Positions 1-50,594 of a DNA stretch of 50,594 bases are shown here, piece after piece. Origin of the DNA: Candidatus Aenigmatarchaeota archaeon. Lineage in GTDB: Archaea > Aenigmatarchaeota > Aenigmatarchaeia > GW2011-AR5. The number at the start of each line of letters is the position of its first letter. Within the stretch, counting starts at the first letter, position 1. The notes below the pieces were generated by a model that was not told the DNA's origin, did not search any database, and saw only the letters and a program-made list of their open reading frames with translations. The translations under genes were made by a program, and so were the position numbers. Where the stretch lies: contig JAZDNV010000016.1 of NCBI GenBank assembly GCA_043799385.1, forward strand, positions 1-50,594, read 5' to 3'.

Positions 1-118
1 ATTTACTACCCTTTAGTGAATATTTAAGCATTTCTATTGGCGAACATATTCGCTGCAAAATGTAGGTTAAAGTACTAACCTACTCAGGGATAAAAAACAT
101 GATTTACAACCATTATTA

Positions 119-1255
119 ATGAAAAGAGCCCTGCTATTCCTGCTTTTGCTTTCTGCCGTTGCAAGTGCAGCTCGAGTTGAGGCGTTCCTGAGCCCAGACA
201 ACAGCTTTCAGGCATTGCATGACTTTATCCAAGGTGGAAATTTGTATATAGCGTCTTATACGTTCACTAATCCGTACATAATGGACGGGCTTATAGGGGC
301 GAAAAACATCACTATATTAATAGATGCCAGCCCTGCCGGCGGATTGATTGGCAAAGAATTGCTTTGCGAGATGCAGAAGAACAACATTTCTGTCCACCTT
401 TTTTATGGCAAGGGCTACATGCACGCAAAATATATAATAAAAGGCAGCGCAGTTCTCGTGTCTTCTGAAAATATCGGCGACGATGGCTATCCGAAATATA
501 ATTATGGCAACCGCGGTTACGGAGTTATCGTGTATGATGAGAATATCGCAAAAGAATTCATGAAAATATTCAATGAAGACATGAAAAACTCGAAGCAATT
601 CGTCTGCAACCTGACTGATTACAGGATAAATTATGACGATAAGAAAGGAAAGTCAACATTCCAGCAAAAATCATTCGATAACCAGATGATCAGAACAATA
701 TTCGCACCAAACGCGACTGACGATATACTTTCTCTCATCAACTCAGCTGACAAATCCCTGCATATCGAACAGTTCTACATCTATCGCTACTGGAAGAATT
801 CTTCTAACCCTTTTTTAGAGGCAGCGATAGAAAGGGCAAGAAATGGAGTTGACGTGAAAATACTTTTAGATAGCATCTGGTACAACGTTGACAAGAAAGA
901 CGAGAACAGCAATTTTTATACCGCAGAATACGTGAATGGGATAGCAAGAAAAGAAAATTTGAGTCTGGAAGCAAGACTCGTGGACTTGGACAAACTCGGC
1001 TTTCAGGAGGTTCATAACAAGGGAATGATTGTAGATGAATCGATTGTTCTTGTTTCATCGATTAACTGGAACGAGAACTCGCCAAAAAATAACAGGGAAG
1101 TCGGATTGGTGATAAGCGGCGAATCCGCGAAATACTTTCTCGCCGCGTTTGAATATGACTGGAGTGGTGGCAAAGAAGACAATAATTTTGTCTTGCTTAT
1201 AAGTTTAGTTATAGTCGCAATAATAATCATTTTTATTCTTGTGAGTAGAAGATGA
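119..1255 (+). CDS. Phospholipase D superfamily protein, secreted and C-terminally membrane anchored
   Basis: N-terminal signal peptide; two HKD-type motifs (HAKYIIKG degenerate, HNKGMIVD...SSINWN canonical); C-terminal hydrophobic helix followed by RR. Confidence 0.85.
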   Translation: MKRALLFLLLLSAVASAARVEAFLSPDNSFQALHDFIQGGNLYIASYTFTNPYIMDGLIGAKNITILIDASPAGGLIGKELLCEMQKNNISVHLFYGKGYMHAKYIIKGSAVLVSSENIGDDGYPKYNYGNRGYGVIVYDENIAKEFMKIFNEDMKNSKQFVCNLTDYRINYDDKKGKSTFQQKSFDNQMIRTIFAPNATDDILSLINSADKSLHIEQFYIYRYWKNSSNPFLEAAIERARNGVDVKILLDSIWYNVDKKDENSNFYTAEYVNGIARKENLSLEARLVDLDKLGFQEVHNKGMIVDESIVLVSSINWNENSPKNNREVGLVISGESAKYFLAAFEYDWSGGKEDNNFVLLISLVIVAIIIIFILVSRR

Positions 1256-1259
1256 TATT

Positions 1260-2612
1260 ATGTATGAGAATTATTCTGATGAGATACAGAATTTTCTGAA
1301 AAGCAACCACATAGAAATTGGCCAGCGGATTTCCATAAAGAAGGATGAGGAATGCTACGAAGGGTTGCTCATGCCAAAGAGCAGCGGCAATCCGCATTGC
1401 CTGGTGATAAAACTGGACAACGGCTACAACATCGGCATAGATTTCAAGAACGTTGAGATAAAGAAGATGAAAGAGATAAGAGAAATAACCAAACCGCATG
1501 CGAAATTGAGAATAAGGCATGATTCAGGCAAGCCGACAATAGTGATATTGCACACAGGCGGGACGGTCGCTTCTCGTGTTGATTACAGGACAGGCGCAGT
1601 ATCGCCAGCATTCTCGTCCGAGGACATAATTGCGATGTTTCCCGAGCTTCAGGATATCGCGAACATACGCTCCAGATTGGTCAGAAACATGTGGTCGCAG
1701 GATATGCGATTTTCACATTATAACATACTTGCAAAGGAAGTGGCGAAAGAGCTAGAAGAAGGGTGCGATGGAATAATAATAACGCACGGAACAGACATGA
1801 TGGCCGTTACGTCTGCGGCGCTGGCATTCATTCTAGAAGACGTGCCGGTACCCGTTATTCTCGTGGGTTCGCAACGCTCTTCTGACCGCGGCTCTAGTGA
1901 CGCGGCAATGAACCTGATATGCGCTGCTAGATTCATTGCAAATAGCGATTTCAGTGAAGTTGCCCTTTGTATGCACGAGAACATGAGCGATGAGAACTGC
2001 CTTATACTGCCAGCGACGAAAACAAGAAAAATGCACACGTCACGTCGCGATGCATTCCGTCCGATAAATGCACAGCCTTTCGCGAGAGTAAGCTATTCAG
2101 GAGTCATTGAATTCATGAACGACAGTTACAAAAAGAAGGATATAAAAAGAAGGCTAGCGCTGAAGCTGATAAAGGAAAACATAAAGGTCGGAGTGATTAA
2201 AAACCGCAACAACATGTTTGCCGATGAATTCCTTTTCTACAGTAATTACGACGGATTGATTATCGAGGCCAGTGGCCTTGGCTGCTCGCCGATAAGCAGG
2301 ATAGATGATTTAACAGAAGAGAGCGGTAAAACCCTTTCTGCAATCAAAACACTTTTAGAGAACAATGTTGTCGTTTTTCTTGCTCCGCAGACAATATACG
2401 GACGGATAAACATGAATGTTTACGAGGACCAGAGGATTATGAAATCTCTTGGCGTTTTGGGCGACCAATCAGATATGCTGTCAGAAACAGCATACGTAAA
2501 GCTTGCATGGGCGTTGAGCAACTATCCGAAAGAGAAGACTGCGGATATAATGATGCAGAACCTCAGGGGCGAGCTTTCCGAAAGAAACGATTCGAATACT
2601 TTTTTATACTGA
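1260..2612 (+). CDS. gatD: Glu-tRNA(Gln) amidotransferase subunit D
   Basis: KLDNGYNIG N-domain; asparaginase motifs TGGTVASRVDYRTGAV, HGTD, SQRSSDRGSSD, KMHTSRRDAF. Confidence 0.97.
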   Translation: MYENYSDEIQNFLKSNHIEIGQRISIKKDEECYEGLLMPKSSGNPHCLVIKLDNGYNIGIDFKNVEIKKMKEIREITKPHAKLRIRHDSGKPTIVILHTGGTVASRVDYRTGAVSPAFSSEDIIAMFPELQDIANIRSRLVRNMWSQDMRFSHYNILAKEVAKELEEGCDGIIITHGTDMMAVTSAALAFILEDVPVPVILVGSQRSSDRGSSDAAMNLICAARFIANSDFSEVALCMHENMSDENCLILPATKTRKMHTSRRDAFRPINAQPFARVSYSGVIEFMNDSYKKKDIKRRLALKLIKENIKVGVIKNRNNMFADEFLFYSNYDGLIIEASGLGCSPISRIDDLTEESGKTLSAIKTLLENNVVVFLAPQTIYGRINMNVYEDQRIMKSLGVLGDQSDMLSETAYVKLAWALSNYPKEKTADIMMQNLRGELSERNDSNTFLY

Positions 2613-2613
2613 T

Positions 2614-3057
2614 TTAGAAACTGGATAAAATCATCATCGTCTCCGTCTTTTCAACGCCGTCCATATTTCTAAGGTACTTTGTAATAAAAGTGTCCAGTTC
2701 CTCGACGTCATTCACCTTGATGCGGATGACTATGTCCGACCGTCCGGTTATCATGCTGACCTCTTCTACAAATTCGTGATTTTTTAACATCTTTGCAATC
2801 TCATGCTGTGTCACACCTTTCTCCTTTAGCAATTTGTAATCCACAGTCAGCAAAATATATGCGGAAATGTTCTTACCAGCCTTCTTGTCGTCAAGAACGA
2901 TAGTATAGTTCTTTATTACGCCGGTTTTTTCAAGCTTTTTTATCCTGTTGTGTATTGTCGTTGTCGGTATGAGCGTCTTTTTGGCTATCTGCTGCGTTGA
3001 CAGCTTTGAATTTTTTTTCAGAACGCTTATTATCTTCCAGTCCTTATCATCCAGCAT
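2614..3057 (-). CDS. Lrp/AsnC family transcriptional regulator
   Basis: LDDKDWKII...IHNRIKKLEKTGVI HTH followed by a RAM domain (ITGRSD...GVEKTETM). Confidence 0.93.
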   Translation of the reverse strand: MLDDKDWKIISVLKKNSKLSTQQIAKKTLIPTTTIHNRIKKLEKTGVIKNYTIVLDDKKAGKNISAYILLTVDYKLLKEKGVTQHEIAKMLKNHEFVEEVSMITGRSDIVIRIKVNDVEELDTFITKYLRNMDGVEKTETMMILSSF

Positions 3058-3074
3058 TGGAATAGTTATTCCAA
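3057..3074. promoter_or_regulatory. Palindrome at the Lrp gene start, candidate operator
   Basis: TTGGAATA-GT-TATTCCAA lies between the TATA-like tract (about 3075-3089) and the ATG at 3057. Confidence 0.5.
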
Positions 3075-3169
3075 AAAATATATAAAAACATCATTTTTTT
3101 GCATAAATATCCCGGATTTTGACAATAATTTTTTATAAAATCAAGATAAATAATATATAGGTAACTAAT

Positions 3170-3406
3170 ATGGTCTGCAGTTTGTGCGGCGAAGAGGTTT
3201 TGCTGAGATTCTTGAGGAGATTTGCATTTAAAGTGAATAAAAGAGATTTCAATAATGCGCTTCTATCGACGAGAAGAATACTGAAGAATAATGGCGAGTA
3301 TAGAGAAGGCCTGTTCTTCAAGACAATTTTTGACGAACTTAACCGCAGCGTTGATTGGCGAACGTCTATGGAATTAGAAAACGAATTTCTGAAAATTTTG
3401 AAATAG
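3170..3406 (+). CDS. Small hypothetical protein with N-terminal CxxC
   Basis: 78-aa ORF filling an intergenic gap, with AGGT upstream of the ATG. Confidence 0.6.
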   Translation: MVCSLCGEEVLLRFLRRFAFKVNKRDFNNALLSTRRILKNNGEYREGLFFKTIFDELNRSVDWRTSMELENEFLKILK

Positions 3407-3452
3407 CCTATTACTATAACGCTGTTATAAAGATTCATATGCCATTAGGAAT

Positions 3453-3725
3453 ATGACTCGCTGCGAAAAAATAATTAAGTTTTTGCCTGCCCTGCGGGCG
3501 TTCATTGCAAAAGAGCTGGTGTACGAATACAAATCGAATCAATTGGAGGCAGCGCAGCTTCTTGGCGTTACGCAATCCGCTATATCGCAATACGTAAGCG
3601 ACAAGCGCGGCCGCACGAGAATAAGAAATATCGATGAGGTGAAAAAATCCTGCACCAAGATTTACAATAAGGAATCGACGCTGGACGAAGAGTTGTGCCG
3701 CTTGTGCAAGATAATGATTGAATAG
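3453..3725 (+). CDS. Small archaeal HTH transcriptional regulator (COG2522-like)
   Basis: CE...LPALRAFIAKEL...QLEAAQLLGVTQSAISQY...KRG; C-terminal CxxC. Confidence 0.85.
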   Translation: MTRCEKIIKFLPALRAFIAKELVYEYKSNQLEAAQLLGVTQSAISQYVSDKRGRTRIRNIDEVKKSCTKIYNKESTLDEELCRLCKIMIE

Positions 3726-3729
3726 AAAA

Positions 3730-4539
3730 TTACTTCTTTTTCTGCAACTTTATCATCACAAACGTGAATATACCGCCTATGAGCGGCAGGAAAACCCTGA
3801 GGAATTCGAGCATTGCCCAGACGCCGAATGCCGTCAGCAACGGGAGCCAGCGGATGTATGCATCGAACAACGGCATATTGTCTATTGCCGCGGTTATTTG
3901 CTTGCTTATCTCCTCTTTCGGTAATTGTTGGCCGAATGGCACCGATTCTGCAACTATTTTTTCCAACGTGCTCGATAAATCTGATTTGAAATTGTTCTGG
4001 TAATAGCTAAGGTTATATAATAACGACAGAAAGACGCCGACTGCTATCATTATGTTTATTATCATCAACGCCTTGCCTATTGAATTCGAGCCAACGCGGA
4101 ACAGAACCCACCGCTTCAACTCTTTTCCATACGTATTGGATAAAGACATCACGAATATGTTTGTGATTATTATGCCAGCTGATAGGAGTATTGATGTTAT
4201 CGAGAAGCGGAACACTATCAATACGGGCAAAATGCAGATACCGCTAAACAAAGCTATTTTCCTTTCGTCTTTGAAGAAGCCGTATGAACTCAGGAAAGAA
4301 AAGCCTAAAACAACAAATATCATGGCAAGCAGCAACGTATAGAATTGGTTGATGATAAATCCAATCGCACTCATCGTAGTCATGCCCCTTGTCTCCAAAA
4401 GCATTGATTTCAGAAAGCTGTTCTGAATGTTCACTAAAAAACCGACAGAAAGGTTGCTGACGAGCAGAGCGAAGATTAAGAAAGAAACAAAGACACCTGA
4501 TATGGTTACTATATCCTTTCTACTTAGATCTAAATTCAT
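3730..4539 (-). CDS. Multi-pass membrane protein of unknown function
   Basis: About six hydrophobic segments; start overlaps the end of the upstream gene. Confidence 0.75.
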   Translation of the reverse strand: MNLDLSRKDIVTISGVFVSFLIFALLVSNLSVGFLVNIQNSFLKSMLLETRGMTTMSAIGFIINQFYTLLLAMIFVVLGFSFLSSYGFFKDERKIALFSGICILPVLIVFRFSITSILLSAGIIITNIFVMSLSNTYGKELKRWVLFRVGSNSIGKALMIINIMIAVGVFLSLLYNLSYYQNNFKSDLSSTLEKIVAESVPFGQQLPKEEISKQITAAIDNMPLFDAYIRWLPLLTAFGVWAMLEFLRVFLPLIGGIFTFVMIKLQKKK

Positions 4540-5767
4540 AGTTGAACTTCTCTCCCTTTTCCTTTCTCTTGATTTTCAGCCTTTTGAGTATACTTTTTAT
4601 TTTTGATTCTTCCTTAGGTTTCCACATCTTTTCCGCACCTTTGGCAGGCATCATCATGTAGACGACAACACCTATCACGATAACAACGACAACACCGATT
4701 ATTATAATAAGGGTCAAATCAGTACCAGCCGGTATCGCAGCAGTGCTTATCTTTGATTTGAGTTCGTCGATTTTATTTTTTACATCATCCAACAACTGAT
4801 TCGCCGTGAAATAATCACTCTTGTCCATGCTCGCATTTGCTTGAGTAAGCTTATCCTTTATCGCGTTGTAAGCGCTCCACAAATCAGTGACGTTCGCACC
4901 CCTGCCTTCAATGCTTAGTATTTCGTTTTTTAGGGTATCGAACAATGACGTATAATTCTGGTATTTTGGCAGTATGTCCTGAGCTACTGTCTCAGCGCTC
5001 GGTAAAACGTTTATGTTGAATTTGCTGGCAGCAGTTACGGATACGTTGCTTGTTGATATGCTTGTTGTTATTCCATACGTTTTGACAGCCGCACTGGCCG
5101 GCGCAGAGAATGTTATTGTAAACGTCACAGAAGAATTTATCGATAGGTTGGCGAATTTCGAAACAGCCATCGTGTACCAGTCAAAACCGCTCAACGATAT
5201 GCTGATGTTATACAAATTCAACGCTCCATTATTCTTGATAGTGAGCGATTTTGTTGCCGAGGTGTTCTGCGTCAAATTAAAGTCGTTTATATACGTTGTA
5301 ATCGTTATCGATGCAAGCTTTCCTGTAGTTGTGTTTGTAGTCGTTTGCAATGTAGTTCCGCTTGTCGTCGTAGTTGTTGAAGTCGTGCACGCGCCAGCTG
5401 AGCATGTCGTGTTCGTGGCGTTGCAGTTCGTGGTCATCGACCAGTTTCCGTTGGTGCACGTCATCACAAGCAATCCATAGCAGGTCGTAGTAGAAGTGGA
5501 AAAATTCCCACCGTCATGGTAGCAACCCGTCACAGACGATGAGTTGCACCAGCCTTTTTTTCCGCCAGCGCTGACGTTGTCGTAATCAATAAAGCATTTG
5601 TATCTGCCGACGTCCATGCACTCGGATGTTGCATTGCAGTACTGGATCGAATAACCGGTTAATCCTGTTACTTCAGGGACCTGAACATATGTTAGATTTA
5701 TCGTTCCGTTCGTCTCGGCAAACGCAAGGCTAGAAATTAGAAGCAAGAACGCTAAAAAATATCGCAT
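4520..5767 (-). CDS. Cell-surface glycoprotein (Cys-rich module, Thr-rich linker, Ig/CARDB-like domain, helical stalk, C-terminal TM)
   Basis: Start moved to ATG 5767 (MRYFLAFLLL signal peptide), which removes the overlap with the upstream gene; many N-x-S/T sequons; TM followed by a basic tail. Confidence 0.8.
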   Translation of the reverse strand: MRYFLAFLLLISSLAFAETNGTINLTYVQVPEVTGLTGYSIQYCNATSECMDVGRYKCFIDYDNVSAGGKKGWCNSSSVTGCYHDGGNFSTSTTTCYGLLVMTCTNGNWSMTTNCNATNTTCSAGACTTSTTTTTSGTTLQTTTNTTTGKLASITITTYINDFNLTQNTSATKSLTIKNNGALNLYNISISLSGFDWYTMAVSKFANLSINSSVTFTITFSAPASAAVKTYGITTSISTSNVSVTAASKFNINVLPSAETVAQDILPKYQNYTSLFDTLKNEILSIEGRGANVTDLWSAYNAIKDKLTQANASMDKSDYFTANQLLDDVKNKIDELKSKISTAAIPAGTDLTLIIIIGVVVVIVIGVVVYMMMPAKGAEKMWKPKEESKIKSILKRLKIKRKEKGEKFNYEFRSK

Positions 5768-5772
5768 TTTAA

Positions 5773-7110
5773 TCACGGTATTGCTCTGAACAGCATCCAG
5801 TAATTTGTATACCATCTTGATGAGCTCTGTGTCCTGTCTGGTATTATCATTCTCAGCAGAATAGAGTACATGTTGTTGGTATTTACCGTTAATGACACGC
5901 CTGTTGAATCTACGCTTTGCGTAGACGTGTAGTTAGTCGTGATGTTCATATAATTGTTGCTGTTTCCGCTCTCCCTGAACGTTGCATAGTAAGATGCGTT
6001 AAATAGATACGTTGCATTAGTGAGATTCATAGTATATCCTTCCGCAGACGTCCAGTTACTCATCTTGAACTGTATTAATCCTGAAACATTAGCCGTGAAA
6101 TTCAGGGTAAAGTTGAACTCCCAGTAATCCGAGCCGTTTATTATTGCCGCATTTTTTATCGCAGTCACGTTCTGGACGATTATCAGCTGTTTTGTGGTGA
6201 TGTTTATTGCAGAATTATCCCTTACATACATAGGCGCGCTTGATATATTGCTGCCATGCAGTACAGAAGCAACTGCTTTGCTGTCGATTGCAGAAGAGTT
6301 GATGTCCACGATAAATCTTACTGTCACATTATCATTAGTTGAGAGAAAAGTCGCGTAGGATACGTTTAGTCTTGTGGCATTCCATGCGACGGTTACAGCT
6401 GCTGCGCTGTATCCATATGTGTTGGTTCCGCCTGCAGAAACTATTGTTATGTTGGTCCAGTTGACTATCGTGTATCCCACAGGAACGATTATATCAGTTT
6501 TATTAATTTTGTCAGCCCCAGTCATGTTGAGTGTGTACTGCAGCGTCTGCTGTATTACGCTAGTATCAACGAATTTTGGCGTAATGCTCGCTACGGCATG
6601 TATGTCTTGAATTTGCGGCTGGCCGGAGATGGTGCTGTTCGCAATATCGTTTATAGAAACATTGCTTCCTGCATCAACACCAAAGCTGGTGGATGAAACG
6701 TTCACGGATGTTATGTTGAATACTGGTGCAGAAGCGGAAACGTTGATGTATATTGATAAAACAGTATTTGCCGCGGAATTCACGACGAGCATAATAGGGA
6801 AAACGATTGTAAAATTGGTTGCAGAGCTGTTTGTCCTGTTGGCACCTATTACAACGTTCGTAGAGTTCCATATCTCTACTGCAGATATTATGACTGGTGT
6901 TGAATTACCGATGGTCACGTTTATGTTGTTTATGTAAACCGTTCCGTTGCCGACGCCACCGGTCGCGTTCATTGATAGGTTAAGCATTAGATATGACTGG
7001 TTTGTATTGATGTACAAAGGCGCTGAATTTGTTGAAGTGATGTTGAGGTGTCCTGCAGCGAAAACAGGCGTTGCAATGAGCAGTAGAGCTAAAACACCTA
7101 CAAATTTCAT
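5773..7110 (-). CDS. Secreted Asn/Thr-rich beta-strand surface glycoprotein
   Basis: Signal peptide MKFVGVLALLLIATPVFA; very dense N-x-S/T sequons. Confidence 0.8.
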   Translation of the reverse strand: MKFVGVLALLLIATPVFAAGHLNITSTNSAPLYINTNQSYLMLNLSMNATGGVGNGTVYINNINVTIGNSTPVIISAVEIWNSTNVVIGANRTNSSATNFTIVFPIMLVVNSAANTVLSIYINVSASAPVFNITSVNVSSTSFGVDAGSNVSINDIANSTISGQPQIQDIHAVASITPKFVDTSVIQQTLQYTLNMTGADKINKTDIIVPVGYTIVNWTNITIVSAGGTNTYGYSAAAVTVAWNATRLNVSYATFLSTNDNVTVRFIVDINSSAIDSKAVASVLHGSNISSAPMYVRDNSAINITTKQLIIVQNVTAIKNAAIINGSDYWEFNFTLNFTANVSGLIQFKMSNWTSAEGYTMNLTNATYLFNASYYATFRESGNSNNYMNITTNYTSTQSVDSTGVSLTVNTNNMYSILLRMIIPDRTQSSSRWYTNYWMLFRAIP

Positions 7111-7206
7111 ATATTTTCTATAGCTATGGTGAAATTTAAAGGTTACTGGATTTTCAAACCACTGCCTGAAAAATAGGGATTTAAAGATTTCATATATACC
7201 TCAGCC

Positions 7207-7980
7207 ATGTCAGTTGAAATTTATCCATCAGGAGCAAGCCTTGACGTAGATGAAGCCTTTGTCAAGGAGAAATTCGGGCAGATTTATCCGGATTCAGTTG
7301 GCATAATGGAAGAAGGCGTAGACAGATTCCATCTGGTTTGCTGGACCGATTCGGATTTCATACCAATAGCCAACATAGACAAAGAACAAGGTATGCAGGC
7401 TCTGAAAATAAGACTTGAAAAAGAGCTCTACGAGCATTATTGCAATCACGATGAAGTATCTTCTGCCTTAGGGGTTAGTCCATATCTGCTACCCAGGCAT
7501 GCAAAGATACTGGGCGTTGCTGTTCATGATATAAAGAAAAGTAAATTAAATGACACCCTTATCATGCATGGATATAGTGCAAAAAAGGCTGCTGAGGTTT
7601 TGAGTCAAGCATCAGGCACTGATTATACTGAAAAAAATCTAATGTTCGATATCGCCTGTCTGATTTTATGTCCAAGGATACCAATGTCCGTTGTATACTG
7701 TGATGGCGATGACGTGTGCATGAAAAGAAAGCCCATAGAAACCACAATGACAGCAAATGCACGATTAGCGGTTAAGAATAATGGTTATGAATTCAACTGG
7801 GAAATTAAAGGTCCTGGCGACGATATAATTGAAAGTGGCAGCAGCGTTAATTCGCTTTACCGTATAATCGGTTATGCGTCCAGCAGAATGTTCGGAACAG
7901 TTGAGGCGTATCTGACTGGTTCTACTAACGTGCCTGAGATAAAGGCGTTCTATAATAAATTCAGAAGGGAGCGCTCCTAG
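7207..7980 (+). CDS. Hypothetical protein
   Basis: 257-aa ORF with TTTAAA upstream; no family recognised; stop codon lies within the antisense 3' end of tRNA-Arg. Confidence 0.7.
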   Translation: MSVEIYPSGASLDVDEAFVKEKFGQIYPDSVGIMEEGVDRFHLVCWTDSDFIPIANIDKEQGMQALKIRLEKELYEHYCNHDEVSSALGVSPYLLPRHAKILGVAVHDIKKSKLNDTLIMHGYSAKKAAEVLSQASGTDYTEKNLMFDIACLILCPRIPMSVVYCDGDDVCMKRKPIETTMTANARLAVKNNGYEFNWEIKGPGDDIIESGSSVNSLYRIIGYASSRMFGTVEAYLTGSTNVPEIKAFYNKFRRERS

Positions 7981-8108
7981 CGCGATTTGAACGCGCGACC
8001 CCTTGCTTTCACACCTGACGGTATCATCATCACATAGCAAAGCTATGCTCTGTTCACCTCCGCGTCAGATAGGAGGCAAGTGCTCTATCCAAACTGAGCT
8101 ATAGGAGC
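7972..8108 (-). tRNA. tRNA-Arg(CCU) with a 62-nt intron (8008-8069, position 37/38)
   Basis: Acceptor GCTCCTA/TAGGAGC+G; D-loop GGA (A20, an Arg determinant); anticodon arm CTTGC-CT-CCT-A^A-GCAAG; T-loop TTCAAAT. No strict BHB, so 36/37 is also possible. Confidence 0.88.
8008..8069 (-). ncRNA. Candidate intron-encoded K-turn / box C/D-like RNA in tRNA-Arg(CCU)
   Basis: D-like CAGA (8052-8049), stem GCATAGC-TTT-GCTATGT, consensus C box ATGATGA (8030-8024), forming a standard kink-turn. Confidence 0.55.
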
Positions 8109-8150
8109 ACAAGTAACATATTATAGAAATGATTTTAAAAATAGTAAAAC

Positions 8151-9950
8151 TTAGATGAAAACCTTTATTTCATTTTTTATCAATGCATTCAGAACAGATT
8201 TTCCGATGTCCGAGTCCTTCGCGACTCGTATGCTTCCGTTTTTGCCTATGGTTGCGGAAAATATGTATTCGTTGTCTGAGTAGAAATTCGCTACCCTGCC
8301 CTGTTTTTCCTTGAACGAGAATATAAGATAAGCGCCCGATTCCTCTTTCTCGAATTTTATCTCCTTGCCGAGCGTTGATACATTTGGCAAAACCTCGATG
8401 CCGATACCGAGCTTCTTCTCAAGCTCGCTTATCGTCTTTCCATCTTTTCCTATAAGCTTTCCTATTATATCGTTCTCGACACGAACGACTGCACGATCAT
8501 TGGCTATATCCACGACTGCATTCCTGTCAAATTTGCTTATCTCAGAGAATATTCGTTGCTTCGCCAGTTTTATTATCGGCGACTCCTTCGTCTTCGTTAC
8601 TGGTATTATCACGTTCTCCTCGCCATAGGTGTAGATTTCGTATTTCAATTCATTGGTTTCGAAATTCCTAACTTCTACGATTGGCCGTGCCAGATCTGCC
8701 TCAGTCATGCCTGTCGGCGTGCGTACGACCAACGATAATCCGTAGACTTCTCTGATAACACCATCTTTTATGTATATAATGAGGTCAATAATGTGCGGTA
8801 TCATGCCCAGCTCGATGCGACCGATGAATCGCTGCACAGCATCAATAGGGTCAGAGGCGTGAACAACACCAATCATACCTATCCCAGATAGCCGCATATC
8901 GGCAAATATCTCGAATTCCTCTGTCTTCCTTACTTCGTCAAATACGGAGTAGTCGGGCCTTACCAGCAGTAGCAAATCAGCAGTGTTTGCAAAGGAGCCC
9001 TTGAGCTTCGTATACTGTGTTATCTCTGGCGGAACCTGCAAATCGCGCGGAGATTCCAGCGTCTTCACTATCGCTTTCTTTTCCTTCTCGAAGAACTCGG
9101 CGAGCGTCGCGGCGAACGTTGATTTTCCTGAGCCAGGCGGCCCGGCGATTAGAATTCCTTCAGCCTTCTTTAGCAGGCGTTCTTTCAGCTTTTCTGACAA
9201 TTTATAATCCTCCAGCTTAAGCTTTGTTATCGGTCGCACGACTGTTATCTCAACGCCGTCAGAAAAAGGCGGCCTTGCTATCGCGATACGCATGTCGCCC
9301 AACTGTACGACAGTCGCGGAGTGACCGCCAATCTCTATGAACGAATCCTCCTCGTATCGCGTAGCATCCATTACCTCGGTTATTATCTCTTCCAGTTCGT
9401 CTGAGGTGAGTTTTTCATCCCTGATCTTTACAAGTTTGAATTCACCAGGCTTGCCGATTTTTGCCAACGGTATGCAGCCGTCTTTCAGGTGAAGGCTCAT
9501 CGTGTCCTTTGTCAATAATTTCTCAAGTTTCAGTTCCTTTTTCTTTTCATAAGGCTTGAAATATTTCGTTTTTATTCCTTCTGCCTCTGCAACCATCGAT
9601 TGAACGATATCAGAAGTATAGATAGTCGCGTCTTCCTTTTTTGCGATATCAAGAATTAATGCATCTATTCGTCCATATTTGGATAATTGTATCTCTTCAT
9701 ACGTTTGTCGTCGACCGGCTTTTATGAGCGTGATTTTCTTATCATCGTGGTATTTCCTTATCTTCTTCAGGCCCTCAAGACCTTTGAACCCTACCTCGCG
9801 GCCGCGTGACGCCTGAGCTCGCAACTCTTCAACAACGAATTCAGGTATTATTATGTCCGCGTCCTTTACCTCACCCTTCTCTATGAGGTCCATCAGAACT
9901 CCGGATATTATTACGCTCGTGTCAGGAACAATCTTTTCCCTGTCTTTCAT
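8151..9950 (-). CDS. PIN-domain ATPase with KH domain (PINA / COG1855)
   Basis: PIN motif VPDTSVII; Walker [42 protein letters not shown]. Confidence 0.93.
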
Positions 9951-10024
9951 ACAATCACAATTGAAATTAATCTATAAACTTAAATTGCTTCTTGGGGGTG
10001 GGAAATGAATCTTAAATACGTTTA

Positions 10025-10156
10025 ATGAATCCAGGAATTATGGAAAAGCAAAAATGCCGTGAATGCGGATCCACTAAAATAGCAATGAACAAAACAGATG
10101 AGAGCAAGTATTGCAGAGCGTGCGGAGCAATTATCGAAGAGGTAAGGTTCGCATAA
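10025..10156 (+). CDS. 43-aa TFIIB-type zinc-ribbon protein (absent from the ORF track)
   Basis: Hand translation MNPGIMEKQKCRECGSTKIAMNKTDESKYCRACGAIIEEVRFA; CxxCG-x14-CxxCG; alternative start at 10040. Confidence 0.75.
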   Translation: MNPGIMEKQKCRECGSTKIAMNKTDESKYCRACGAIIEEVRFA

Positions 10157-10176
10157 GCAAATTGCAATGGATTCTA

Positions 10177-11418
10177 TTACTTTAAAGACCAGACTTCTTT
10201 GACGAGGTCTTGAATCTTGATATTCTTCTCCTTCCCAGTCTTCATATCGCGTAATTTCACCGACTCCTCCTTCAGCTCTTTCTCGCCGATAATTATTACG
10301 TACTGCATTTTTTTTGCATTCGCGTAGTCCAGCTGCTTTGAGATGCTTTTTCCCAACGATAGGATAGCAGCAATATTCTTGTTTCTCAGCATGTTGCAAA
10401 TGTCGATTGCATCCCTTCTCAGGTTATTGGAAACCGGTATCACAAAAAACTTATTTTTTTCATCAGCCTTAATTAGGTTATTTTTTTCAAGAATAGGAAT
10501 TAACCTTTCAACGCCAATGCCAAATCCGGTCGCTGGCGTCTCTTCGCCACCGTATTTTTTTATCAGATTATCGTATCTTCCGCCAGCGGCTATTGCGTCT
10601 TTGCTACCATCAACGTTAATTTCGAATATCATTCCAGTATAGTAATCCAGGCCGCGTGCGATGGAGAAGTCGATTTTTACGAATTTTCTATATTTCTCAT
10701 CCAGTAGGTTTATTATCTCCTTCAGCTCTTTCAGGTTTTTCATATCCGATTCATTTGGGTTAGATTTAATAAATTCAATTACTTCATCTATCTGTTTTTT
10801 GTTCAGTATTTTTTTTAGTTCGCTCCTTACTTCCAGCTCCCCTTTCTTCTCTATTTTATCTATAATGCGAAAGACTTCTTCCTTGTTCTTTATTCCAAAA
10901 TTATCTGCCATCTCGTCCAGTATTTCCCTACTGTTGACCCTGACAATAAAATCCGTTAAACCCAGTGAAAGAAGGCAGTCGATCACCATTTGCAGAATTT
11001 CTGCATCTGCTTCTGGAAGCGCAGAACCGATTAATTCTATGCCTGCTTGAGAGAACTCACGATAACGCGATTTCGTGGTCTCTTCATACCGCCATGATTT
11101 GCCGATGCAATACCACCGCACAGGCTTTGCAAGTTTCTGTGCTGCAACTATTCTGGCAATGGGAACCGTAAAATCAAAGCGTAAACCTAGCCTGCGTTCT
11201 GATTTATCCTCAAATTTATAGACATCCTTTACCGCCTCGTCGCCAAGCGAGCCCTTGCACGTTAGCAGTTCTAATGATTCAAAAGCAGGCGTTTCGACCT
11301 CGCCGTAGCCGTATTTCTCGAATACTTCTCTAAGTAATTCGAATACGAACCTTCTCTTCTCCATATCGTCTGGCAGAAAGTCTCTTGTGCCCTTTGGCGG
11401 TTGGAACATAATAATCAC
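10177..11418 (-). CDS. hisS: Histidine--tRNA ligase
   Basis: PKGTRDF, LRFDFTVP, WRYE, RYREFSQ, ARGLDYYTG, GGRYD, GFGIGVER. Confidence 0.98.
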   Translation of the reverse strand: MIIMFQPPKGTRDFLPDDMEKRRFVFELLREVFEKYGYGEVETPAFESLELLTCKGSLGDEAVKDVYKFEDKSERRLGLRFDFTVPIARIVAAQKLAKPVRWYCIGKSWRYEETTKSRYREFSQAGIELIGSALPEADAEILQMVIDCLLSLGLTDFIVRVNSREILDEMADNFGIKNKEEVFRIIDKIEKKGELEVRSELKKILNKKQIDEVIEFIKSNPNESDMKNLKELKEIINLLDEKYRKFVKIDFSIARGLDYYTGMIFEINVDGSKDAIAAGGRYDNLIKKYGGEETPATGFGIGVERLIPILEKNNLIKADEKNKFFVIPVSNNLRRDAIDICNMLRNKNIAAILSLGKSISKQLDYANAKKMQYVIIIGEKELKEESVKLRDMKTGKEKNIKIQDLVKEVWSLK

Positions 11419-11428
11419 TTATCCTCCG

Positions 11429-12010
11429 TTATTTTAATTCTTGCAGCCTTCTGTAAAAGCAAGTCCGCTCACCAGTATGACAGGCAGGACCATTTGGCCT
11501 GACGCGATAGAGCAAAGCATCTCCATCACAGTCATACAATATCTCTTCCATTTTCATAGTATTTCCTGATGTCATACCCTTTGTCCATAGTCCCTTCTTG
11601 CTGCGGCTGTAGAATGTTGCATATCCTTTCTCTCTCGTCACTTGCAGCGCTTCCTGCGATACGTATGCGAGCATCAGGACTTCGCCTGTATCTGCATTCT
11701 GAACTACTGCAGGCAAAAGCCCGTCCATCTTTTCCCACGCCAATCCGTTTGCTCCTTTTGTCTTGCCGGATAGATAGTAGCAATTGAAGATTTCTTCCTG
11801 CACGGATGGTGGTAACGCCTCTAATTCATATATCGTATTATCTCCTTCAGGCCCTTCGCCGGAGATCTTGGATACGTTATACCTGAATGCAGCAGAAACT
11901 CCGCTTGCCCTTGTCATAACGCGGCCGATTCCTGGGTATTCATTTATTCCCAGAACCCTGTATGACCCGCTAACTGGAACCAAATCCTTTGACAGTTTCA
12001 CTTCTTCCAT
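11429..12010 (-). CDS. hisI: Phosphoribosyl-AMP cyclohydrolase (HisI) domain with an N-terminal extension of about 85 aa
   Basis: GLLPAVVQ...VLMLAY...FYSRS..LWTKG.TSGN...DCDGDALL...GPACHTGERTCF; GAGGTGA RBS. Confidence 0.9.
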   Translation of the reverse strand: MEEVKLSKDLVPVSGSYRVLGINEYPGIGRVMTRASGVSAAFRYNVSKISGEGPEGDNTIYELEALPPSVQEEIFNCYYLSGKTKGANGLAWEKMDGLLPAVVQNADTGEVLMLAYVSQEALQVTREKGYATFYSRSKKGLWTKGMTSGNTMKMEEILYDCDGDALLYRVRPNGPACHTGERTCFYRRLQELK

Positions 12011-12251
12011 TTTAAATCACCTCTTTTCTTTATTTTTACGGATTCGTCGGAGATAGAAAGAACTAAATCAAGAACATCAGAATAATTAAGGCCGAGCGTC
12101 TTCCTTATATCAGCAGGTATGAATATGCGTCCGCGGTCATCAATCTTTGCGTAGAATTTGATATTTTGAGGTCTAGATGAATCGCCTAATTTTCGTTTTT
12201 GATTAAGCTTCTTGTCAGTGGGGTGAACCCCCTGTGAAAGTAATCACTCAT
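11998..12251 (-). pseudogene. AbrB/MazE/SpoVT-type DNA-binding gene with interrupted reading frame (pseudogene, frameshift or intron)
   Basis: Open frame ...IKFYAKIDDRGRIFIPADIRKTLGLNYSDVL... ends at TGA 11998 with no in-frame ATG/GTG/TTG; the RBS-preceded ATG at 12251 is in another frame and stops after 21 aa. Confidence 0.7.
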
Positions 12252-12308
12252 CTTTGACACCTTTCAGATATCTACGCTAAACTAGTACTTAAAGATTTTG
12301 TGGGAGTG

Positions 12309-12376
12309 GGCTTTGTTGCAGAACTAATCCGAAGCATTGACTTCTGCAACAGAAAGTCTACTTTTGCAACAAAGCC
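12309..12376. mobile_element. 68-bp MITE, IS903-like (IS5 family) ends, 9-bp TSD
   Basis: TIR GGCTTTGTTGCA/TGCAACAAAGCC; exact direct repeat GTGGGAGTG at 12300-12308 and 12377-12385. Confidence 0.85.
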
Positions 12377-12407
12377 GTGGGAGTGTGGTTGAAAAATTAT
12401 AAAAAAG

Positions 12408-12496
12408 GGCCGCGACCGGGATTTGAACCCGGGCTAAAGGATCCACAGTCCTATGCACTCCGAAGATTTGTGCTACCAAGCTACACAATCGCGGCC
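12408..12496 (-). tRNA. tRNA-His(GUG) with a 15-nt intron at 27/28 (12453-12467)
   Basis: Encoded G-1; acceptor GCCGCGA/TCGCGGC+C; BHB GCAC-AA^A-TC(TTCG)GA-GTGC-AT^A; splicing restores AAGGA-CT-GTG-GA-TCCTT. Confidence 0.93.
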
Positions 12497-12572
12497 ATAA
12501 TCCATTCACAGCCAAAGCTCATGATGGCCAATATCTAATTGTCCCATAATTTATAAATCTTATAAGAAGGCG

Positions 12573-12902
12573 CTATTTCTTCTCTGGCTCCAGGCCGATT
12601 GGTCCTCTGTATCCGCATTTGTTGCACTGGTAACACTGGTCAAATAAGAACGACTGGTATAACTTGGAACCGCATTTCGGGCATTCGTATCTGGTAGGAA
12701 CACAGAAGGGAATGTTCGGTGCTGATATAGTCTTCTTTTTTGGAAGATTTTTATTATTCTTTCTAATCTCTGCTTTGAGCTTATTAGGCATCGGCCTGCA
12801 TCTGCAATTCTTCTGATGCTCAATGTGCCATTCTATTCTCTGCTCCGCATTTGCATTCTTAGGCATCTTGTTTTTCATGTGCCATTTTTTATTTATTTCC
12901 AT
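12573..12902 (-). CDS. Small two-module metal-binding protein (His/Cys N-module plus C-terminal zinc ribbon)
   Basis: WH...WHIEHQKNCRCRP followed by CPKCGS...CNKCGYRGP; overlaps the pheT stop. Confidence 0.75.
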   Translation of the reverse strand: MEINKKWHMKNKMPKNANAEQRIEWHIEHQKNCRCRPMPNKLKAEIRKNNKNLPKKKTISAPNIPFCVPTRYECPKCGSKLYQSFLFDQCYQCNKCGYRGPIGLEPEKK

Positions 12903-14557
12903 AGAAAATCGAAAATCATGTTGACGTTTAATTCAAAGGCAACTACAGGCTTTTCTAACCGCCAGTTTTCTAGTACCTGCGGGTTTATCTCCCCGACAAT
13001 GCCGATATGCTTTCCATTGACGATGATTTCTGCTGCCCTGCCGTGAATGAAGCTGCCGTGCTCCTTTCTCTTTAATTCGTATTTGAGACCCAACGTTTTG
13101 AGAAATGCATCGAGATTGGACGATATCTCCTCGTAGCTTACAGAATTGTCGGTTATTACGCACGTCAGCTTTTTTTCATCCCTTGTTTTTGTTTCAGCAC
13201 TTTCGTCAATAACGACACAATCTGCTAATTCGAATATCTTCTGCGGATAATCGACGTGCTTGTTTTTCGTTGCGAATTCGATTATGCTCGGCATTAGCCA
13301 ATTCCTGAGCGTTGTCCAGCTGCTGCTGACAGGGTTTTCTATCTCTATTATCCTATCTTCTTCTATATTCATTTTTTCAAACAGATTTTCCTTGTTCGTC
13401 AATGAAAACGTGAGTATTTCCTGGAAGCCAAGTCCGATCATGACCTCTCTCAATTTTTCTGAAAAAGCTTCTAGTTCATTTATTTTTCCTATCGTTGCCA
13501 ATCTCGGTTGTTCCGGTTTCATCCTGTTAAATCCGTATGATATAGCCACGTCCTCTATTATGTCGCGTGAATGCATTATATCGTCCCGATAAGCAGGATA
13601 ACTGACGACAATATTTTTGCCAGGCTTTGCATCATACCGCGATTGCTTTAGCAGTTTTATTATCTCACGGTCGCTGAGATCAAGCCCAAGAATCTTTCTG
13701 CAGTAATCAGTATCGAGAGAGAATTTTTTTGCAGTCAAGTCCGGTCTTGTGATTTTGCTTTTTCCATAGTAGATATCTACGCTCTGTATCTGCCCGCCGC
13801 GCTCGGCTAATGCAGTAACGATAACGTTTAACGCTATCGAGATTCTTTTTATTTCATGCCCTGTTATCTCGATGAACACATTTTTTGTTTTTTCTGATAT
13901 CTTCCCCGTCAGCGATGAGTTTATTATAGGCGGTATCGATAGTACGTTTCCTTTTGAGTCAATCATGAGCGGGTATTCTTCGAATTTGTTTATCAGATGA
14001 CCATAATCACGACCGCACGGATGTTTCTTCAATATCTCTGCCGGCGTCATCTCTTCTTCAAAGTCGAGAGGAGTGAATTTTATTCCATTTGGTTTAACAG
14101 TCGTGTATTTTATAGGCGGCTTTATGCAGTCTAGGTCGTAGATTCCTGCTGCGCAGAATTCTCTTTTTCTACCATACGTTTGGTGAATCTTTTCCTGAAG
14201 CTGTATCATCTGCTTTATGAAATAATCATCAAACCTAACATTCTTCACAACAGCGCAGACGGTTTTCGCCCGAACGTTCTCTACCTTTTTATCTACAATC
14301 ATCTTTATTCCGGATTTTTTTATTTTGTATTTTGCTAGTCCTGGATCACCGTAGCGTCCGCGCATCTCACGTGCAATCCCTTCTATGCTCCACAAATCAG
14401 GTCGATTGCTATCCTTGATATCAGCCTTTACCATATCGCCATTGACGCTCTCTATCTCGCCCTTGGCGAACATTATTGAGTCTTCCAATTCCTTTGCAGT
14501 GATTTTTCTCCTCAACAATTTCTGCAAATCCTTTAGTGAAAATTCAACTGTTGGCAT
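12893..14557 (-). CDS. pheT: Phenylalanine--tRNA ligase beta subunit
   Basis: SNRPDLWS.EG, QEKIH...GRKR, PPIINS, YRDDIMH..DIIED. Confidence 0.97.
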   Translation of the reverse strand: MPTVEFSLKDLQKLLRRKITAKELEDSIMFAKGEIESVNGDMVKADIKDSNRPDLWSIEGIAREMRGRYGDPGLAKYKIKKSGIKMIVDKKVENVRAKTVCAVVKNVRFDDYFIKQMIQLQEKIHQTYGRKREFCAAGIYDLDCIKPPIKYTTVKPNGIKFTPLDFEEEMTPAEILKKHPCGRDYGHLINKFEEYPLMIDSKGNVLSIPPIINSSLTGKISEKTKNVFIEITGHEIKRISIALNVIVTALAERGGQIQSVDIYYGKSKITRPDLTAKKFSLDTDYCRKILGLDLSDREIIKLLKQSRYDAKPGKNIVVSYPAYRDDIMHSRDIIEDVAISYGFNRMKPEQPRLATIGKINELEAFSEKLREVMIGLGFQEILTFSLTNKENLFEKMNIEEDRIIEIENPVSSSWTTLRNWLMPSIIEFATKNKHVDYPQKIFELADCVVIDESAETKTRDEKKLTCVITDNSVSYEEISSNLDAFLKTLGLKYELKRKEHGSFIHGRAAEIIVNGKHIGIVGEINPQVLENWRLEKPVVAFELNVNMIFDFLWK

Positions 14558-15795
14558 TATATCACCTTCATCTCACGGAGCCATTTCAGGTCGTTGCTGA
14601 ATAAGTAACGAATGTCGTCTATCCCGAGCTTGAACATTGCTAAACGGTCAATACCAATACCCCAGGCTATGACAGGAACGTCTATGCCCAGCGGTTTTGT
14701 TAATTCTTCCCTGAAGATTCCTGATCCGCCGAACTCTATCCACCCCAGCTCCGGATGCTTTGCTGATAGCTGCGCGCTCGGTTCTGTGAACGGATAATAA
14801 TCCGGAAGGAATTTTACTTTCTCAGCTCCTGCCACTTCTTTTGCAAACATTTCAAGAATGCCTAGTAGATTCCTGAACGTCAGCGACTCATCTACTACAA
14901 TTCCTTCAGCCTGGTTGAATTCTATTAAGTGCGTGGCGTCCAGCACGTCCGGCCTATAGCATCGTGCAATAGCAAAGTATTTTCCGGGTATTTCCGGTTT
15001 ATTTGCTAGCGTACGTGCAGAAAGACACGTGCCGTGCGCTCGTGGCATCAACTGCATAGCCTTTCTCGGGTCCCACTTATACTGCCAGCCAACGCTTCCG
15101 CTTATTCCGTTCTCATGCGCTTCCTTAACATTTTTTGCGATATCTGGTATTGTTCCGTGCTTTGGATATTTTAACTGATAAGTACTAGTCCAGTCGCGAG
15201 CCGGATGGTTCTGCGGCTGGTAGAGTGCGTCGAAATTCCAGAACTCTGTTTCTATTGAAGGACCGGTCATCTCCTTGAAGCCCAGTTCCACAAGCCTGTT
15301 TTTTACCCCATTCACAAAATTCAGGTACGGCTGCCTTTTACCAGGGTAGATTCTCCTTCCGGTCGCAGAAACATTATACGGTTTTAATTTTACCCTTTTC
15401 CAGAACCCGGTTTTTATCAATTCCGGTGTTAGATTGTTTACCTCGCTGCCAATCTGCTTTTCAGCGATTTTGACAATATCCTCGCGCTCTTTTTCAATCA
15501 ACTTCCTGTTGAGTAGAATAGAAAGCATTTCATTGCTTACGTCCTTACCTTCTGCTACGTGCTTTAATGCAACTTCCTCTTTGCATTCTTCTGGTTCGTT
15601 TATCAATTCTATCTCACCGCGGCCTACAAAAATCCAGTTATTCTTTTTTGCCCACTGCAGAGCAACAGAAAAATTCTCTATCAGGTTTTTTGCATCATCA
15701 ACTTTGATTTTACCCTTTTTCAGCAGTTTTACAAGGCTCCTTTCAGGCAAGCCATTTTCTAGGTAAGTTTTGCCCTCTTCTGTGAGCCTGTACAT
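14557..15795 (-). CDS. pheS: Phenylalanine--tRNA ligase alpha subunit
   Basis: [54 protein letters not shown]. Confidence 0.97.
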
Positions 15796-15848
15796 AAATC
15801 AAATTATTCCTAGCATAATTTAAAAAGATAGGGAATGATTATGATACT

Positions 15849-17333
15849 ATGGACATAGAAGATATAGCAAAGAGGCGTGGATTCTTCTGGCAGTCCTGCG
15901 AGATATACGGCGGTATCAGCGGCTTTTATGACTACGGACCGTTAGGCGCCTTGCTTAAGTTGCGGATAGAAAATCTGATAAGGGATTATTACATAAAGGA
16001 AGAGAATTGCCTATTGATAGACGCATCGTTGCTAACGAGCGAAAATCCATGGATAGCCAGCGGTCATGTATCCTCTTTCAGCGATATGCTGACCGACTGC
16101 AAGGAATGCGGCCAGGCGTATCGTGCGGATCATCTAGTTGAGGAGAAGCTGGATATAAAGACCGAGGGCATGAAAGTCCCTGAAATTCAGGAGCTCATGG
16201 AAAAGAACAAGATAAAATGTCCTAAGTGTAAAGGATCATTAGATAAAATTTATGATTACAACCTTCTTTTCAAATCGTTCATCGGTTCAGGCAAGGATAA
16301 AATGCCAGCAATAATGCGGCCGGAAACCGCGCAGACGATATACATGTCATTCAAGCGGTTATTTGAGATAGGAAGAAAGAAATTGCCGCTTGGAGTTATA
16401 CAGATAGGTAAATCGTTCCGCAATGAGATATCGCCGCGAAAAGCACTCGTGCGGCTACGAGAGTTCACTCAAGCAGAAATCCAGTTTTTCATCCATCCGA
16501 AGCAAAAGAACGAGTGGAACATAGATGAAATAAAAGACGAAGAATTGCATGTTTTGACAAAGGATGACCAGAATGGCAATAAAGCAAAAAAAGTGAAGAT
16601 AGGCGAACTTGTTAAGAAGAAACAGATGAGCAGCATGATAGCATATTTCTTAGCCAAATCTGTGCATTTATACAGCAAAATGGGTATAGACGAGAAAAAG
16701 TTGCGGTTACGGCAGCATAAGGACGAGGAACGCTCGTTCTACTCGAGCGACACCTGGGACGTCGAGTTCATTTCCGACAATTACGGAAAAATCGAACTCG
16801 TTGGCATAGCTGACCGCAGCGACTATGACCTGAAGAAGCACATGGAGTTCAGCAAAGCTGATATGCGCGTTGATTTCGAAGGCGAGAAATTCATTCCGCA
16901 CGTCGTCGAGGTATCGTATGGCATTGACCGTCCGCTGTTGTGCATAATGGAATCGTGCGTGAAGAAGGACAACGATCGCGTGTATTTTTCATTCCCGCCA
17001 TACGTTTCGCCGTATCAGATTGCAGTTTTTCCGCTAGTCTCGAAAGACGGCTTGCCGGAGAAGGCGAAAGAGGTTTACAATATCCTAGAAAAAGAATTTT
17101 TTGTTTTGTACGACAAGGGCTTCATCGGTAAACTATATTACCGTCAAGATGAAGCTGGCACGCCGTTCTGCATAACGATTGATTATGAAACGCTCAAGGA
17201 CAATACGGTTACTATAAGGCATCGTGACACCCAACGCCAGATAAGAGTCAGCGTCAATGGCATTGTAGGATTGATGCAAAAACTGGTGAATAACGAGATA
17301 GTATTCGAGAAGGCGGGAAAAGTCATCAAATGA
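15849..17333 (+). CDS. glyS: Glycine--tRNA ligase (alpha2 type)
   Basis: RRGFFW...YGG...YDYGPLG, RPETAQ, FRNEISPR, REFTQAE, PHVVEVSYGIDR. Confidence 0.97.
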   Translation: MDIEDIAKRRGFFWQSCEIYGGISGFYDYGPLGALLKLRIENLIRDYYIKEENCLLIDASLLTSENPWIASGHVSSFSDMLTDCKECGQAYRADHLVEEKLDIKTEGMKVPEIQELMEKNKIKCPKCKGSLDKIYDYNLLFKSFIGSGKDKMPAIMRPETAQTIYMSFKRLFEIGRKKLPLGVIQIGKSFRNEISPRKALVRLREFTQAEIQFFIHPKQKNEWNIDEIKDEELHVLTKDDQNGNKAKKVKIGELVKKKQMSSMIAYFLAKSVHLYSKMGIDEKKLRLRQHKDEERSFYSSDTWDVEFISDNYGKIELVGIADRSDYDLKKHMEFSKADMRVDFEGEKFIPHVVEVSYGIDRPLLCIMESCVKKDNDRVYFSFPPYVSPYQIAVFPLVSKDGLPEKAKEVYNILEKEFFVLYDKGFIGKLYYRQDEAGTPFCITIDYETLKDNTVTIRHRDTQRQIRVSVNGIVGLMQKLVNNEIVFEKAGKVIK

Positions 17334-17334
17334 A

Positions 17335-18438
17335 TTAAGGCCTCTTCTTGAGAACTTCTTTACTTCTTTTATGCTCTTTCATCTTTTCGTATTTTTTTGA
17401 TATCTCCCTGCTCAAATTATTCATCGCATCCTGCGCAACGCTGACCAGATCGAATCCGCAGGTTTTTGTCGATACGAACATCCCTATATTAGTTGGTAAT
17501 TGTACATGAACTGAGTATTTTTTCCTTCCCTTCAAACTTATATACTCCACAGATATTTTCATCGGCTGCAGTTCCAAACCACTCATGCTGTTTATCAATT
17601 CGCCGGCCGCCTGATAGATTTTATCTATCTGCGATTGGGATTCATCCTGCAATCCTGTTATTTGTATGTATTCCATTCTCTTTGGTTTAACGGTTAAACG
17701 CAATATATCCTTTGGTTTTATGATGGTTATTTTACCATCAGCTACGATTAATGAATCATTATTCCTGAACAAAGTTATGGCATCGTTTATTTTCTTGTCC
17801 GGTGTTATGATAACCGCCTGACTCATTATTATGCCTGCTGATGTTTTATCGAAGCTGACCCTCTTTTCATCCTTGTGCCTGCTTCTCCTGTCATGCGCCT
17901 CATATTTCATTTTTTTAATGATTTTTATGAAATCAAGAGCCTCGATTTTACCTATTACTTTGTTATATCCATCGACAACAGGAACTACAGTAATATTTTT
18001 ATTTATTATTATATCCTTTATTTTTCCAACATCATCATCTCTGTTCAAAAGAATACATGGTTTTTTTATATCATTGACGACTCCGTCAACCTTTACTGTA
18101 GTCAATAAATCGCTTTCTGATAGAATGCCGCGCAATTCCGTATCGAAAACGGGCATTGCCTTGAGGCTAGAATTGACTATGGCTTCTATGGCGTCGTTAA
18201 CGTCATCGCTTGGGTTCAGTTTTTGCGCAGTTGTCATGAACGCTGAAACGTTTGTTGTGGTAGGGTCAACCTCTTTCGCTATTATTTTACTTATAGTTAT
18301 GATGCCCCTGAGCTCTTTGCCGTACGTGACTGGCAGCTGGTCAAAATTGTATTTTTGCATCTTGCCCAACGCATCGCTTATGCTATCGTCAGGTGAGCAT
18401 GTTATAACATCTTTTATCATCAGGTCTTTGACAAGCAT
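17335..18438 (-). CDS. Tandem CBS-domain protein with a C-terminal HPF/RaiA-like domain (Hib-type ribosome hibernation factor candidate)
   Basis: CBS repeats (VKDLM...LPV...GIIT; MPV...GILSESDLL; VPVVD...IG) followed by YIQITGL...YSVHVQL...GFDLVSVAQDAMNNLSREI. Confidence 0.75.
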   Translation of the reverse strand: MLVKDLMIKDVITCSPDDSISDALGKMQKYNFDQLPVTYGKELRGIITISKIIAKEVDPTTTNVSAFMTTAQKLNPSDDVNDAIEAIVNSSLKAMPVFDTELRGILSESDLLTTVKVDGVVNDIKKPCILLNRDDDVGKIKDIIINKNITVVPVVDGYNKVIGKIEALDFIKIIKKMKYEAHDRRSRHKDEKRVSFDKTSAGIIMSQAVIITPDKKINDAITLFRNNDSLIVADGKITIIKPKDILRLTVKPKRMEYIQITGLQDESQSQIDKIYQAAGELINSMSGLELQPMKISVEYISLKGRKKYSVHVQLPTNIGMFVSTKTCGFDLVSVAQDAMNNLSREISKKYEKMKEHKRSKEVLKKRP

Positions 18439-18443
18439 TTAAA

Positions 18444-19067
18444 TCACGGTTTATGCCTTGTGATTTGATAGTATGTGCAGTCGCCTTCGTTGTCGACAAG
18501 AGCCCAAAGCATGCGTGCGCGGATGTTATGCGCTAATCGAACCGCACGCGAGAGTTCTTGAAAAGAGCATGTGAAATCTTCAGGAACAGTGAATACAATC
18601 CACTTAGTGTGCTCTTTTGCAGATTTCGGGCCTTTCTTCAACTGGACGCCACGTTCATATACGCGGAAGTCGCAGCCGAACTTGAATCCGGTTCGGACAA
18701 GAAGACCGCGTTCCCTCAAATCCTCGTATACACGATAGCGATGTGGAAGCCTCTTATCCAATGAAACAGCATGATTATACAATTCCTCGAAGCTTACAGT
18801 TTTCTTGTCCTTAAGGACGCGGATTCTGCCGCGCTTCAGCAGCAATAGCGACTCGATTAATGCAAGTTCAAGGCGGTCGCCGATCTGCTTGCCGTAGTAC
18901 CCTGGTTCATATATCTGATCCCATTTCTCAAAAACAACGATCTTATCTTCTTCCAATGAAGAATCTATGACTTCTTTCGGTTTTTCCCATTCAACATATT
19001 CTGGCATATCTTCCTTTTCTTCTTCAATAATCTTCTCTTCTTGTATTTTCTTCTTCTTTTTTCCCAT
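18444..19067 (-). CDS. endA: tRNA-splicing endonuclease, single catalytic (alpha-type) unit
   Basis: G.YG...LELALIES; VYEDLRERG..VRTGFKFGCDFRVYERG; VRLAH..R; ALVD..GD.TYY. Start likely the ATG at 19067 (track starts at 19103). Confidence 0.95.
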   Translation of the reverse strand: MGKKKKKIQEEKIIEEEKEDMPEYVEWEKPKEVIDSSLEEDKIVVFEKWDQIYEPGYYGKQIGDRLELALIESLLLLKRGRIRVLKDKKTVSFEELYNHAVSLDKRLPHRYRVYEDLRERGLLVRTGFKFGCDFRVYERGVQLKKGPKSAKEHTKWIVFTVPEDFTCSFQELSRAVRLAHNIRARMLWALVDNEGDCTYYQITRHKP

Positions 19068-19145
19068 AGAACCACTTGTCGCAATAGATAATTTCCTTAT
19101 CAATATTTAAATTGATTCTATTATTGTTGATTCATGCATGAGAAT

Positions 19146-19706
19146 TCAGTAGTTGGTTTCTCCTGTCGCGCAATTAACTGTATATTCCCCAGAATCGCAT
19201 TCTATCGTATTGTTTATCAGGTCCCAGTTCTTTACCGTTCCCTTCGATGTATCGTAAATCGAGCAGCACATCACTTTTACAGAGTTCTTGATAACCGCAT
19301 TTTTTATTGTCGTCTCGTTTTCATAGCTTGCCTTCCAGCCCTTGCTCTCGTTTTCGCATTTAGCCAATAATTCATTGAGACTTGTCGAATAATTCTGCAG
19401 CTCGGCAGTCCTTTTTTCGCATGCGGCTACATAGAACTCGCTCCTGCTCATTTTATCTTCACATACGCGGAGGCTGTAGTTTATGTCCATGGCAGTCAGT
19501 TCGCAGTTGCCTAACGACGACCTCACTGCGATTAGATCGTTCTTTGATTTGTTCAGTTCTGCTTCAATCCCCTCGGTATATGTGGCAAAAGTGGTCGCCC
19601 TGTTTGTTATGAAATAGAATGAAGCTATCAGGAAAATACATATGATTAAAATGAGTACGTACTTGCCGTTAAACCCCAGCTTTGGTGTGCTGTAGCTATA
19701 GGTCAT
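19146..19706 (-). CDS. Single-TM protein with Cys-studded coiled coil
   Basis: N-terminal TM, heptad region, CC and C-terminal Cys cluster. Confidence 0.7.
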   Translation of the reverse strand: MTYSYSTPKLGFNGKYVLILIICIFLIASFYFITNRATTFATYTEGIEAELNKSKNDLIAVRSSLGNCELTAMDINYSLRVCEDKMSRSEFYVAACEKRTAELQNYSTSLNELLAKCENESKGWKASYENETTIKNAVIKNSVKVMCCSIYDTSKGTVKNWDLINNTIECDSGEYTVNCATGETNY

Positions 19707-19745
19707 AATATATCATTGATGTGTAGGTTTAAATTTTTGAGAAAA

Positions 19746-19819
19746 TGGGACAGATGGGATTTGAACCCATGACAGCACGGTCTTCAGCCGTGTGCTCTCC
19801 CAGGCTGAGCTACTGTCCC
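19746..19819 (-). tRNA. tRNA-Phe(GAA), no intron
   Basis: GGGACAG/CTGTCCC+A; CACGG-CT-GAA-GA-CCGTG; ATGGG-TTCAAAT-CCCAT. Confidence 0.97.
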
Positions 19820-20043
19820 AGATCCTTGACAGATTTTTCGATTATCTTTTTCGGGTCTCTTATGCTTTCCATAAACTCCGATACGTCCATATGCCATTTA
19901 CACAGGTATAACTTTATCAGGCCTTTTTTTGTTTTATAATCGTAAATCAATACCTCCTTTTCTGGCCTTCTTTTACATTGCAGATGGTTGCATCTGTTTT
20001 TCAGTCTTTTTACATCGAATTTCTTCGCTACCTCAACCATCAT
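19810..20043 (-). CDS. Small basic Cys/His protein between tRNA-Asn and tRNA-Phe
   Basis: 77 aa from ATG 20043; CNHLQC...LCKWH putative Zn site; the track start at 20094 falls inside the tRNA-Asn intron. Confidence 0.65.
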   Translation of the reverse strand: MMVEVAKKFDVKRLKNRCNHLQCKRRPEKEVLIYDYKTKKGLIKLYLCKWHMDVSEFMESIRDPKKIIEKSVKDLGQ

Positions 20044-20045
20044 AG

Positions 20046-20134
20046 CGCCCTCGGCAGGACTCGAACCTGCGACCACCTGATAACTGTATATCATATTTAA
20101 CAGTCAGATGCTCTACCTGCTGAGCTACAAGGGC
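20046..20134 (-). tRNA. tRNA-Asn(GUU) with a 16-nt canonical 37/38 intron (20082-20097)
   Basis: GCCCTTG/CGAGGGC+G; strict BHB CTGT-TA^A-ATA(TGA)TAT-ACAG-TT^A. Confidence 0.95.
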
Positions 20135-20194
20135 ATTTGCGCACATCTATACGCCGATTTATTAGATATAGAAAAAAGGATTTAAAAACTCATT

Positions 20195-21268
20195 TTAATC
20201 CAAGAATTCCTTTTTCTTGAGTTTCTGCGGCAGATACTCCTCTGACATGAATTTCAGTCCGCGGTGTGAGAGCGCTTCTATTTCCGCCTTTACACCCTTT
20301 TCTATCATTAGATTGATTTCCTTCTGCCATTCAGGCTTTTTGAACCAGTCGTATTGCAGCATCTCCTTTGCACGCTTTATGTCGACTTCCTTCGCTTTTA
20401 TGGTGCATTTCTTAAGGTCATATTCGTAAATATCCGATATCGTTAACCCGATGAATTTTGCTGCCGGCGTTGCTATCCTGTCGGATACGTGCGCAAGGCT
20501 TATTGAACCGGATTTTATGACAGAATAGATATATACACCATAGGCATCGGCGTCAGTGAAAACATATACAGGCAACTTATGTTCGTTGTTCAACCTCTGA
20601 ATTAATAATCTCGTCCCTCGTGATGGTTGTCCCCCGGTGCCTATAAGTATGCATTTGTTTTTTTGCCAAAACTTGTCTTCGTGCAATCGTTCAAATCCTG
20701 CATTTTTTTCCACGACAAGCACGAATTCTGCGTCCACCTTCTTGAAGTCTATCTCGTCAACCGTCGAAGGTATTGACCAGCCTCCGCTGCCGAGTTTTGA
20801 CCAGTCTATGAGGTCCCCGCGGTCCTCTATAACTATATTTCCTGCGACAATTCCTTTCCTGTCCGTTGTTAGGTGCAGTTGCTCACGCAAAACATCTATT
20901 GCAACCTCTAAATCGACTATAATCGGGTCGCTCTCGTTCTGTTCATCGAATGTATTTTCATTGCTGTCAGGTAAAGTCCTTTTCAGGTTGTAGTACATAT
21001 CCCTTATGCTCGCGTGTATATTCTCTTCCAGGAGAGATTTGCAGAATCCAGCCACCATTGTCGTCTGCATGAATTTTTTTGCATGTGCGACGTTGAAGAA
21101 ATATCTTTTCGCGCTTTTATCACCAAGCATAATCTGCTTTGTTTTTTTGTCAAAAATAACGTTTGATAATACACGCAGTGGTATGTCTATGCTAGGGTTT
21201 TCCTTTTTTTCTATGTTGGTTACTATCTTTTTTCCAAGACTCTCCAGTTCATTCTTAACGTTCTTCAT
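20195..21268 (-). CDS. top6A: DNA topoisomerase VI subunit A
   Basis: SIRDMYY catalytic Tyr; VLVVEK; TOPRIM FTDADAYG; KAEIEAL. Confidence 0.97.
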   Translation of the reverse strand: MKNVKNELESLGKKIVTNIEKKENPSIDIPLRVLSNVIFDKKTKQIMLGDKSAKRYFFNVAHAKKFMQTTMVAGFCKSLLEENIHASIRDMYYNLKRTLPDSNENTFDEQNESDPIIVDLEVAIDVLREQLHLTTDRKGIVAGNIVIEDRGDLIDWSKLGSGGWSIPSTVDEIDFKKVDAEFVLVVEKNAGFERLHEDKFWQKNKCILIGTGGQPSRGTRLLIQRLNNEHKLPVYVFTDADAYGVYIYSVIKSGSISLAHVSDRIATPAAKFIGLTISDIYEYDLKKCTIKAKEVDIKRAKEMLQYDWFKKPEWQKEINLMIEKGVKAEIEALSHRGLKFMSEEYLPQKLKKKEFLD

Positions 21269-21288
21269 GCCAATCCTTATTTATGCTA

Positions 21289-22899
21289 TTATTTGTTAAT
21301 CTCTGTTTCTTCAGTTTCTTTTATATGCACCCTTGATGAAATCATATCCCTTATTTTCTTTTCCAAGTCCTTCGCATCAGCCTTTGTTAATATTGAGAGT
21401 GAAGATGCAACTTCATGTGAATACCTTTCAAATATCTGTATCCTGCGTTTTGCTTCTCCTGTCCTTCTTTTTCCGGAAAGATATGACGAAAGTTTTCGGC
21501 CGGCATCCTGCAGCGCCAGCTTCGTCTCCTTTATTATTTCAGGATACGGCGCAACCGCTTCTTTGCTCTCGGAAACAAACGGTACCCAAACTGAACAGAT
21601 ATGAACTATTAGTTTCATCGGGCCTGCCGGAAGGCTATCACCCTTCTGGTCAAGGTTATACCTCCTCCAATCGACTTGTTTCACCGATTCGGTCAGTCCG
21701 CATGCGCTCTGCTGATACATCAACGGAACTCTATTAGCAAATCTTATCAGGTCTATTGATTCGCCATTTTTTTCATCCTCGTCATTGTTGTTCTTCTTTC
21801 CATTTTTTTCCTCATGTGTCCCATAAACGATGCCGACTTCGATCATGAACGGAAACCCGCGGTATACGCTCGGCTCCCTGTTTATCGATGTGACGAACTC
21901 TGCAGAAGGATACTCTTTTTTAAGGCTTTTTTCCAGTTCTTCCGCTCCTATTGGCGATAGGCAGTCAAGTGGCGGTCTCTGTATCTTGACAGATTGCATA
22001 GCCTTGATTATTTTTTCTATATCAGTCCTTTCAAGTTCAGCGGGTTTTGTGCTATCTTGAACCTTCGCTGTTTTGCATATCTCCTTTGCGCTCTGTGTCC
22101 CGACTGATGAGAATTCATTCGTTAAAAATGAAAGTAACGTTCTTGAGCTGGCCTTCTCAAGCATCCTTTGCAGCGTTCCGAATTCGACACCATACGGGTG
22201 TGGTTTCATTATCTTTGACGGTTTTGGTAATTCGTTGACCGATTTTGGAAATATCAGCTTTGTGCCGTCAGGAGCAGTGTATGCAATCTTTGCAAACGGA
22301 TTGGATATTGACGTTTGCTTTAGATAATCTTCAACAATCTTCCTGTATCTGCCGTGCAGTGTCATCTCGACCTTTACACCGCTTTCGCCAAGAACGTCTT
22401 TATCAATGTCTTCCTGCTTTGTTATATCAGGCTCATTCTTCACGGTGTTCAAGTGCAATTCCATATAATAGGTCTTCTTCTGGCTCTCTATTTTCGACCA
22501 TACGCGCGTAGGCTCACCGGTTGTTAATTGCGAGTATAGCGTTACGCTGCTTATGCCTATCCCTTGCTGGCCACGACTTTGCTTTAGTCGGTGGAACTTG
22601 CTTCCATACAGAAGTTTTCCAAAAACGCGCGGTATCTGCTCCTTCACTATACCAGGTCCGTTGTCCTGCACGATGACCTGATATATATCCTCTTTGACGT
22701 TTTTTATTTTCACGGTGATTTCAGGAAGTATTCCCGCCTCCTCGCAAGCGTCAAGAGAATTATCTACAGCCTCCTTCACCGCCATGAGCAGCGATTTCGT
22801 TGGATTATCAAACCCAAGCAGGTGCTTGTTCTTCTCAAAGAACTCGCTTATTGAAATTTCCTTCTGCTCCTTTGCAAATTCCTCAGCAGTTTTCTTCAT
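21289..22899 (-). CDS. top6B: DNA topoisomerase VI subunit B
   Basis: [21 protein letters not shown]...[27 protein letters not shown]. Confidence 0.97.
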
Positions 22900-23360
22900 T
22901 TACCCACCAGAAACATATAGACATTTTTATGTGAACTTCCAGTAATAAGCTTTTCTACCGCAACCCTTGCTTTTTCGGCATTTTCATACTCCCCTATTAT
23001 CGAAACAGTTTTTCCGTATATAGAAAGTTTTGTGTTTGTCAGACGCTCGATATTTCTTTTTGCCTTTCCTTTCGCGCCTATTATTCTTGACTTCACCCTA
23101 ATTAATGCTTTTCTATTGTGCGGTAACGAAATTATGCATAGAGTTACGTCTTCGTCAAGAAGTTCCATTGCATCTTCGAACGGAAACCCGCGACCTATTG
23201 CCTTCACTATGTTCATTGCCGTCAGAAGATTTATGGCCTCGCCATTGATTGATACGTCCTCATCGATATCGATTTTCGTTTGAGTCTCTTTCTCTATCTC
23301 GTTTTTTATTCCCCTCAAGATGCCGATACGATTTTTTGGAATAAGAATTTTTTCAAACAT
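22896..23360 (-). CDS. KH-domain ribosome biogenesis factor (Dim2/Pno1/Krr1-like)
   Basis: [29 protein letters not shown]. Confidence 0.9.
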
Positions 23361-23399
23361 AAAACTTTTTCATATTTTTATTTTTTAAATGCAAGTAGA

Positions 23400-23687
23400 T
23401 TATATCTTTAGTATGCCCCTTCTTTTCAGCCACGACGCTGCTGTCGGCGAGTAGTTAAGTATTATATTCCCGCTCTTATCGCCCTGTATATCCCATGGTT
23501 TTAACAGGACAATGTCGCCTTCGCGGACCCACATCCGCTTTCTTAGTTTTCCCGGTATCCTTCCTAATCTTATCTTATTGTCCTGGCAGAATACCCTGAG
23601 TTTGCTTGAGCCGAGCAAGGCTTCAACCCTACCCAAGACTTCATTACCGCGTGGCAACCTTACCCTTACTTCTTCTTCGCCCTCCAT
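23400..23687 (-). CDS. eif1a: Translation initiation factor aIF-1A
   Basis: RVRLP..NEVLGRV...LG...C.D...R.GRIPGKLRKRMWVREGD; start likely ATG 23687. Confidence 0.95.
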   Translation of the reverse strand: MEGEEEVRVRLPRGNEVLGRVEALLGSSKLRVFCQDNKIRLGRIPGKLRKRMWVREGDIVLLKPWDIQGDKSGNIILNYSPTAASWLKRRGILKI

Positions 23688-23734
23688 AAAATTTTCACGA
23701 ACATAGTTAATTTCAGAAACCTTAAATAATACAG

Positions 23735-24358
23735 TCATCTTACAGCGTAGTAGTCCTTTATGATTCTCCTTCCCCTCTTCACACCGATGAACTTGAACGA
23801 TTTTGTTATGTCAAAATCTACCAGCTGATTTATCGCATTTTTTGAGTCGCTTCTCTTAACAAAGACAACATCGTATCCGTTCTTTGTTTTTTCCACAGTC
23901 GCATATTTTGGCAGATTTAATATATTCAGTATTCTTTCCTTTTTATCGCCTCTTATCTGAAGTATGGCCTCTGAATACCTTCCTAACAATTTTACGCAGT
24001 CGTCGCACTTTTGCTTATTAAGTATTATCACTATATCTCTTTCCTCTTCCTTCGTTTTTTTGCACGGCTTTATCATACCATTGCACACGATTTTCGCAAA
24101 AATTTTGTTGCCGACATGCTTGAAAGAAACGTTCTTTTTGATTATCTTGTTTTTAGTTTTAACCCTTTTTTCTATCAAATCCGCTAGGAGGTCATATAAG
24201 CCTTTATTCGATTTTTGCCACCCCTTGTAGTAGTATGAACCGCAATCGCATGTGCTGATGGAAAAATCGTCTACATCAAATAATCGCTCTCTCTTTAGGA
24301 AGCAATCTTCGCAGAAATTTCCAACAACCGCGTTTTTGCCGCAGACTATGCAGAACAT
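23735..24358 (-). CDS. NMD3-like ribosome biogenesis protein (short form)
   Basis: FCIVCG...FCEDC...CDCG...CDDC...YSEAILQIRG; adjacent to aIF-1A; start at 24358 or 24373. Confidence 0.8.
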   Translation of the reverse strand: MFCIVCGKNAVVGNFCEDCFLKRERLFDVDDFSISTCDCGSYYYKGWQKSNKGLYDLLADLIEKRVKTKNKIIKKNVSFKHVGNKIFAKIVCNGMIKPCKKTKEEERDIVIILNKQKCDDCVKLLGRYSEAILQIRGDKKERILNILNLPKYATVEKTKNGYDVVFVKRSDSKNAINQLVDFDITKSFKFIGVKRGRRIIKDYYAVR

Positions 24359-24402
24359 GTATAAAATATGCATTTAACGTATTTTAACTTGATTCAGTAG
24401 AA

Positions 24403-24501
24403 AGCTTTGTTTAAAAAGTGATGGACATCTGTATGATGTCCATCGATAGATAGGCTATCATCGCTAATAGCAGGATGATAGCCTAGTTTTTAAACAAAGC
24501 T
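24403..24501. mobile_element. 99-bp MITE with 15-bp TIRs, two perfect internal hairpins and 9-bp TSD
   Basis: AGCTTTGTTTAAAAA/TTTTTAAACAAAGCT; TCAGTAGAA repeated at 24394-24402 and 24502-24510; hairpins at 24420-24444 and 24451-24485. Confidence 0.85.
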
Positions 24502-25530
24502 TCAGTAGAATATTCTCCAGACAGTTAGGTCTATCTCAAACGGCTCGGAGCCAAGAACGCACAGATGCCTGTACACAAATGATGCATGATCGGCAGGCGC
24601 GTTTTTTGTGTAAGGGTCCATCCCGAATTTTTCGCCAGAAGCCCACATTATCATCGCTTTTGTCAGATTGTTTATGCTCCCATAGCCGTAGTTGTAATCT
24701 GAGAACCACACGGTTCTGCCTTTGCTGTTGTTTATTATGTTGTAGTTGACCTTGACTGTCGAGAATTTGTTGTCATCAGTTTTTATGACGGTACTGTTGT
24801 CAATCATGACATTGTTTAGATTGCTTTGTTTATTGAATACGAATCCACTGCCTCCTAACCAGTAAAAATACCTCGCTATCCTGAACGACGTTCTGCTCGC
24901 ATCAGTTGTTGTGTAGAATACATTATTTGTTGGCGTGCCTGATTCAGATGATGCTTTTAATCCGAACGTTTCGTTCATGAAGCCGTCATTTATTTGGGCG
25001 CTGGTTAGATTAGCCAGAATGAATATCGATTTACCGTTTCCTAAAAATGTCTTTAGCTTCTCCTCGTCGCTGTCAGAGAACGCCCTGTACCCAAAGAAGA
25101 AAAGTATATCCACGTTTGAGTTTATCAGATAATCGACTGACCCGTTCGTTATTATTATTTCTATACTCCTGTCATTGTACCTGAACGAGGTCGGAGAGAG
25201 AACGCCCTGAAGGTCGGTTTTTTCTTTGTCGCTGCAATCACAACCAATATGGATTAGAGGATTTGCAATTCCGTTTATCTCAACAGAGAAGTCATCAGTT
25301 TTCGGTATTACAGACCTCAATAAATCGGTAAGGTTTTCATTTTCGCCGTTTTTTATGAACATTTCCAGTGAGCCATTCTTATATATTACTGCTAGACTGT
25401 CTTCTGCGCGTGTTTGCAGCAATGCGTTATTCCATTTGGAGTATGTCAGCGGCACAAAGAAATAGGTTATTGAAGACAGCAGTATCAGCGATGCTATGAC
25501 TGCTTCCAGTATTTTTATGAACCCCTTCAT
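24502..25530 (-). CDS. Pilin-like protein (class III signal peptide)
   Basis: MKG/FIKILEAVIA followed by a hydrophobic helix; last gene of the pilus operon. Confidence 0.75.
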   Translation of the reverse strand: MKGFIKILEAVIASLILLSSITYFFVPLTYSKWNNALLQTRAEDSLAVIYKNGSLEMFIKNGENENLTDLLRSVIPKTDDFSVEINGIANPLIHIGCDCSDKEKTDLQGVLSPTSFRYNDRSIEIIITNGSVDYLINSNVDILFFFGYRAFSDSDEEKLKTFLGNGKSIFILANLTSAQINDGFMNETFGLKASSESGTPTNNVFYTTTDASRTSFRIARYFYWLGGSGFVFNKQSNLNNVMIDNSTVIKTDDNKFSTVKVNYNIINNSKGRTVWFSDYNYGYGSINNLTKAMIMWASGEKFGMDPYTKNAPADHASFVYRHLCVLGSEPFEIDLTVWRIFY

Positions 25531-26003
25531 CTTATCACTGTTACGTTCATTATCGCTATCCTGCCGTTGATTATGCAGCTTCTCTCAGTGAATAATCTCA
25601 CATTTCCTTCCGGTGCATTGCAATTGAGCAAGCTTTCCCCGTCCAGATACCTGATGCCTAATTCTACGTCCTCTCTTACCGACAGCAGCCCCTTGAAAGT
25701 TTTATAACTGGTTGAGCATGTTTTATTTAGCTCATTTATCTTACTCATGTTCAAGATATAATTTTCGCCAGACGACAAACCAAGCCTTTTCACGTTGCTC
25801 GAGTTCCAGTTTTCAGGAAACCCATTGTCAAACAGAAGCATGCTCGATATGTAGTGGCTCCTTGCCTTCAGGTCTTCTAAGAGCGATCGTTCCTCCAACG
25901 GAAACAACTCCCTCTCCACCACTATGGTTGTTGAAACTATGACGCTTAAAAAAAGAAAAACTGAGATTAGAAACTCTATATTGATTGCAGCCTTCATTTT
26001 CAA
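25527..26003 (-). CDS. Pilin-like protein (class III signal peptide)
   Basis: MKMKA/AINIEF with E+5 and hydrophobic helix; G.P.NW...LGL motif. Confidence 0.75.
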   Translation of the reverse strand: MKMKAAINIEFLISVFLFLSVIVSTTIVVERELFPLEERSLLEDLKARSHYISSMLLFDNGFPENWNSSNVKRLGLSSGENYILNMSKINELNKTCSTSYKTFKGLLSVREDVELGIRYLDGESLLNCNAPEGNVRLFTERSCIINGRIAIMNVTVIR

Positions 26004-26051
26004 AACCTCAGATAAATTATACTGGTTTGAATTGAGATACGAAGTGGTATC

Positions 26052-26984
26052 TCATATTATCCCTATCTTGACGATTAATATAAAAATCAGCAGGCCGGAA
26101 AACAGCAGGATCATGCCATGCTTTATGCCGGCCACTATCGAATCCGAACCAATCTGGCCGATTATCAGGCCTGAGAAAATACCCTGGACAATAACCATGA
26201 GAAGGAACAGTGATTTATAATATGTCGGCGCCTCTTTTTTATCTCCAAGGTCAAACGCTGTCGATACTGCAAAAAAGGCATCGCAGCTAAAGCAGTCAGG
26301 GCTCCTGCCTTCGATGCAGTTATAACACGGGTTTGGATCAGCGCCAAATACGCCGCCAAGCGACTGTGTCTGAAGAAATGGTATCAAAAACTTTGTCAGC
26401 ACGATGCTTATGCCCAGAAATATGAAGAATATTGCGTACATCATCATTATCTGCTGGTTCATCAATGTCGCTTTTTCCTCCTGCACATCCTTTATCATTT
26501 CTATGTTGCTTGCCAGCGAGTCCATGGTGTCTTCTATGTTTCCACCGGACTTGTTCGCCTGCTCTATTATCATCAACGACCTGGTGATTGTTTTACTCCT
26601 ATTCATCCTCTTTATGAACGAACTTAGTACGTTCTCAAGCGAAACGTTCCAGCTCAGTTCGTTGTTCATCTTCTTTATCTCATGCGTCAGCAATCCATAT
26701 TCCGATTTGGACAGCAGTCGTATGCCCTCTATTATGCTCATGCCAGCACGCTGGGCTTCTGACATGTCACGAAGGAATGCCGGAAACTCCTTTTCATAGG
26801 CATTTATTTTCCTGAATTCCAAAAACCTGTAAATGCTATAAGGTACGAACAGAACTATGATTCCCAGGAGGATAATGTTCGCAGATATGGCAGAATCAAA
26901 AGAATAAGCCTGCATGAATACAGCTAATACAACCGTTACAATAAAAACGGCAACCGATGCTATCAGTATATTTTTTTCATCCAT
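26052..26984 (-). CDS. Type IV pilus platform protein (TadC/T2SSF family)
   Basis: EKEFPAFLRDMSEAQRAGMS...YGLLT.E...SGGNI; several TMs; start likely ATG 26984. Confidence 0.88.
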   Translation of the reverse strand: MDEKNILIASVAVFIVTVVLAVFMQAYSFDSAISANIILLGIIVLFVPYSIYRFLEFRKINAYEKEFPAFLRDMSEAQRAGMSIIEGIRLLSKSEYGLLTHEIKKMNNELSWNVSLENVLSSFIKRMNRSKTITRSLMIIEQANKSGGNIEDTMDSLASNIEMIKDVQEEKATLMNQQIMMMYAIFFIFLGISIVLTKFLIPFLQTQSLGGVFGADPNPCYNCIEGRSPDCFSCDAFFAVSTAFDLGDKKEAPTYYKSLFLLMVIVQGIFSGLIIGQIGSDSIVAGIKHGMILLFSGLLIFILIVKIGII

Positions 26985-26989
26985 CTCAA

Positions 26990-27844
26990 TCAGCTTGGAG
27001 ACAATGACTTCAAAAGTATGATAAAGCCCATTGACAGCAATGGCAGCAATATGAAGATTATGAAACTGTGCAGGCTTACTATCCACAAACCTCCGCTTAT
27101 GGCAGATATTATAGATGATAATACAATGAAGAATATAGATCCGGTGATTATCAGCGTAAGGTATATTTCTATGAACAATGACAGATCCTGAGAGTATTTT
27201 CTTATCCTCCTCCTGTAATCATTCATAGACTCTTCAGCTTTTCCTCTGAGGTAAGACGTCAGGTCGCTGCCGGATGATATCACGGTGTTGATTCCCCATA
27301 AAATTTCACGTAGTTCAGAAGACGATGTCTTCTTTGCCCTCTTTTTAACCGCACCTGAAAAAGTCATCCCGAACATTTCCACGTCCTTGACAATTGTTTT
27401 TGCCTCATCAGATACCTCTCCGTATTCCTTGAATCTTGCCAGCGTCTTGAACAGCGTGATTGGTGGCGCTTTTGCGCTTGACACAGTCGCCATGTAAGAT
27501 ATCGCAAATGGAAGTATCTTCCTTATTTCCTTCTCCCTGCTTTTTGCCAGCGTGCTTGGATATGAATAGAATAAAAAGAATATCAGGCCTGATATTGCCA
27601 GCGATATCGTCAACGACAGCAATACGGCTCTTACAGGCGAGCCGGCTAACCCGAAGATAAAGGCGAGTATAACGTTTTCTGCGATGAATGTTATCATTGT
27701 CGTGAACAAGGCCATTGATAGGTATTCTTCTAGCGTATAATTCAGATTTGCTTTCTGCAGTTCATCCCTTGTATCCAGAAAATATACCTTCAGAGATTTA
27801 CTGATACTTCCAAAGAATTGCTGGGAGATGGTGACATAGCTCAT
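26990..27844 (-). CDS. Type IV pilus platform protein (TadB/TadC, T2SSF family)
   Basis: LPFAISYMA...YGEVS.E...FG...TSS.ELRE...SG.DL..YL. Confidence 0.88.
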   Translation of the reverse strand: MSYVTISQQFFGSISKSLKVYFLDTRDELQKANLNYTLEEYLSMALFTTMITFIAENVILAFIFGLAGSPVRAVLLSLTISLAISGLIFFLFYSYPSTLAKSREKEIRKILPFAISYMATVSSAKAPPITLFKTLARFKEYGEVSDEAKTIVKDVEMFGMTFSGAVKKRAKKTSSSELREILWGINTVISSGSDLTSYLRGKAEESMNDYRRRIRKYSQDLSLFIEIYLTLIITGSIFFIVLSSIISAISGGLWIVSLHSFIIFILLPLLSMGFIILLKSLSPS

Positions 27845-29811
27845 AGCTGTTCAATCCTCTCAAGCAAAGCATCAGGAGAGGTATAAAACATGTTTATTAT
27901 TACCCCAATTTTTCTGTAATCTGTTATGTTTTGCTTAATCATCCATTCGATTACCTTTGCGCGCTTCTCTATTTCACTGCGTATATCTTTTTCGTCAGTT
28001 CCGGTCGTGTCTGATATCTTTTTCAGAATAACGCTTCTGTTTAGAGTCTCATACGAATCCTTTCTTGGGTTCCACCTGAATATGTCATTTTTCTCCAGGT
28101 TCTTTGTCTTCTCGTTGTATCTCGCCACTTCCAGTGATGTTATCACCCTCCTCATGTACACTTTCCCGTGCTTTATGAGTTTCAGAAATATTATTGTGTC
28201 CAGATTTTCTAGGAGATTTACCGGCAGACTTATTGGCGGTGATGTTAGTCGGTCAACGAGTCTTGGAAAGTTTTCGGCGTGTATCGTCGACAATCCTGCA
28301 TGACCAATGGCCATCTGCTGGAATAATACATACGCTTCTTTGCCGCGGACCTCACCGACAATTATATAATCAGGTCGCTGCCTCAATGACACACGAAGCA
28401 ATTCGTACATGTCAACCTTACCCACTTCAGAGAGCGGCGTTCTTGCCACTTCCGGGACCCAGTGCAAATGCGGCAGCCTTAGTTCAGCTGTATCCTCTAT
28501 GCTGACTATTTTCATCTGCGGTTTTATGAATAACGACAATGCGTTGAGGACTGACGTTTTGCCCGTGGCAGTGCCGCCCGATATCAGAATGCTTGCGCCA
28601 TGCTCAACCAAAAACCAGTAGTATGCCATCATCTTGAGGTCGAATGTGCCAAGCTTTATCAAATCCACGGGAGTCAATGGCGCTTCAGTGAACATCCTTA
28701 TTGTGAAGTTGCTGCCCCTTCTTGCAATATCGCTTCCAAGAGTTGCCTGCACACGCGAACCATCCGGCAACGTCCCGTCAAAAAGCGGCTTTGCAATAGA
28801 TATGCTTCTTCCGCACCGTTCAGCCAGCTTGTTCACAAACGAATCCAGGTCATCCTTGTCATTGAACACAACGTTTGTCTTCATCGACCCCAATCTAGGG
28901 TCACGGTGATATACATACACGTTTATTCCAACGCCGTCGCATGATATGTCCTCTATGCGCTTGTCACTTATTATCGGTTCTATTCTCTCGAGCCCGATGA
29001 AATCACGCATGAGGTAATATTTTAGTGTGGTCCTTGTTGTTTCGTCATATTTTACCTTGAAGTAGTCCAGTGCCTTGTCAAATATCTTTATTATGTAGTC
29101 CAGCGCATCTTTCTTTCTCAGCTGAGCGAAGTCCATGTCGATCTTTTCTTGGATGTAATTTTTTATCTCCATTAACAATATTTTCTGCGATTCATCTATC
29201 TTAGGCTCTTCAATATGATAAACCATCTCATTGATATTCTTGTCAAACATTATATGTGCCGAGCATGACTCACCAAGCGGGTATCTTATATCCGCTCTTA
29301 TGAGTTCAGTTTCATGCTCGATTCTCTCCATCGTTGTCTTTATTTCAGGTATTTTTATCCCTTCTACAATCTCTATTATTTCCTCATTTCCCTCTTCGTC
29401 TTTCTTCGCTTCCGCCGCTCCTTTTTTCTTCAATCTCAGCATTATGCGATGTGATGGGTGCATGCTACTTGGCGGCTCTTCCTTTACAGTTTCCGGCAGC
29501 TCTTTTGCTATTTCTGTTACAGTCTCTTTAACTTCCTGGTGTGCGCTTTCACGTTCTGCTCCCCCCGTTTTTTTCAGCCTTAGCACTATGCGACGCTTTG
29601 CGGGTTTGGCAACAATTTTTGCTGGCATATCGCTGGATTCTACCTCTTGAGGTATCACTCTGTGCACTTCTTCTGTATTTTTGCTTTCATCGGTGCTGGG
29701 AAGAATCTCTGGCCTTTTTACCGCTTCTATACCCTCCTTTTCAATCAGCGGGATGCCCCATGTTTTCCTGTCTTCCTTAGAATTGCCTTTTAAACTTAAG
29801 TTAATCTTCAT
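27841..29811 (-). CDS. Type IV pilus assembly ATPase (TadA/FlaI/VirB11 family)
   Basis: IEDISCDG, GGTATGKTS, SIEDTAEL, LRQRPDYIIVGEVRG, GH...STIHA. Confidence 0.95.
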   Translation of the reverse strand: MKINLSLKGNSKEDRKTWGIPLIEKEGIEAVKRPEILPSTDESKNTEEVHRVIPQEVESSDMPAKIVAKPAKRRIVLRLKKTGGAERESAHQEVKETVTEIAKELPETVKEEPPSSMHPSHRIMLRLKKKGAAEAKKDEEGNEEIIEIVEGIKIPEIKTTMERIEHETELIRADIRYPLGESCSAHIMFDKNINEMVYHIEEPKIDESQKILLMEIKNYIQEKIDMDFAQLRKKDALDYIIKIFDKALDYFKVKYDETTRTTLKYYLMRDFIGLERIEPIISDKRIEDISCDGVGINVYVYHRDPRLGSMKTNVVFNDKDDLDSFVNKLAERCGRSISIAKPLFDGTLPDGSRVQATLGSDIARRGSNFTIRMFTEAPLTPVDLIKLGTFDLKMMAYYWFLVEHGASILISGGTATGKTSVLNALSLFIKPQMKIVSIEDTAELRLPHLHWVPEVARTPLSEVGKVDMYELLRVSLRQRPDYIIVGEVRGKEAYVLFQQMAIGHAGLSTIHAENFPRLVDRLTSPPISLPVNLLENLDTIIFLKLIKHGKVYMRRVITSLEVARYNEKTKNLEKNDIFRWNPRKDSYETLNRSVILKKISDTTGTDEKDIRSEIEKRAKVIEWMIKQNITDYRKIGVIINMFYTSPDALLERIEQL

Positions 29812-30247
29812 CTCTCTCTACCACGATGTCAGTTGAATTCGAGACTATTCTTATGTACCTGCTGCCGCTTACAACGTTCCCAATAATATTATGGGTCTGG
29901 CTTATATTAAAAAGTCTTTGTGATATTATGGTGTCGGTGCATGATAATTTCAGCAGGCATTCGTCTCCGACGTTGCAGGTCCTGCCGCCACTGTCCGCAA
30001 TTTTAATTTGGTATTCGTTATCAGATATGGTCTCTGGGATAGACATCCTTATCACTGAATTGTTGCTCAGCGACGATTTTATTATCGCAGCTGTCAGCAT
30101 GTTAGAAACACTTGTGAGCTGGCTTTCTATCGCCACGCCGCTCATGGAATCATGGAGATGCTGAAAATTTATCATAACGAAGCTCACGATTGCAATGCCA
30201 AGTGAAAAAATCAGTATCTCCTCGAGTATTCTGTACTGGGCTTTCAT
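29801..30247 (-). CDS. Pilin-like protein
   Basis: MKA/QYRILEE followed by a hydrophobic helix. Confidence 0.75.
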   Translation of the reverse strand: MKAQYRILEEILIFSLGIAIVSFVMINFQHLHDSMSGVAIESQLTSVSNMLTAAIIKSSLSNNSVIRMSIPETISDNEYQIKIADSGGRTCNVGDECLLKLSCTDTIISQRLFNISQTHNIIGNVVSGSRYIRIVSNSTDIVVERDED

Positions 30248-30281
30248 ACGAATAATAATTGAGAAAATCTTTATTTAAGTA

Positions 30282-30872
30282 TTAGTCTATCCTGAATGTT
30301 ACCAGAGTCTTGATTAGGTCCCTTCCACCCACCCTCTCTTGCGATATGCCGTTGTTTTCTATTATTATATTGTGATTCTCGCCACCGACGGCAGGACTGC
30401 CGCTCAATTCAATTTTATAGGATTCCAGGCCTTCGTTGTCATACAGCGTGATAAACTTCAATACGTGAACATTCCTGTAGCTCCTTTCGCCTATCTGCGA
30501 ACTCCTGACGCATATCGTTGCCGGATTGTCCACGCCCCACGAACCGTCGTTCAATGTGCATGTGTTTTTTCCAAGCGGAATCCATCCGCCTAAGTCATAT
30601 AAGGTTCCTTTGGTCTCAACACTCAGTTCAATTGTTGTTCCGTCAAATGTCACCGTCCCAGGCACAGTTATTGTAATTGTGTCCTTGCCGCCGCTGTTTG
30701 CAACATATTTTATCTTTTCATTCAGGTCTTCCATGAACCTTTTTGAATTGACTACCGTTGATATGTCCATGTTTTTTTCTATCAGAGGAACGCCCCAGAA
30801 GTAGACTGAACTGACGACGCCTATTAGGACTCCGCTAATCAAAATTACAGATATAGCCTCCTGCCCCTTCAT
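30282..30872 (-). CDS. Pilin-like protein
   Basis: MKG/QEAISVILISG...YFWGVPLI. Confidence 0.78.
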   Translation of the reverse strand: MKGQEAISVILISGVLIGVVSSVYFWGVPLIEKNMDISTVVNSKRFMEDLNEKIKYVANSGGKDTITITVPGTVTFDGTTIELSVETKGTLYDLGGWIPLGKNTCTLNDGSWGVDNPATICVRSSQIGERSYRNVHVLKFITLYDNEGLESYKIELSGSPAVGGENHNIIIENNGISQERVGGRDLIKTLVTFRID

Positions 30873-30876
30873 TAAA

Positions 30877-31257
30877 TCACTTTTTTAACTTGGGCTTCAT
30901 GACAGAGAGAATTATCGCATTGACTCGTTTCTCAAGTTTTGCCAGCCTTTCGTCTATTTTTCTTTCCAAAGCAATGTTCTCCTCATCGCTCGGTTGTTCG
31001 GTCGTCAACTCGACCTTTGATATGAAATCCTCCAACCTTTTTGTCATATCGTTTACAGATGTCATCAGGTCAGATATCCTGCTCATCATATCAGAATTTA
31101 TCCTTACCATGCTATCAATGACTCGCTGGTTTGCGGTAACGACGTCTAGCAATTCTTTTGTTGTTTCACTAGTTGTACCAACCTTCTCGATCCTTTCCAA
31201 CCTTCTCTCAATCCTTCTTATAGGGTTGACTGGCACTAGCTCGAATTCCTCTTCCAT
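30877..31257 (-). CDS. Coiled-coil hypothetical protein heading the pilus locus
   Basis: EFELVP..PIRRIERRLERIE; heptad repeats; AGGTGA upstream. Confidence 0.7.
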   Translation of the reverse strand: MEEEFELVPVNPIRRIERRLERIEKVGTTSETTKELLDVVTANQRVIDSMVRINSDMMSRISDLMTSVNDMTKRLEDFISKVELTTEQPSDEENIALERKIDERLAKLEKRVNAIILSVMKPKLKK

Positions 31258-31384
31258 TGAATCACCTAAATAGATATATTTTTCTTGCTATATAAAGATT
31301 AATCAAAGAAGCCAAATATTCGCAAGGAATATTTATTATAATCTCTCACGGTTTTTTTGAGAATAAATGAAAAATAATGGAAGA

Positions 31385-33031
31385 TTACTCTTCCATTCCT
31401 CCCATTCCAGGCGGCATTCCACCCATACCTCCGGGCATCCCTCCTGACGGCGACTTGCCTGTTATCACGTCGTCTATACGCAGAATCATTTCAGCTGCTT
31501 CTGAGGCAGACTTTATTGCCTGCGTTTTTATCTTTAAAGGCTCAATTACGCCAAGCTTCTTCATATCTGTTATTTTTCCGTTTACGACGTCAATTCCATA
31601 ATGCTCTTCGCCCTTTTCATGGTGAGTTCTTACCTCTACTAGGAGGTCTATCGGGTCCTTGCCAGTTGACTCGGCTAATGTTCTTGGGACAATTTCTATG
31701 GCATCAACGAATGCATTTATGGCCAACTGCTCTTTTCCACCCACAGTCTCTGCATATTCGCGAAGCCTTTTAGCAAGTTCTATCTCTACTGCACCGCCGC
31801 CGGTGACGAACTTACCGTCCTCTATTGCGGCTGCAACGCCCAAAACTGCATCGTCCATTGCGCGTTTCGCTTCCTCGACGACATGTTCTGTTCCGCCGCG
31901 AATCAGTATCGACACCGCTTTTGGATCTTTGCATTCGCGGACAAAGATCATCTCTTCTCCTGCGATTTTCTGTTCCTCGACAAGACCTGCGTAGCCAAGG
32001 TCATCTTTGCTGAGCTCATCGACGTTGGAAACAATGTTCGCGCCTGTTGCCTTTGCGAGTTTTTCTATGTCGCTCTTCTTGACGCGACGGGCAGCTGATA
32101 TACCTTCTTTTGCCAGGTAGTGCTGTGCAACATCGTCTATACCCTTCTGACAAAAAACTACGTTACAGCCGGAATTCACGACTTTCTTTACCATCTCCTT
32201 GAGCATTCTTGATTCCTGCTCTATGAAGGCCTGCAACTGATCTGGAGACGTTATCCTTATCTCTGCGTTGTTCTCAGTCTCTTTTACCTCTAATGCGCAG
32301 TCCAGCAGCGCGATCTTCGCGTCCTTTACCTTCTTCGGCATGTTTGAATGGGATATTTCCTTGTCAATTACAATGCCTTTTATCAGCTCTGTGTCATCTA
32401 TCGAGCCGCCCTGCTTCTTCTCTATCTGTATGTTATCCGGATTTATCACAACTCCGTTGTTTTCCTTTTCAGCAACCATCTTGACCGCATTTACAGCTAT
32501 AGATGCCAGTTCCCCTCTTGCCGCTTCACTACCTTTACCTGTCATGGCAGTCATCGCAATCTTCTCTAAAATATCATTGTCGTTTATGCCAACGTTTTCA
32601 CCAAGTTCTTCCAAGATTTCCAGCGCCTTGTACTTCGCAACCCTGAAACCGCGTATTATCACCGTTGGATGGATTTCTTGCTCGAGCAGCGATTCTGCCT
32701 TTTTCAGCAATTCACCAGCGATTACAACAGCAGTTGTCGTTCCGTCTCCAACCTCGTCTTCCTGCGTTTTTGCGACCTCGACCAGCATTTTTGCAGCAGG
32801 ATGCTCTATCTCCATCTCACTCAATATCGTAGCGCCATCATTTGTTATCGTTACATCACCAATAGAATCAACAAGCATCTTGTCCATGCCCTTAGGCCCT
32901 AGCGTAGTTCTGATGCTTTCCGCAACTGCTTTAGCTGCAGCAATGTTGCGCGTCTGGGCATCTCTGCCAGTGTTCCTGAGCGTTCCCTCAGGTAAAATAA
33001 ATATCGGTTGTCCAGCCAATTGTCCTACCAT
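31385..33031 (-). CDS. ths: Thermosome (group II chaperonin) subunit
   Basis: [30 protein letters not shown]-rich tail. Confidence 0.98.
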
Positions 33032-33141
33032 ATCAAAACACCTCTTTTTATATTTTATTCAATCATCTTCTTTCCGTAGATTTCTTTGAAAGCTTGTATA
33101 CTTCCATACACATAATATTGAAAAAGCTTAAATCCCTTCCG

Positions 33142-34011
33142 TTACATGAGAATTTTCCTTATATCCTTTGGTTTCATCCCTTTCAGTTCGCTCTCTTTCA
33201 GCGTAGGTACTGCAACATCTATGCTCTTTTTTGTCACCACAAGGACAGATTTTTTCATGATTTCCGAGAAGCCGAGCATGTAAGGGACTTTCTTCTTTAT
33301 CGTTTTTTCGTGCTCTTCGGCGTCTAAAAACGTAATGAACCGTTCATCCTTCGCTATTATGTTAAATGGCGTCTGGTGCACGAAGTCTGTTTTAAATCCT
33401 GCACGTCTCATATCGCAGGAAACGGTGCTCTCGAACCTGCAGGAAGGCTTGTTCTCTATGTCAGCGAATTTGCATTCCAATTTTGTCGGTTCAGAAATTC
33501 TGCCTATAATATTTTCTATTTTTAGGACAACACTTTGCCGAGCATGCATCGTTCTCTGCTCATGCTCGTATATGCTCTTCTTGGTAACGCCAACGCGGTT
33601 TGCCAGCTCTTCCTGCGTAAAGCCTGCGTCAATCCTTTTTTTTCTCAGTTTTTCAGGATTTATTTCTATGAATAGGCCACCGCGAAATCTCCTTGTTAGC
33701 GGTTGATATCCATGGACAATGTTTTCCAGAGTTTTTTGCGTGAAAGTCGGTATGCCGAATCTCTCGTAGATTATGTTATCCCTTAATTTATCGTATCTTG
33801 TCTGAATGCCAATCAGCGCAGAAAATGCCTTCAGGTTGTTTGACAATACCTTGAGGTTATTGGCCTGCTCGTTCTGGAACGAGTCAACGTTCATCAATAC
33901 CTTTAGTAGCAACGTAAAATCTCGCCTAGCGATTATGTCGAAGCAACCACAGTATTCAGAGTATTCAAACCCGGCCTTCTGCAGTATACTTTCAACGCTA
34001 TTCAACAGCAT
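33142..34011 (-). CDS. Archaeal HTH transcriptional regulator (COG1395-like)
   Basis: CFDIIARR...LLKVL.NVDS...IYERFGIP...RGGLF...TQEELANRVGVTKKSIYEHE...PFN. Confidence 0.88.
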   Translation of the reverse strand: MLLNSVESILQKAGFEYSEYCGCFDIIARRDFTLLLKVLMNVDSFQNEQANNLKVLSNNLKAFSALIGIQTRYDKLRDNIIYERFGIPTFTQKTLENIVHGYQPLTRRFRGGLFIEINPEKLRKKRIDAGFTQEELANRVGVTKKSIYEHEQRTMHARQSVVLKIENIIGRISEPTKLECKFADIENKPSCRFESTVSCDMRRAGFKTDFVHQTPFNIIAKDERFITFLDAEEHEKTIKKKVPYMLGFSEIMKKSVLVVTKKSIDVAVPTLKESELKGMKPKDIRKILM

Positions 34012-34089
34012 AACTTAATCACTTTCGGAAAATTTTTAAAAGACATGTTTAAAAATGTTTCTCACTCATTTAATGGATATGCAATCCGT

Positions 34090-34199
34090 GGGCCGGTAGC
34101 TCAGCTGGTTAGAACTCTTCAAAGAGTAACATGCAACTGTCTTATAAGGCATCTGAGCGTAAAAGCAGTAGGTCAGGAGTTCAAATCTCCTCCGGCCCA
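34090..34199 (+). tRNA. tRNA-Ile(UAU) with two introns: 23/24 (34114-34132) and 38/39 (34148-34164)
   Basis: GGGCCGG/CCGGCCC+A; BHB1 GTTA-GA^A...TAAC-AT^G; BHB2 TTAT-AA^G...GTAA-AA^G; mature 74 nt with ACTGT-CT-TAT-AA-GCAGT. Confidence 0.88.
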
Positions 34200-34317
34200 T
34201 TACAAAATATTATTTTTTAGTCATACAATTTTTTTCTCGGAGTGAAAAAAATAACCGATAAATATATATATGGGGTAAATTCATTATATAATCATAAATT
34301 AAATGGGTGATAAGAAA

Positions 34318-34344
34318 ATGGCAAAGAAGAAAAAGAAGAAATAA
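34318..34344 (+). CDS. Candidate poly-lysine micro-peptide MAKKKKKK
   Basis: GGTGAT RBS 6 nt upstream; strong TATA tracts at 34261-34290; mixed AAG/AAA codons. Confidence 0.35.
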   Translation: MAKKKKKK

Positions 34345-34371
34345 AACGAAATGAGATGTTTTTATAATATT

Positions 34372-34839
34372 TTAACCATGATAGTCCGTCTTTTTGTTTT
34401 CTAATTCCAAGCTTTCCCAAGAGAAGGAAAGCTTCTTACATATTCTACTTAACTCTACCTCAAGCTCGCTATCCCAGAAGTTCCATGTTTTTCTTATCCA
34501 TCTGGCCGTTTCAGCCTCATTGGGCCTTATTGCAAGTATGTTATTTTCCCACTTCAATACCTGTATCTTTTTATAGAGTTCAAAGAGCCTATCACGCTCT
34601 TCGGTCGTTATCATATCCTGCTCAAACATGCCGCAAAGCGAATCAGACCCCATCACTATGGGTTCGATTATCTTTTCCGAGAAGTTGAAAAGCTTTTCCG
34701 AGATCTCCAGTCTTATCTGGTCGAAGATTTCACCCTCCTCGACAAGATCGAGCTTGAATCTTTTTTCTAGTTCGTCGAGTTGGGGCAATCTGAATTTTTC
34801 CTGCATCTTCTTGTAGCGGTCAAAAACTGAATTCATCAC
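34372..34839 (-). CDS. Hypothetical helical protein
   Basis: 155-aa ORF, divergent from pyrH. Confidence 0.75.
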   Translation of the reverse strand: MMNSVFDRYKKMQEKFRLPQLDELEKRFKLDLVEEGEIFDQIRLEISEKLFNFSEKIIEPIVMGSDSLCGMFEQDMITTEERDRLFELYKKIQVLKWENNILAIRPNEAETARWIRKTWNFWDSELEVELSRICKKLSFSWESLELENKKTDYHG

Positions 34840-34906
34840 TATAAAAATGTAGCGAAACTATAAAAAATTTAATTTCAATGAGATTAATGATTAACAGGTG
34901 AGAAAA

Positions 34907-35557
34907 ATGAGGCTTGTCATAAAAATCGGCGGTTCGATGTCAATAGACGAAAACGGTCCGAGGATGGAGTACTTCAAAAAACTACTGCCTGTGCTGGAAA
35001 AGATAGATGAAAGCAATCAGCTGATTCTTTCGATTGGCGGTGGGAAATTCATAAGAAAATACTATGATGCGATAAAGGAATTCGGCTTGAGCGACGAGGA
35101 GATGGAATGGATTGCGATCGACATACTTCGCGTCAACGTGCGGTTCCTGTCATTTTTGGTGAAGAAAAAAGTGATACTCTCTTTGGATGAATTGAAAGAA
35201 AATAGCAGCGGCGTGATAGGCGGTATAGCGCCGAAGCGCAGTACCGATGCGAACGCGGCCTACGCCGCGAAGACAATAAAAGCGGATTTATTCATCAAAT
35301 TGACAAACGTTGATGGCGTCTACGACAAGGACCCGAGGAAATTCATCGATGCAAAAAAAATTGATGAGATATCCTTCAATGAATTGAAGAATTACACCGA
35401 GGACGGTAAACCAGGAAAATATGGCGTTCTGGACAATATGGCTGCTGACACAATAGTGAAGAATAGGATAAAGACGGTTATAATGAACGGCAGCGAGCCA
35501 AAAGATATTCTAAAAGTCCTACGCGGAGAAAAAATCGGTACGCTGATAAGCGATTAA
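34907..35557 (+). CDS. pyrH: Uridylate kinase
   Basis: VIKIGGS, GGGKFIRKY, STDANAA, TNVDGVYDKDP, GEKIGT; AGGTGA RBS favours ATG 34907. Confidence 0.93.
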   Translation: MRLVIKIGGSMSIDENGPRMEYFKKLLPVLEKIDESNQLILSIGGGKFIRKYYDAIKEFGLSDEEMEWIAIDILRVNVRFLSFLVKKKVILSLDELKENSSGVIGGIAPKRSTDANAAYAAKTIKADLFIKLTNVDGVYDKDPRKFIDAKKIDEISFNELKNYTEDGKPGKYGVLDNMAADTIVKNRIKTVIMNGSEPKDILKVLRGEKIGTLISD

Positions 35558-35590
35558 TTCTTTAAACGTTTCTGCCTTAATTCTTATTAC

Positions 35591-35663
35591 GGGCCCGTGG
35601 TCTAGCGGTTATGACGTCGCGTTCACGTCGCGAAGGTCGCAGGTTCAAATCCTGCCGAGCCCA
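35591..35663 (+). tRNA. tRNA-Val(CAC), no intron
   Basis: TCGCG-TT-CAC-GT-CGCGA; GCAGG-TTCAAAT-CCTGC; acceptor GGGCCCG/CGAGCCC+A with one C-A mismatch. Confidence 0.93.
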
Positions 35664-35691
35664 TTTAAAGATTAATGAGGAATTGATGAGC

Positions 35692-36681
35692 ATGAAGGCA
35701 ACGGCAACCGCAAATGCGAATATTGCTCTAGTTAAATATTGGGGTAAAAGGAGCTCGGATACAATTCTCCCGAAAAACGGAAGCATCTCGATGACATGTG
35801 ATGGGATGACAACTACGACAACAGTAGAATTCTCTGATGAATATAATGAGCATACGGTCGTAATAAATGACGAGGAATTCAAGAAGGATGAAAAGGATAT
35901 ACATGGCCATATCGACCGTATCTGCAAGCTGGCAGGAATAAAGCAGCATGCAAAAGTAATTTCAGAGAGCAATTTTCCGGTTGCAGCCGGACTCGCGAGC
36001 AGCGCCAGCGGCTTTTCAGCGTTAACAGTGGCAGCATGCGCGGCAGCTGGATTAAAACGGTCGCCAAAGGAATTGTCGATACTTACCCGTCAAGGCTCTG
36101 GTTCCGCTTGCCGAAGCATTTTCGGTGGTTTCGTTGAATGGAATCGCGGTGAAAAAGATGACGGTAGTGATAGTTATGCAGAATCGATCGTTGACAAGAA
36201 TTATTGGCCGGATTTCAGAATGGTTACGACTATCGTTGAGGTAAAGAAAAAGCCAGTTAGCAGCCGTGCAGGAATGGCCCAGACAGTAGCGACATCTCCT
36301 TATTATGATGGTTGGCTTAAAACGGTTAATGAAGATATGAAAAGCGTCAGAGACGGTATAAATGAAAGAAATTTTGTTAAAGTAGCAGAAACAGCTGAAT
36401 TCAATTGTTTGAAGATGCATGCGACGATGATAACGACAAAGCCGCCGATAATCTACTGGATACCAGCGACGATGGAGATTATTCATGCAGTAAGGCAGAT
36501 ACGCGAAGAAGGGATAGCCGCATATTTCACGATGGATGCAGGACCAAACGTCAAGGTCATGTGCCTTAAAGAAAATGAAAATGAGATAAGCAGAAGGATT
36601 CAGGAACTGGATGGCGTGATAAAGACGATAGTATGCAAGCCTGGCGAAGGAGCGAAAATAATCGACAAGCATTTATTTTAG
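35692..36681 (+). CDS. mvaD: Diphosphomevalonate decarboxylase
   Basis: NIALVKYWGK, SNFPVAAGLASSASG, GSGSACRS, SSRAGM, TMDAGPNV; start at 35692 or 35686 (track start lies in tRNA-Val). Confidence 0.95.
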   Translation: MKATATANANIALVKYWGKRSSDTILPKNGSISMTCDGMTTTTTVEFSDEYNEHTVVINDEEFKKDEKDIHGHIDRICKLAGIKQHAKVISESNFPVAAGLASSASGFSALTVAACAAAGLKRSPKELSILTRQGSGSACRSIFGGFVEWNRGEKDDGSDSYAESIVDKNYWPDFRMVTTIVEVKKKPVSSRAGMAQTVATSPYYDGWLKTVNEDMKSVRDGINERNFVKVAETAEFNCLKMHATMITTKPPIIYWIPATMEIIHAVRQIREEGIAAYFTMDAGPNVKVMCLKENENEISRRIQELDGVIKTIVCKPGEGAKIIDKHLF

Positions 36682-36692
36682 AGAGTGATGAA

Positions 36693-37634
36693 ATGACAGG
36701 AAGAGGCATTGGATATGGTAAAACTATTCTGTTTGGAGAACATTTTGTCGTTTACGGTTTCCCAGGAATCGCATCAGCGATAAGCGATTACACGATTGCA
36801 GAAGTTGAAGAAGGAGAAAAAGGTTTAACACTTATAGATAACAGGCATGCTGTTGAAGGCTACAAAGAAACAAAACAAGGCGAGATATCTAGGGGGCTTG
36901 AGCTTATTCTTAATTTTATGAAGATCGATGTTGACAAGACTCCATTAAAAATAACGCTTTCAGGCAATCTTGAATGCGCATCGGGTATAGGTGCGAGTGC
37001 AGCATTAGCAAGCAGCATCGCCAGGGCATTGAACGAGCATTTTGATTTCGGAATGAACGATGACCAGATTAATGAAGTTGCATACGAGGGCGAGAAGGGA
37101 AGTGCAGGCACACCAAGTGGTATAGATAATACATGTTCTACATATGGCGGGATGATTGTTTTCGAAAAAAATCTGGCTGGAGGCCCGAATAAAATTGAAA
37201 GAATTACTGTTGCGAAACCGTTAGACATAGTTATGGCAAGTACGGGAATAACCCAGGAGACAAAGGAAGTTGTGGCTGATGTTAAAAAAGAAAAAGACAG
37301 CAATCCTGAAAAATTTGACAAGATTTTTGTAGAATATAAAAGAGTTTTCGATGAGGCATTAATTGCCATAAAGAAAGGAGATGTCAAGAAAATAGGAGAG
37401 CTTATGGATAAGAATCAGGAACTACTTAGACAGATAACCGTCAGCTGCCATGAGATAGAAGAAATAGTATCAATCGCCAAAAATAACGGCGCTCTTGGCG
37501 CAAAATTAACTGGGACAGGAAGAGGGGGCCTTGTGATATCTCTTGCTTCAAACAGAGAAGAAGCAGAAAAAATATCAAAGACGATTGAAAATAAAGGCTT
37601 CAAAACTAGTATGACACAACTAGGAAAAAAGTAA
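36693..37634 (+). CDS. mvk: Mevalonate kinase
   Basis: GKTILFGEHFVVYG, SGIGASAA, GTPSGIDN, GAKLTGTGRGG. Confidence 0.95.
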   Translation: MTGRGIGYGKTILFGEHFVVYGFPGIASAISDYTIAEVEEGEKGLTLIDNRHAVEGYKETKQGEISRGLELILNFMKIDVDKTPLKITLSGNLECASGIGASAALASSIARALNEHFDFGMNDDQINEVAYEGEKGSAGTPSGIDNTCSTYGGMIVFEKNLAGGPNKIERITVAKPLDIVMASTGITQETKEVVADVKKEKDSNPEKFDKIFVEYKRVFDEALIAIKKGDVKKIGELMDKNQELLRQITVSCHEIEEIVSIAKNNGALGAKLTGTGRGGLVISLASNREEAEKISKTIENKGFKTSMTQLGKK

Positions 37635-37640
37635 GTTATA

Positions 37641-38756
37641 GTGAATTTTATGGTCCATACTTCTGCACCTGGAAAACAGATGTTAGCTGGCGAGTGGTCA
37701 GTCCTCGAGTTAGGTAATCCGTGCATAGTTGCCGCAGTAAACAAAAGGGTTCATGTGGAGATAGAAGAAAGCGAAGAGATTAGCATAACTGTCGATGATT
37801 TCAACATCAAGGACGTAAAAGCTGATTTTAATGGCAAGCAGCTAGCTTGGAAAAATGCAGATGACAAGGAAAAGGAAAAACTTATTTTTATCAAAGGAGC
37901 AATAGAAACAGCGTTGCAGTATCTTGGCGACTACAAGTCTTTCAAGCTGAGGAGCTGGGGGGAAGAGTCGCAAATTGTAGTAGATGGTGTTGCAAAAAAA
38001 GTCGGTTTCGGATCATCTGCAGCGTGTGTTGTTGCAACGGTGTCTGGGTTATTGAAGTTCAATGGTTATGATATTGATTGTAGAGAGTCCAATGATATAA
38101 TATATAAGTTATCAACAATCGCCCATTACTTTGCCCAGGGTAAAGTAGGAAGCGCATTCGACGTGGCCGCATCCACTTATGGCGGTGCAACCGTTTACAA
38201 GAGATTCGATCCAATCTGGTTGACAAAACGAATAGAATCAGAAACCGTCAAGAAGATAGCAGAAGAAGACTGGCCATACTTTTTTGTCGAGGAACTTAAG
38301 GTTTCAGATGATTTTATTCTTTTAGTTGGTTGGACAAAAGAATCAGCAAGCACGTCTGCTATGGTAAAACAGATGGATAATTTCAAGAATAACGACTTCA
38401 ATGAATACAAGAGGATATACGACGGTATATCAAAACTCGTTTGTGAGCTTATAGACGCATGGAAGGTAAATGATCAAGAAGAAATTCTGGCTCTGATAAA
38501 AAAGAATGAAGAATATCTCAGGGAGTTAGGGCAAAAAAGCGGGGTAAACATAGAAACGAAGGAACTCAAGCAGCTAGTTGATATAGCCAATGAGAATGGA
38601 GCAGCAGGAAAGCTCTCCGGAGCAGGAGGCGGAGATTGCGGAATTGCTGTATGCTTCAGTAGCGATGTTGTAGAAAAAATAATAGAGGAATGGCAGAACG
38701 CAGGGCTCTACCCACTGGATGTAAGCATAGATTATGACGGGGTAAGAGAGGAATGA
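37641..38756 (+). CDS. Phosphomevalonate kinase (GHMP, Gram-positive MvaK2/ERG8 type)
   Basis: SAPGKQMLAGEWSVLE, KVGFGSSAA, AHYFAQGKVGSAFDVAASTYGG, KLSGAGGGDCG. Confidence 0.92.
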   Translation: MNFMVHTSAPGKQMLAGEWSVLELGNPCIVAAVNKRVHVEIEESEEISITVDDFNIKDVKADFNGKQLAWKNADDKEKEKLIFIKGAIETALQYLGDYKSFKLRSWGEESQIVVDGVAKKVGFGSSAACVVATVSGLLKFNGYDIDCRESNDIIYKLSTIAHYFAQGKVGSAFDVAASTYGGATVYKRFDPIWLTKRIESETVKKIAEEDWPYFFVEELKVSDDFILLVGWTKESASTSAMVKQMDNFKNNDFNEYKRIYDGISKLVCELIDAWKVNDQEEILALIKKNEEYLRELGQKSGVNIETKELKQLVDIANENGAAGKLSGAGGGDCGIAVCFSSDVVEKIIEEWQNAGLYPLDVSIDYDGVREE

Positions 38757-39277
38757 ACGAAATGCTAATTCTCGTCGACAAGAATGACAAGGAAATCGGT
38801 TTCGAGGAGAAGGAGAAATGCCATCTGAATCCGGCAAAACTGCACCGCGCTTTTTCAATATTCATTTTCAACCGAAAAAATGAAATGCTCGTGCACAAGC
38901 GAAGCACAAAGAAAAAAACATGGCCCGGATTCTGGACCAACGCCTGCTGCTCGCACCCACGAAAAGGCGAAACGACTGATTTTGCTGCGAAAAGAAGATT
39001 AAAAGAAGAGCTAGGATTTGCAACAGAGCTTAAGCAGATATCCAAATTCCAGTATGACGCCAAGTATGATGAAAAATACGGAGAAAATGAGTTCGATTAC
39101 GTTTTTGCCGGTTTTTATGATGGAAAGGTAAATGCTGACAAGAATGAAATTGATGAGTGGAAGTATGTCAATCTCGATGCATTACTGAAGGATATGAGGA
39201 ATGCGCCAGAAAAGTATACTCCGTGGTTCAAGATAGCGCTACCTAGAGTCGTAGATTATATTAAGAAGAACAATTAG
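38753..39277 (+). CDS. idi: Isopentenyl-diphosphate isomerase type 1 (Nudix fold)
   Basis: LHRAFSIFIF, WTNACCSHP, RRLKEELG, ENEFDYV, YTPWF. Confidence 0.95.
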   Translation: MNEMLILVDKNDKEIGFEEKEKCHLNPAKLHRAFSIFIFNRKNEMLVHKRSTKKKTWPGFWTNACCSHPRKGETTDFAAKRRLKEELGFATELKQISKFQYDAKYDEKYGENEFDYVFAGFYDGKVNADKNEIDEWKYVNLDALLKDMRNAPEKYTPWFKIALPRVVDYIKKNN

Positions 39278-39278
39278 C

Positions 39279-39461
39279 CTATTTTCCATGTCGCTTTATC
39301 CTTGTCACGTAACCGGCTATGCGATTCCTGTCGCGCTTCGAGCCGCCAAGATTAGCATCATTTACAATGGCTTTATTCCCTTCAAAATCGCCTTTACACT
39401 CCTTACTGTTCACTATCTGGAACGCAGCTCTCTTTATGTCCTTTGTCCTGATTCTTCCCAT
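39279..39461 (-). CDS. rps17e: 30S ribosomal protein S17e
   Basis: MGRIRTKDIKR...DFEGNK...SKRDRNRIAGYVTR. Confidence 0.95.
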   Translation of the reverse strand: MGRIRTKDIKRAAFQIVNSKECKGDFEGNKAIVNDANLGGSKRDRNRIAGYVTRIKRHGK

Positions 39462-39508
39462 GTTTATCGCCTATATCGCTTTTTAAATCTTCACAAAAAT
39501 TTAAATAC

Positions 39509-40462
39509 ATGATTGCAACAGTGGCAAAAACGCCCATCGGAGTATTCGCTTTCTCGGAGAAGGGTGAATTGTTATATTACAAGCTGTTTAGCAGGGACGC
39601 GGCAAAAGCGGTTGACGAGTTCCTGTCACCTGCTGAAAACCATATCACTGAGATGAAAGGATATGAGATAAAGGAAGACAGGTCCGGAAGGCTGATAAGA
39701 AAGAAAATGCGCGAGTATGCGATTGATTTAGGCTTCGTAAAGAATGATAGCGAGTTAAACGTTTTTCTTTCTGGCTTTGCCCTGATATTGTCGAAAAAGA
39801 GGATGAAAATCATTATTGGTCGCGATCGTTTGGTCGTGCAGGCCAGCAATGCTCTCGACGACTTGAATAAGATACATAACCTTTTGCTAGAGAGATTGCG
39901 AGAATGGTATTCTCTGCATTACCCGGAGTCAAGACCTGATATTGAAAAAATAATCAAATACGGCAGGCGCGAGAATTTCCCAGATTTCCAGGAATCCACG
40001 GGCATCGAAATAAATGGCAATGACGAGCGCATACTGAAAGATTATGCATTGATGATAAAGGATGTTTCTGAAAAAAAGAACGAAATCGAACGTTATGTCA
40101 AGGAATCAATGAAGGAGATAACGCCGAACGTATCTTCGCTGCTCGAGCCGCTGCTGGCTGCGCGTTTGCTGGCCCTGGCAGGCTCGCTGGAACGATTGGC
40201 CAAGATGCCGTCTTCGACTATACAATTACTGGGCGCGGAAAAAGCATTGTTCCGTCATCTGAAGAAGCAGGGACGCTCACCGAAGTACGGTTTGATATTT
40301 ATGGATTCTCACATACAGAACGCTAGAAATGAGAACAAAGGCAAGATAGCGCGATTGCTTGCTGCAAAGCTTATGCAGGCGGCAAAGATAGACTTTTATT
40401 CCGGACGCTATGAGGAGAAATTAAAAAAAGAATTGGAAGAAGAGATAAAGGCGGTAAAATGA
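39509..40462 (+). CDS. nop5: Box C/D RNP scaffold Nop5 (Nop56/58)
   Basis: ERLREWYSLHYPE, LAKMPSSTIQLLGAEKALF, PKYGLIF, GKIARLLAAK. Confidence 0.95.
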   Translation: MIATVAKTPIGVFAFSEKGELLYYKLFSRDAAKAVDEFLSPAENHITEMKGYEIKEDRSGRLIRKKMREYAIDLGFVKNDSELNVFLSGFALILSKKRMKIIIGRDRLVVQASNALDDLNKIHNLLLERLREWYSLHYPESRPDIEKIIKYGRRENFPDFQESTGIEINGNDERILKDYALMIKDVSEKKNEIERYVKESMKEITPNVSSLLEPLLAARLLALAGSLERLAKMPSSTIQLLGAEKALFRHLKKQGRSPKYGLIFMDSHIQNARNENKGKIARLLAAKLMQAAKIDFYSGRYEEKLKKELEEEIKAVK

Positions 40463-41106
40463 AAGAGATATTTTCAGGCGTTTTTGTTGATGGAAAAAAA
40501 CTATATACAATGAACTTGGTTCATGGCAGCAGCGTATATGGCGAAAAACTGGTTAAGCATGATGGCAAAGAATTGCGCGAGTGGGTTCCGACGAGAAGCA
40601 AACTCGCGGCGGCATTGCTAAATGGCCTGAAAGAATTGAACACAGGAAAGCGGATTATGTATCTTGGTGCATCGACTGGCACGACTATATCGCACGTATC
40701 TGATATTGTTGGTGAAGACGGAGTCGTTTATGCCATCGAGTTTGCCGAGCGCGTGTTTAGGAACTTGGTGGAATTATGCAAAAAGAGAAAAAACATAGTC
40801 CCTATTCTTGCAGACGCTAGGAAGCCAGAAGAGTACTATTGGGCCGAGGAATGCGATATGGTTTACTGCGATATCGCTGATCCCCAGGAAACGGAGATAG
40901 CGATGCGCAACGCAAATGAATTCTTGAAGAAAGGAGGATATATTATGATTGCAATAAAATCGCAGAGCATAGACGTCACAAAAAAGCCGTCGCAAGTCTA
41001 CAAAGAGGAGAGGGAAAAATTAGTGAAAGCTGGCTTTAGCGTTCTGCAATCAGTGGATTTGGAGCCGTACGAGGAAAAGCATTGCATGATAGTGGCGAAG
41101 AAATAA
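40459..41106 (+). CDS. flpA: Fibrillarin-like 2'-O-methyltransferase
   Basis: VYGE, REW.P.RSKLAAA, YLGASTGTTISHVSD, NIVPILADA, LEPYEEKH. Confidence 0.97.
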   Translation: MKEIFSGVFVDGKKLYTMNLVHGSSVYGEKLVKHDGKELREWVPTRSKLAAALLNGLKELNTGKRIMYLGASTGTTISHVSDIVGEDGVVYAIEFAERVFRNLVELCKKRKNIVPILADARKPEEYYWAEECDMVYCDIADPQETEIAMRNANEFLKKGGYIMIAIKSQSIDVTKKPSQVYKEEREKLVKAGFSVLQSVDLEPYEEKHCMIVAKK

Positions 41107-42126
41107 TTATTTCAGAGCTTCCACGAGATTCTCCTTGAATGTTTCCCAGTCCTTTATGTTTAATGTCGCTCCTGCTGCTTGTTCGTGGCCGCCGACTGAC
41201 GCCTTGATATTTCTCGATATTCTTTTGAATATCCTGGCTATATCGATATTCTTGCTCCTGGCGCTCGCATTGAGCTTGCTTCCTATCTTCTGGTACACTA
41301 ATACCAGTTTGCTTGGGTTTTTTTCGCTCAGCCTCTTGGCTATCTCCGATCTTATGTTGTAATGCGATTTGAGGTTGTAGAAGATGATGTCTCCGATTTT
41401 TTCGCTGTTTTCTGCATCCAGCATCACTTCGCTGATTTCTTTTTCTACCAGCTGGAAAGATTCTATGAATTTTTCAACGCCGACCAGATCCTTCGGGTCC
41501 TTCACCTTTCCGACGAGATTCGCTATTTCCTCAGACGTAAGCGCTTTCGTCGCCTTTGCTGCAGATATCATATCAGCGATTTTTGCAAACAGCGAATCGT
41601 ATAAGTCTTCTATTGAGTATCTCTTTTTTATCTCCTCTACCAGATCTTCCGAGTCCTCTATATTGTAATCGCCTATGATGCCTGTCGCTGCTATCCACAG
41701 GAATTCTTCTGCATTGAATAATTCTGATAATATTTTGTATACAAGATATGAAGCCGACTGGTATATCTTCGGATTCTTGAACCTCGGATTATAGTGCACG
41801 ATTCTTGATGAATTCATGTTCCTGGAAATCTGGTGATGGTCAATGATGAGAATGTTTGCAATGTTCGATAATTTTGTTATCACGTTGCTCTGCTGATCGA
41901 CTGCCAGGTCGAGAAATATTATCTTTGTCGGTATCGTGGTCTGGATTTTTCTGAAAAGATTCTTGTCCGTCGGCATCGGCTGCGATATTATCAACGAATC
42001 TTTTCCTATGCTTTCTAGGAATTTGTTCAGCAATGCGCATGCGCACATGCCGTCGGCATCATTATGGAAAACTATGACTACCTCATCATTCTTCTTGATA
42101 TTTTTCAGGAATTCTACAACACTCAT
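41107..42126 (-). CDS. DHH/DHHA1 family phosphoesterase (RecJ/GAN-like)
   Basis: HNDADG, IIDHH, SAR...GGHEQAAG. Confidence 0.92.
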   Translation of the reverse strand: MSVVEFLKNIKKNDEVVIVFHNDADGMCACALLNKFLESIGKDSLIISQPMPTDKNLFRKIQTTIPTKIIFLDLAVDQQSNVITKLSNIANILIIDHHQISRNMNSSRIVHYNPRFKNPKIYQSASYLVYKILSELFNAEEFLWIAATGIIGDYNIEDSEDLVEEIKKRYSIEDLYDSLFAKIADMISAAKATKALTSEEIANLVGKVKDPKDLVGVEKFIESFQLVEKEISEVMLDAENSEKIGDIIFYNLKSHYNIRSEIAKRLSEKNPSKLVLVYQKIGSKLNASARSKNIDIARIFKRISRNIKASVGGHEQAAGATLNIKDWETFKENLVEALK

Positions 42127-44897
42127 ATTTTCTCAATCCCGATGACTATTTTTCTATCATCAAATGCAAGCTCGTCGGTCTTTCCGGAAACTTTGCCGAA
42201 CAATACCTTTTTTGCTCCGACTTCATTCATGATTTCTTTTTCAAATTTTTTCATTTCATCGCATCCGTTAAGTGTAAGTATTATCTCATCCTTTATCACC
42301 AATTTCTCGTTCTTCCGCATCTCCTGAACCTTCCGTATCACTTCGCGCAGCAACGCTTCCTCCCTAAGCGATTCATCCATTTCTATATTCAGGAATACAT
42401 TCTCATTGTCAAATTCTTTGCATACTTTCAGTCGCGATTCGCCGTATCCGATGTTTTTGACGTTGCACATGTTTCTGAGAATACATTCAAGTCCGGAAAG
42501 ATTTTTTGTTATTATGATTTCCTTCAGCGGCCACTTGAGCTTTATGTTGTTCTCCTTTCTCATCGTATTTACAAGCTCGACGACCTTTTTCGCGACTGTC
42601 ATTTTTTCCTCCAGATTCCTGTCTATCATCTTTTTGTTCGGTTTCGGCCAGTCGCACAAGTGCACGGACTTCTTTTCTTTCAATATATTCCGGTAAACGT
42701 ATTCCGAGAATAGCGGGCAGAACGGTGCGAGCAACGTTGCAAGACTTTTGCTGACTTCGTATAGCGTATGCAGAGCTGCATCGTCCTTTTTATTGCCTAT
42801 CCAAACTCGGTCACGTATAATTTTTATGTACCACCTCGAGAAGTCATTAACTGTAAAGTCTCGTATATCGACCGCGGCTTTATGGCCGTTGTATTCCTCA
42901 AGATTTTTTGTGCAGCTTTCGATTAGCGAATTCAGCCGCGAGAGGAGCCATCTGTCTTCTGCCATGAGTTTTTTCTTTTTTCCTTTGCCTCCATACGTCT
43001 TGACGAAGTTGAACGAGTTCTCCATTATTATGAAAGCCTTTGCCACGTCTGCAATCTCGTTCCAGCTGAAATAGAAATCGTCCCACGGAGGCGATGACAA
43101 AAGATAAAGGCGCAGAATGTCGCGACTGTATTTCTTTACGATCTCGTCTGGCGTTACGACGTTGCCTTTGCTCTTCGACATCTTTATTCCGTGCGCATCG
43201 AGAACGAAACCGTGGAACAGGATATTCTTGAAAGGCGCACGATCAAATGTTATCACGCTCGTTATCAGCTGCGAGTTCCACCAGCCTCGAATCTGGTCAG
43301 GCCCCTCTGTCTGGAAGTCGGAAGGCCACATCTTCTTGAATAATGCCTTGTTTTTAGGATAGCCAAGCGACGCCCAAGACGCCAGTCCGGAATCGAACCA
43401 GACGTCTAATACGTCAGGTATTCTTTTCATCTTCTTTCCGCACCTGCATTTCATCTCTATCTTATCGATATAGGGTCGGTGGAAATCTTTTGGCACGCGC
43501 GGTAGCTCTTTGCGCGAGCCGATAACTTTCGTCGCACCGCATTCGCATCTCCATATAGGCAGCGGGATGCCCCAATAACGCTGACGTGAAATAGGCCAGT
43601 CGCTAAGATTTTCAAGCCAGTTATCAAAACGGTTCTTTGCCCAGTCAGGGTACCAGTTGACCTTTTTATTTTCATCGCGCAATTTCTTCCTCATCTTTGT
43701 GACAGCGAAAAACCATTGCGGCACCGACAGCTGCAGTAGCGGCGAATCGCAGCGCCAGCACATAGGATAATCGTGCACGACCTTCTCCTCATGCAATAGC
43801 AAACCGCGGTTTTTTAATTCGTCCAATATTTTTCTGTCAGCAGACTTCACGAACATGCCTGCATATTCGCCGCATTCTTCATTGTATACGCCCTTCAGGT
43901 TCACAGGCGATATTACTGATAAGCCCTTTTCTTTACCGACTCTGTAGTCCTCCTGGCCGTGGCCAGGTGCAGTATGCACCAATCCCGTTCCTTCTTCTAA
44001 AGAAACGAACTGCTCGGAGAGAACGACACGATGCTTAACGTCTTTGAGAAATGAAAATATATCCTTCAGCGGATGCTCGTATTCTAAGTTTTCCAATTCT
44101 ATTCCAGTAATTTTTTCAACAATATGATAATCAACGCATCCTATTTTTTCCATTACTGCGCTAAGACGTTCGTTTGCAAGAATTAACGTTTCATCATTCG
44201 TTTTTACTTTAACATATTCCGCATTTGGATTAACCATTATACCTGTATTTGCCGGCAGAGTCCACGGCGTTGTCGTCCATATGACCAAGAAAGTATTATT
44301 GCCATTTTTAACCTGGAATTTTACAAATACAGACGGGTCAGAAACCTTCTTGTATTCTATTTCATTATACGCTACCGCAGTCTCGCAGTGCGGGCACACG
44401 TGCACAGGATATAGTCCGTGATAGAGCAAACCTTTTTCATACGCTATTTTGAATGTGTGCCACGCGCCTTCTATGTAGTCATTTGTTAACGTCAGGTACG
44501 GGTTCGACCAGTCCATCCAGACGCCCAAATCATCAAATTGCCCGTTCATTATATCAATATATTTTGTCGCGAATTTCCTGCACTCTAAAACGAATTTCTC
44601 AACGCCTATACGCTCGATGTCAGCCTTCGATCGCATGCCTAATTCTTTTTCCACCTTGTTCTCTATCGGCAATCCGTGCGTGTCGTATCCAGGCTGGTCC
44701 CAGACGCTATAACCGCTCATCCTCAAAAAGCGGATATAACAGTCCTTGAGTATCTTGTTCCATGCCGTGCCCATGTGTATCGAGCCGGTCGCGTAGGGCG
44801 GGCCGTCCAGGAAGTAGAATTTCCTGCCTTTGCGTTTCCTTGCCTTTTCGTAGATTTTCTGTTTCTTCCAGTATTCTTTTATCTCTAGTTCATTCAT
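42123..44897 (-). CDS. ileS: Isoleucine--tRNA ligase
   Basis: DGPPYATG.IHMG, WTTTPWTLP, GTGLVHTAPGHG, DWPISRQRYWG, KMSKS. Confidence 0.98.
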   Translation of the reverse strand: MNELEIKEYWKKQKIYEKARKRKGRKFYFLDGPPYATGSIHMGTAWNKILKDCYIRFLRMSGYSVWDQPGYDTHGLPIENKVEKELGMRSKADIERIGVEKFVLECRKFATKYIDIMNGQFDDLGVWMDWSNPYLTLTNDYIEGAWHTFKIAYEKGLLYHGLYPVHVCPHCETAVAYNEIEYKKVSDPSVFVKFQVKNGNNTFLVIWTTTPWTLPANTGIMVNPNAEYVKVKTNDETLILANERLSAVMEKIGCVDYHIVEKITGIELENLEYEHPLKDIFSFLKDVKHRVVLSEQFVSLEEGTGLVHTAPGHGQEDYRVGKEKGLSVISPVNLKGVYNEECGEYAGMFVKSADRKILDELKNRGLLLHEEKVVHDYPMCWRCDSPLLQLSVPQWFFAVTKMRKKLRDENKKVNWYPDWAKNRFDNWLENLSDWPISRQRYWGIPLPIWRCECGATKVIGSRKELPRVPKDFHRPYIDKIEMKCRCGKKMKRIPDVLDVWFDSGLASWASLGYPKNKALFKKMWPSDFQTEGPDQIRGWWNSQLITSVITFDRAPFKNILFHGFVLDAHGIKMSKSKGNVVTPDEIVKKYSRDILRLYLLSSPPWDDFYFSWNEIADVAKAFIIMENSFNFVKTYGGKGKKKKLMAEDRWLLSRLNSLIESCTKNLEEYNGHKAAVDIRDFTVNDFSRWYIKIIRDRVWIGNKKDDAALHTLYEVSKSLATLLAPFCPLFSEYVYRNILKEKKSVHLCDWPKPNKKMIDRNLEEKMTVAKKVVELVNTMRKENNIKLKWPLKEIIITKNLSGLECILRNMCNVKNIGYGESRLKVCKEFDNENVFLNIEMDESLREEALLREVIRKVQEMRKNEKLVIKDEIILTLNGCDEMKKFEKEIMNEVGAKKVLFGKVSGKTDELAFDDRKIVIGIEKI

Positions 44898-44910
44898 ACT
44901 ATCATCCTTG

Positions 44911-44981
44911 ATACTGACAACTTAAGAGATATTAACATGCTTTGCAGTTAATACCTCATAGTATTGTTAAGTTGTCAGTAT
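44911..44981. mobile_element. About 71-bp MITE-like element in the ileS 5' region
   Basis: 15-bp TIR ATACTGACAACTTAA/TTAAGTTGTCAGTAT; flanking direct repeat ATCATCCTTG at 44901-44910 and 44983-44992; internal hairpin; ends ambiguous by 1-2 nt. Confidence 0.8.
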
Positions 44982-45026
44982 AATCATCCTTGATTTTTAC
45001 GTTTAAATCTATTGCAGAATTAGCAT

Positions 45027-47183
45027 TTATCCGCAGGCGCTGGCACTATCCTCGCCGCCAAGTTTACCTTTCCTCAGAACAAGATGCACGTGGCAGTCGT
45101 CTTCACCGATGTCCGCTTCTGCCTTGCATTTGCCGACTGTGCCGATAACCTCGCCTTTCTCAATGTGCCTTGTTTTGAACGCGCCTTGCTCACGGCCTTC
45201 AAAGTCTATGCAGCCGTAATCAAATTCGTATTCTGACCAGTCATTCTTGTCGTCCTTGCAGTTCTCAAGCTTGTATATTCTGAGCCCCATGCTTCCGCCA
45301 GACGCAGTACCGCCGAATACCGAATCGCCTGTTAGCCCTGGACCGATTCCCTCTATTGTGCCGCTGCACGCAGCCTTGACAGGAGTTCCGCACGGCGCAG
45401 TGATATCTACTGCCCTGTGCTTTTCATTGAAGTTCATCAGGCACTTTCCGCCTTCGACAGGGTTAAAAACTCCGCCAAGTATTTGGCCAGTCTTTTCTGC
45501 CTCCTTCTTTGTTTCCTTGTCTGTTTTCAGTATTCCCAATGGCGGCATCAGCTGGACGATTCTCTTCTTTTTCGGTAAAAACGTATAATCAATCAGCTCA
45601 GCGGTTATCAAGTCAGTTTTTGATGTATCTGCTTTGCTCGTTGTGAACTCGCAATAGATTGAGTATATTGTCTTGTATTCATAGGCGATTATGCTGACTT
45701 CCTGCTCTAAAGTTAGCGTTGTCGTTTCGCCATCCGTCTCCTGCTTAACGTCTTCAGAGCATTTCAGCCCGTTGCCGATGCTCTTTGGCAGGTTGATTTT
45801 TATTTTTGTCCCGCGCGGCAACTTTACATCTCCGTCATCCCTCATGTTAAGGACAGATAAGATAATCATTGTATTCTCCTGGCTGTCATAGAGCGGCTGA
45901 GGACCGACGTTAATCGATAATTGAGCTGGAGTAACTTTTCCTATAGCCTGGACAGGCTTGTAGATGTTGCCCTGCTCACGATATCGTCGCTCCCGCTCGG
46001 CTTCGCTTGCTATCTCCACGCGCAGCGATGAGTTCGTCGAGTATTTGTAGCTTGTTGTTATAGTCACGGTAGCAGAACGCGGCTCTGCTTCTCTTCCTGC
46101 TTCACTAGTCGGCAGCGTCGGCTCGATGTAGCTGAAACTCACCATGTCGCCCTCGCCAGGCATGAGTTTATCCTTGCTTTTTGTCGGCTTCGCCTTGCTG
46201 TCATCCTGCTTGCAGTTGCACCTTGGGATGCACTTGCATTCCTGCGTTACTTCCACGTCTTTTGCCATCTCTTCGCCCTTGTTTTCCATGAGAGCGAAGA
46301 TTGAGAAATACTGCTTTCGCTCAGCGGTCGATATTGAAACAGTCTCTGGCTGCGCATAGAGGTCGGTTATTTCCAGGCCTTTTGGTATATCCAACGGCTT
46401 TTCCGGCCTAACGTTCTTCAGTTGCTGCCTTGCATAGTATTCAGTCGGGTCAGTTGCAAGATACCAGACATCCTCGATGTTTGTGCTCACCGCTTTCCAT
46501 GCGAGAACGAGCGGCGGCTTTATCTGGTCAATAGTGTTCCTGTAGTATACGCTGTACGGTCCCAAGGCAACGTAACCGAACAACAAAATCAGCACGGATA
46601 ACTGGAATATGAACATGAACCCGCCTGTGTGGTAAAATTGAAATACACCTATGAATATCGCGACTGCCGTCCATATCACCCAGAAAAGGACCATGGGGTA
46701 TTCTAGCAATGTCTCAGGCCCCATTATCGAAACCATCAGGATCAGCGTGCTGAAGCCTATCAACATCCCAGATACTATATGCGTTAGCCAGTCCATCGGG
46801 TTTTTTGACGCCTCCATGTTTAGTATAAACACAAGAAGACCGAGGACTATCGGTCCAACAAAAAAAGCAGGCATTGAGGCATAAACAGCAACATAAGCGC
46901 CTATCATTATCCACTGCAAAAATACAAGTAGACCGCCAATAAGCCATGGGCCGAATATAAGCGTCCTGATGTTGTCAAAGAACAGGTGCCATGTGTCAGC
47001 CCATGTCATCGCGCCGCTTGAGAAGTCAGCCATACGGTTTGTGAAAAGCCTGAACTTTCCCCAAGCTCTTCTTGCGCCATCCCTGTATAGGTTGCCATAG
47101 GCATAAGCCAATCTATCTGCTTCTTCCCTAAGACTTGATTCTATGAAATTTCTATCGCTCTCGCTAACCATTAAAAATTTCAC
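45027..47183 (-). CDS. Polytopic membrane protein with Ig-like ectodomain and C-terminal M23-like peptidase domain
   Basis: About six N-terminal TMs; HRAVDITAPCGTPVKAACSG (HxxxD), KGEVIGTVG, HVHL (HxH). Confidence 0.78.
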   Translation of the reverse strand: MKFLMVSESDRNFIESSLREEADRLAYAYGNLYRDGARRAWGKFRLFTNRMADFSSGAMTWADTWHLFFDNIRTLIFGPWLIGGLLVFLQWIMIGAYVAVYASMPAFFVGPIVLGLLVFILNMEASKNPMDWLTHIVSGMLIGFSTLILMVSIMGPETLLEYPMVLFWVIWTAVAIFIGVFQFYHTGGFMFIFQLSVLILLFGYVALGPYSVYYRNTIDQIKPPLVLAWKAVSTNIEDVWYLATDPTEYYARQQLKNVRPEKPLDIPKGLEITDLYAQPETVSISTAERKQYFSIFALMENKGEEMAKDVEVTQECKCIPRCNCKQDDSKAKPTKSKDKLMPGEGDMVSFSYIEPTLPTSEAGREAEPRSATVTITTSYKYSTNSSLRVEIASEAERERRYREQGNIYKPVQAIGKVTPAQLSINVGPQPLYDSQENTMIILSVLNMRDDGDVKLPRGTKIKINLPKSIGNGLKCSEDVKQETDGETTTLTLEQEVSIIAYEYKTIYSIYCEFTTSKADTSKTDLITAELIDYTFLPKKKRIVQLMPPLGILKTDKETKKEAEKTGQILGGVFNPVEGGKCLMNFNEKHRAVDITAPCGTPVKAACSGTIEGIGPGLTGDSVFGGTASGGSMGLRIYKLENCKDDKNDWSEYEFDYGCIDFEGREQGAFKTRHIEKGEVIGTVGKCKAEADIGEDDCHVHLVLRKGKLGGEDSASACG

Positions 47184-47857
47184 CTGTACTCCAAATCAGA
47201 AATTATCTTTGATGCTATTTGCTTTGCTTTAGACCTTAGATTTTCTCTCATCGTATTCAGGGCATATTGCTCATTTTTCGAGGCGTCTAAAAGTTCCACC
47301 AGCTCCTTCTTGCATTCTTGATATTCCTGAAATCGTTCGTTAAGCATCTCTTTGATTATAATAGCTTTTTCATTACTGCCACCACCTTGCTGGCCAAGTG
47401 CTCCAAGCAATGTTGCTGCGATGCCTACAGCCTTTGCCTGCGGTATCGGTACAGCAGCAGCAGCTCCTGCAATATCAGACAAACCACCGCCTTTTTTTTC
47501 CTTCAGAAATTCATCGGCTTTATCCCAGGCATCCTTCAGCGCGTTTTTAGCTTCAGTGGTTTTTTTTATTGAGGCGTTGGTTTTAGCTTTAAGGCCGTTC
47601 AGTTCTTTTTCGTATAAATACTTCGCATATGCCCGCAACTCGTTCCTGCCCTGGTTTAATGCGCTCCTCACCTTTGGGTCCTTTATCGCCATTGGTGGCG
47701 TCAGTTCGCCGCTCACCCTGCTGAGCTGAGTATGGGAATAACCTTTTCTGCTGAGAACATCCCTTTTCATCTCGTTCGCTTGTTTTGCTGTGATTTTTCC
47801 AAGCTGGAGAAGCATGTTAATTTTTTCTATCTCCTTCATATCATCTTCTGTCGGCAT
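47180..47857 (-). CDS. Helical coiled-coil protein with a central Gly/Ala-rich hydrophobic hairpin
   Basis: SHOCT-like N-terminus (LLQLGKIT); IAGAAAAVPIPQAKAVGIAATLLGALG; GTGA overlap with the M23 gene. Confidence 0.7.
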   Translation of the reverse strand: MPTEDDMKEIEKINMLLQLGKITAKQANEMKRDVLSRKGYSHTQLSRVSGELTPPMAIKDPKVRSALNQGRNELRAYAKYLYEKELNGLKAKTNASIKKTTEAKNALKDAWDKADEFLKEKKGGGLSDIAGAAAAVPIPQAKAVGIAATLLGALGQQGGGSNEKAIIIKEMLNERFQEYQECKKELVELLDASKNEQYALNTMRENLRSKAKQIASKIISDLEYR

Positions 47858-47920
47858 TCTCTAACCTCAATGTATCTACTTGTAAAAGCCGCAATAAAAA
47901 GTTTTCAGAAAAAGTGGCTG

Positions 47921-48694
47921 TTAAGCAATATTCACGCAATTCATCAACTCTTCCATAGTGTAGCGCTTGCTCAAGTCCAGTTCAAGATAGTGCCCTTTCG
48001 ATGCAGTGTGGATTATCAATTGCTTGCCGATTCTATATGGCTCCAGCACAGGCGTATGGCCGACTATACTGATGTCGGTGTGCATCTCCTCCAAGAAATA
48101 TTCTATATCCTCTTCATCATATGGCGAGTACTTCGCGTCGCTGTAATCCAGTTCCGATGGCCTTGCCCATAACAATGCATAAAATTTATCTCGTGGCGTC
48201 AGGACCTTTTCTGCTGTGAAATTTTTGAAGTCGCTTAGTTCTATTAGCTTGTCCGGCGCAGCATGGCTTACAAAAAGGTTACTAGCCTTCACAGCTATTG
48301 GCAGTGATTTGAAGAATCTTGTGTATTCCTTCATTTTCTCTTCATGCTTGAACTCGAATTTTATGCCCATTAGGTCCAGAAATTCGCGGTATAAATTTCT
48401 ATCGCCTTTGAATACAGGCGTTTTTATTATATGGCTCCATTCATGATTACCAAGAAGGATGAACACGTTTTTCGGATAGCGGCTTTTAAGGTGAATCATC
48501 GTTTCCACGAGCTCGATTGATTTGTCGCGCTTGCCGTACGAATGTATGAAATCTCCGCAGCAGACAAAATAATTACCCATGCCCAGGTTCATCATCAGCT
48601 TTGACTTTTCCATTATTCTCTTGAATAAGTCAATGTCGCCATGCAAATCGGTCACCAGAATTAACCTACCGCGCCTTGGCAGTTCGATTAGCAT
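47921..48694 (-). CDS. Calcineurin-like metallophosphoesterase
   Basis: TDLHG, GDFIH, LGNHE, SHA, LLWARP, VGHT. Confidence 0.92.
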   Translation of the reverse strand: MLIELPRRGRLILVTDLHGDIDLFKRIMEKSKLMMNLGMGNYFVCCGDFIHSYGKRDKSIELVETMIHLKSRYPKNVFILLGNHEWSHIIKTPVFKGDRNLYREFLDLMGIKFEFKHEEKMKEYTRFFKSLPIAVKASNLFVSHAAPDKLIELSDFKNFTAEKVLTPRDKFYALLWARPSELDYSDAKYSPYDEEDIEYFLEEMHTDISIVGHTPVLEPYRIGKQLIIHTASKGHYLELDLSKRYTMEELMNCVNIA

Positions 48695-48732
48695 ATTAAG
48701 AGTTAGTCAGAAATGATAAAAAGCTTACTTAT

Positions 48733-49836
48733 TTAATAAGTTATCTCAAGGTTCTTTATCGCGAAAACAGAATCATCAACGGATTCGATGATAACACTGT
48801 TCACGCCTACAGCAACATTGCTCTTTCCGAACGGGAATGAATAACCGCTTTCTCCAAGCTTTTGGTATTCGTTGAATAACACTTTGTCACCAAAGACAAT
48901 CTTTGCTGAAACGCCCCCTGTTCTTGTTATGTTCACTACATCGAATTTTATTTTCCCATTCTTTAGCGAGTCATACGTATCTTTTGTCACTGTGAAATTT
49001 TTCTCCACTTTCTCATCGGTCCTTGTCGTGTAAACAATCGTTACGACCGCTTTTCCTGAGAACTTTGAATAATTGCCAGCTCTCAAAACTAGAACATTTG
49101 GCCCGAACTTTATGTCTGATTTACCAAATTTAACCGAGTCTATCTCGCCTGAATATATGTTTTTTCCGTTCAACTCCGCGATGAAAGTTCCTCGTGCCTC
49201 TGCAATGCCGAAATCTACTCTTCCGCTCTTGAACGTCTGGTACTCGTCTATAATGTCAAAGCTTAGGCTGTTCATTTTTTCCGAGAAGCTGTCGACTGTT
49301 ATCTCGACGTTCCTGAGGTCATAAAGCGAAGGCGCCCATATCTTCCATCCAGAGCTGAGCGTGAATATCTCAAGAACCATATCATCAGCCAATAGTTCCT
49401 TTGGCACAGATATCTCATACTCTCCTTGCAAAATGCTCTTGCTTTCGATGACATTGTCAGTTATCTTTATCACCAGCGATTCATAGTTGTTCGTCCTCGC
49501 GACCATGAAATTCAGCGTCAGCCTTACAGGCTTGTCCGCTTTTATGTTGTATTTTATGGAACTGCTGCCGAAAAGAAGGCCGTTGTATACCTCCTTGTCG
49601 CCAACGTTGTGCGTTTTGTTCACACGCATGTTGCCGACATCAAAATCAAGGCTGTATGGCCGGTTGACATCAAAATCCTTCGGCCCGACTAGCAGCGCGC
49701 CAGTTAGGTTCTTTTCTTCAATTGTAGGTTGGGTAGTGATCTCCCGTGTCTCTGTCTGCGGTATGACAGAAATCGCCATCATCGCGGCTATTGCAACGAG
49801 TCCTATTATCAGAAATATGACAAATTCATTAGCCAT
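48733..49836 (-). CDS. Membrane-anchored beta-rich surface protein
   Basis: N-terminal TM; repeated beta-sandwich-like segments (G.N.L motifs). Confidence 0.72.
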   Translation of the reverse strand: MANEFVIFLIIGLVAIAAMMAISVIPQTETREITTQPTIEEKNLTGALLVGPKDFDVNRPYSLDFDVGNMRVNKTHNVGDKEVYNGLLFGSSSIKYNIKADKPVRLTLNFMVARTNNYESLVIKITDNVIESKSILQGEYEISVPKELLADDMVLEIFTLSSGWKIWAPSLYDLRNVEITVDSFSEKMNSLSFDIIDEYQTFKSGRVDFGIAEARGTFIAELNGKNIYSGEIDSVKFGKSDIKFGPNVLVLRAGNYSKFSGKAVVTIVYTTRTDEKVEKNFTVTKDTYDSLKNGKIKFDVVNITRTGGVSAKIVFGDKVLFNEYQKLGESGYSFPFGKSNVAVGVNSVIIESVDDSVFAIKNLEITY

Positions 49837-49888
49837 AAAACTATTATGATTCTGGAGATATAAATCCTTAACCAGACTACTATACGCA

Positions 49889-50410
49889 ATGAACAGGTTT
49901 GAGATTGCTTACAAGCTTGTAGAAGAATTCGGCAAGATATGCCCTGCTGATTCGAAGTGCGGTTCATTTTGCGAATTATCGGAGTTCGCCATTTTCCTGC
50001 CAGAAGAATTCGAATATCTGGTAAAAAGGAACAAAATAATCGGCGGTGAAAGAAAGAGATTTTCCAAGCTTTTCAGAGTTAATGGCAAAGAGGTATACAT
50101 ACAGCCTGCAGACGGGCAAAGCTGTCCGTTCTACAAACACGGAAGATGCATCAACCGAAATGCGAGACCTCTAGATTGCAGAACCTATCCAGTGATGCCG
50201 TGCTTAAAAAACGGAAAACTATCCGTAAAACTAGCAGAACGATGTTTTTTGTTTAAACAGAATAAAATTACAAAGAATATGGTAAAAAAAGCCCTTATGG
50301 TATGGAAGTTGGTAAACCCACCGAACTGGTGGCTGGAGATATACGAAAAATTATGCGAGGGGCCGGATTCGAACCGACGAACCCAATCCTCAAAAACGCG
50401 AAGAAACTGA
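49889..50410 (+). CDS. YkgJ-like Cys-cluster (Fe-S or Zn) protein
   Basis: C....CGSFC...CPFY..GRC....RPLDCRTYP...C; 3' end overlaps tRNA-Leu on the opposite strand. Confidence 0.85.
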   Translation: MNRFEIAYKLVEEFGKICPADSKCGSFCELSEFAIFLPEEFEYLVKRNKIIGGERKRFSKLFRVNGKEVYIQPADGQSCPFYKHGRCINRNARPLDCRTYPVMPCLKNGKLSVKLAERCFLFKQNKITKNMVKKALMVWKLVNPPNWWLEIYEKLCEGPDSNRRTQSSKTRRN

Positions 50411-50557
50411 CGACAGTGATCGTCTTTTTGTCTCTGCGTTCTTTCTAAGGGACAAGATCTTGAGTATCGCTATCATTTGACACAGCTACACGGCCAATCG
50501 TGTATGTGCTTCAAGACTCAAAATGCCTTGCGCCTTTGGCCGCTTGGCTACCCTCGC
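50354..50557 (-). tRNA. tRNA-Leu(CAA) with two long introns: 30/31 (50466-50526, 61 nt) and variable arm (50386-50444, 59 nt)
   Basis: GCGAGGG/CCCTCGC+A; removing both leaves 84 nt with CAAGA-CT-CAA-GA-TCTTG and variable arm TCCCTTAGTGGGTTC; intron 2 has BHB CCTT-AG^A...GAGG-AT^T. Confidence 0.88.
50466..50526 (-). ncRNA. Candidate intron-encoded, permuted box C/D guide RNA for Cm34 of tRNA-Leu(CAA)
   Basis: Guide ATTTTGAGTC (50524-50515), D-like TTGA (50514-50511), hairpin, C-like ATGATAG (50476-50470); the D+5 base faces C34. Confidence 0.6.
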
Positions 50558-50594
50558 ATGAGTGTTGATTATTAATAACAAGGCAAAATTTAAA

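Follow-up and report, generated by a model that had tools for sequence, protein, structure and literature searches.

The window, by which we mean the whole 50,594-nucleotide stretch of DNA analysed (contig JAZDNV010000016.1 of assembly GCA_043799385.1, from a Candidatus Aenigmatarchaeota archaeon), contains seven tRNA loci, which were called by ARAGORN with introns allowed and parsed with a dissector based on structure and the BHB motif. Five of the seven are interrupted, with seven introns at six positions, exactly as a sequence-only reading had described. The interrupted genes are tRNA-Arg(CCU) (7972..8108, minus strand; A20, G73 and anticodon CCU after splicing), with one intron; tRNA-His(GUG) (12408..12495, minus strand), with a box-free 15-nt intron at 27/28 (12453-12467); tRNA-Asn(GUU) (20046..20134, minus strand), with a box-free 16-nt intron at 37/38 (20082-20097); tRNA-Ile(UAU) (34090..34199, plus strand), with box-free introns of 19 nt at 23/24 (34114-34132) and 17 nt at 38/39 (34148-34164); and tRNA-Leu(CAA) (50354..50557, minus strand), with two introns, of which the 59-nt one in the variable arm (50386..50444, minus strand) is a box-free hairpin. 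tRNA-Phe(GAA) (19746..19819, minus strand) and tRNA-Val(CAC) (35591..35663, plus strand) are intron-less. After removal of its introns (seven in all), each interrupted tRNA regains a complete cloverleaf and its consensus bases. The 4-bp central BHB helix is fully paired in all five box-free introns (with one G-U in two of them), whereas the two box-bearing introns have a relaxed BHB, with three of four pairs in Leu 30/31 and two of four in Arg, so that the reported division into well-formed and poor motifs stands. Nested-intron and Trp- or Ser-anticodon readings of the Arg gene were rejected, as they gave no better BHB or identity elements.

The window also encodes the splicing endonuclease EndA (18444..19103, minus strand), Nop5 (39509..40462, plus strand; 317 aa) and fibrillarin (40459..41106, plus strand), and all three gene calls were confirmed. 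EndA is a single-subunit (alpha4-type) enzyme with an L3 loop, a C-terminal loop insert as in N. equitans, which adds 6 residues relative to 1A79 and is co-linear with 3IEY_A. The loop length is identical in 52 of 61 relatives' loci, the other nine being unmatched by the motif used, and endA is single-copy, with no beta or fused units in the 91% complete assembly. The enzyme is thus the known DPANN single-subunit L3 type, and its earlier description as atypical does not extend to a new type, the L3-loop insert matching the DPANN alpha4 form described in PMC5829648. Nop5 is shortened at its tip and N-domain and retains both coiled-coil helices, on which ground a monomeric Nop5 suited to half guides was rejected.

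The 61-nt intron at 30/31 of tRNA-Leu(CAA) (50466..50526, minus strand), whose BHB lacks an intron-side helix, carries a candidate guide (D+9..D+2; 50516..50523) complementary to A31-A38 of its own tRNA with D+5 opposite C34 (window 50462), followed on the minus strand by box D' (UUGA, 50511..50514) and box C' (AUGAUAG, 50470..50476), the latter overlapping the central helix of the BHB at the 3' splice site. This module was found in 20 of 70 genomes of the order (none with a reversed-pattern control), and in a target-blind scan all 21 Leu(CAA) matches in relatives fell on C34. D+2 and D+7 are invariant in 23/23 modules although the search pattern did not impose them, the distance from box C' to the 3' splice site is 11 nt in all 23, and the 4n-4b K-turn pair is present in 22/23 with three pair types; the first K-turn stem pair is mismatched in this genome's own module. 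Other families (L077, L087, L089) carry the module in 37/38 introns, and a second copy of the Leu module, on C10, shows a compensatory change from C-G to G-C in the hairpin. Judged by this conservation and complementarity, the Leu(CAA) 30/31 intron is a conserved one-K-turn (D'-hairpin-C') putative guide module aimed at its own C34.

The 62-nt intron at 37/38 of tRNA-Arg(CCU) (8008..8069, minus strand) has the only two-of-four BHB central helix among the 44 introns of this genome, with two pyrimidine-pyrimidine mismatches. Read along the minus strand, it comprises the 5' strand of a closing stem (8063..8068, pairing with 8015-8020), the guide GGAGGUGA (D+9..D+2; 8054..8061), box D' (CAGA, 8049..8052; the non-bulged K-turn strand), a variable hairpin that supplies the K-turn's canonical stem (8032..8048) and box C' (AUGAUGA, 8024..8030; the bulged strand). 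The guide is complementary to the anti-Shine-Dalgarno (anti-SD) sequence of 16S rRNA, with D+5 opposite C1535 (E. coli numbering); no rRNA, 16S included, was found in this genome's assembly, and the target was taken from the 16S of relatives. A CUGA near the intron start was rejected as box D, being part of the closing stem, whose sequence varies across relatives in family f1, as was a four-box reading, the 5' end having no conserved C box. Among Arg genes collected by exon pattern alone, the module occurs in 23 of 26 distinct stem-plus-intron types; of the other three, one has a 13-nt intron and two have no intron. One variable base at D+1 is followed by seven invariant bases in 23/23, and this core, GAGGUGA, matches the 16S anti-SD (35 of 61 genomes of the order). 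The 4n-4b pair is present in 22/24 and the first stem pair in 24/24 with five pair types, box C' having been chosen to maximise the stem. The complement of the guide was present in all 30 relatives' 16S ends examined, once per locus; neither the sense strands of four 23S genes nor 357 spliced tRNAs contain it. Covariation at D+9 gave one case for (G042) and one against (G040). By these sequence comparisons, the Arg(CCU) intron is likewise a conserved one-K-turn putative guide module, whose match is the 16S anti-SD and not its own tRNA. A literature search that covered sources other than supplementary sRNA target tables found no report of Cm1535, the measured sites being 1533 and 1534, and no report of Leu(CAA) or Arg(CCU) intron guides was found. 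The suggestion that the two box-containing introns are guides is supported, both appearing in relatives as conserved modules with a K-turn and a predicted D+5 target.

Genome-wide, the module is present in 4 of the 44 parsed tRNA introns (two in Leu, one each in Arg and Trp), and the Trp intron also places D+5 on its own C34. The check proposed earlier, of introns longer than 50 nt for boxes and targets, was positive for 4/14 and left 10/14 without a module. Introns of relatives contained a K-turn plus target in 43 of 465 cases, against 0.68 in dinucleotide shuffles, and in only 4 of the 328 outside Leu(CAA) and Arg(CCU), two of these four being mis-parsed Arg genes. These counts do not support tRNA introns as a general source of guides. 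Loose patterns, for the Arg module throughout the class and for the Met and Trp ones throughout the order, were rejected because ordinary SD sites and chance matches drowned out any signal; only hairpin matches verified inside tRNAs were used, five tRNAs being found in the 11 loci scanned. The placement of D+5 on C34 is exact for three anticodons (Leu, Trp and Met), with D+2..D+7 kept in relatives; elongator tRNA-Met was not found in this genome. Reversed-pattern controls gave no match within the order, and the module was confirmed in no genome beyond it; several genomes of the order are without it, and the Arg gene is intron-less in five. The intron modules matched no Rfam sRNA at gathering score. 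A scan of this genome for free-standing sRNAs returned one four-box match, without a target, and a looser one, run with no control, returned 135 and was set aside as uninformative.

The end of the Arg intron bears on the suggestion that circular guide RNAs are produced. In the 11 genes whose guide begins with the first base of the intron, the last intron base is always G (11/11), so that a circle junction would restore an eighth pair (D+9 G); the corresponding counts are 3/16 for introns with an internal guide and 10/139 for other 37/38 introns. The 11 genes belong to six related genera and are not independent. Judging from the junction base, circularisation of the Arg intron may be functional in these relatives, in line with the suggestion; this genome's own Arg and Leu introns do not need that base.

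A broader reading, in which circular guides come generally from tRNA introns, RNP assembly is needed for cleavage of weak BHBs, and endA, nop5 and fibrillarin are clustered for this purpose, appears improbable. On RNP-dependent cleavage of weak BHBs the evidence points both ways. By predicted cost of BHB formation, the four module introns of this genome do rank 1, 3, 5 and 6 of 44, box C' of the Leu module shares bases with the splice helix, and a two-of-four helix occurs in 10/24 Arg module genes against 3/134 other 37/38 introns. All ten weak Arg helices, however, lie within family f1, and elsewhere 4/6 are perfect; Leu 30/31 helices are fully paired in 25/34 and never two-of-four; and across relatives the predicted cost does not differ between module and other introns (Leu p=0.19, Arg p=0.69). 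It is in a single family that weak BHBs go together with the Arg module. Most long introns here are also module-free. As for clustering, endA and fibrillarin are no more than 35 kb apart in 12 of the 13 relatives that have both on one contig, which speaks against chance co-location. The gap from endA to nop5/fibrillarin nevertheless spans 22 kb with about 20 unrelated genes, the thermosome gene lies between endA and fibrillarin in 5/5 relatives and is equally linked, and L7Ae, RtcB and tRNA-Trp are on other contigs. The genes sit in a conserved housekeeping synteny block, not a dedicated cluster, and neither chance nor specificity describes their proximity. Quite improbable, too, is that the K-turns are L7Ae sites stabilising the intron or tuning splicing and that the antisense stretches are splicing control or inverted-repeat relics, with no methylation. 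It would account for the fact that this genome's Leu guide plus D' is complementary to 12 bases of the anticodon arm after splicing, and for a predicted minimum-energy fold of the Leu precursor that is guide-paired and lies 14 kcal/mol below the BHB fold; it sits poorly with the retention of only D+2..D+7 and with an exact D+5-on-C34 register across three anticodons and two intron positions.

For the Arg intron, it is scarcely credible that the guide is aimed at its own tRNA (C31) or that the boxes arose by chance. GGAGG of the intron could pair with its own C31-C35, but there is no covariation with its own stem, against which D+2 is mismatched in 10/23 and D+3/D+4 are never Watson-Crick, and G008 has U31; the 43 matches where 0.68 were expected and the empty reversed controls within the order argue against chance. 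The Arg-intron RNA could instead serve as a chaperone or decoy for the anti-SD: an SD mimic, stabilised by L7Ae, with a role in 30S maturation or dormancy and no part in methylation. The guide is an exact SD consensus, SD motifs are used in this genome (upstream of 40 of 497 long ORFs, against 5 in internal controls), the duplex spans only 7-8 bp, and the N. equitans sRNA sR13 has been suggested to slow the folding of 16S rRNA (PMC5389701). We regard the decoy reading as unlikely, as the fixed spacing of the seven invariant bases from D' is unneeded by a pure decoy and the architecture is identical to that of the C34 modules. Compensation for loss of RsmA/KsgA was also considered: none was detected in this genome at E<=1e-15, but the gene is present in 30/43 relatives of the family, many of them bearing the module, and the idea was rejected.

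We favour as probable a reading in which conserved half C/D guides reside in fixed tRNA hosts, those in Leu, Trp and Met directed to their own C34 and that in Arg to 16S C1535. Sequence, conservation, complementarity and register are observed, and from them we infer protein binding, methylation, circle stability and the order of events. In this intron-rich DPANN genome, one L3-loop EndA would remove some 44 tRNA introns, mostly box-free hairpin passengers, and a small fixed host set (Leu-CAA, Arg-CCU and Trp-CCA, with Met-CAU in relatives) would carry a half guide with a single K-turn, composed of a 6-9-nt antisense stretch, D', a loop or hairpin, and C'. The K-turn would be the binding site of L7Ae, Nop5 and fibrillarin, which would then methylate the target ribose facing D+5. 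Modules of the Leu, Trp and Met type would act most likely in the unspliced precursor, and methylation would precede splicing, because guide duplex and BHB share bases there, while the Arg module would act in trans on the anti-SD after excision and circularisation. Compared with bipartite sRNAs, the tandem G-A K-turn with its 3-nt bulge and the D+5 Watson-Crick pair are present; the second K-turn is missing, the 5' end being a sequence-variable closing stem or absent, and the duplexes (6-9 bp for Leu, 7-8 bp for Arg) fall short of about 10 bp in a 12-nt spacer. Halfmers have been described as guiding site-specific methylation in vitro (PMC7229835), while the same source reports an 8-bp substrate of the yeast guide snR61 as unmodified and considers C'/D'-only RNAs unlikely to assemble in cells, and a single-K-turn complex was reported to be non-specific (PMC1635284). 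We consider unlikely an extension in which the circular Arg intron methylates or shields the anti-SD and needs C/D proteins to be released from its weakened BHB, which would tie the maturation of one tRNA to that of the small subunit; four tRNA introns may then be the main clients of Nop5 and fibrillarin in this lineage.

Among archaea, methylation guides carried by introns were already known in tRNA-Trp, with one tRNA-Met as a suspected further case. The pre-tRNA-Trp intron of Haloferax volcanii and Pyrococcus sR50 (Cm34, Um39; PMC4090602, PMC7994747) share with the present modules a guide in a BHB intron, and with the Leu module and this genome's Trp intron a D+5 on their own C34; they carry a full box set with two guides, whereas here there is one K-turn with D' before C', the hosts include Leu(CAA) and Arg(CCU), the position can be the non-canonical 30/31, and the predicted Arg target is rRNA and not the host tRNA. 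In Pyrococcus, sRNAs are reported to guide Cm34 formation in Leu(CAA), Met and Trp, and free-standing ones serve the first anticodon position of Leu(CAA), Leu(UAA) and Met (PMC7994747); the Leu module would address the same nucleotide from inside its target's own intron, with only 6-9 bp. sRNA-guided 2'-O-methylation within the anti-SD is reported as Am1534 in N. equitans, guided by Neq sR13, and Cm1533 in I. hospitalis (PMC5389701). Like the Arg module, Neq sR13 is a C/D-type guide on the anti-SD of a DPANN archaeon; it is a dual-guide sRNA, in contrast to the single-K-turn tRNA intron here, whose predicted site has moved to C1535, and the link to RsmA/KsgA loss made for N. equitans does not hold here. 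The elongator tRNA-Met intron RNA and permuted sRNAs of N. equitans (PMC3491384) offer a stable C/D-like DPANN intron RNA with D before C and some circles, in different hosts and, in the portions of that report considered, with no target assigned. In EndA and intron richness there is no difference of kind from what is ordinary for DPANN, a single L3-loop subunit, many non-canonical or multiple introns and shared intron sequence families being described for DPANN and for the multi-intron tRNAs of Thermoproteales and ARMAN (PMC5829648, PMC4033280). Engineered halfmer C/D RNAs (PMC7229835, PMC1635284) have one K-turn plus one guide, as here, whereas the present modules are natural, conserved and of the C'/D' type thought unlikely in cells by PMC7229835. 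The sufficiency of a single K-turn for site-specific methylation being disputed in vitro between these two reports, the 36-62-nt module introns would be natural substrates for settling it. These introns further illustrate how a passenger can become difficult for a genome to lose, and in the Arg case circularisation may complete a functional sequence. Set beside the known systems, what appears here is a natural, conserved putative half guide in several hosts, one of which (Arg) would have a guide aimed not at the host tRNA but at the ribosomal 16S tail that binds mRNA.

The two box-bearing tRNA introns of the window, the 62-nt intron at 37/38 of tRNA-Arg(CCU) and the 61-nt intron at 30/31 of tRNA-Leu(CAA), contain modules that are real, conserved half-guides, found in the introns of a fixed set of tRNAs and in one case aimed at the anti-Shine-Dalgarno sequence (anti-SD) at the 16S rRNA 3' end. 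Both follow the order guide, box D' (nnGA), hairpin, bulge and box C' (RUGA..), with a single K-turn of the internal C'/D' type and the guide lying 5' of D' (K-turn, D+5 and 4n/4b are used in their established sense). The Leu guide is complementary to A31-A38 of its own tRNA, placing D+5 on C34, and the Arg module combines the guide GGAGGUGA with a CAGA box D' and a closing stem of 6-7 bp.

The window corresponds to contig C11 in an assembly of 786 kb (31 contigs, 91% complete), which belongs to a DPANN archaeon, since nearly all relatives of its EndA carry the label Candidatus Aenigmatarchaeota or simply archaeon. The window contains seven tRNA loci (ARAGORN with introns), tRNA being the sole family reported by an Rfam search, and loci were analysed using a custom dissector scoring cloverleaf pairing, consensus bases and bulge-helix-bulge (BHB) geometry. 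The box-free introns are those of tRNA-His(GUG) (27/28, 15 nt), tRNA-Asn(GUU) (37/38, 16 nt), tRNA-Ile(UAU) (23/24, 19 nt, and 38/39, 17 nt) and the variable arm of tRNA-Leu(CAA) (59 nt); tRNA-Phe and tRNA-Val have none. The central BHB helix is fully paired in 5/5 box-free introns, with 2 of 4 pairs formed in Arg and 3 of 4 at Leu 30/31, and the positions, good box-free BHBs and poor box-bearing BHBs described in the sequence-only reading were thus borne out by ARAGORN and the dissector. The tRNA-Ile at 34090-34199 has a UAU anticodon, which is rare in archaea. Window content is otherwise housekeeping, including GatD, PINA, His, Phe, Gly and Ile tRNA synthetases, topoisomerase VI, the thermosome, nop5-fibrillarin and mevalonate genes, the latter forming an operon of the classical mevalonate route at 35611-39277 (diphosphomevalonate decarboxylase, mevalonate kinase, phosphomevalonate kinase and type-1 IPP isomerase). 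Two intergenic regions (24375-24505 and 44895-45025) hold long inverted repeats whose ends are duplicated, possibly small mobile elements, and a Cys-rich ORF of 173 aa that matches neither Pfam nor NCBIfam (49889-50410) overlaps the tRNA-Leu 3' end on the opposite strand.

A pattern derived from the Leu module matched in 20/70 genomes of the order (16/43 in family f1, 3/6 in f3), and the reversed pattern in none. Since the pattern fixes four guide bases beforehand, the independent tests are an open-target scan, the unfixed bases, the K-turn pair and the C' spacing. When any position of the tRNA itself or the anti-SD was allowed as target, 21/21 Leu(CAA) matches in relatives fell on C34. Across 23 Leu modules, both copies in the source genome (G000) included, D+2 and D+7 are invariant, C' always starts 11 nt from the 3' splice site, and the 4n-4b pair is formed in 22 (18 A-U, 3 U-A, 1 C-G). 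Families f2, f5 and f6 have the module in introns at 37/38 as well. Its layout recurs among relatives in four introns of tRNA-Met(CAU) and one of tRNA-Trp (five tRNAs in 11 scanned loci), and also in the G000 Trp intron (C21), which has a 6-bp guide on C34 and passed the K-turn test but, at D+2, failed the strict target rule. Base 4b of box C' doubles as the BHB partner of A28, and the four Leu modules with a non-U 4b, G000 included, are exactly those in which the A28 helix pair is broken; the poor BHB of this intron is therefore a by-product of box C' overlapping the splice helix. In a folding model leaving out proteins, the predicted minimum-energy fold of the G000 precursor is guide-paired (-77.3 kcal/mol, against -63.4 kcal/mol when the BHB is imposed), which suggests that the module may act in cis ahead of splicing. 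The two Leu(CAA) copies (50354-50557 in the window and C10:36626-36801) each lie at a contig end with short shared flanks, show a compensatory change in the hairpin of intron 1, differ in their variable-arm introns (59 versus 30 nt), and are strain variants or a duplication.

In relatives, where Arg(CCU) genes were located by exon sequence alone, the Arg module occurs in 23/26 distinct stem+intron types, the others having a 13-nt intron (one type) or no intron (two types, five genomes). An exon-anchored pattern matched in 35/61 genomes of the order that are at least 70% complete (the control in none of them) and gave 3/282 matches outside the order, the single one inspected not being a tRNA. 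Guide bases D+2 to D+8 are identical in 23/23, D+1 is variable and 21 have G at D+9. If paired with its own tRNA, the guide would place D+5 on position 31 and leave D+2 to D+4 as wobbles or mismatches, D+2 being mismatched in 10/23 and one relative (G008) having U31; against 16S rRNA, it forms 7-8 Watson-Crick pairs. Its complement is present once per locus in 30/30 fetched 16S 3' ends of relatives (24 with C1539) and absent from four 23S sense strands and 357 spliced tRNAs, D+5 corresponding to C1535 by the numbering of PMC5389701. Covariation of D+9 with 16S has one case for (G042, pair lost on both sides) and one against (G040). With C' chosen to maximise it, the K-turn stem is paired in 90/96 cells, using mixed pair types, against 28-48 after sliding, and the closing stem is better than at least 189/200 shuffles in 16/19 genes and weak in the three f2 genes. 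RsmA/KsgA was found in 30/43 f1 genomes versus 1/26 of other families and, in this order-wide search, was not found in G000.

The Arg guide begins with the first intron base in 11 relatives belonging to six genera, where D+9 must therefore be supplied by the last intron base after ligation. This base is G in 11/11, compared with 3/16 single-intron genes whose guide is internal (a count by eye) and 10/139 other 37/38 introns; since the eleven genes are kin, the result carries no probability and is suggestive of a ligated junction completing the guide. The G000 guide is internal and does not need the junction.

The proposal that tRNA introns are a general source of guides did not hold. The G000 census, from which Leu(GAG) (dissected separately) was left out and in which elongator tRNA-Met was not found, comprised 39 tRNA loci, 34 with introns, and 44 introns, 14 of them >50 nt. 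A K-turn alone was detected in 5/44 introns versus 3.4 expected from shuffles, and a K-turn with target in 3/44 versus 0.0 (four counting Trp). Among relatives, the latter count was 43/465 versus 0.68 in a sample enriched by locus fetching for Leu, Arg, Asn and Phe genes, four genomes being sampled more broadly; the 43 were 39 Leu(CAA)/Arg(CCU), two mis-parsed Arg, one Met and one stray Ile. A genome-wide system of guide-bearing introns is overstated. Ser(UGA) 37/38 introns of two relatives, L229 (G044) and L280 (G007), have canonical-looking CUGA-loop-AUGAUG K-turns with no target under the rule used, and are candidates for further guides. Among other tRNA genes, a tRNA-Pro at C13:3879-3976(-) has an AGG anticodon (A34), unusual for archaea, as do four genes among relatives' loci, and no Pro(GGG) was found in the G000 census. 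One tRNA-Leu gene (C20:4734-4853(-)) contains two 7-nt anticodon mini-exons, UAG and CAG, as in relatives' loci L066, L075, L090, L098, L099, L100, L102, L105 and L108; both splice routes have a BHB helix of at least 3/4 in 10/10 such genes, the census held no separate Leu(CAG) gene, and alternative splicing into two isoacceptors is possible. A box-free AT-rich hairpin motif common to 13 G000 introns, at differing positions in 11 tRNA genes on several contigs, is consistent with intron transposition, a process described in PMC4033280.

Coupling of RNP assembly to weak-BHB cleavage is a hypothesis on which the counts diverge. By BHB energy cost, the four G000 module introns rank 1, 3, 5 and 6 of 44, and a 2-of-4 helix occurs in 10/24 Arg-module genes (four of which have a second intron in tandem and were scored at the first of the splice sites) versus 3/134 other 37/38 introns, all ten belonging to f1 with pyrimidine-pyrimidine mismatches. 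Leu 30/31 helices are 4/4 in 25/34 and 2/4 in none, and the energy cost of module introns across relatives showed no difference (p=0.19 and 0.69). As for the enzymes, the single G000 endA encodes an insert of 6 residues that is co-linear with the N. equitans loop, and the short Nop5 keeps its coiled coil, as in relatives. Family f7 genomes (e.g. G042:C2:64588-65061) have an extra frame of ~400-485 aa with two EndA domains beside the standard endA. The distance from endA to fibrillarin is at most 35 kb in 12/13 relatives with both on one contig, so that the proximity is inherited and not the chance co-location allowed for earlier. The thermosome, though, lies between the two genes in 5/5 relatives tested, GatD is unlinked in 5/5, and L7Ae (C4) and RtcB (C23) lie away from the window; the region is a conserved block of the chromosome and not a dedicated cluster.

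Parts of these findings have counterparts in published systems. L3-bearing alpha4 EndAs occur in multiple DPANN lineages alongside heavy tRNA disruption (PMC5829648). A literature search limited largely to open-access texts found no report of Leu or Arg intron guides; a guide in the Trp intron is described, together with Pyrococcus sRNAs directed at the first base of the anticodon in Leu(CAA), Leu(UAA), Met and Trp (PMC4090602, PMC7994747), as are an RNA from the N. equitans Met intron and D-before-C sRNAs (PMC3491384), the anti-SD methylations Am1534 and Cm1533 (PMC5389701), and modification before intron removal in M. kandleri (PMC3695527). One-K-turn complexes were active yet non-specific in one study (PMC1635284); in another, halfmers were specific, an 8-bp substrate was left unmodified and C'/D'-only RNAs were deemed unlikely in cells (PMC7229835). 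We infer that the half-guides work like box C/D guides, and they stand outside the canonical bipartite box C/D family.

Follow-up and report, generated by a model that had tools for sequence, protein, structure and literature searches.

The gene for tRNA-Arg(CCU) described here raises the question of whether an archaeal tRNA intron outside the tRNA-Trp family can carry a guide for 2′-O-methylation and, because its intron contains a single K-turn, the further question of whether a natural C/D particle can function without a second motif. The gene lies in a 50,594-nucleotide stretch of DNA of a Candidatus Aenigmatarchaeota archaeon (contig JAZDNV010000016.1), which is referred to below as the window. 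A first-pass annotation of this DNA had proposed that the intron is a complete, permuted C/D RNA with two guides. On our analysis, the best reading is that the intron is akin to the tRNA-Trp intron guide, though with a single K-turn and a single guide, and would act on its own anticodon arm, methylation being the predicted activity.

The tRNA-Arg(CCU) gene and the layout of its intron

The tRNA-Arg(CCU) gene and its 62-nt intron, both already recognised in the first-pass annotation, are borne out by a local Rfam match of 52.2 bits, and the intron string quoted there is the exact reverse complement of window positions 8008-8069. A default ARAGORN run and an Rfam gathering scan of the whole window both missed the gene; the local Rfam scan places a 64-nt insert after CCU-A. 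The exons, which total 75 nt, are those of a normal tRNA with an anticodon stem CUUGC/GCAAG, a loop C-U-C-C-U-A-A and the anticodon CCU (Arg); the discriminator is G and CCA is unencoded. The splice position carries a one-base A/A ambiguity. The features of the locus, and the genes for proteins discussed below, are the following.

7972..8108, minus strand: tRNA-Arg(CCU) gene (Rfam tRNA 52.2 bits, E 2e-10, model positions 1-71)
8070..8108, minus strand: 5′ exon, tRNA positions 1-37 (sequence and Rfam tRNA match)
C27=8080, C31=8076, C32=8075, C34=8073, A37=8070, minus strand: landmarks of the 5′ exon
8072..8079, minus strand: U28-C35 of the exon, complementary to intron GGAGGUGA; predicted N+5 is C31 (8076); duplex −12.4 kcal/mol
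8008..8069, minus strand: 62-nt intron at 37/38 (Rfam insert; homologous introns at the same position)
8063..8068, minus strand: P1 5′ strand CUGACG, helix h′ of the splice motif (folds)
8053..8062, minus strand: antisense element C-GGAGGUGA-A, 10 nt (GGAGGUGA at 8054-8061, invariant in three of three introns)
8049..8052, minus strand: box D′-like CAGA, non-bulged strand of the K-turn (invariant in three of three introns)
8032..8048, minus strand: P2 hairpin GCAUAGC-UUU-GCUAUGU, canonical stem of the K-turn (folds, covariation)
8024..8031, minus strand: 3-nt bulge GAU overlapping the box C′-like AUGAUGA (tandem G-A, then U, G, A; strict descriptor match 8024-8052)
8021..8023, minus strand: joiner UAC, 3 nt, from the C′ box to P1 (5 nt in L001, 3 nt in L103)
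8015..8020, minus strand: P1 3′ strand CGUCAG, core of the second guide of the first-pass annotation (covariation)
8008..8014, minus strand: tail GUGUGAA, containing the GTGA of the first-pass annotation (read from the sequence)
7972..8007, minus strand: 3′ exon, tRNA positions 38-73 (sequence and Rfam tRNA match)
18444..19103, minus strand: tRNA-splicing endonuclease gene (Pfam tRNA_int_endo 2.7e-26, N-terminal domain 4.9e-16)
39509..40462, plus strand: Nop5 gene (Pfam Nop 1.9e-51), likely trans-acting partner
40459..41106, plus strand: fibrillarin gene, 2′-O-methyltransferase (Pfam Fibrillarin 8.8e-86)

As RNA, the 5′ part of the intron reads U, CUGACG, C-GGAGGUGA-A, CAGA and GCAUAGC-UUU-GCUAUGU; the part 3′ of the P2 hairpin reads GAU-GAUGA, UAC, CGUCAG and GUGUGAA. 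CAGA directly abuts the 7-bp stem GCAUAGC/GCUAUGU (loop UUU), which is followed by the 3-nt bulge GAU and then by GAUGA. The canonical stem, the 3-nt bulge and the tandem G-A/A-G pairs of a K-turn are all present in the sequence, the three-dimensional kink being a prediction. The layout that had been proposed (7-bp stem, 3-nt bulge, tandem G-A) is thereby confirmed in its consensus geometry, and its core is kept in homologous introns. Two alternative arrangements were rejected: the C′ register GUGAUGA in the window, which would set A-G and not G-A beside the stem, and a second K-turn with P1 or the anticodon stem in the role of canonical stem, neither of which is abutted by a G-A. Boxes of the C type (RUGAUGA) and the D type are found together in all three introns considered below, as AUGAUGA, AUGAUGA and AUGACGA, each with CAGA; position 2 of the D-type box is A rather than U (CAGA versus CUGA).

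A strict K-turn descriptor (C[ACT]GA, a stem of at least 5 bp, a bulge of the form N-R-U, and GA[UC]GA) has one match in the window, at the tRNA-Arg(CCU) intron. Markov simulations gave a mean of 0.21 strict matches per 50.6 kb, with at least one match in 59 of 300, and a loose descriptor was unenriched, with 16 matches in the window where 30 simulations averaged 12.1. Taken by itself, the strict match in the window is suggestive and not decisive. Across 251,204 b of listed loci, the same strict descriptor yields two matches, which are exactly the introns of loci L001 and L103.

The 61-nt intron of the tRNA-Leu gene (50464-50524, position 32/33) had been credited with the same layout. It fails both the loose and the strict descriptor: an additional A separates UUGA from the stem, the bulge has 5 nt, and the sequence reads GAUAG. 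The resemblance between the two introns is one of length only.

Homologous introns and a possible splice scaffold

Homologues were sought with one degenerate 17-nt exon pattern against genome contigs, which returned at least 119 loci, mostly bacterial tRNA-Arg genes and chance matches. Among the matches listed, at least two have an intron homologous to that of the window, again at 37/38: one, of 107 nt, is in L001 (1518-1624, plus strand), which belongs to an Aenigmatarchaeota MAG, and the other, of 73 nt, is in L103 (228-300, minus strand), from an uncultured archaeon. Together with the intron of the window they share one order of elements, namely P1, (C/U)-GGAGGUGA-(A/G), CAGA, a hairpin and an N-A-U bulge in the first half, followed by GA[U/C]GA, 3-5 nt, the P1 3′ strand and a variable tail in the second. 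The bulge and C′-type box read UAU-GAUGA in L001 and AAU-GACGA in L103. GGAGGUGA, CAGA, the N-A-U bulge and GA-[U/C]-GA are invariant in all three introns. The first-pass annotation had named loss of the K-turn in homologues among the observations that would speak against its proposal; the K-turn core is kept in both L001 and L103. A covariance model (R1) built on the introns of the window and L103 only (alignment A3) detects the left-out L001 intron with 37.8 bits (E 1.2e-6) and finds no further match in the window or in the 119 loci listed.

The helices of the intron were examined for covariation on alignment A5, which was fitted to the structure by model and comprises three sequences only. 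All 33 of its 33 helix cells hold standard pairs, and both sides have changed in 7 of the 11 pairs; none of 500 shuffles scored as high, and slid controls were 19-45% paired. In P1, six of six pairs are kept in all three sequences, four of them changed on both sides; in P2, the first five pairs are kept in all three, with three changed on both sides. The MAFFT alignments A1 and A2 were excluded from these counts because they misplace the P1 3′ strand and the C′ register. The interior of the P2 hairpin ranges from 3 to 30 nt. Since the helices have turned over and the hairpin interior is variable, yet the core and GGAGGUGA are invariant, selection appears to act on the K-turn and the 8-mer. Collectively, as judged from the aligned introns, the K-turn and the first of the two proposed guides are real and conserved.

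An open reading frame for a PIN-plus-ATPase protein (8151-9950) adjoins tRNA-Arg(CCU) in the window and in six listed loci, with identities of 70% in L015, 67% in L001, 59% in L103 (over 46 aa), 49% in L094 and L093, and 42% in L008. This suggests that the organism is related to L001, a DPANN-type archaeon. Three of these seven syntenic loci, window included, contain the K-turn module among the matches listed. L015, the closest syntenic relative among the matches listed, has a 13-nt intron without the module, and at 37/38 the tRNA-Arg(CCU) genes of L093, L094 and L008 are uninterrupted. Since four of the seven syntenic loci lack it, the module is dispensable.

The variable tail reads GUGUGAA in the window and UUGAU in L103, and consists of an extra hairpin plus AA in L001. 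In the window it can face C32-C35 of the exon in the pattern C32:G, U33/U, C34:G, C35:G, with intron U57 bulged, and this tail-paired conformer has two 3-nt bulges, U36-A37-U and A-A-A38. The 13-nt intron of L015 (..GGUGAA) repeats this C32-C35 pattern. From their sequences, P1 and the tail can form a relaxed bulge-helix-bulge (BHB) scaffold that carries the K-turn module, although a weak one. Its central helix would need a U/U mismatch and a bulged U in the window and has two of four pairs in L103, and a hairpin takes its place in L001. By nearest-neighbour energy, the BHB-like conformer of the window lies at −15.0 kcal/mol, versus −28.2 kcal/mol for the minimum free energy (MFE) fold, and so is not the MFE fold. 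A CCUCC-GGAGG pseudoknot was rejected as the central helix of the splice motif because a single nucleotide, C8, would be left to bridge the 6 bp of P1. The best solved relative of the splicing endonuclease encoded in the window is 1a79_A. Several tRNA genes of the genome carry insertions at non-canonical places, from which a tolerant splicing enzyme is likely. The guide-paired conformer described below and the splice scaffold compete for C32-C35, and in pre-tRNA-Trp guide pairing likewise competes with the splice-site fold.

The antisense element and its possible roles

The proposed pairing of the 8-mer with its own U28-C35, with two G-U pairs and the fifth position on C31, is reproduced by the computed duplex between GGAGGUGA and the 5′ exon (8 bp, 2 G-U, −12.4 kcal/mol). 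This duplex occupies N+2 to N+9 from CAGA, leaving N+1 unpaired and placing N+5 on C31, which pairs with position 39 to close the anticodon loop. Canonical guides likewise pair from N+2 with N+1 unpaired, and the duplex of a D′ guide sits at the same place. The antisense element thus lies 5′ of a D′-like box with complementarity to a target at the fifth nucleotide, and methylation of that target is a prediction. The CCUCC in the anticodon loop of tRNA-Arg(CCU) follows from the CCU anticodon and fits self-targeting. To our knowledge, position 31 of tRNA has no described 2′-O-methyl group, and a word search of the literature gave nothing relevant to it among the matches listed.

No other 10-mer of the intron pairs as well with the mature tRNA as the 10-nt guide does. 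At the guide position, 34 of 1000 shuffles pair equally well, which counts against a guide reading. The guide-exon conformer lies 2.3 kcal/mol above the MFE in the full pre-tRNA and 2.5, 3.7 and 6.0 kcal/mol above it in three arm constructs. Of the remaining tRNAs of the window, the one at 34089 pairs best, its T arm forming a duplex of −13.5 kcal/mol that contains an internal mismatch. The exon target is held constant across the listed loci by the search pattern, which places guide-target covariation outside the data.

Our preferred reading, to which we give somewhat less than an even chance, is that an L7Ae/Nop5/fibrillarin particle assembles on the intron and acts on its own anticodon arm. 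The intron would be modular, consisting of a splice scaffold (P1 CUGACG/CGUCAG and the tail GUGUGAA) onto which a conserved module of 10-nt antisense, CAGA, closing hairpin, 3-nt bulge and AUGAUGA has been grafted. This module is one box C′/D′-type K-turn with a guide-like element 5′ of the D′-like box, topologically a hairpin-closed half of a C/D RNA. L7Ae would bind the K-turn and Nop5-fibrillarin would be recruited to the intron; the guide would open the anticodon stem and pair with its 5′ strand and the loop, either in cis, within the unspliced precursor, or in trans, once the intron has been excised and probably circularised. The predicted outcome is methylation of the ribose of C31, in the loop-closing 31-39 pair, or of a neighbour such as C32 if the one-K-turn particle is imprecise.

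Both Nop5 and fibrillarin are encoded in the window; no L7Ae was seen among window ORFs of at least 90 aa. The alignment of the Nop5 protein with S. solfataricus Nop5 (3id5_A) extends over the coiled-coil helices, between which about 36 residues are absent. The idea that this Nop5 signals a naturally monomeric particle is unsupported, the coiled-coil helices being present.

Several observations weigh against the preferred reading of a self-acting guide. The combination of a single K-turn with a single guide does so because, as Hardin and Batey report, single-motif particles are active in vitro but unspecific over positions 3-7 (PMC1635284); such non-specificity weighs against precise methylation of C31 and leaves C32 open. 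The D′-like box CAGA, the location of N+5 inside a stem and the 8-bp guide with two G-U pairs point the same way, as do the lack of an Rfam C/D match, the absence of the module from L015, L093, L094 and L008, and the fact that no L7Ae gene was seen. The tRNA is favoured over 16S rRNA as the target because the module sits in the one tRNA with a CCUCC loop and because the tRNA-Trp intron is a precedent for self-targeting; within the present data the two targets are inseparable, since CCUCC is common to both and the exon was fixed by the search pattern.

The more specific claim that a natural half C/D RNP in Aenigmatarchaeota relatives methylates C31 (or C32) of tRNA-Arg(CCU) is possible, if rather unlikely. 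If true, intron-borne guides would be known from a second tRNA family, and this guide would be the first natural one without bipartite architecture. A conserved guide-like module in another tRNA of a DPANN-type lineage would show that intron-borne guides originated or spread on more than one occasion. Under this reading, only module-bearing genomes should have Nm at C31 or C32 of their tRNA-Arg(CCU), and L015, L093 and L094 offer natural controls without the module.

The strongest competing explanation holds that the K-turn binds L7Ae and nothing is methylated, the kink and the GGAGG-CCUCC pairing serving another role, such as a folding aid that presents the relaxed splice motif, the timing of splicing, or the stability of the excised circular intron. 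L7Ae needs a single K-turn and nothing more, which counts for this explanation, as does the fact that L015 manages without the module. The splice motif has a weak canonical central helix in the window and L103, and in L001 this helix is replaced; the energy gap between the BHB-like conformer and the MFE fold (−15.0 versus −28.2 kcal/mol) makes help with folding plausible. The boxes exceed a minimal K-turn, however: RUGA[U/C]GA is complete, and the G of the box has a C as its partner, which is also the case in C/D boxes. In addition, the antisense element lies exactly at the place of a D′ guide, N+2 to N+9, and the short intron of L015 at the same site has no need for such help. Binding of L7Ae alone is unlikely in our estimate, while still a serious contender.

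It is improbable that the module is the decaying, now functionless trace of a C/D-type sRNA that once entered the loop of a short intron and is being lost. Its patchy occurrence (three of seven syntenic loci among the matches listed) and the persistence of half of a C/D RNA would fit such a history, as would passages reporting that the tRNA-Trp intron of H. volcanii is non-essential, its deletion leaving growth unaffected under standard conditions (PMC11408192). Against decay, the core and the 8-mer are invariant while the helices turn over by compensatory changes and the hairpin interior varies, which is a signature of selection on the core and the 8-mer precisely.

A target in the 3′ tail of 16S rRNA, on which the excised intron would act in trans as a guide or a decoy, has a distinctly low probability. 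GGAGGUGA is complementary, by Watson-Crick pairs throughout, to the anti-Shine-Dalgarno sequence UCACCUCC, and the 8-mer would pair without any G-U wobble to a tail that carries it. Shine-Dalgarno-like cores of GGAGGTGA (at least 5 nt) precede 7 of 48 ORFs, compared with 3.7% of random 22-mers, and the 16S tail of this organism therefore probably carries the complement. Moreover, all three introns keep U at guide position 4 and G at position 3, where the tRNA would be paired better by C or A; three sequences are, however, too few to give meaning to the G-U positions. A 16S target would also give no reason for siting the element in the one tRNA with a CCUCC anticodon loop, and we know of no methylated anti-Shine-Dalgarno nucleotide. 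The window holds no rRNA in an Rfam scan and no tRNA-Arg(CCG), the other trans target that had been suggested, and TCACCTCC occurs in it once, as the antisense of the intron itself. Since the 8-mer matches the Shine-Dalgarno consensus of the organism, the excised intron, stabilised by L7Ae, may bind the 3′ tail of 16S rRNA in addition to acting on the tRNA.

A separate candidate, GGAGGUGA as the Shine-Dalgarno sequence of a real ORF, was rejected. A TTG lies 12 nt downstream and opens a 91-aa frame (7765-8040) with no Pfam match; the frame is antisense to ORF 7207-7980 and has no counterpart in the L001 and L103 sequences.

The second guide and the second D box of the first-pass annotation fared differently from the first guide. 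Of the two guides, the conserved 8-mer stands; the other, TACCGTCAGGT, is the P1 3′ strand, which covaries with its partner and differs in sequence in L001 and L103. It reads CGUCAG in the window and UGUCAAA and UGCCUG in the homologues, each complementary to its own 5′ strand. Because it changes together with the 5′ strand, TACCGTCAGGT is not a conserved guide to a conserved rRNA site; that CUGACG/CGUCAG forms a stem of the intron itself, which the annotation had also stated, is seen in the folds. The longer segment UACCGUCAGGU comprises the 3-nt joiner, the P1 3′ strand and the first two nucleotides of the tail. The supposed second D box, GTGA, is missing from both homologues, and the splice motif can account for the tail that contains it. 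Compared with L001 and L103, CUGA at the 5′ end and GUGA at the 3′ end are found in the window intron only, and no second K-turn or C box is conserved in a linear or circular reading of the three introns. A complete, circularly permuted C/D RNA in which UACCGUCAGGU, placed before GUGA, targets 16S rRNA near E. coli position 750 or another tRNA is hardly credible: the spacing in the window (AUGAUGA, 11 nt, GUGA) does resemble a unit of box C, guide and box D′, but the guide segment is a covarying helix strand that differs in both homologues, GUGA is absent from both and lies in the tail for which the splice motif can account, and no second C-type box is there to pair with it.

Comparison with known systems

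The intron was compared with established classes of K-turn RNA. L7Ae-binding K-turns of H/ACA sRNAs, RNase P RNA and rRNA also consist of a canonical stem, a 3-nt bulge and tandem G-A pairs; they are without extended RUGAUGA/CUGA-like boxes and without a guide abutting the non-bulged strand. In all three tRNA-Arg(CCU) introns the 3′ side of the internal loop measures 3-5 nt, there is no two-sided pocket, and no ACA follows P1, which sets them apart from H/ACA RNAs. Archaeal C/D sRNAs are bipartite, and no second box pair is conserved here. The best Rfam C/D family for the window intron is sR12, with 12.8 bits against a gathering threshold of 38 (E 3.7); one homologue matches snR69 with 16.9 bits against a threshold of 50, and the other has no match among these families. 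A regular-expression search of the window found no full standalone C/D sRNA.

In its insertion site and in the pattern of its 3′ end facing C32-C35 (..GGUGAA in L015, ..GGUGUGAA in the window), the intron is like the ordinary BHB intron of L015. Unlike the latter, it contains an insert of about 50 nt with P1, the guide and the K-turn.

The order of guide, D′ box, closing element and C′ box is that of the internal C′/D′ motif of archaeal C/D sRNAs. A two-stem K-turn in place of the K-loop also occurs in engineered RNAs, and hemi particles assemble and methylate in vitro, according to passages of PMC1635284. The same passages describe the bipartite architecture as absolutely conserved in natural complexes (PMC1635284). 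The tRNA-Arg(CCU) intron differs from hemi C/D particles in being a natural RNA with that half alone; the hemi particles lose fifth-position specificity in vitro.

We found no description of a guide-like tRNA-Arg intron in the freely accessible literature searched, and the terms box C, K-turn, L7Ae and guide are all absent from an Asgard intron preprint. The tRNA-Trp intron guides Cm34 and Um39 and is a stable circle once excised (PMC4090602, PMC7994747, PMC11408192, PMC3326292). Passages of a 2014 review call its box C/D RNA a unique example (PMC4090602), and those of reviews from 2021 and 2024 cite the Trp case only (PMC7994747, PMC11408192).

Measured against this system, the tRNA-Arg(CCU) intron differs in its host tRNA, in having one K-turn and one guide versus C/D plus C′/D′ motifs and two guides, in its D′-like box CAGA, and in a predicted site at C31 instead of 34 or 39; where the sR50 type has tRNA-Trp(CCA) with guides to C34 and U39, the present locus has tRNA-Arg(CCU), a single guide and N+5 at C31. 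Like the tRNA-Trp intron sRNA (H. volcanii; Pyrococcus sR50), it is a 37/38 intron with K-turn elements and an antisense element to its own anticodon arm, and its excised form is likely to be circular and stable. Finally, one of the two Trp targets, U39, is the pairing partner of the C31 predicted as the target in tRNA-Arg(CCU).

The tRNA-Arg(CCU) neighbourhood and related loci

In the window, the interrupted tRNA-Arg(CCU) gene adjoins the following reading frame:

8151-9950, minus strand: ORF for a fusion protein of a PIN domain and a secretion-type ATPase

Counting the window together with the matches listed from the exon-pattern genome scan, this PIN-ATPase ORF is a conserved neighbour of tRNA-Arg(CCU), at no fewer than seven loci: the window itself; L001 and L103, which carry homologous K-turn introns; L015, which has a 13-nt intron lacking the module; and L094, L093 and L008, which have no intron at position 37/38. 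The L008 contig is binned as Campylobacterales; despite this binning, it looks archaeal. Besides its intron, the tRNA-Arg(CCU) of L001 contains a long T-loop insert (in the stretch L001:1625-1760, plus strand), as does that of L103 (minus strand), which apparently has a D-arm insert too. Because of these long inserts, an Rfam search found no tRNA at either locus. The tRNA-Arg(CCU) of a Thorarchaeota locus, L107, is interrupted by a 19-nt intron (L107:318-336, plus strand) that contains AAUGAUGA and has neither a hairpin nor a D-type box.

Other interrupted tRNA genes in the window

Four more tRNA genes in the window are interrupted:

50353-50558, minus strand: tRNA-Leu(CAA), missed by both Rfam and a default ARAGORN run
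34089-34200, plus strand; 12407-12512, minus strand; 20045-20134, minus strand: three further interrupted tRNA genes

Our parse places a 61-nt intron at position 32/33 of tRNA-Leu(CAA) (50464-50524) and, in its variable arm, a further insert about 64 nt long (50385-50448); neither matches the K-turn descriptors used for the Arg intron. One of the three further genes carries a 32-nt D-arm insert together with 19 nt at the anticodon loop, the Rfam match of one covers only model positions 6 to 65, and the last, tRNA-Asn(GUU), contains a 16-nt intron.

Shine-Dalgarno-like words and a reading frame in the Arg intron

Shine-Dalgarno-like cores of GGAGGTGA (at least 5 nt) occur upstream of 7 of the 48 window ORFs, compared with 3.7% of random 22-mers. 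GTGA is often present at about -8 of the window ORFs. One frame begins inside the Arg intron, 12 nt after GGAGGUGA:

7765-8040, minus strand: TTG-initiated frame of 91 aa

It crosses the 3' exon of tRNA-Arg(CCU), runs antisense to the ORF at 7207-7980, and is probably spurious, since it has neither a family match nor a counterpart in the homologues L001 and L103.

Processing and candidate partner genes

18444-19103, minus strand: tRNA-splicing endonuclease, 219 aa, both domains, by family match
19146-19706, minus strand: adjoining ORF, 186 aa
34898-39277, plus strand: mevalonate-pathway-type gene cluster
39509-41106, plus strand: Nop5 and fibrillarin genes, reading frames overlapping by 4 nt

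The closest match of the endonuclease is 1a79_A, a chain of the M. jannaschii homotetramer. A family search with the 186-aa ORF gave no match, so no second endonuclease subunit was identified there. The mevalonate-type cluster comprises an amino-acid-kinase-family protein, a diphosphomevalonate-decarboxylase-like protein, two GHMP kinases and a NUDIX protein; outside it, the window also encodes several aminoacyl-tRNA synthetases. Judged from their 4-nt overlap, the Nop5 and fibrillarin genes look like an operon. The encoded Nop5 is short (317 aa): in the alignment with S. solfataricus Nop5, about 36 residues are missing between its coiled-coil helices, and its N-terminal domain is shorter by about 30 residues.

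Follow-up and report, generated by a model that had tools for sequence, protein, structure and literature searches.

The internal half of an archaeal C/D sRNA ordinarily presents its elements in the order guide, box D', short loop and box C', and archaeal C/D sRNPs normally use two box pairs separated by a spacer of about 12 nt. Guides reduced to one half of such RNAs, the so-called half-mers, have been used in vitro. The nucleotide to be methylated is set by the D+5 rule (PMC2584109). In Euryarchaeota, the intron of tRNA-Trp guides the formation of Cm34 and Um39 (PMC7994747, PMC11408192, PMC4033218), and this intron is the sole intron-borne guide named in the pertinent passage of a 2024 review of intron-dependent modifications (PMC11408192). 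In Pyrococcus, the wobble bases of the tRNAs Leu(CAA), Leu(UAA), Met and Trp are predicted sRNA targets, the Trp guide being the intron itself (PMC7994747), and sR47 of P. abyssi guides methylation of C34 of tRNA-Leu(CAA) in vitro (PMC3413156). Cm34 has also been predicted for tRNA-Leu(CAA) of P. furiosus, in a passage that leaves its detection in vivo open (PMC7668247). The same wobble position is modified in E. coli, where TrmL makes Cm34 and cmnm5Um34 in tRNA-Leu isoacceptors (PMC4033218). An earlier sequence-only reading of the DNA studied here had known of no C/D guide in a Leu intron at 30/31, and no guide in a Leu intron was found in the literature searched, with a search that cannot match the string 'C/D'.

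The locus described in this work brings these elements together in a single gene. Judging from its sequence and from that of its homologues, intron 1 of a tRNA-Leu(CAA) gene is probably an intron-borne C/D RNA that has one guide and one box pair and would direct the Cm34 modification of its own tRNA. The gene lies in the window, that is, the whole stretch of 50,594 nt of DNA that was analysed, an archaeal fragment with a G+C content of 42% whose tRNA-Leu gene is, in the exon-pattern scan described below, most like genes of Aenigmatarchaeota genome bins. The features needed for the argument are the following, all positions being those of the window:

50354..50557, minus strand: tRNA-Leu(CAA) gene with two introns; joining its exons gives a cloverleaf, and it received no ARAGORN or Rfam call
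50527..50557, minus strand: exon 1, tRNA positions 1-30; C25-A28 contributes one strand to the splice motif's central helix
50466..50526, minus strand: intron 1, inserted between G30 and A31 and 61 nt long; alignment A1 comprises it and 10 homologous introns
50515..50524, minus strand: guide element AUUUUGAGUC, antisense to G30-U39 of the spliced tRNA
50518..50525, minus strand: outer splice-motif helix, 5' strand CAUUUUGA, overlapping the guide
50511..50514, minus strand: box D-like UUGA, whose last A is kept in 11/11 introns and whose G is kept in 8/11
50480..50509, minus strand: hairpin GCACA..UGUGU around UACACG..CGUGUA, occupying the place of the kink-turn C-stem
50474..50480, minus strand: outer splice-motif helix, 3' strand UCAAAUG, overlapping box C
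50470..50476, minus strand: box C-like AUGAUAG, whose last two bases are shared with the splice-motif helix; RUGA is present in 11/11 introns
50466..50471, minus strand: AGCG and the AU tail; AGCG pairs with C25-C27 (central helix), and AU with A31 makes up the 3' bulge
50445..50465, minus strand: exon 2, the region of positions 31-47, with the predicted target C34 at 50462
50386..50444, minus strand: intron 2, 59 nt, in the variable arm; its boundaries are those that yield the cloverleaf
50354..50385, minus strand: exon 3, comprising the 3' part of the variable arm, the T arm, the 3' strand of the acceptor stem and the discriminator A
39509..41106, plus strand: intact Nop5 and fibrillarin genes, so that methylation machinery is encoded within the window
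18444..19103, minus strand: tRNA splicing endonuclease gene, given as context

Once joined, the three exons form an 84-nt class II cloverleaf with the anticodon CAA, a long variable arm and the discriminator A. In intron 2, GAGG pairs with CCUU of exon 2 and, as read by eye, forms the central helix of a second splice motif; a counterpart of this intron occurs in the homologous gene L001, at the same place of the variable arm. Searches of the window with ARAGORN and with Rfam, the latter in gathering and E-value modes, returned no tRNA call at 50354..50557 and no C/D family. Both programs miss the gene because it has two introns, and where intron-split genes of this kind are overlooked by them, tRNA-Leu(CAA) would seem to be absent from the genomes concerned. 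A match to the GlsR6 snoRNA on the window was set aside, since it lies on the opposite strand with an E-value of 0.28, and its 15.8 bits fall far below the gathering score of 75. The window also encodes several aminoacyl-tRNA synthetases, a thermosome subunit and topoisomerase VI, and among its genes none was identified as L7Ae. A scan of the window by regular expression for canonical sRNAs of the form RUGAUGA...CUGA gave 7 matches, at least one of which (7961-8033) extends past the listed ORFs.

Read on the minus strand, intron 1 consists of GC, AUUUUGAGUC, UUGA, AG, the hairpin, UCAA, AUGAUAG and CGAU, exactly as the 61 nt had been parsed in the sequence-only reading. That reading had further described 10 bp between the antisense element and G30-U39, with one G-U and a possible extension to C27, and these pairs were recovered here. 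Nine contiguous pairs, one of them G-U, join the guide to A31-U39 and lie entirely within the 3' exon; the tenth, C-G30, is available in the spliced tRNA, and by eye the complementarity can continue through the UUG of the box as far as C27, which gives 13 pairs with one G-U. It had also placed C34 opposite the fifth base upstream of the D-like box, which is indeed the partner of C34 (D+5 register), and it had regarded the departures of the two boxes from their consensus as compensating, which agrees with the pairs that can be drawn, namely D1 U to C6 A next to the U.U, X1 C to C7 G, and both G.A pairs, followed by the U.U and then by A-U and G-C pairs. The kink-turn that these elements could form in the window is not ideal, since one A is unpaired between the GA of box D and the hairpin stem, and CA and AAU are unpaired between the stem and the GA of box C. 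No second box pair was found in intron 1, nor was one seen by eye in intron 2. When the intron of the window was shuffled 20000 times with its dinucleotides preserved, 1.0% of the shuffles had at least nine pairs covering N34, 0.075% had in addition an NNGA in the D+5 register, and 0.04% showed the full module including a downstream RUGA; for the shuffled introns of the homologues, the share with the full module was 0.06-2.7% (5000 shuffles per homologue).

Homologous genes were obtained from one scan of a genome collection with a degenerate 5'-exon pattern that fixes GGCGCAAG and so covers only Leu(CAA) genes with this anticodon stem. The pattern matched 113 stretches, of which 68 begin like archaeal tRNA-Leu and were kept; the remaining 45 were dropped as chance matches, mostly in bacterial coding DNA. 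The anticodon arm is uninterrupted in 33 genes, all of them with the anticodon CAG, UAG or GAG. The 35 loci with an interrupted arm, taken together with the window, comprise 10 CAA genes (including that of the window), one UAA gene and 25 CUN-reading genes. Each of the 10 CAA/UAA homologues belongs to a different species-level genome; six of these genomes are labelled Aenigmatarchaeota or Aenigmarchaeota and four are unclassified archaea. At these 10 loci, Rfam matched tRNA only, in the four genes with 37/38 introns, and no C/D family.

The module was defined as follows: an antisense stretch that pairs over at least 6 bp including N34 is separated by one base from a D-like box, and a loop or hairpin then leads to RUGA. 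It is carried by the gene of the window and by all 10 other Leu(CAA)/Leu(UAA) genes, and it is absent from the 25 interrupted CUN-reading Leu genes (0/25 by the automated test). Its strict form, with an NNGA box and kink-turn or K-loop geometry, was found in 7/11 CAA/UAA genes, and its loose form, with an NNNA box, in 10/11, the exception being L091, which fails the automated stem test only. Counting the window, seven genes have the intron at 30/31 and four at 37/38, with lengths of 27-61 nt, and in 11/11 N34 pairs with the fifth base before the box, the spacing between guide and box being constantly one base. The MAFFT alignment of the 11 introns (A1) displays three conserved blocks; the antisense core TTGAG is invariant but for the base opposite N34, and the final A of the D-like box and the TGA of the C-like box are invariant. 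The D-like boxes are UUGA, AUGA (twice), ACGA, UCGA, CUGA (three times), AUAA (twice) and AGUA, the G being absent in three introns (AUAA in L030 and L107, AGUA in L079), and the C-like boxes are AUGAUAG, AUGAAUG (four times), AUGACUG, GUGAUUG, AUGAGAG, AUGAUGA and AUGAAGA (twice). Textbook boxes are found in L038, where CUGA is followed after 3 nt by AUGAUGA, and in L094 and L086, where CUGA occurs with AUGAAGA. Between the boxes, L001, L038, L094 and L086 have a short loop of 3-7 nt, i.e., a plain K-loop, and the other seven introns (the window, L030, L107, L052, L079, L091 and L024) have a hairpin of unrelated sequence. The hairpin stems begin right after the GA of box D and end 3 or 4 nt before the GA of box C, a placement which, as read from the letters, matches the geometry of a kink-turn or K-loop.

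Covariation was observed both within the box pair and between the guide and its target. The kink-turn signature includes a D4.C3 A.G pair in 11/11 introns and a D3.C4 G.A pair in 8/11, and D1:C6 is a Watson-Crick pair in 11/11, through three pair types (U-A, A-U and C-G). In a permutation test, 23/100000 permutations reached 11/11, or 239/100000 with 8 representatives, counts that ignore shared descent and that, as the conservation counts do, come from homologous introns of perhaps one ancestor and therefore overstate independence. In the window, C6 is an A that breaks the fourth pair of the splice helix, while D1 is a U that keeps the box pair. The guide covaries with nucleotide 31, G31 being faced by C in L038, L094 and L086 and A31 by U in the others, and with nucleotide 34, U34 being faced by A in the Leu(UAA) gene L086. 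Guide-target duplexes have 6-7 pairs in 7/11 introns, 8 in L091, 9 in the window (10 in the spliced tRNA) and 10 in L024 and L086. As a check of its proposal, the sequence-only reading had named the conservation of the boxes and the covariation of guide and anticodon in related genomes, and the boxes, the register and the guide-target covariation were found to be kept in the introns of ten other genomes, according to the MAFFT alignment and the permutations.

Part of the intron also serves splicing. The 30/31 introns end in (U/A)GCG and two further bases, and at 43 of the 44 candidate 30/31 3' splice sites, a set which includes 19 genes without the guide, the tail strand is complementary to C25-A28 (CGCA) in at least 3/4 positions. 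Because the tail strand is complementary to exon 1, the CGAU tail is taken as the central helix and 3' bulge of a bulge-helix-bulge, and a cut after the second base of each 3-nt bulge puts both splice sites where the sequence-only reading had put them. In the window, the central helix consists of C25-G, G26-C, C27-G and an A28.A mismatch, and the bulges are A29 G30 G and A U A31. The motif is thus a relaxed one, its central helix having 3/4 pairs and its outer helix being preceded by 2-3 additional unpaired bases, and it is in such a relaxed form that the bulge-helix-bulge of these introns was found, the outer helix having at least 5 bp in 8/11. This helix is CAUUU/AAAUG in the window, UCAUU.../...AAUGA in L052, GUCAUU/GAUGAC in L079, CUUAU/AUGAG in L024 and, with two compensatory changes, UCACC/GGUGA in L091. 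The precursor MFE fold contained no strict hBHBh' motif, and the splice motif came solely from comparison. RUGA doubles as a strand of the outer helix in at least six introns, and positions 6-7 of box C are also constrained by the splice motif. Since box C overlaps strands of the splice motif, part of the conservation of this box has another cause. The antisense element is outside the splice motif, which uses C25-A28 together with the intron tail or, in the 37/38 introns, the intron 3' end. The outer helix hides box C, so that the splice and kink-turn conformers are mutually exclusive.

According to nearest-neighbour folding, a prediction that cannot score a kink-turn or bound proteins, the precursor of the window has an MFE of -77.3 kcal/mol, with the guide-target duplex stacked on the anticodon stem and guide-target pair probabilities of 0.59-0.91; forced into the splice motif, it has -65.1 kcal/mol, about 12 above the MFE. 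In folds of the anticodon arm, the pair of N34 has P >0.75 in 5/11 introns, 0.26-0.38 in two and <0.1 in four. The free intron of the window is predicted to fold as a rod (MFE -13.9 kcal/mol) in which UUGA pairs with UCAA and both boxes are sequestered. These folds bear on the helix CAUUU(U)GA/UCAAAUG, by which the sequence-only reading supposed the guide to be masked in the precursor. The helix itself is real, covaries (as seen in L091) and is selected as the outer helix of the splice motif, but in the precursor the guide is predicted to lie on its target. The further suggestion that splicing activates guidance is unsupported, given that the MFE fold of the precursor pairs guide and target and that the free intron sequesters both boxes.

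We hypothesize that the D-like UUGA and the C-like AUGAUAG form a kink-turn or K-loop closed by the intron hairpin, which would bind L7Ae and then Nop5-fibrillarin. The 10-nt antisense element would pair with the anticodon loop of the same tRNA, and C34, as the fifth paired nucleotide from box D, would receive the 2'-O-methyl group to become Cm34. For excision, the AGCG-AU tail and the helix between the intron 5' end and box C would build the bulge-helix-bulge for the splicing endonuclease, in a conformer that would hide box C and part of the guide and exclude the guide conformer. The greater predicted stability of the guide-target conformer in the precursor of the window suggests that methylation may occur in cis, ahead of splicing; the excised intron, whether linear or circular, could equally act in trans, and the data speak neither for nor against action of the circular intron. 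The reading as a C/D guide is supported because the module shows conservation, a fixed register and covariation in ten other genomes. The restriction of the module to the two Leu isoacceptors that are wobble-ribose-methylated elsewhere is the strongest biological argument for a meaningful D+5 register. Several observations weigh against this reading, namely the box D G missing in 3/11, the guides of 6-7 bp in 7/11, the single box pair and the imperfect kink-turn of the window; so do cis pairing with P <0.1 in 4/11 precursor arms, the lack of an Rfam C/D match, the overlap of box C with the splice motif, the shared intron ancestry and a sample drawn with a single exon pattern from a single collection.

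Some of these observations are what would be expected of a purely structural intron, in which the antisense element, hairpin and GA motifs of one bulge-helix-bulge intron family shape the precursor and no methylation takes place. Such an intron might, for example, shield the anticodon loop or order the removal of several introns, the likeness to C/D RNAs being an inherited coincidence. RUGA falls within the outer helix of the splice motif and positions 6-7 of box C within its central one, box D has no G in 3/11 and the guides have just 6-7 bp in 7/11, all introns in alignment A1 may share one ancestor, and the free intron of the window forms a rod pairing UUGA with UCAA. We nevertheless judge this explanation rather unlikely, since in neither the 30/31 nor the 37/38 introns does the antisense element supply a strand of the splice motif, and the module occurs in 11/11 CAA/UAA isoacceptors against 0/25 of the others. 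D1:C6 moreover covaries through three pair types and is kept in the window at the cost of a splice-helix pair, the one-base spacing of guide and box is constant over introns of 27-61 nt, and three members have textbook boxes. A kink-turn that has nothing to do with methylation would agree with a kink-turn signature adjoining the splice motif, with the mutual exclusion of the kink-turn and splice conformers and with the presence of just one box pair, an atypical feature in a methylation guide. L7Ae would then be a chaperone or switch in the folding and splicing of a multi-intron precursor, and the antisense element would merely hold the anticodon loop. This leaves unexplained both the N34 partner exactly five bases from the box (11/11) and the restriction of the module to the CAA/UAA isoacceptors, and we regard it as improbable.

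The sequence-only reading had held that a normal C-guide-D order appears only in the circular intron, which leads to a circularly permuted guide that would not function until excised and circularised. Circular forms of archaeal tRNA introns and of C/D sRNAs are known (PMC7994747), and the members with a hairpin are formally a permutation of the terminal C/D motif. The need for a circle nevertheless disappears when D followed by C is recognised as the normal internal D'/C' order, as illustrated by the four homologues that are plain K-loops. The spacer from C to D through the circle junction varies across introns from 11 to 28 nt, and the idea that a circle restoring the usual spacer of about 12 nt acts as a constraint was rejected for this reason. 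With the guide already on its target in the predicted precursor of the window and both boxes sequestered in the predicted fold of the free intron, a guide restricted to the circle seems very improbable to us. It might also be suspected that an A+U-rich intron resembles a guide by accident, given short, degenerate boxes and a finding singled out by eye; the full module was nevertheless present in just 0.04% of the shuffles of the window intron, it recurs in 10 other genomes, and the homologous loci are not assembly duplicates, since their introns differ. Chance is hardly a credible explanation.

If the reading of intron 1 as a guide for its own tRNA is true, it would be the second class of intron-borne guides for tRNA methylation after that of tRNA-Trp, the only one named in the relevant passages of reviews from 2014, 2021 and 2024. 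A second and structurally simpler class, in another tRNA and another lineage, would show the placing of a guide in the intron of its target to be a recurring solution, and it would offer a natural substrate with a single guide and a single kink-turn for the assembly of the C/D particle on one box pair. It would also tie the ribose methylation of the Leu wobble base, known from TrmL and Trm7, to a third, RNA-guided route in small-genome archaea, and it raises the question, open to test, whether modification competes with splicing by way of the precursor's alternative folds. More tentatively, the Aenigmatarchaeota, and perhaps DPANN archaea more widely, might have relocated the wobble guides of Leu(CAA) and Leu(UAA), reduced to a minimal form with a single kink-turn, to the introns of the very tRNAs they target, the interleaving of box C with the splice motif being a switch that orders Cm34 before intron removal. 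A single box pair and 6-10 bp would then be enough for guidance in cis; we see this as possible, on balance doubtful.

Compared with known systems, the module resembles the internal C'/D' K-loop half of a C/D sRNA in its order of guide, D', loop and C', in its degenerate boxes and in a target five nucleotides from D'. That half is normally joined to terminal C and D boxes, whereas the Leu module would stand alone and has a hairpin in place of the loop in 7/11 introns. With the archaeal tRNA introns that have non-canonical bulge-helix-bulge motifs it shares the 30/31 site, the central helix between 25-28 and the tail, the 3-nt bulges and the presence of several introns; it differs from them in its relaxed motif and in carrying an additional antisense/box module, for which the splice motif has no need. 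The product expected of the Leu intron, Nm34 on UUR-reading tRNA-Leu, is made in bacteria by TrmL and in eukaryotes by Trm7-Trm734 (PMC4033218, PMC6847430), which are protein-only enzymes without a guide RNA. The predicted target C34 is shared with sR47, whose synthetic substrate holds the same 10-nt stretch G30-U39 as the tRNA of the window (PMC3413156). sR47 is nevertheless encoded by a separate gene, acts in trans and has a 12-nt guide and two box pairs, whereas the guide of the Leu intron is in the intron of its target and has one box pair. The closest likeness is to the tRNA-Trp intron, as described for Pyrococcus sR50 and for Haloferax volcanii, where too the guide is inside the intron of its own target, C34 is selected by the D+5 rule and excision takes place at a bulge-helix-bulge. 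The tRNA-Trp intron, as it is described there, is a complete dual guide: it has the boxes C, D', C' and D, acts on two targets and is found in Euryarchaeota at the canonical intron position in tRNA-Trp, whereas the Leu introns have one box pair, one guide and one target, occur in Leu(CAA) and Leu(UAA) at 30/31 or 37/38 in Aenigmatarchaeota-like genomes, and show no detectable sequence relation to it and no Rfam match. The Leu intron would work like an sR50-type tRNA-Trp guide, yet is not a member of that family.

A tandem arrangement of anticodon-loop cassettes was identified in 19 of the tRNA-Leu genes, all from bins of Aenigmatarchaeota or unclassified archaea. In each of these genes a single 5' half and a single 3' half enclose two cassettes, and the GCUUAGG cassette precedes the GCUCAGA cassette. 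The corresponding loci from the genome scan for archaeal tRNA-Leu are L014, L016, L017, L020, L031, L037, L041, L042, L044, L059, L065, L070, L072, L073, L078, L085, L090, L092 and L108. Of the 38 cassettes, all except three have a splice-motif strand of the form (U/G)GCGA(A/U) upstream, and in L041, L072, L090 and L108 the first cassette abuts exon 1 with no intervening intron. Through alternative splicing, one such gene could give rise to both tRNA-Leu(UAG) and tRNA-Leu(CAG). No description of two-cassette tRNA-Leu genes was found in a literature search.

A second intron, located at 37/38, was observed in the Leu(CAA) genes L001, L030, L107, L052, L079 and L091, and is absent from the tRNA-Leu(CAA) gene of the window; where it occurs, the anticodon loop is reduced to a micro-exon of 7 nt. 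The 3' end of this intron is UGAG plus AU in L052 and L079, which fits a canonical splice helix with C32-A35, while the ends UGGG plus AU (L001, L030 and L107) and AGAG plus AU (L091) show a looser fit to that helix.

Big insertions in the T loop or the variable arm were also seen in the tRNA-Leu genes L052, L042, L078, L079 and L090; the one in the T loop of L052 measures about 150 nt and contains a unit of about 29 nt repeated three times.

Other tRNA genes and tRNA-like stretches of the window are the following:

34090-34199, forward strand: tRNA with anticodon UAU (Ile), from the Rfam alignment
12414-12477, reverse strand: tRNA-like match with anticodon GUG (His), from Rfam, model positions 6-65 only
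20046-20134, reverse strand: tRNA-Asn(GUU) whose anticodon loop holds a short intron
about 7975-8010, reverse strand: T-arm-like stretch GGTCGCGCGTTCAAATCGCGC, adjoining a GTGATGA...CTGA match

According to the Rfam alignment, tRNA-Ile(UAU) carries two insertions, of about 21 nt in the D arm and about 17 nt on the 3' side of the anticodon, and it was missed by the ARAGORN run on the window. For tRNA-Asn(GUU), the same program left the tRNA type undetermined and gave an anticodon of 4 bases. The GUG match has an odd D arm and, since its acceptor ends fall outside the match, it may represent an interrupted or split gene. No tRNA was called at the T-arm-like stretch.

Three protein-coding regions of the window were also considered:

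18444-19706, reverse strand: splicing endonuclease of 219 aa, followed by an ORF of 186 aa
49889-50410, forward strand: ORF of 173 aa, with no Pfam or NCBIfam match
35611-39277, forward strand: gene cluster of the mevalonate route

Both the N- and the C-terminal domains are present in the splicing endonuclease. No known family was assigned to the 186-aa ORF that follows it, and we speculate that this ORF could encode a second subunit of a broad-specificity splicing endonuclease. The 173-aa ORF and the tRNA-Leu gene on the opposite strand share about 57 nt, within exon 3 and intron 2 of the latter, and the end of the ORF may be over-called. The third region carries the genes for diphosphomevalonate decarboxylase, mevalonate kinase, a Gram-positive-type phosphomevalonate kinase and a type 1 IPP isomerase. 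This set corresponds to the mevalonate route in its classical form, an unusual one for an archaeon.
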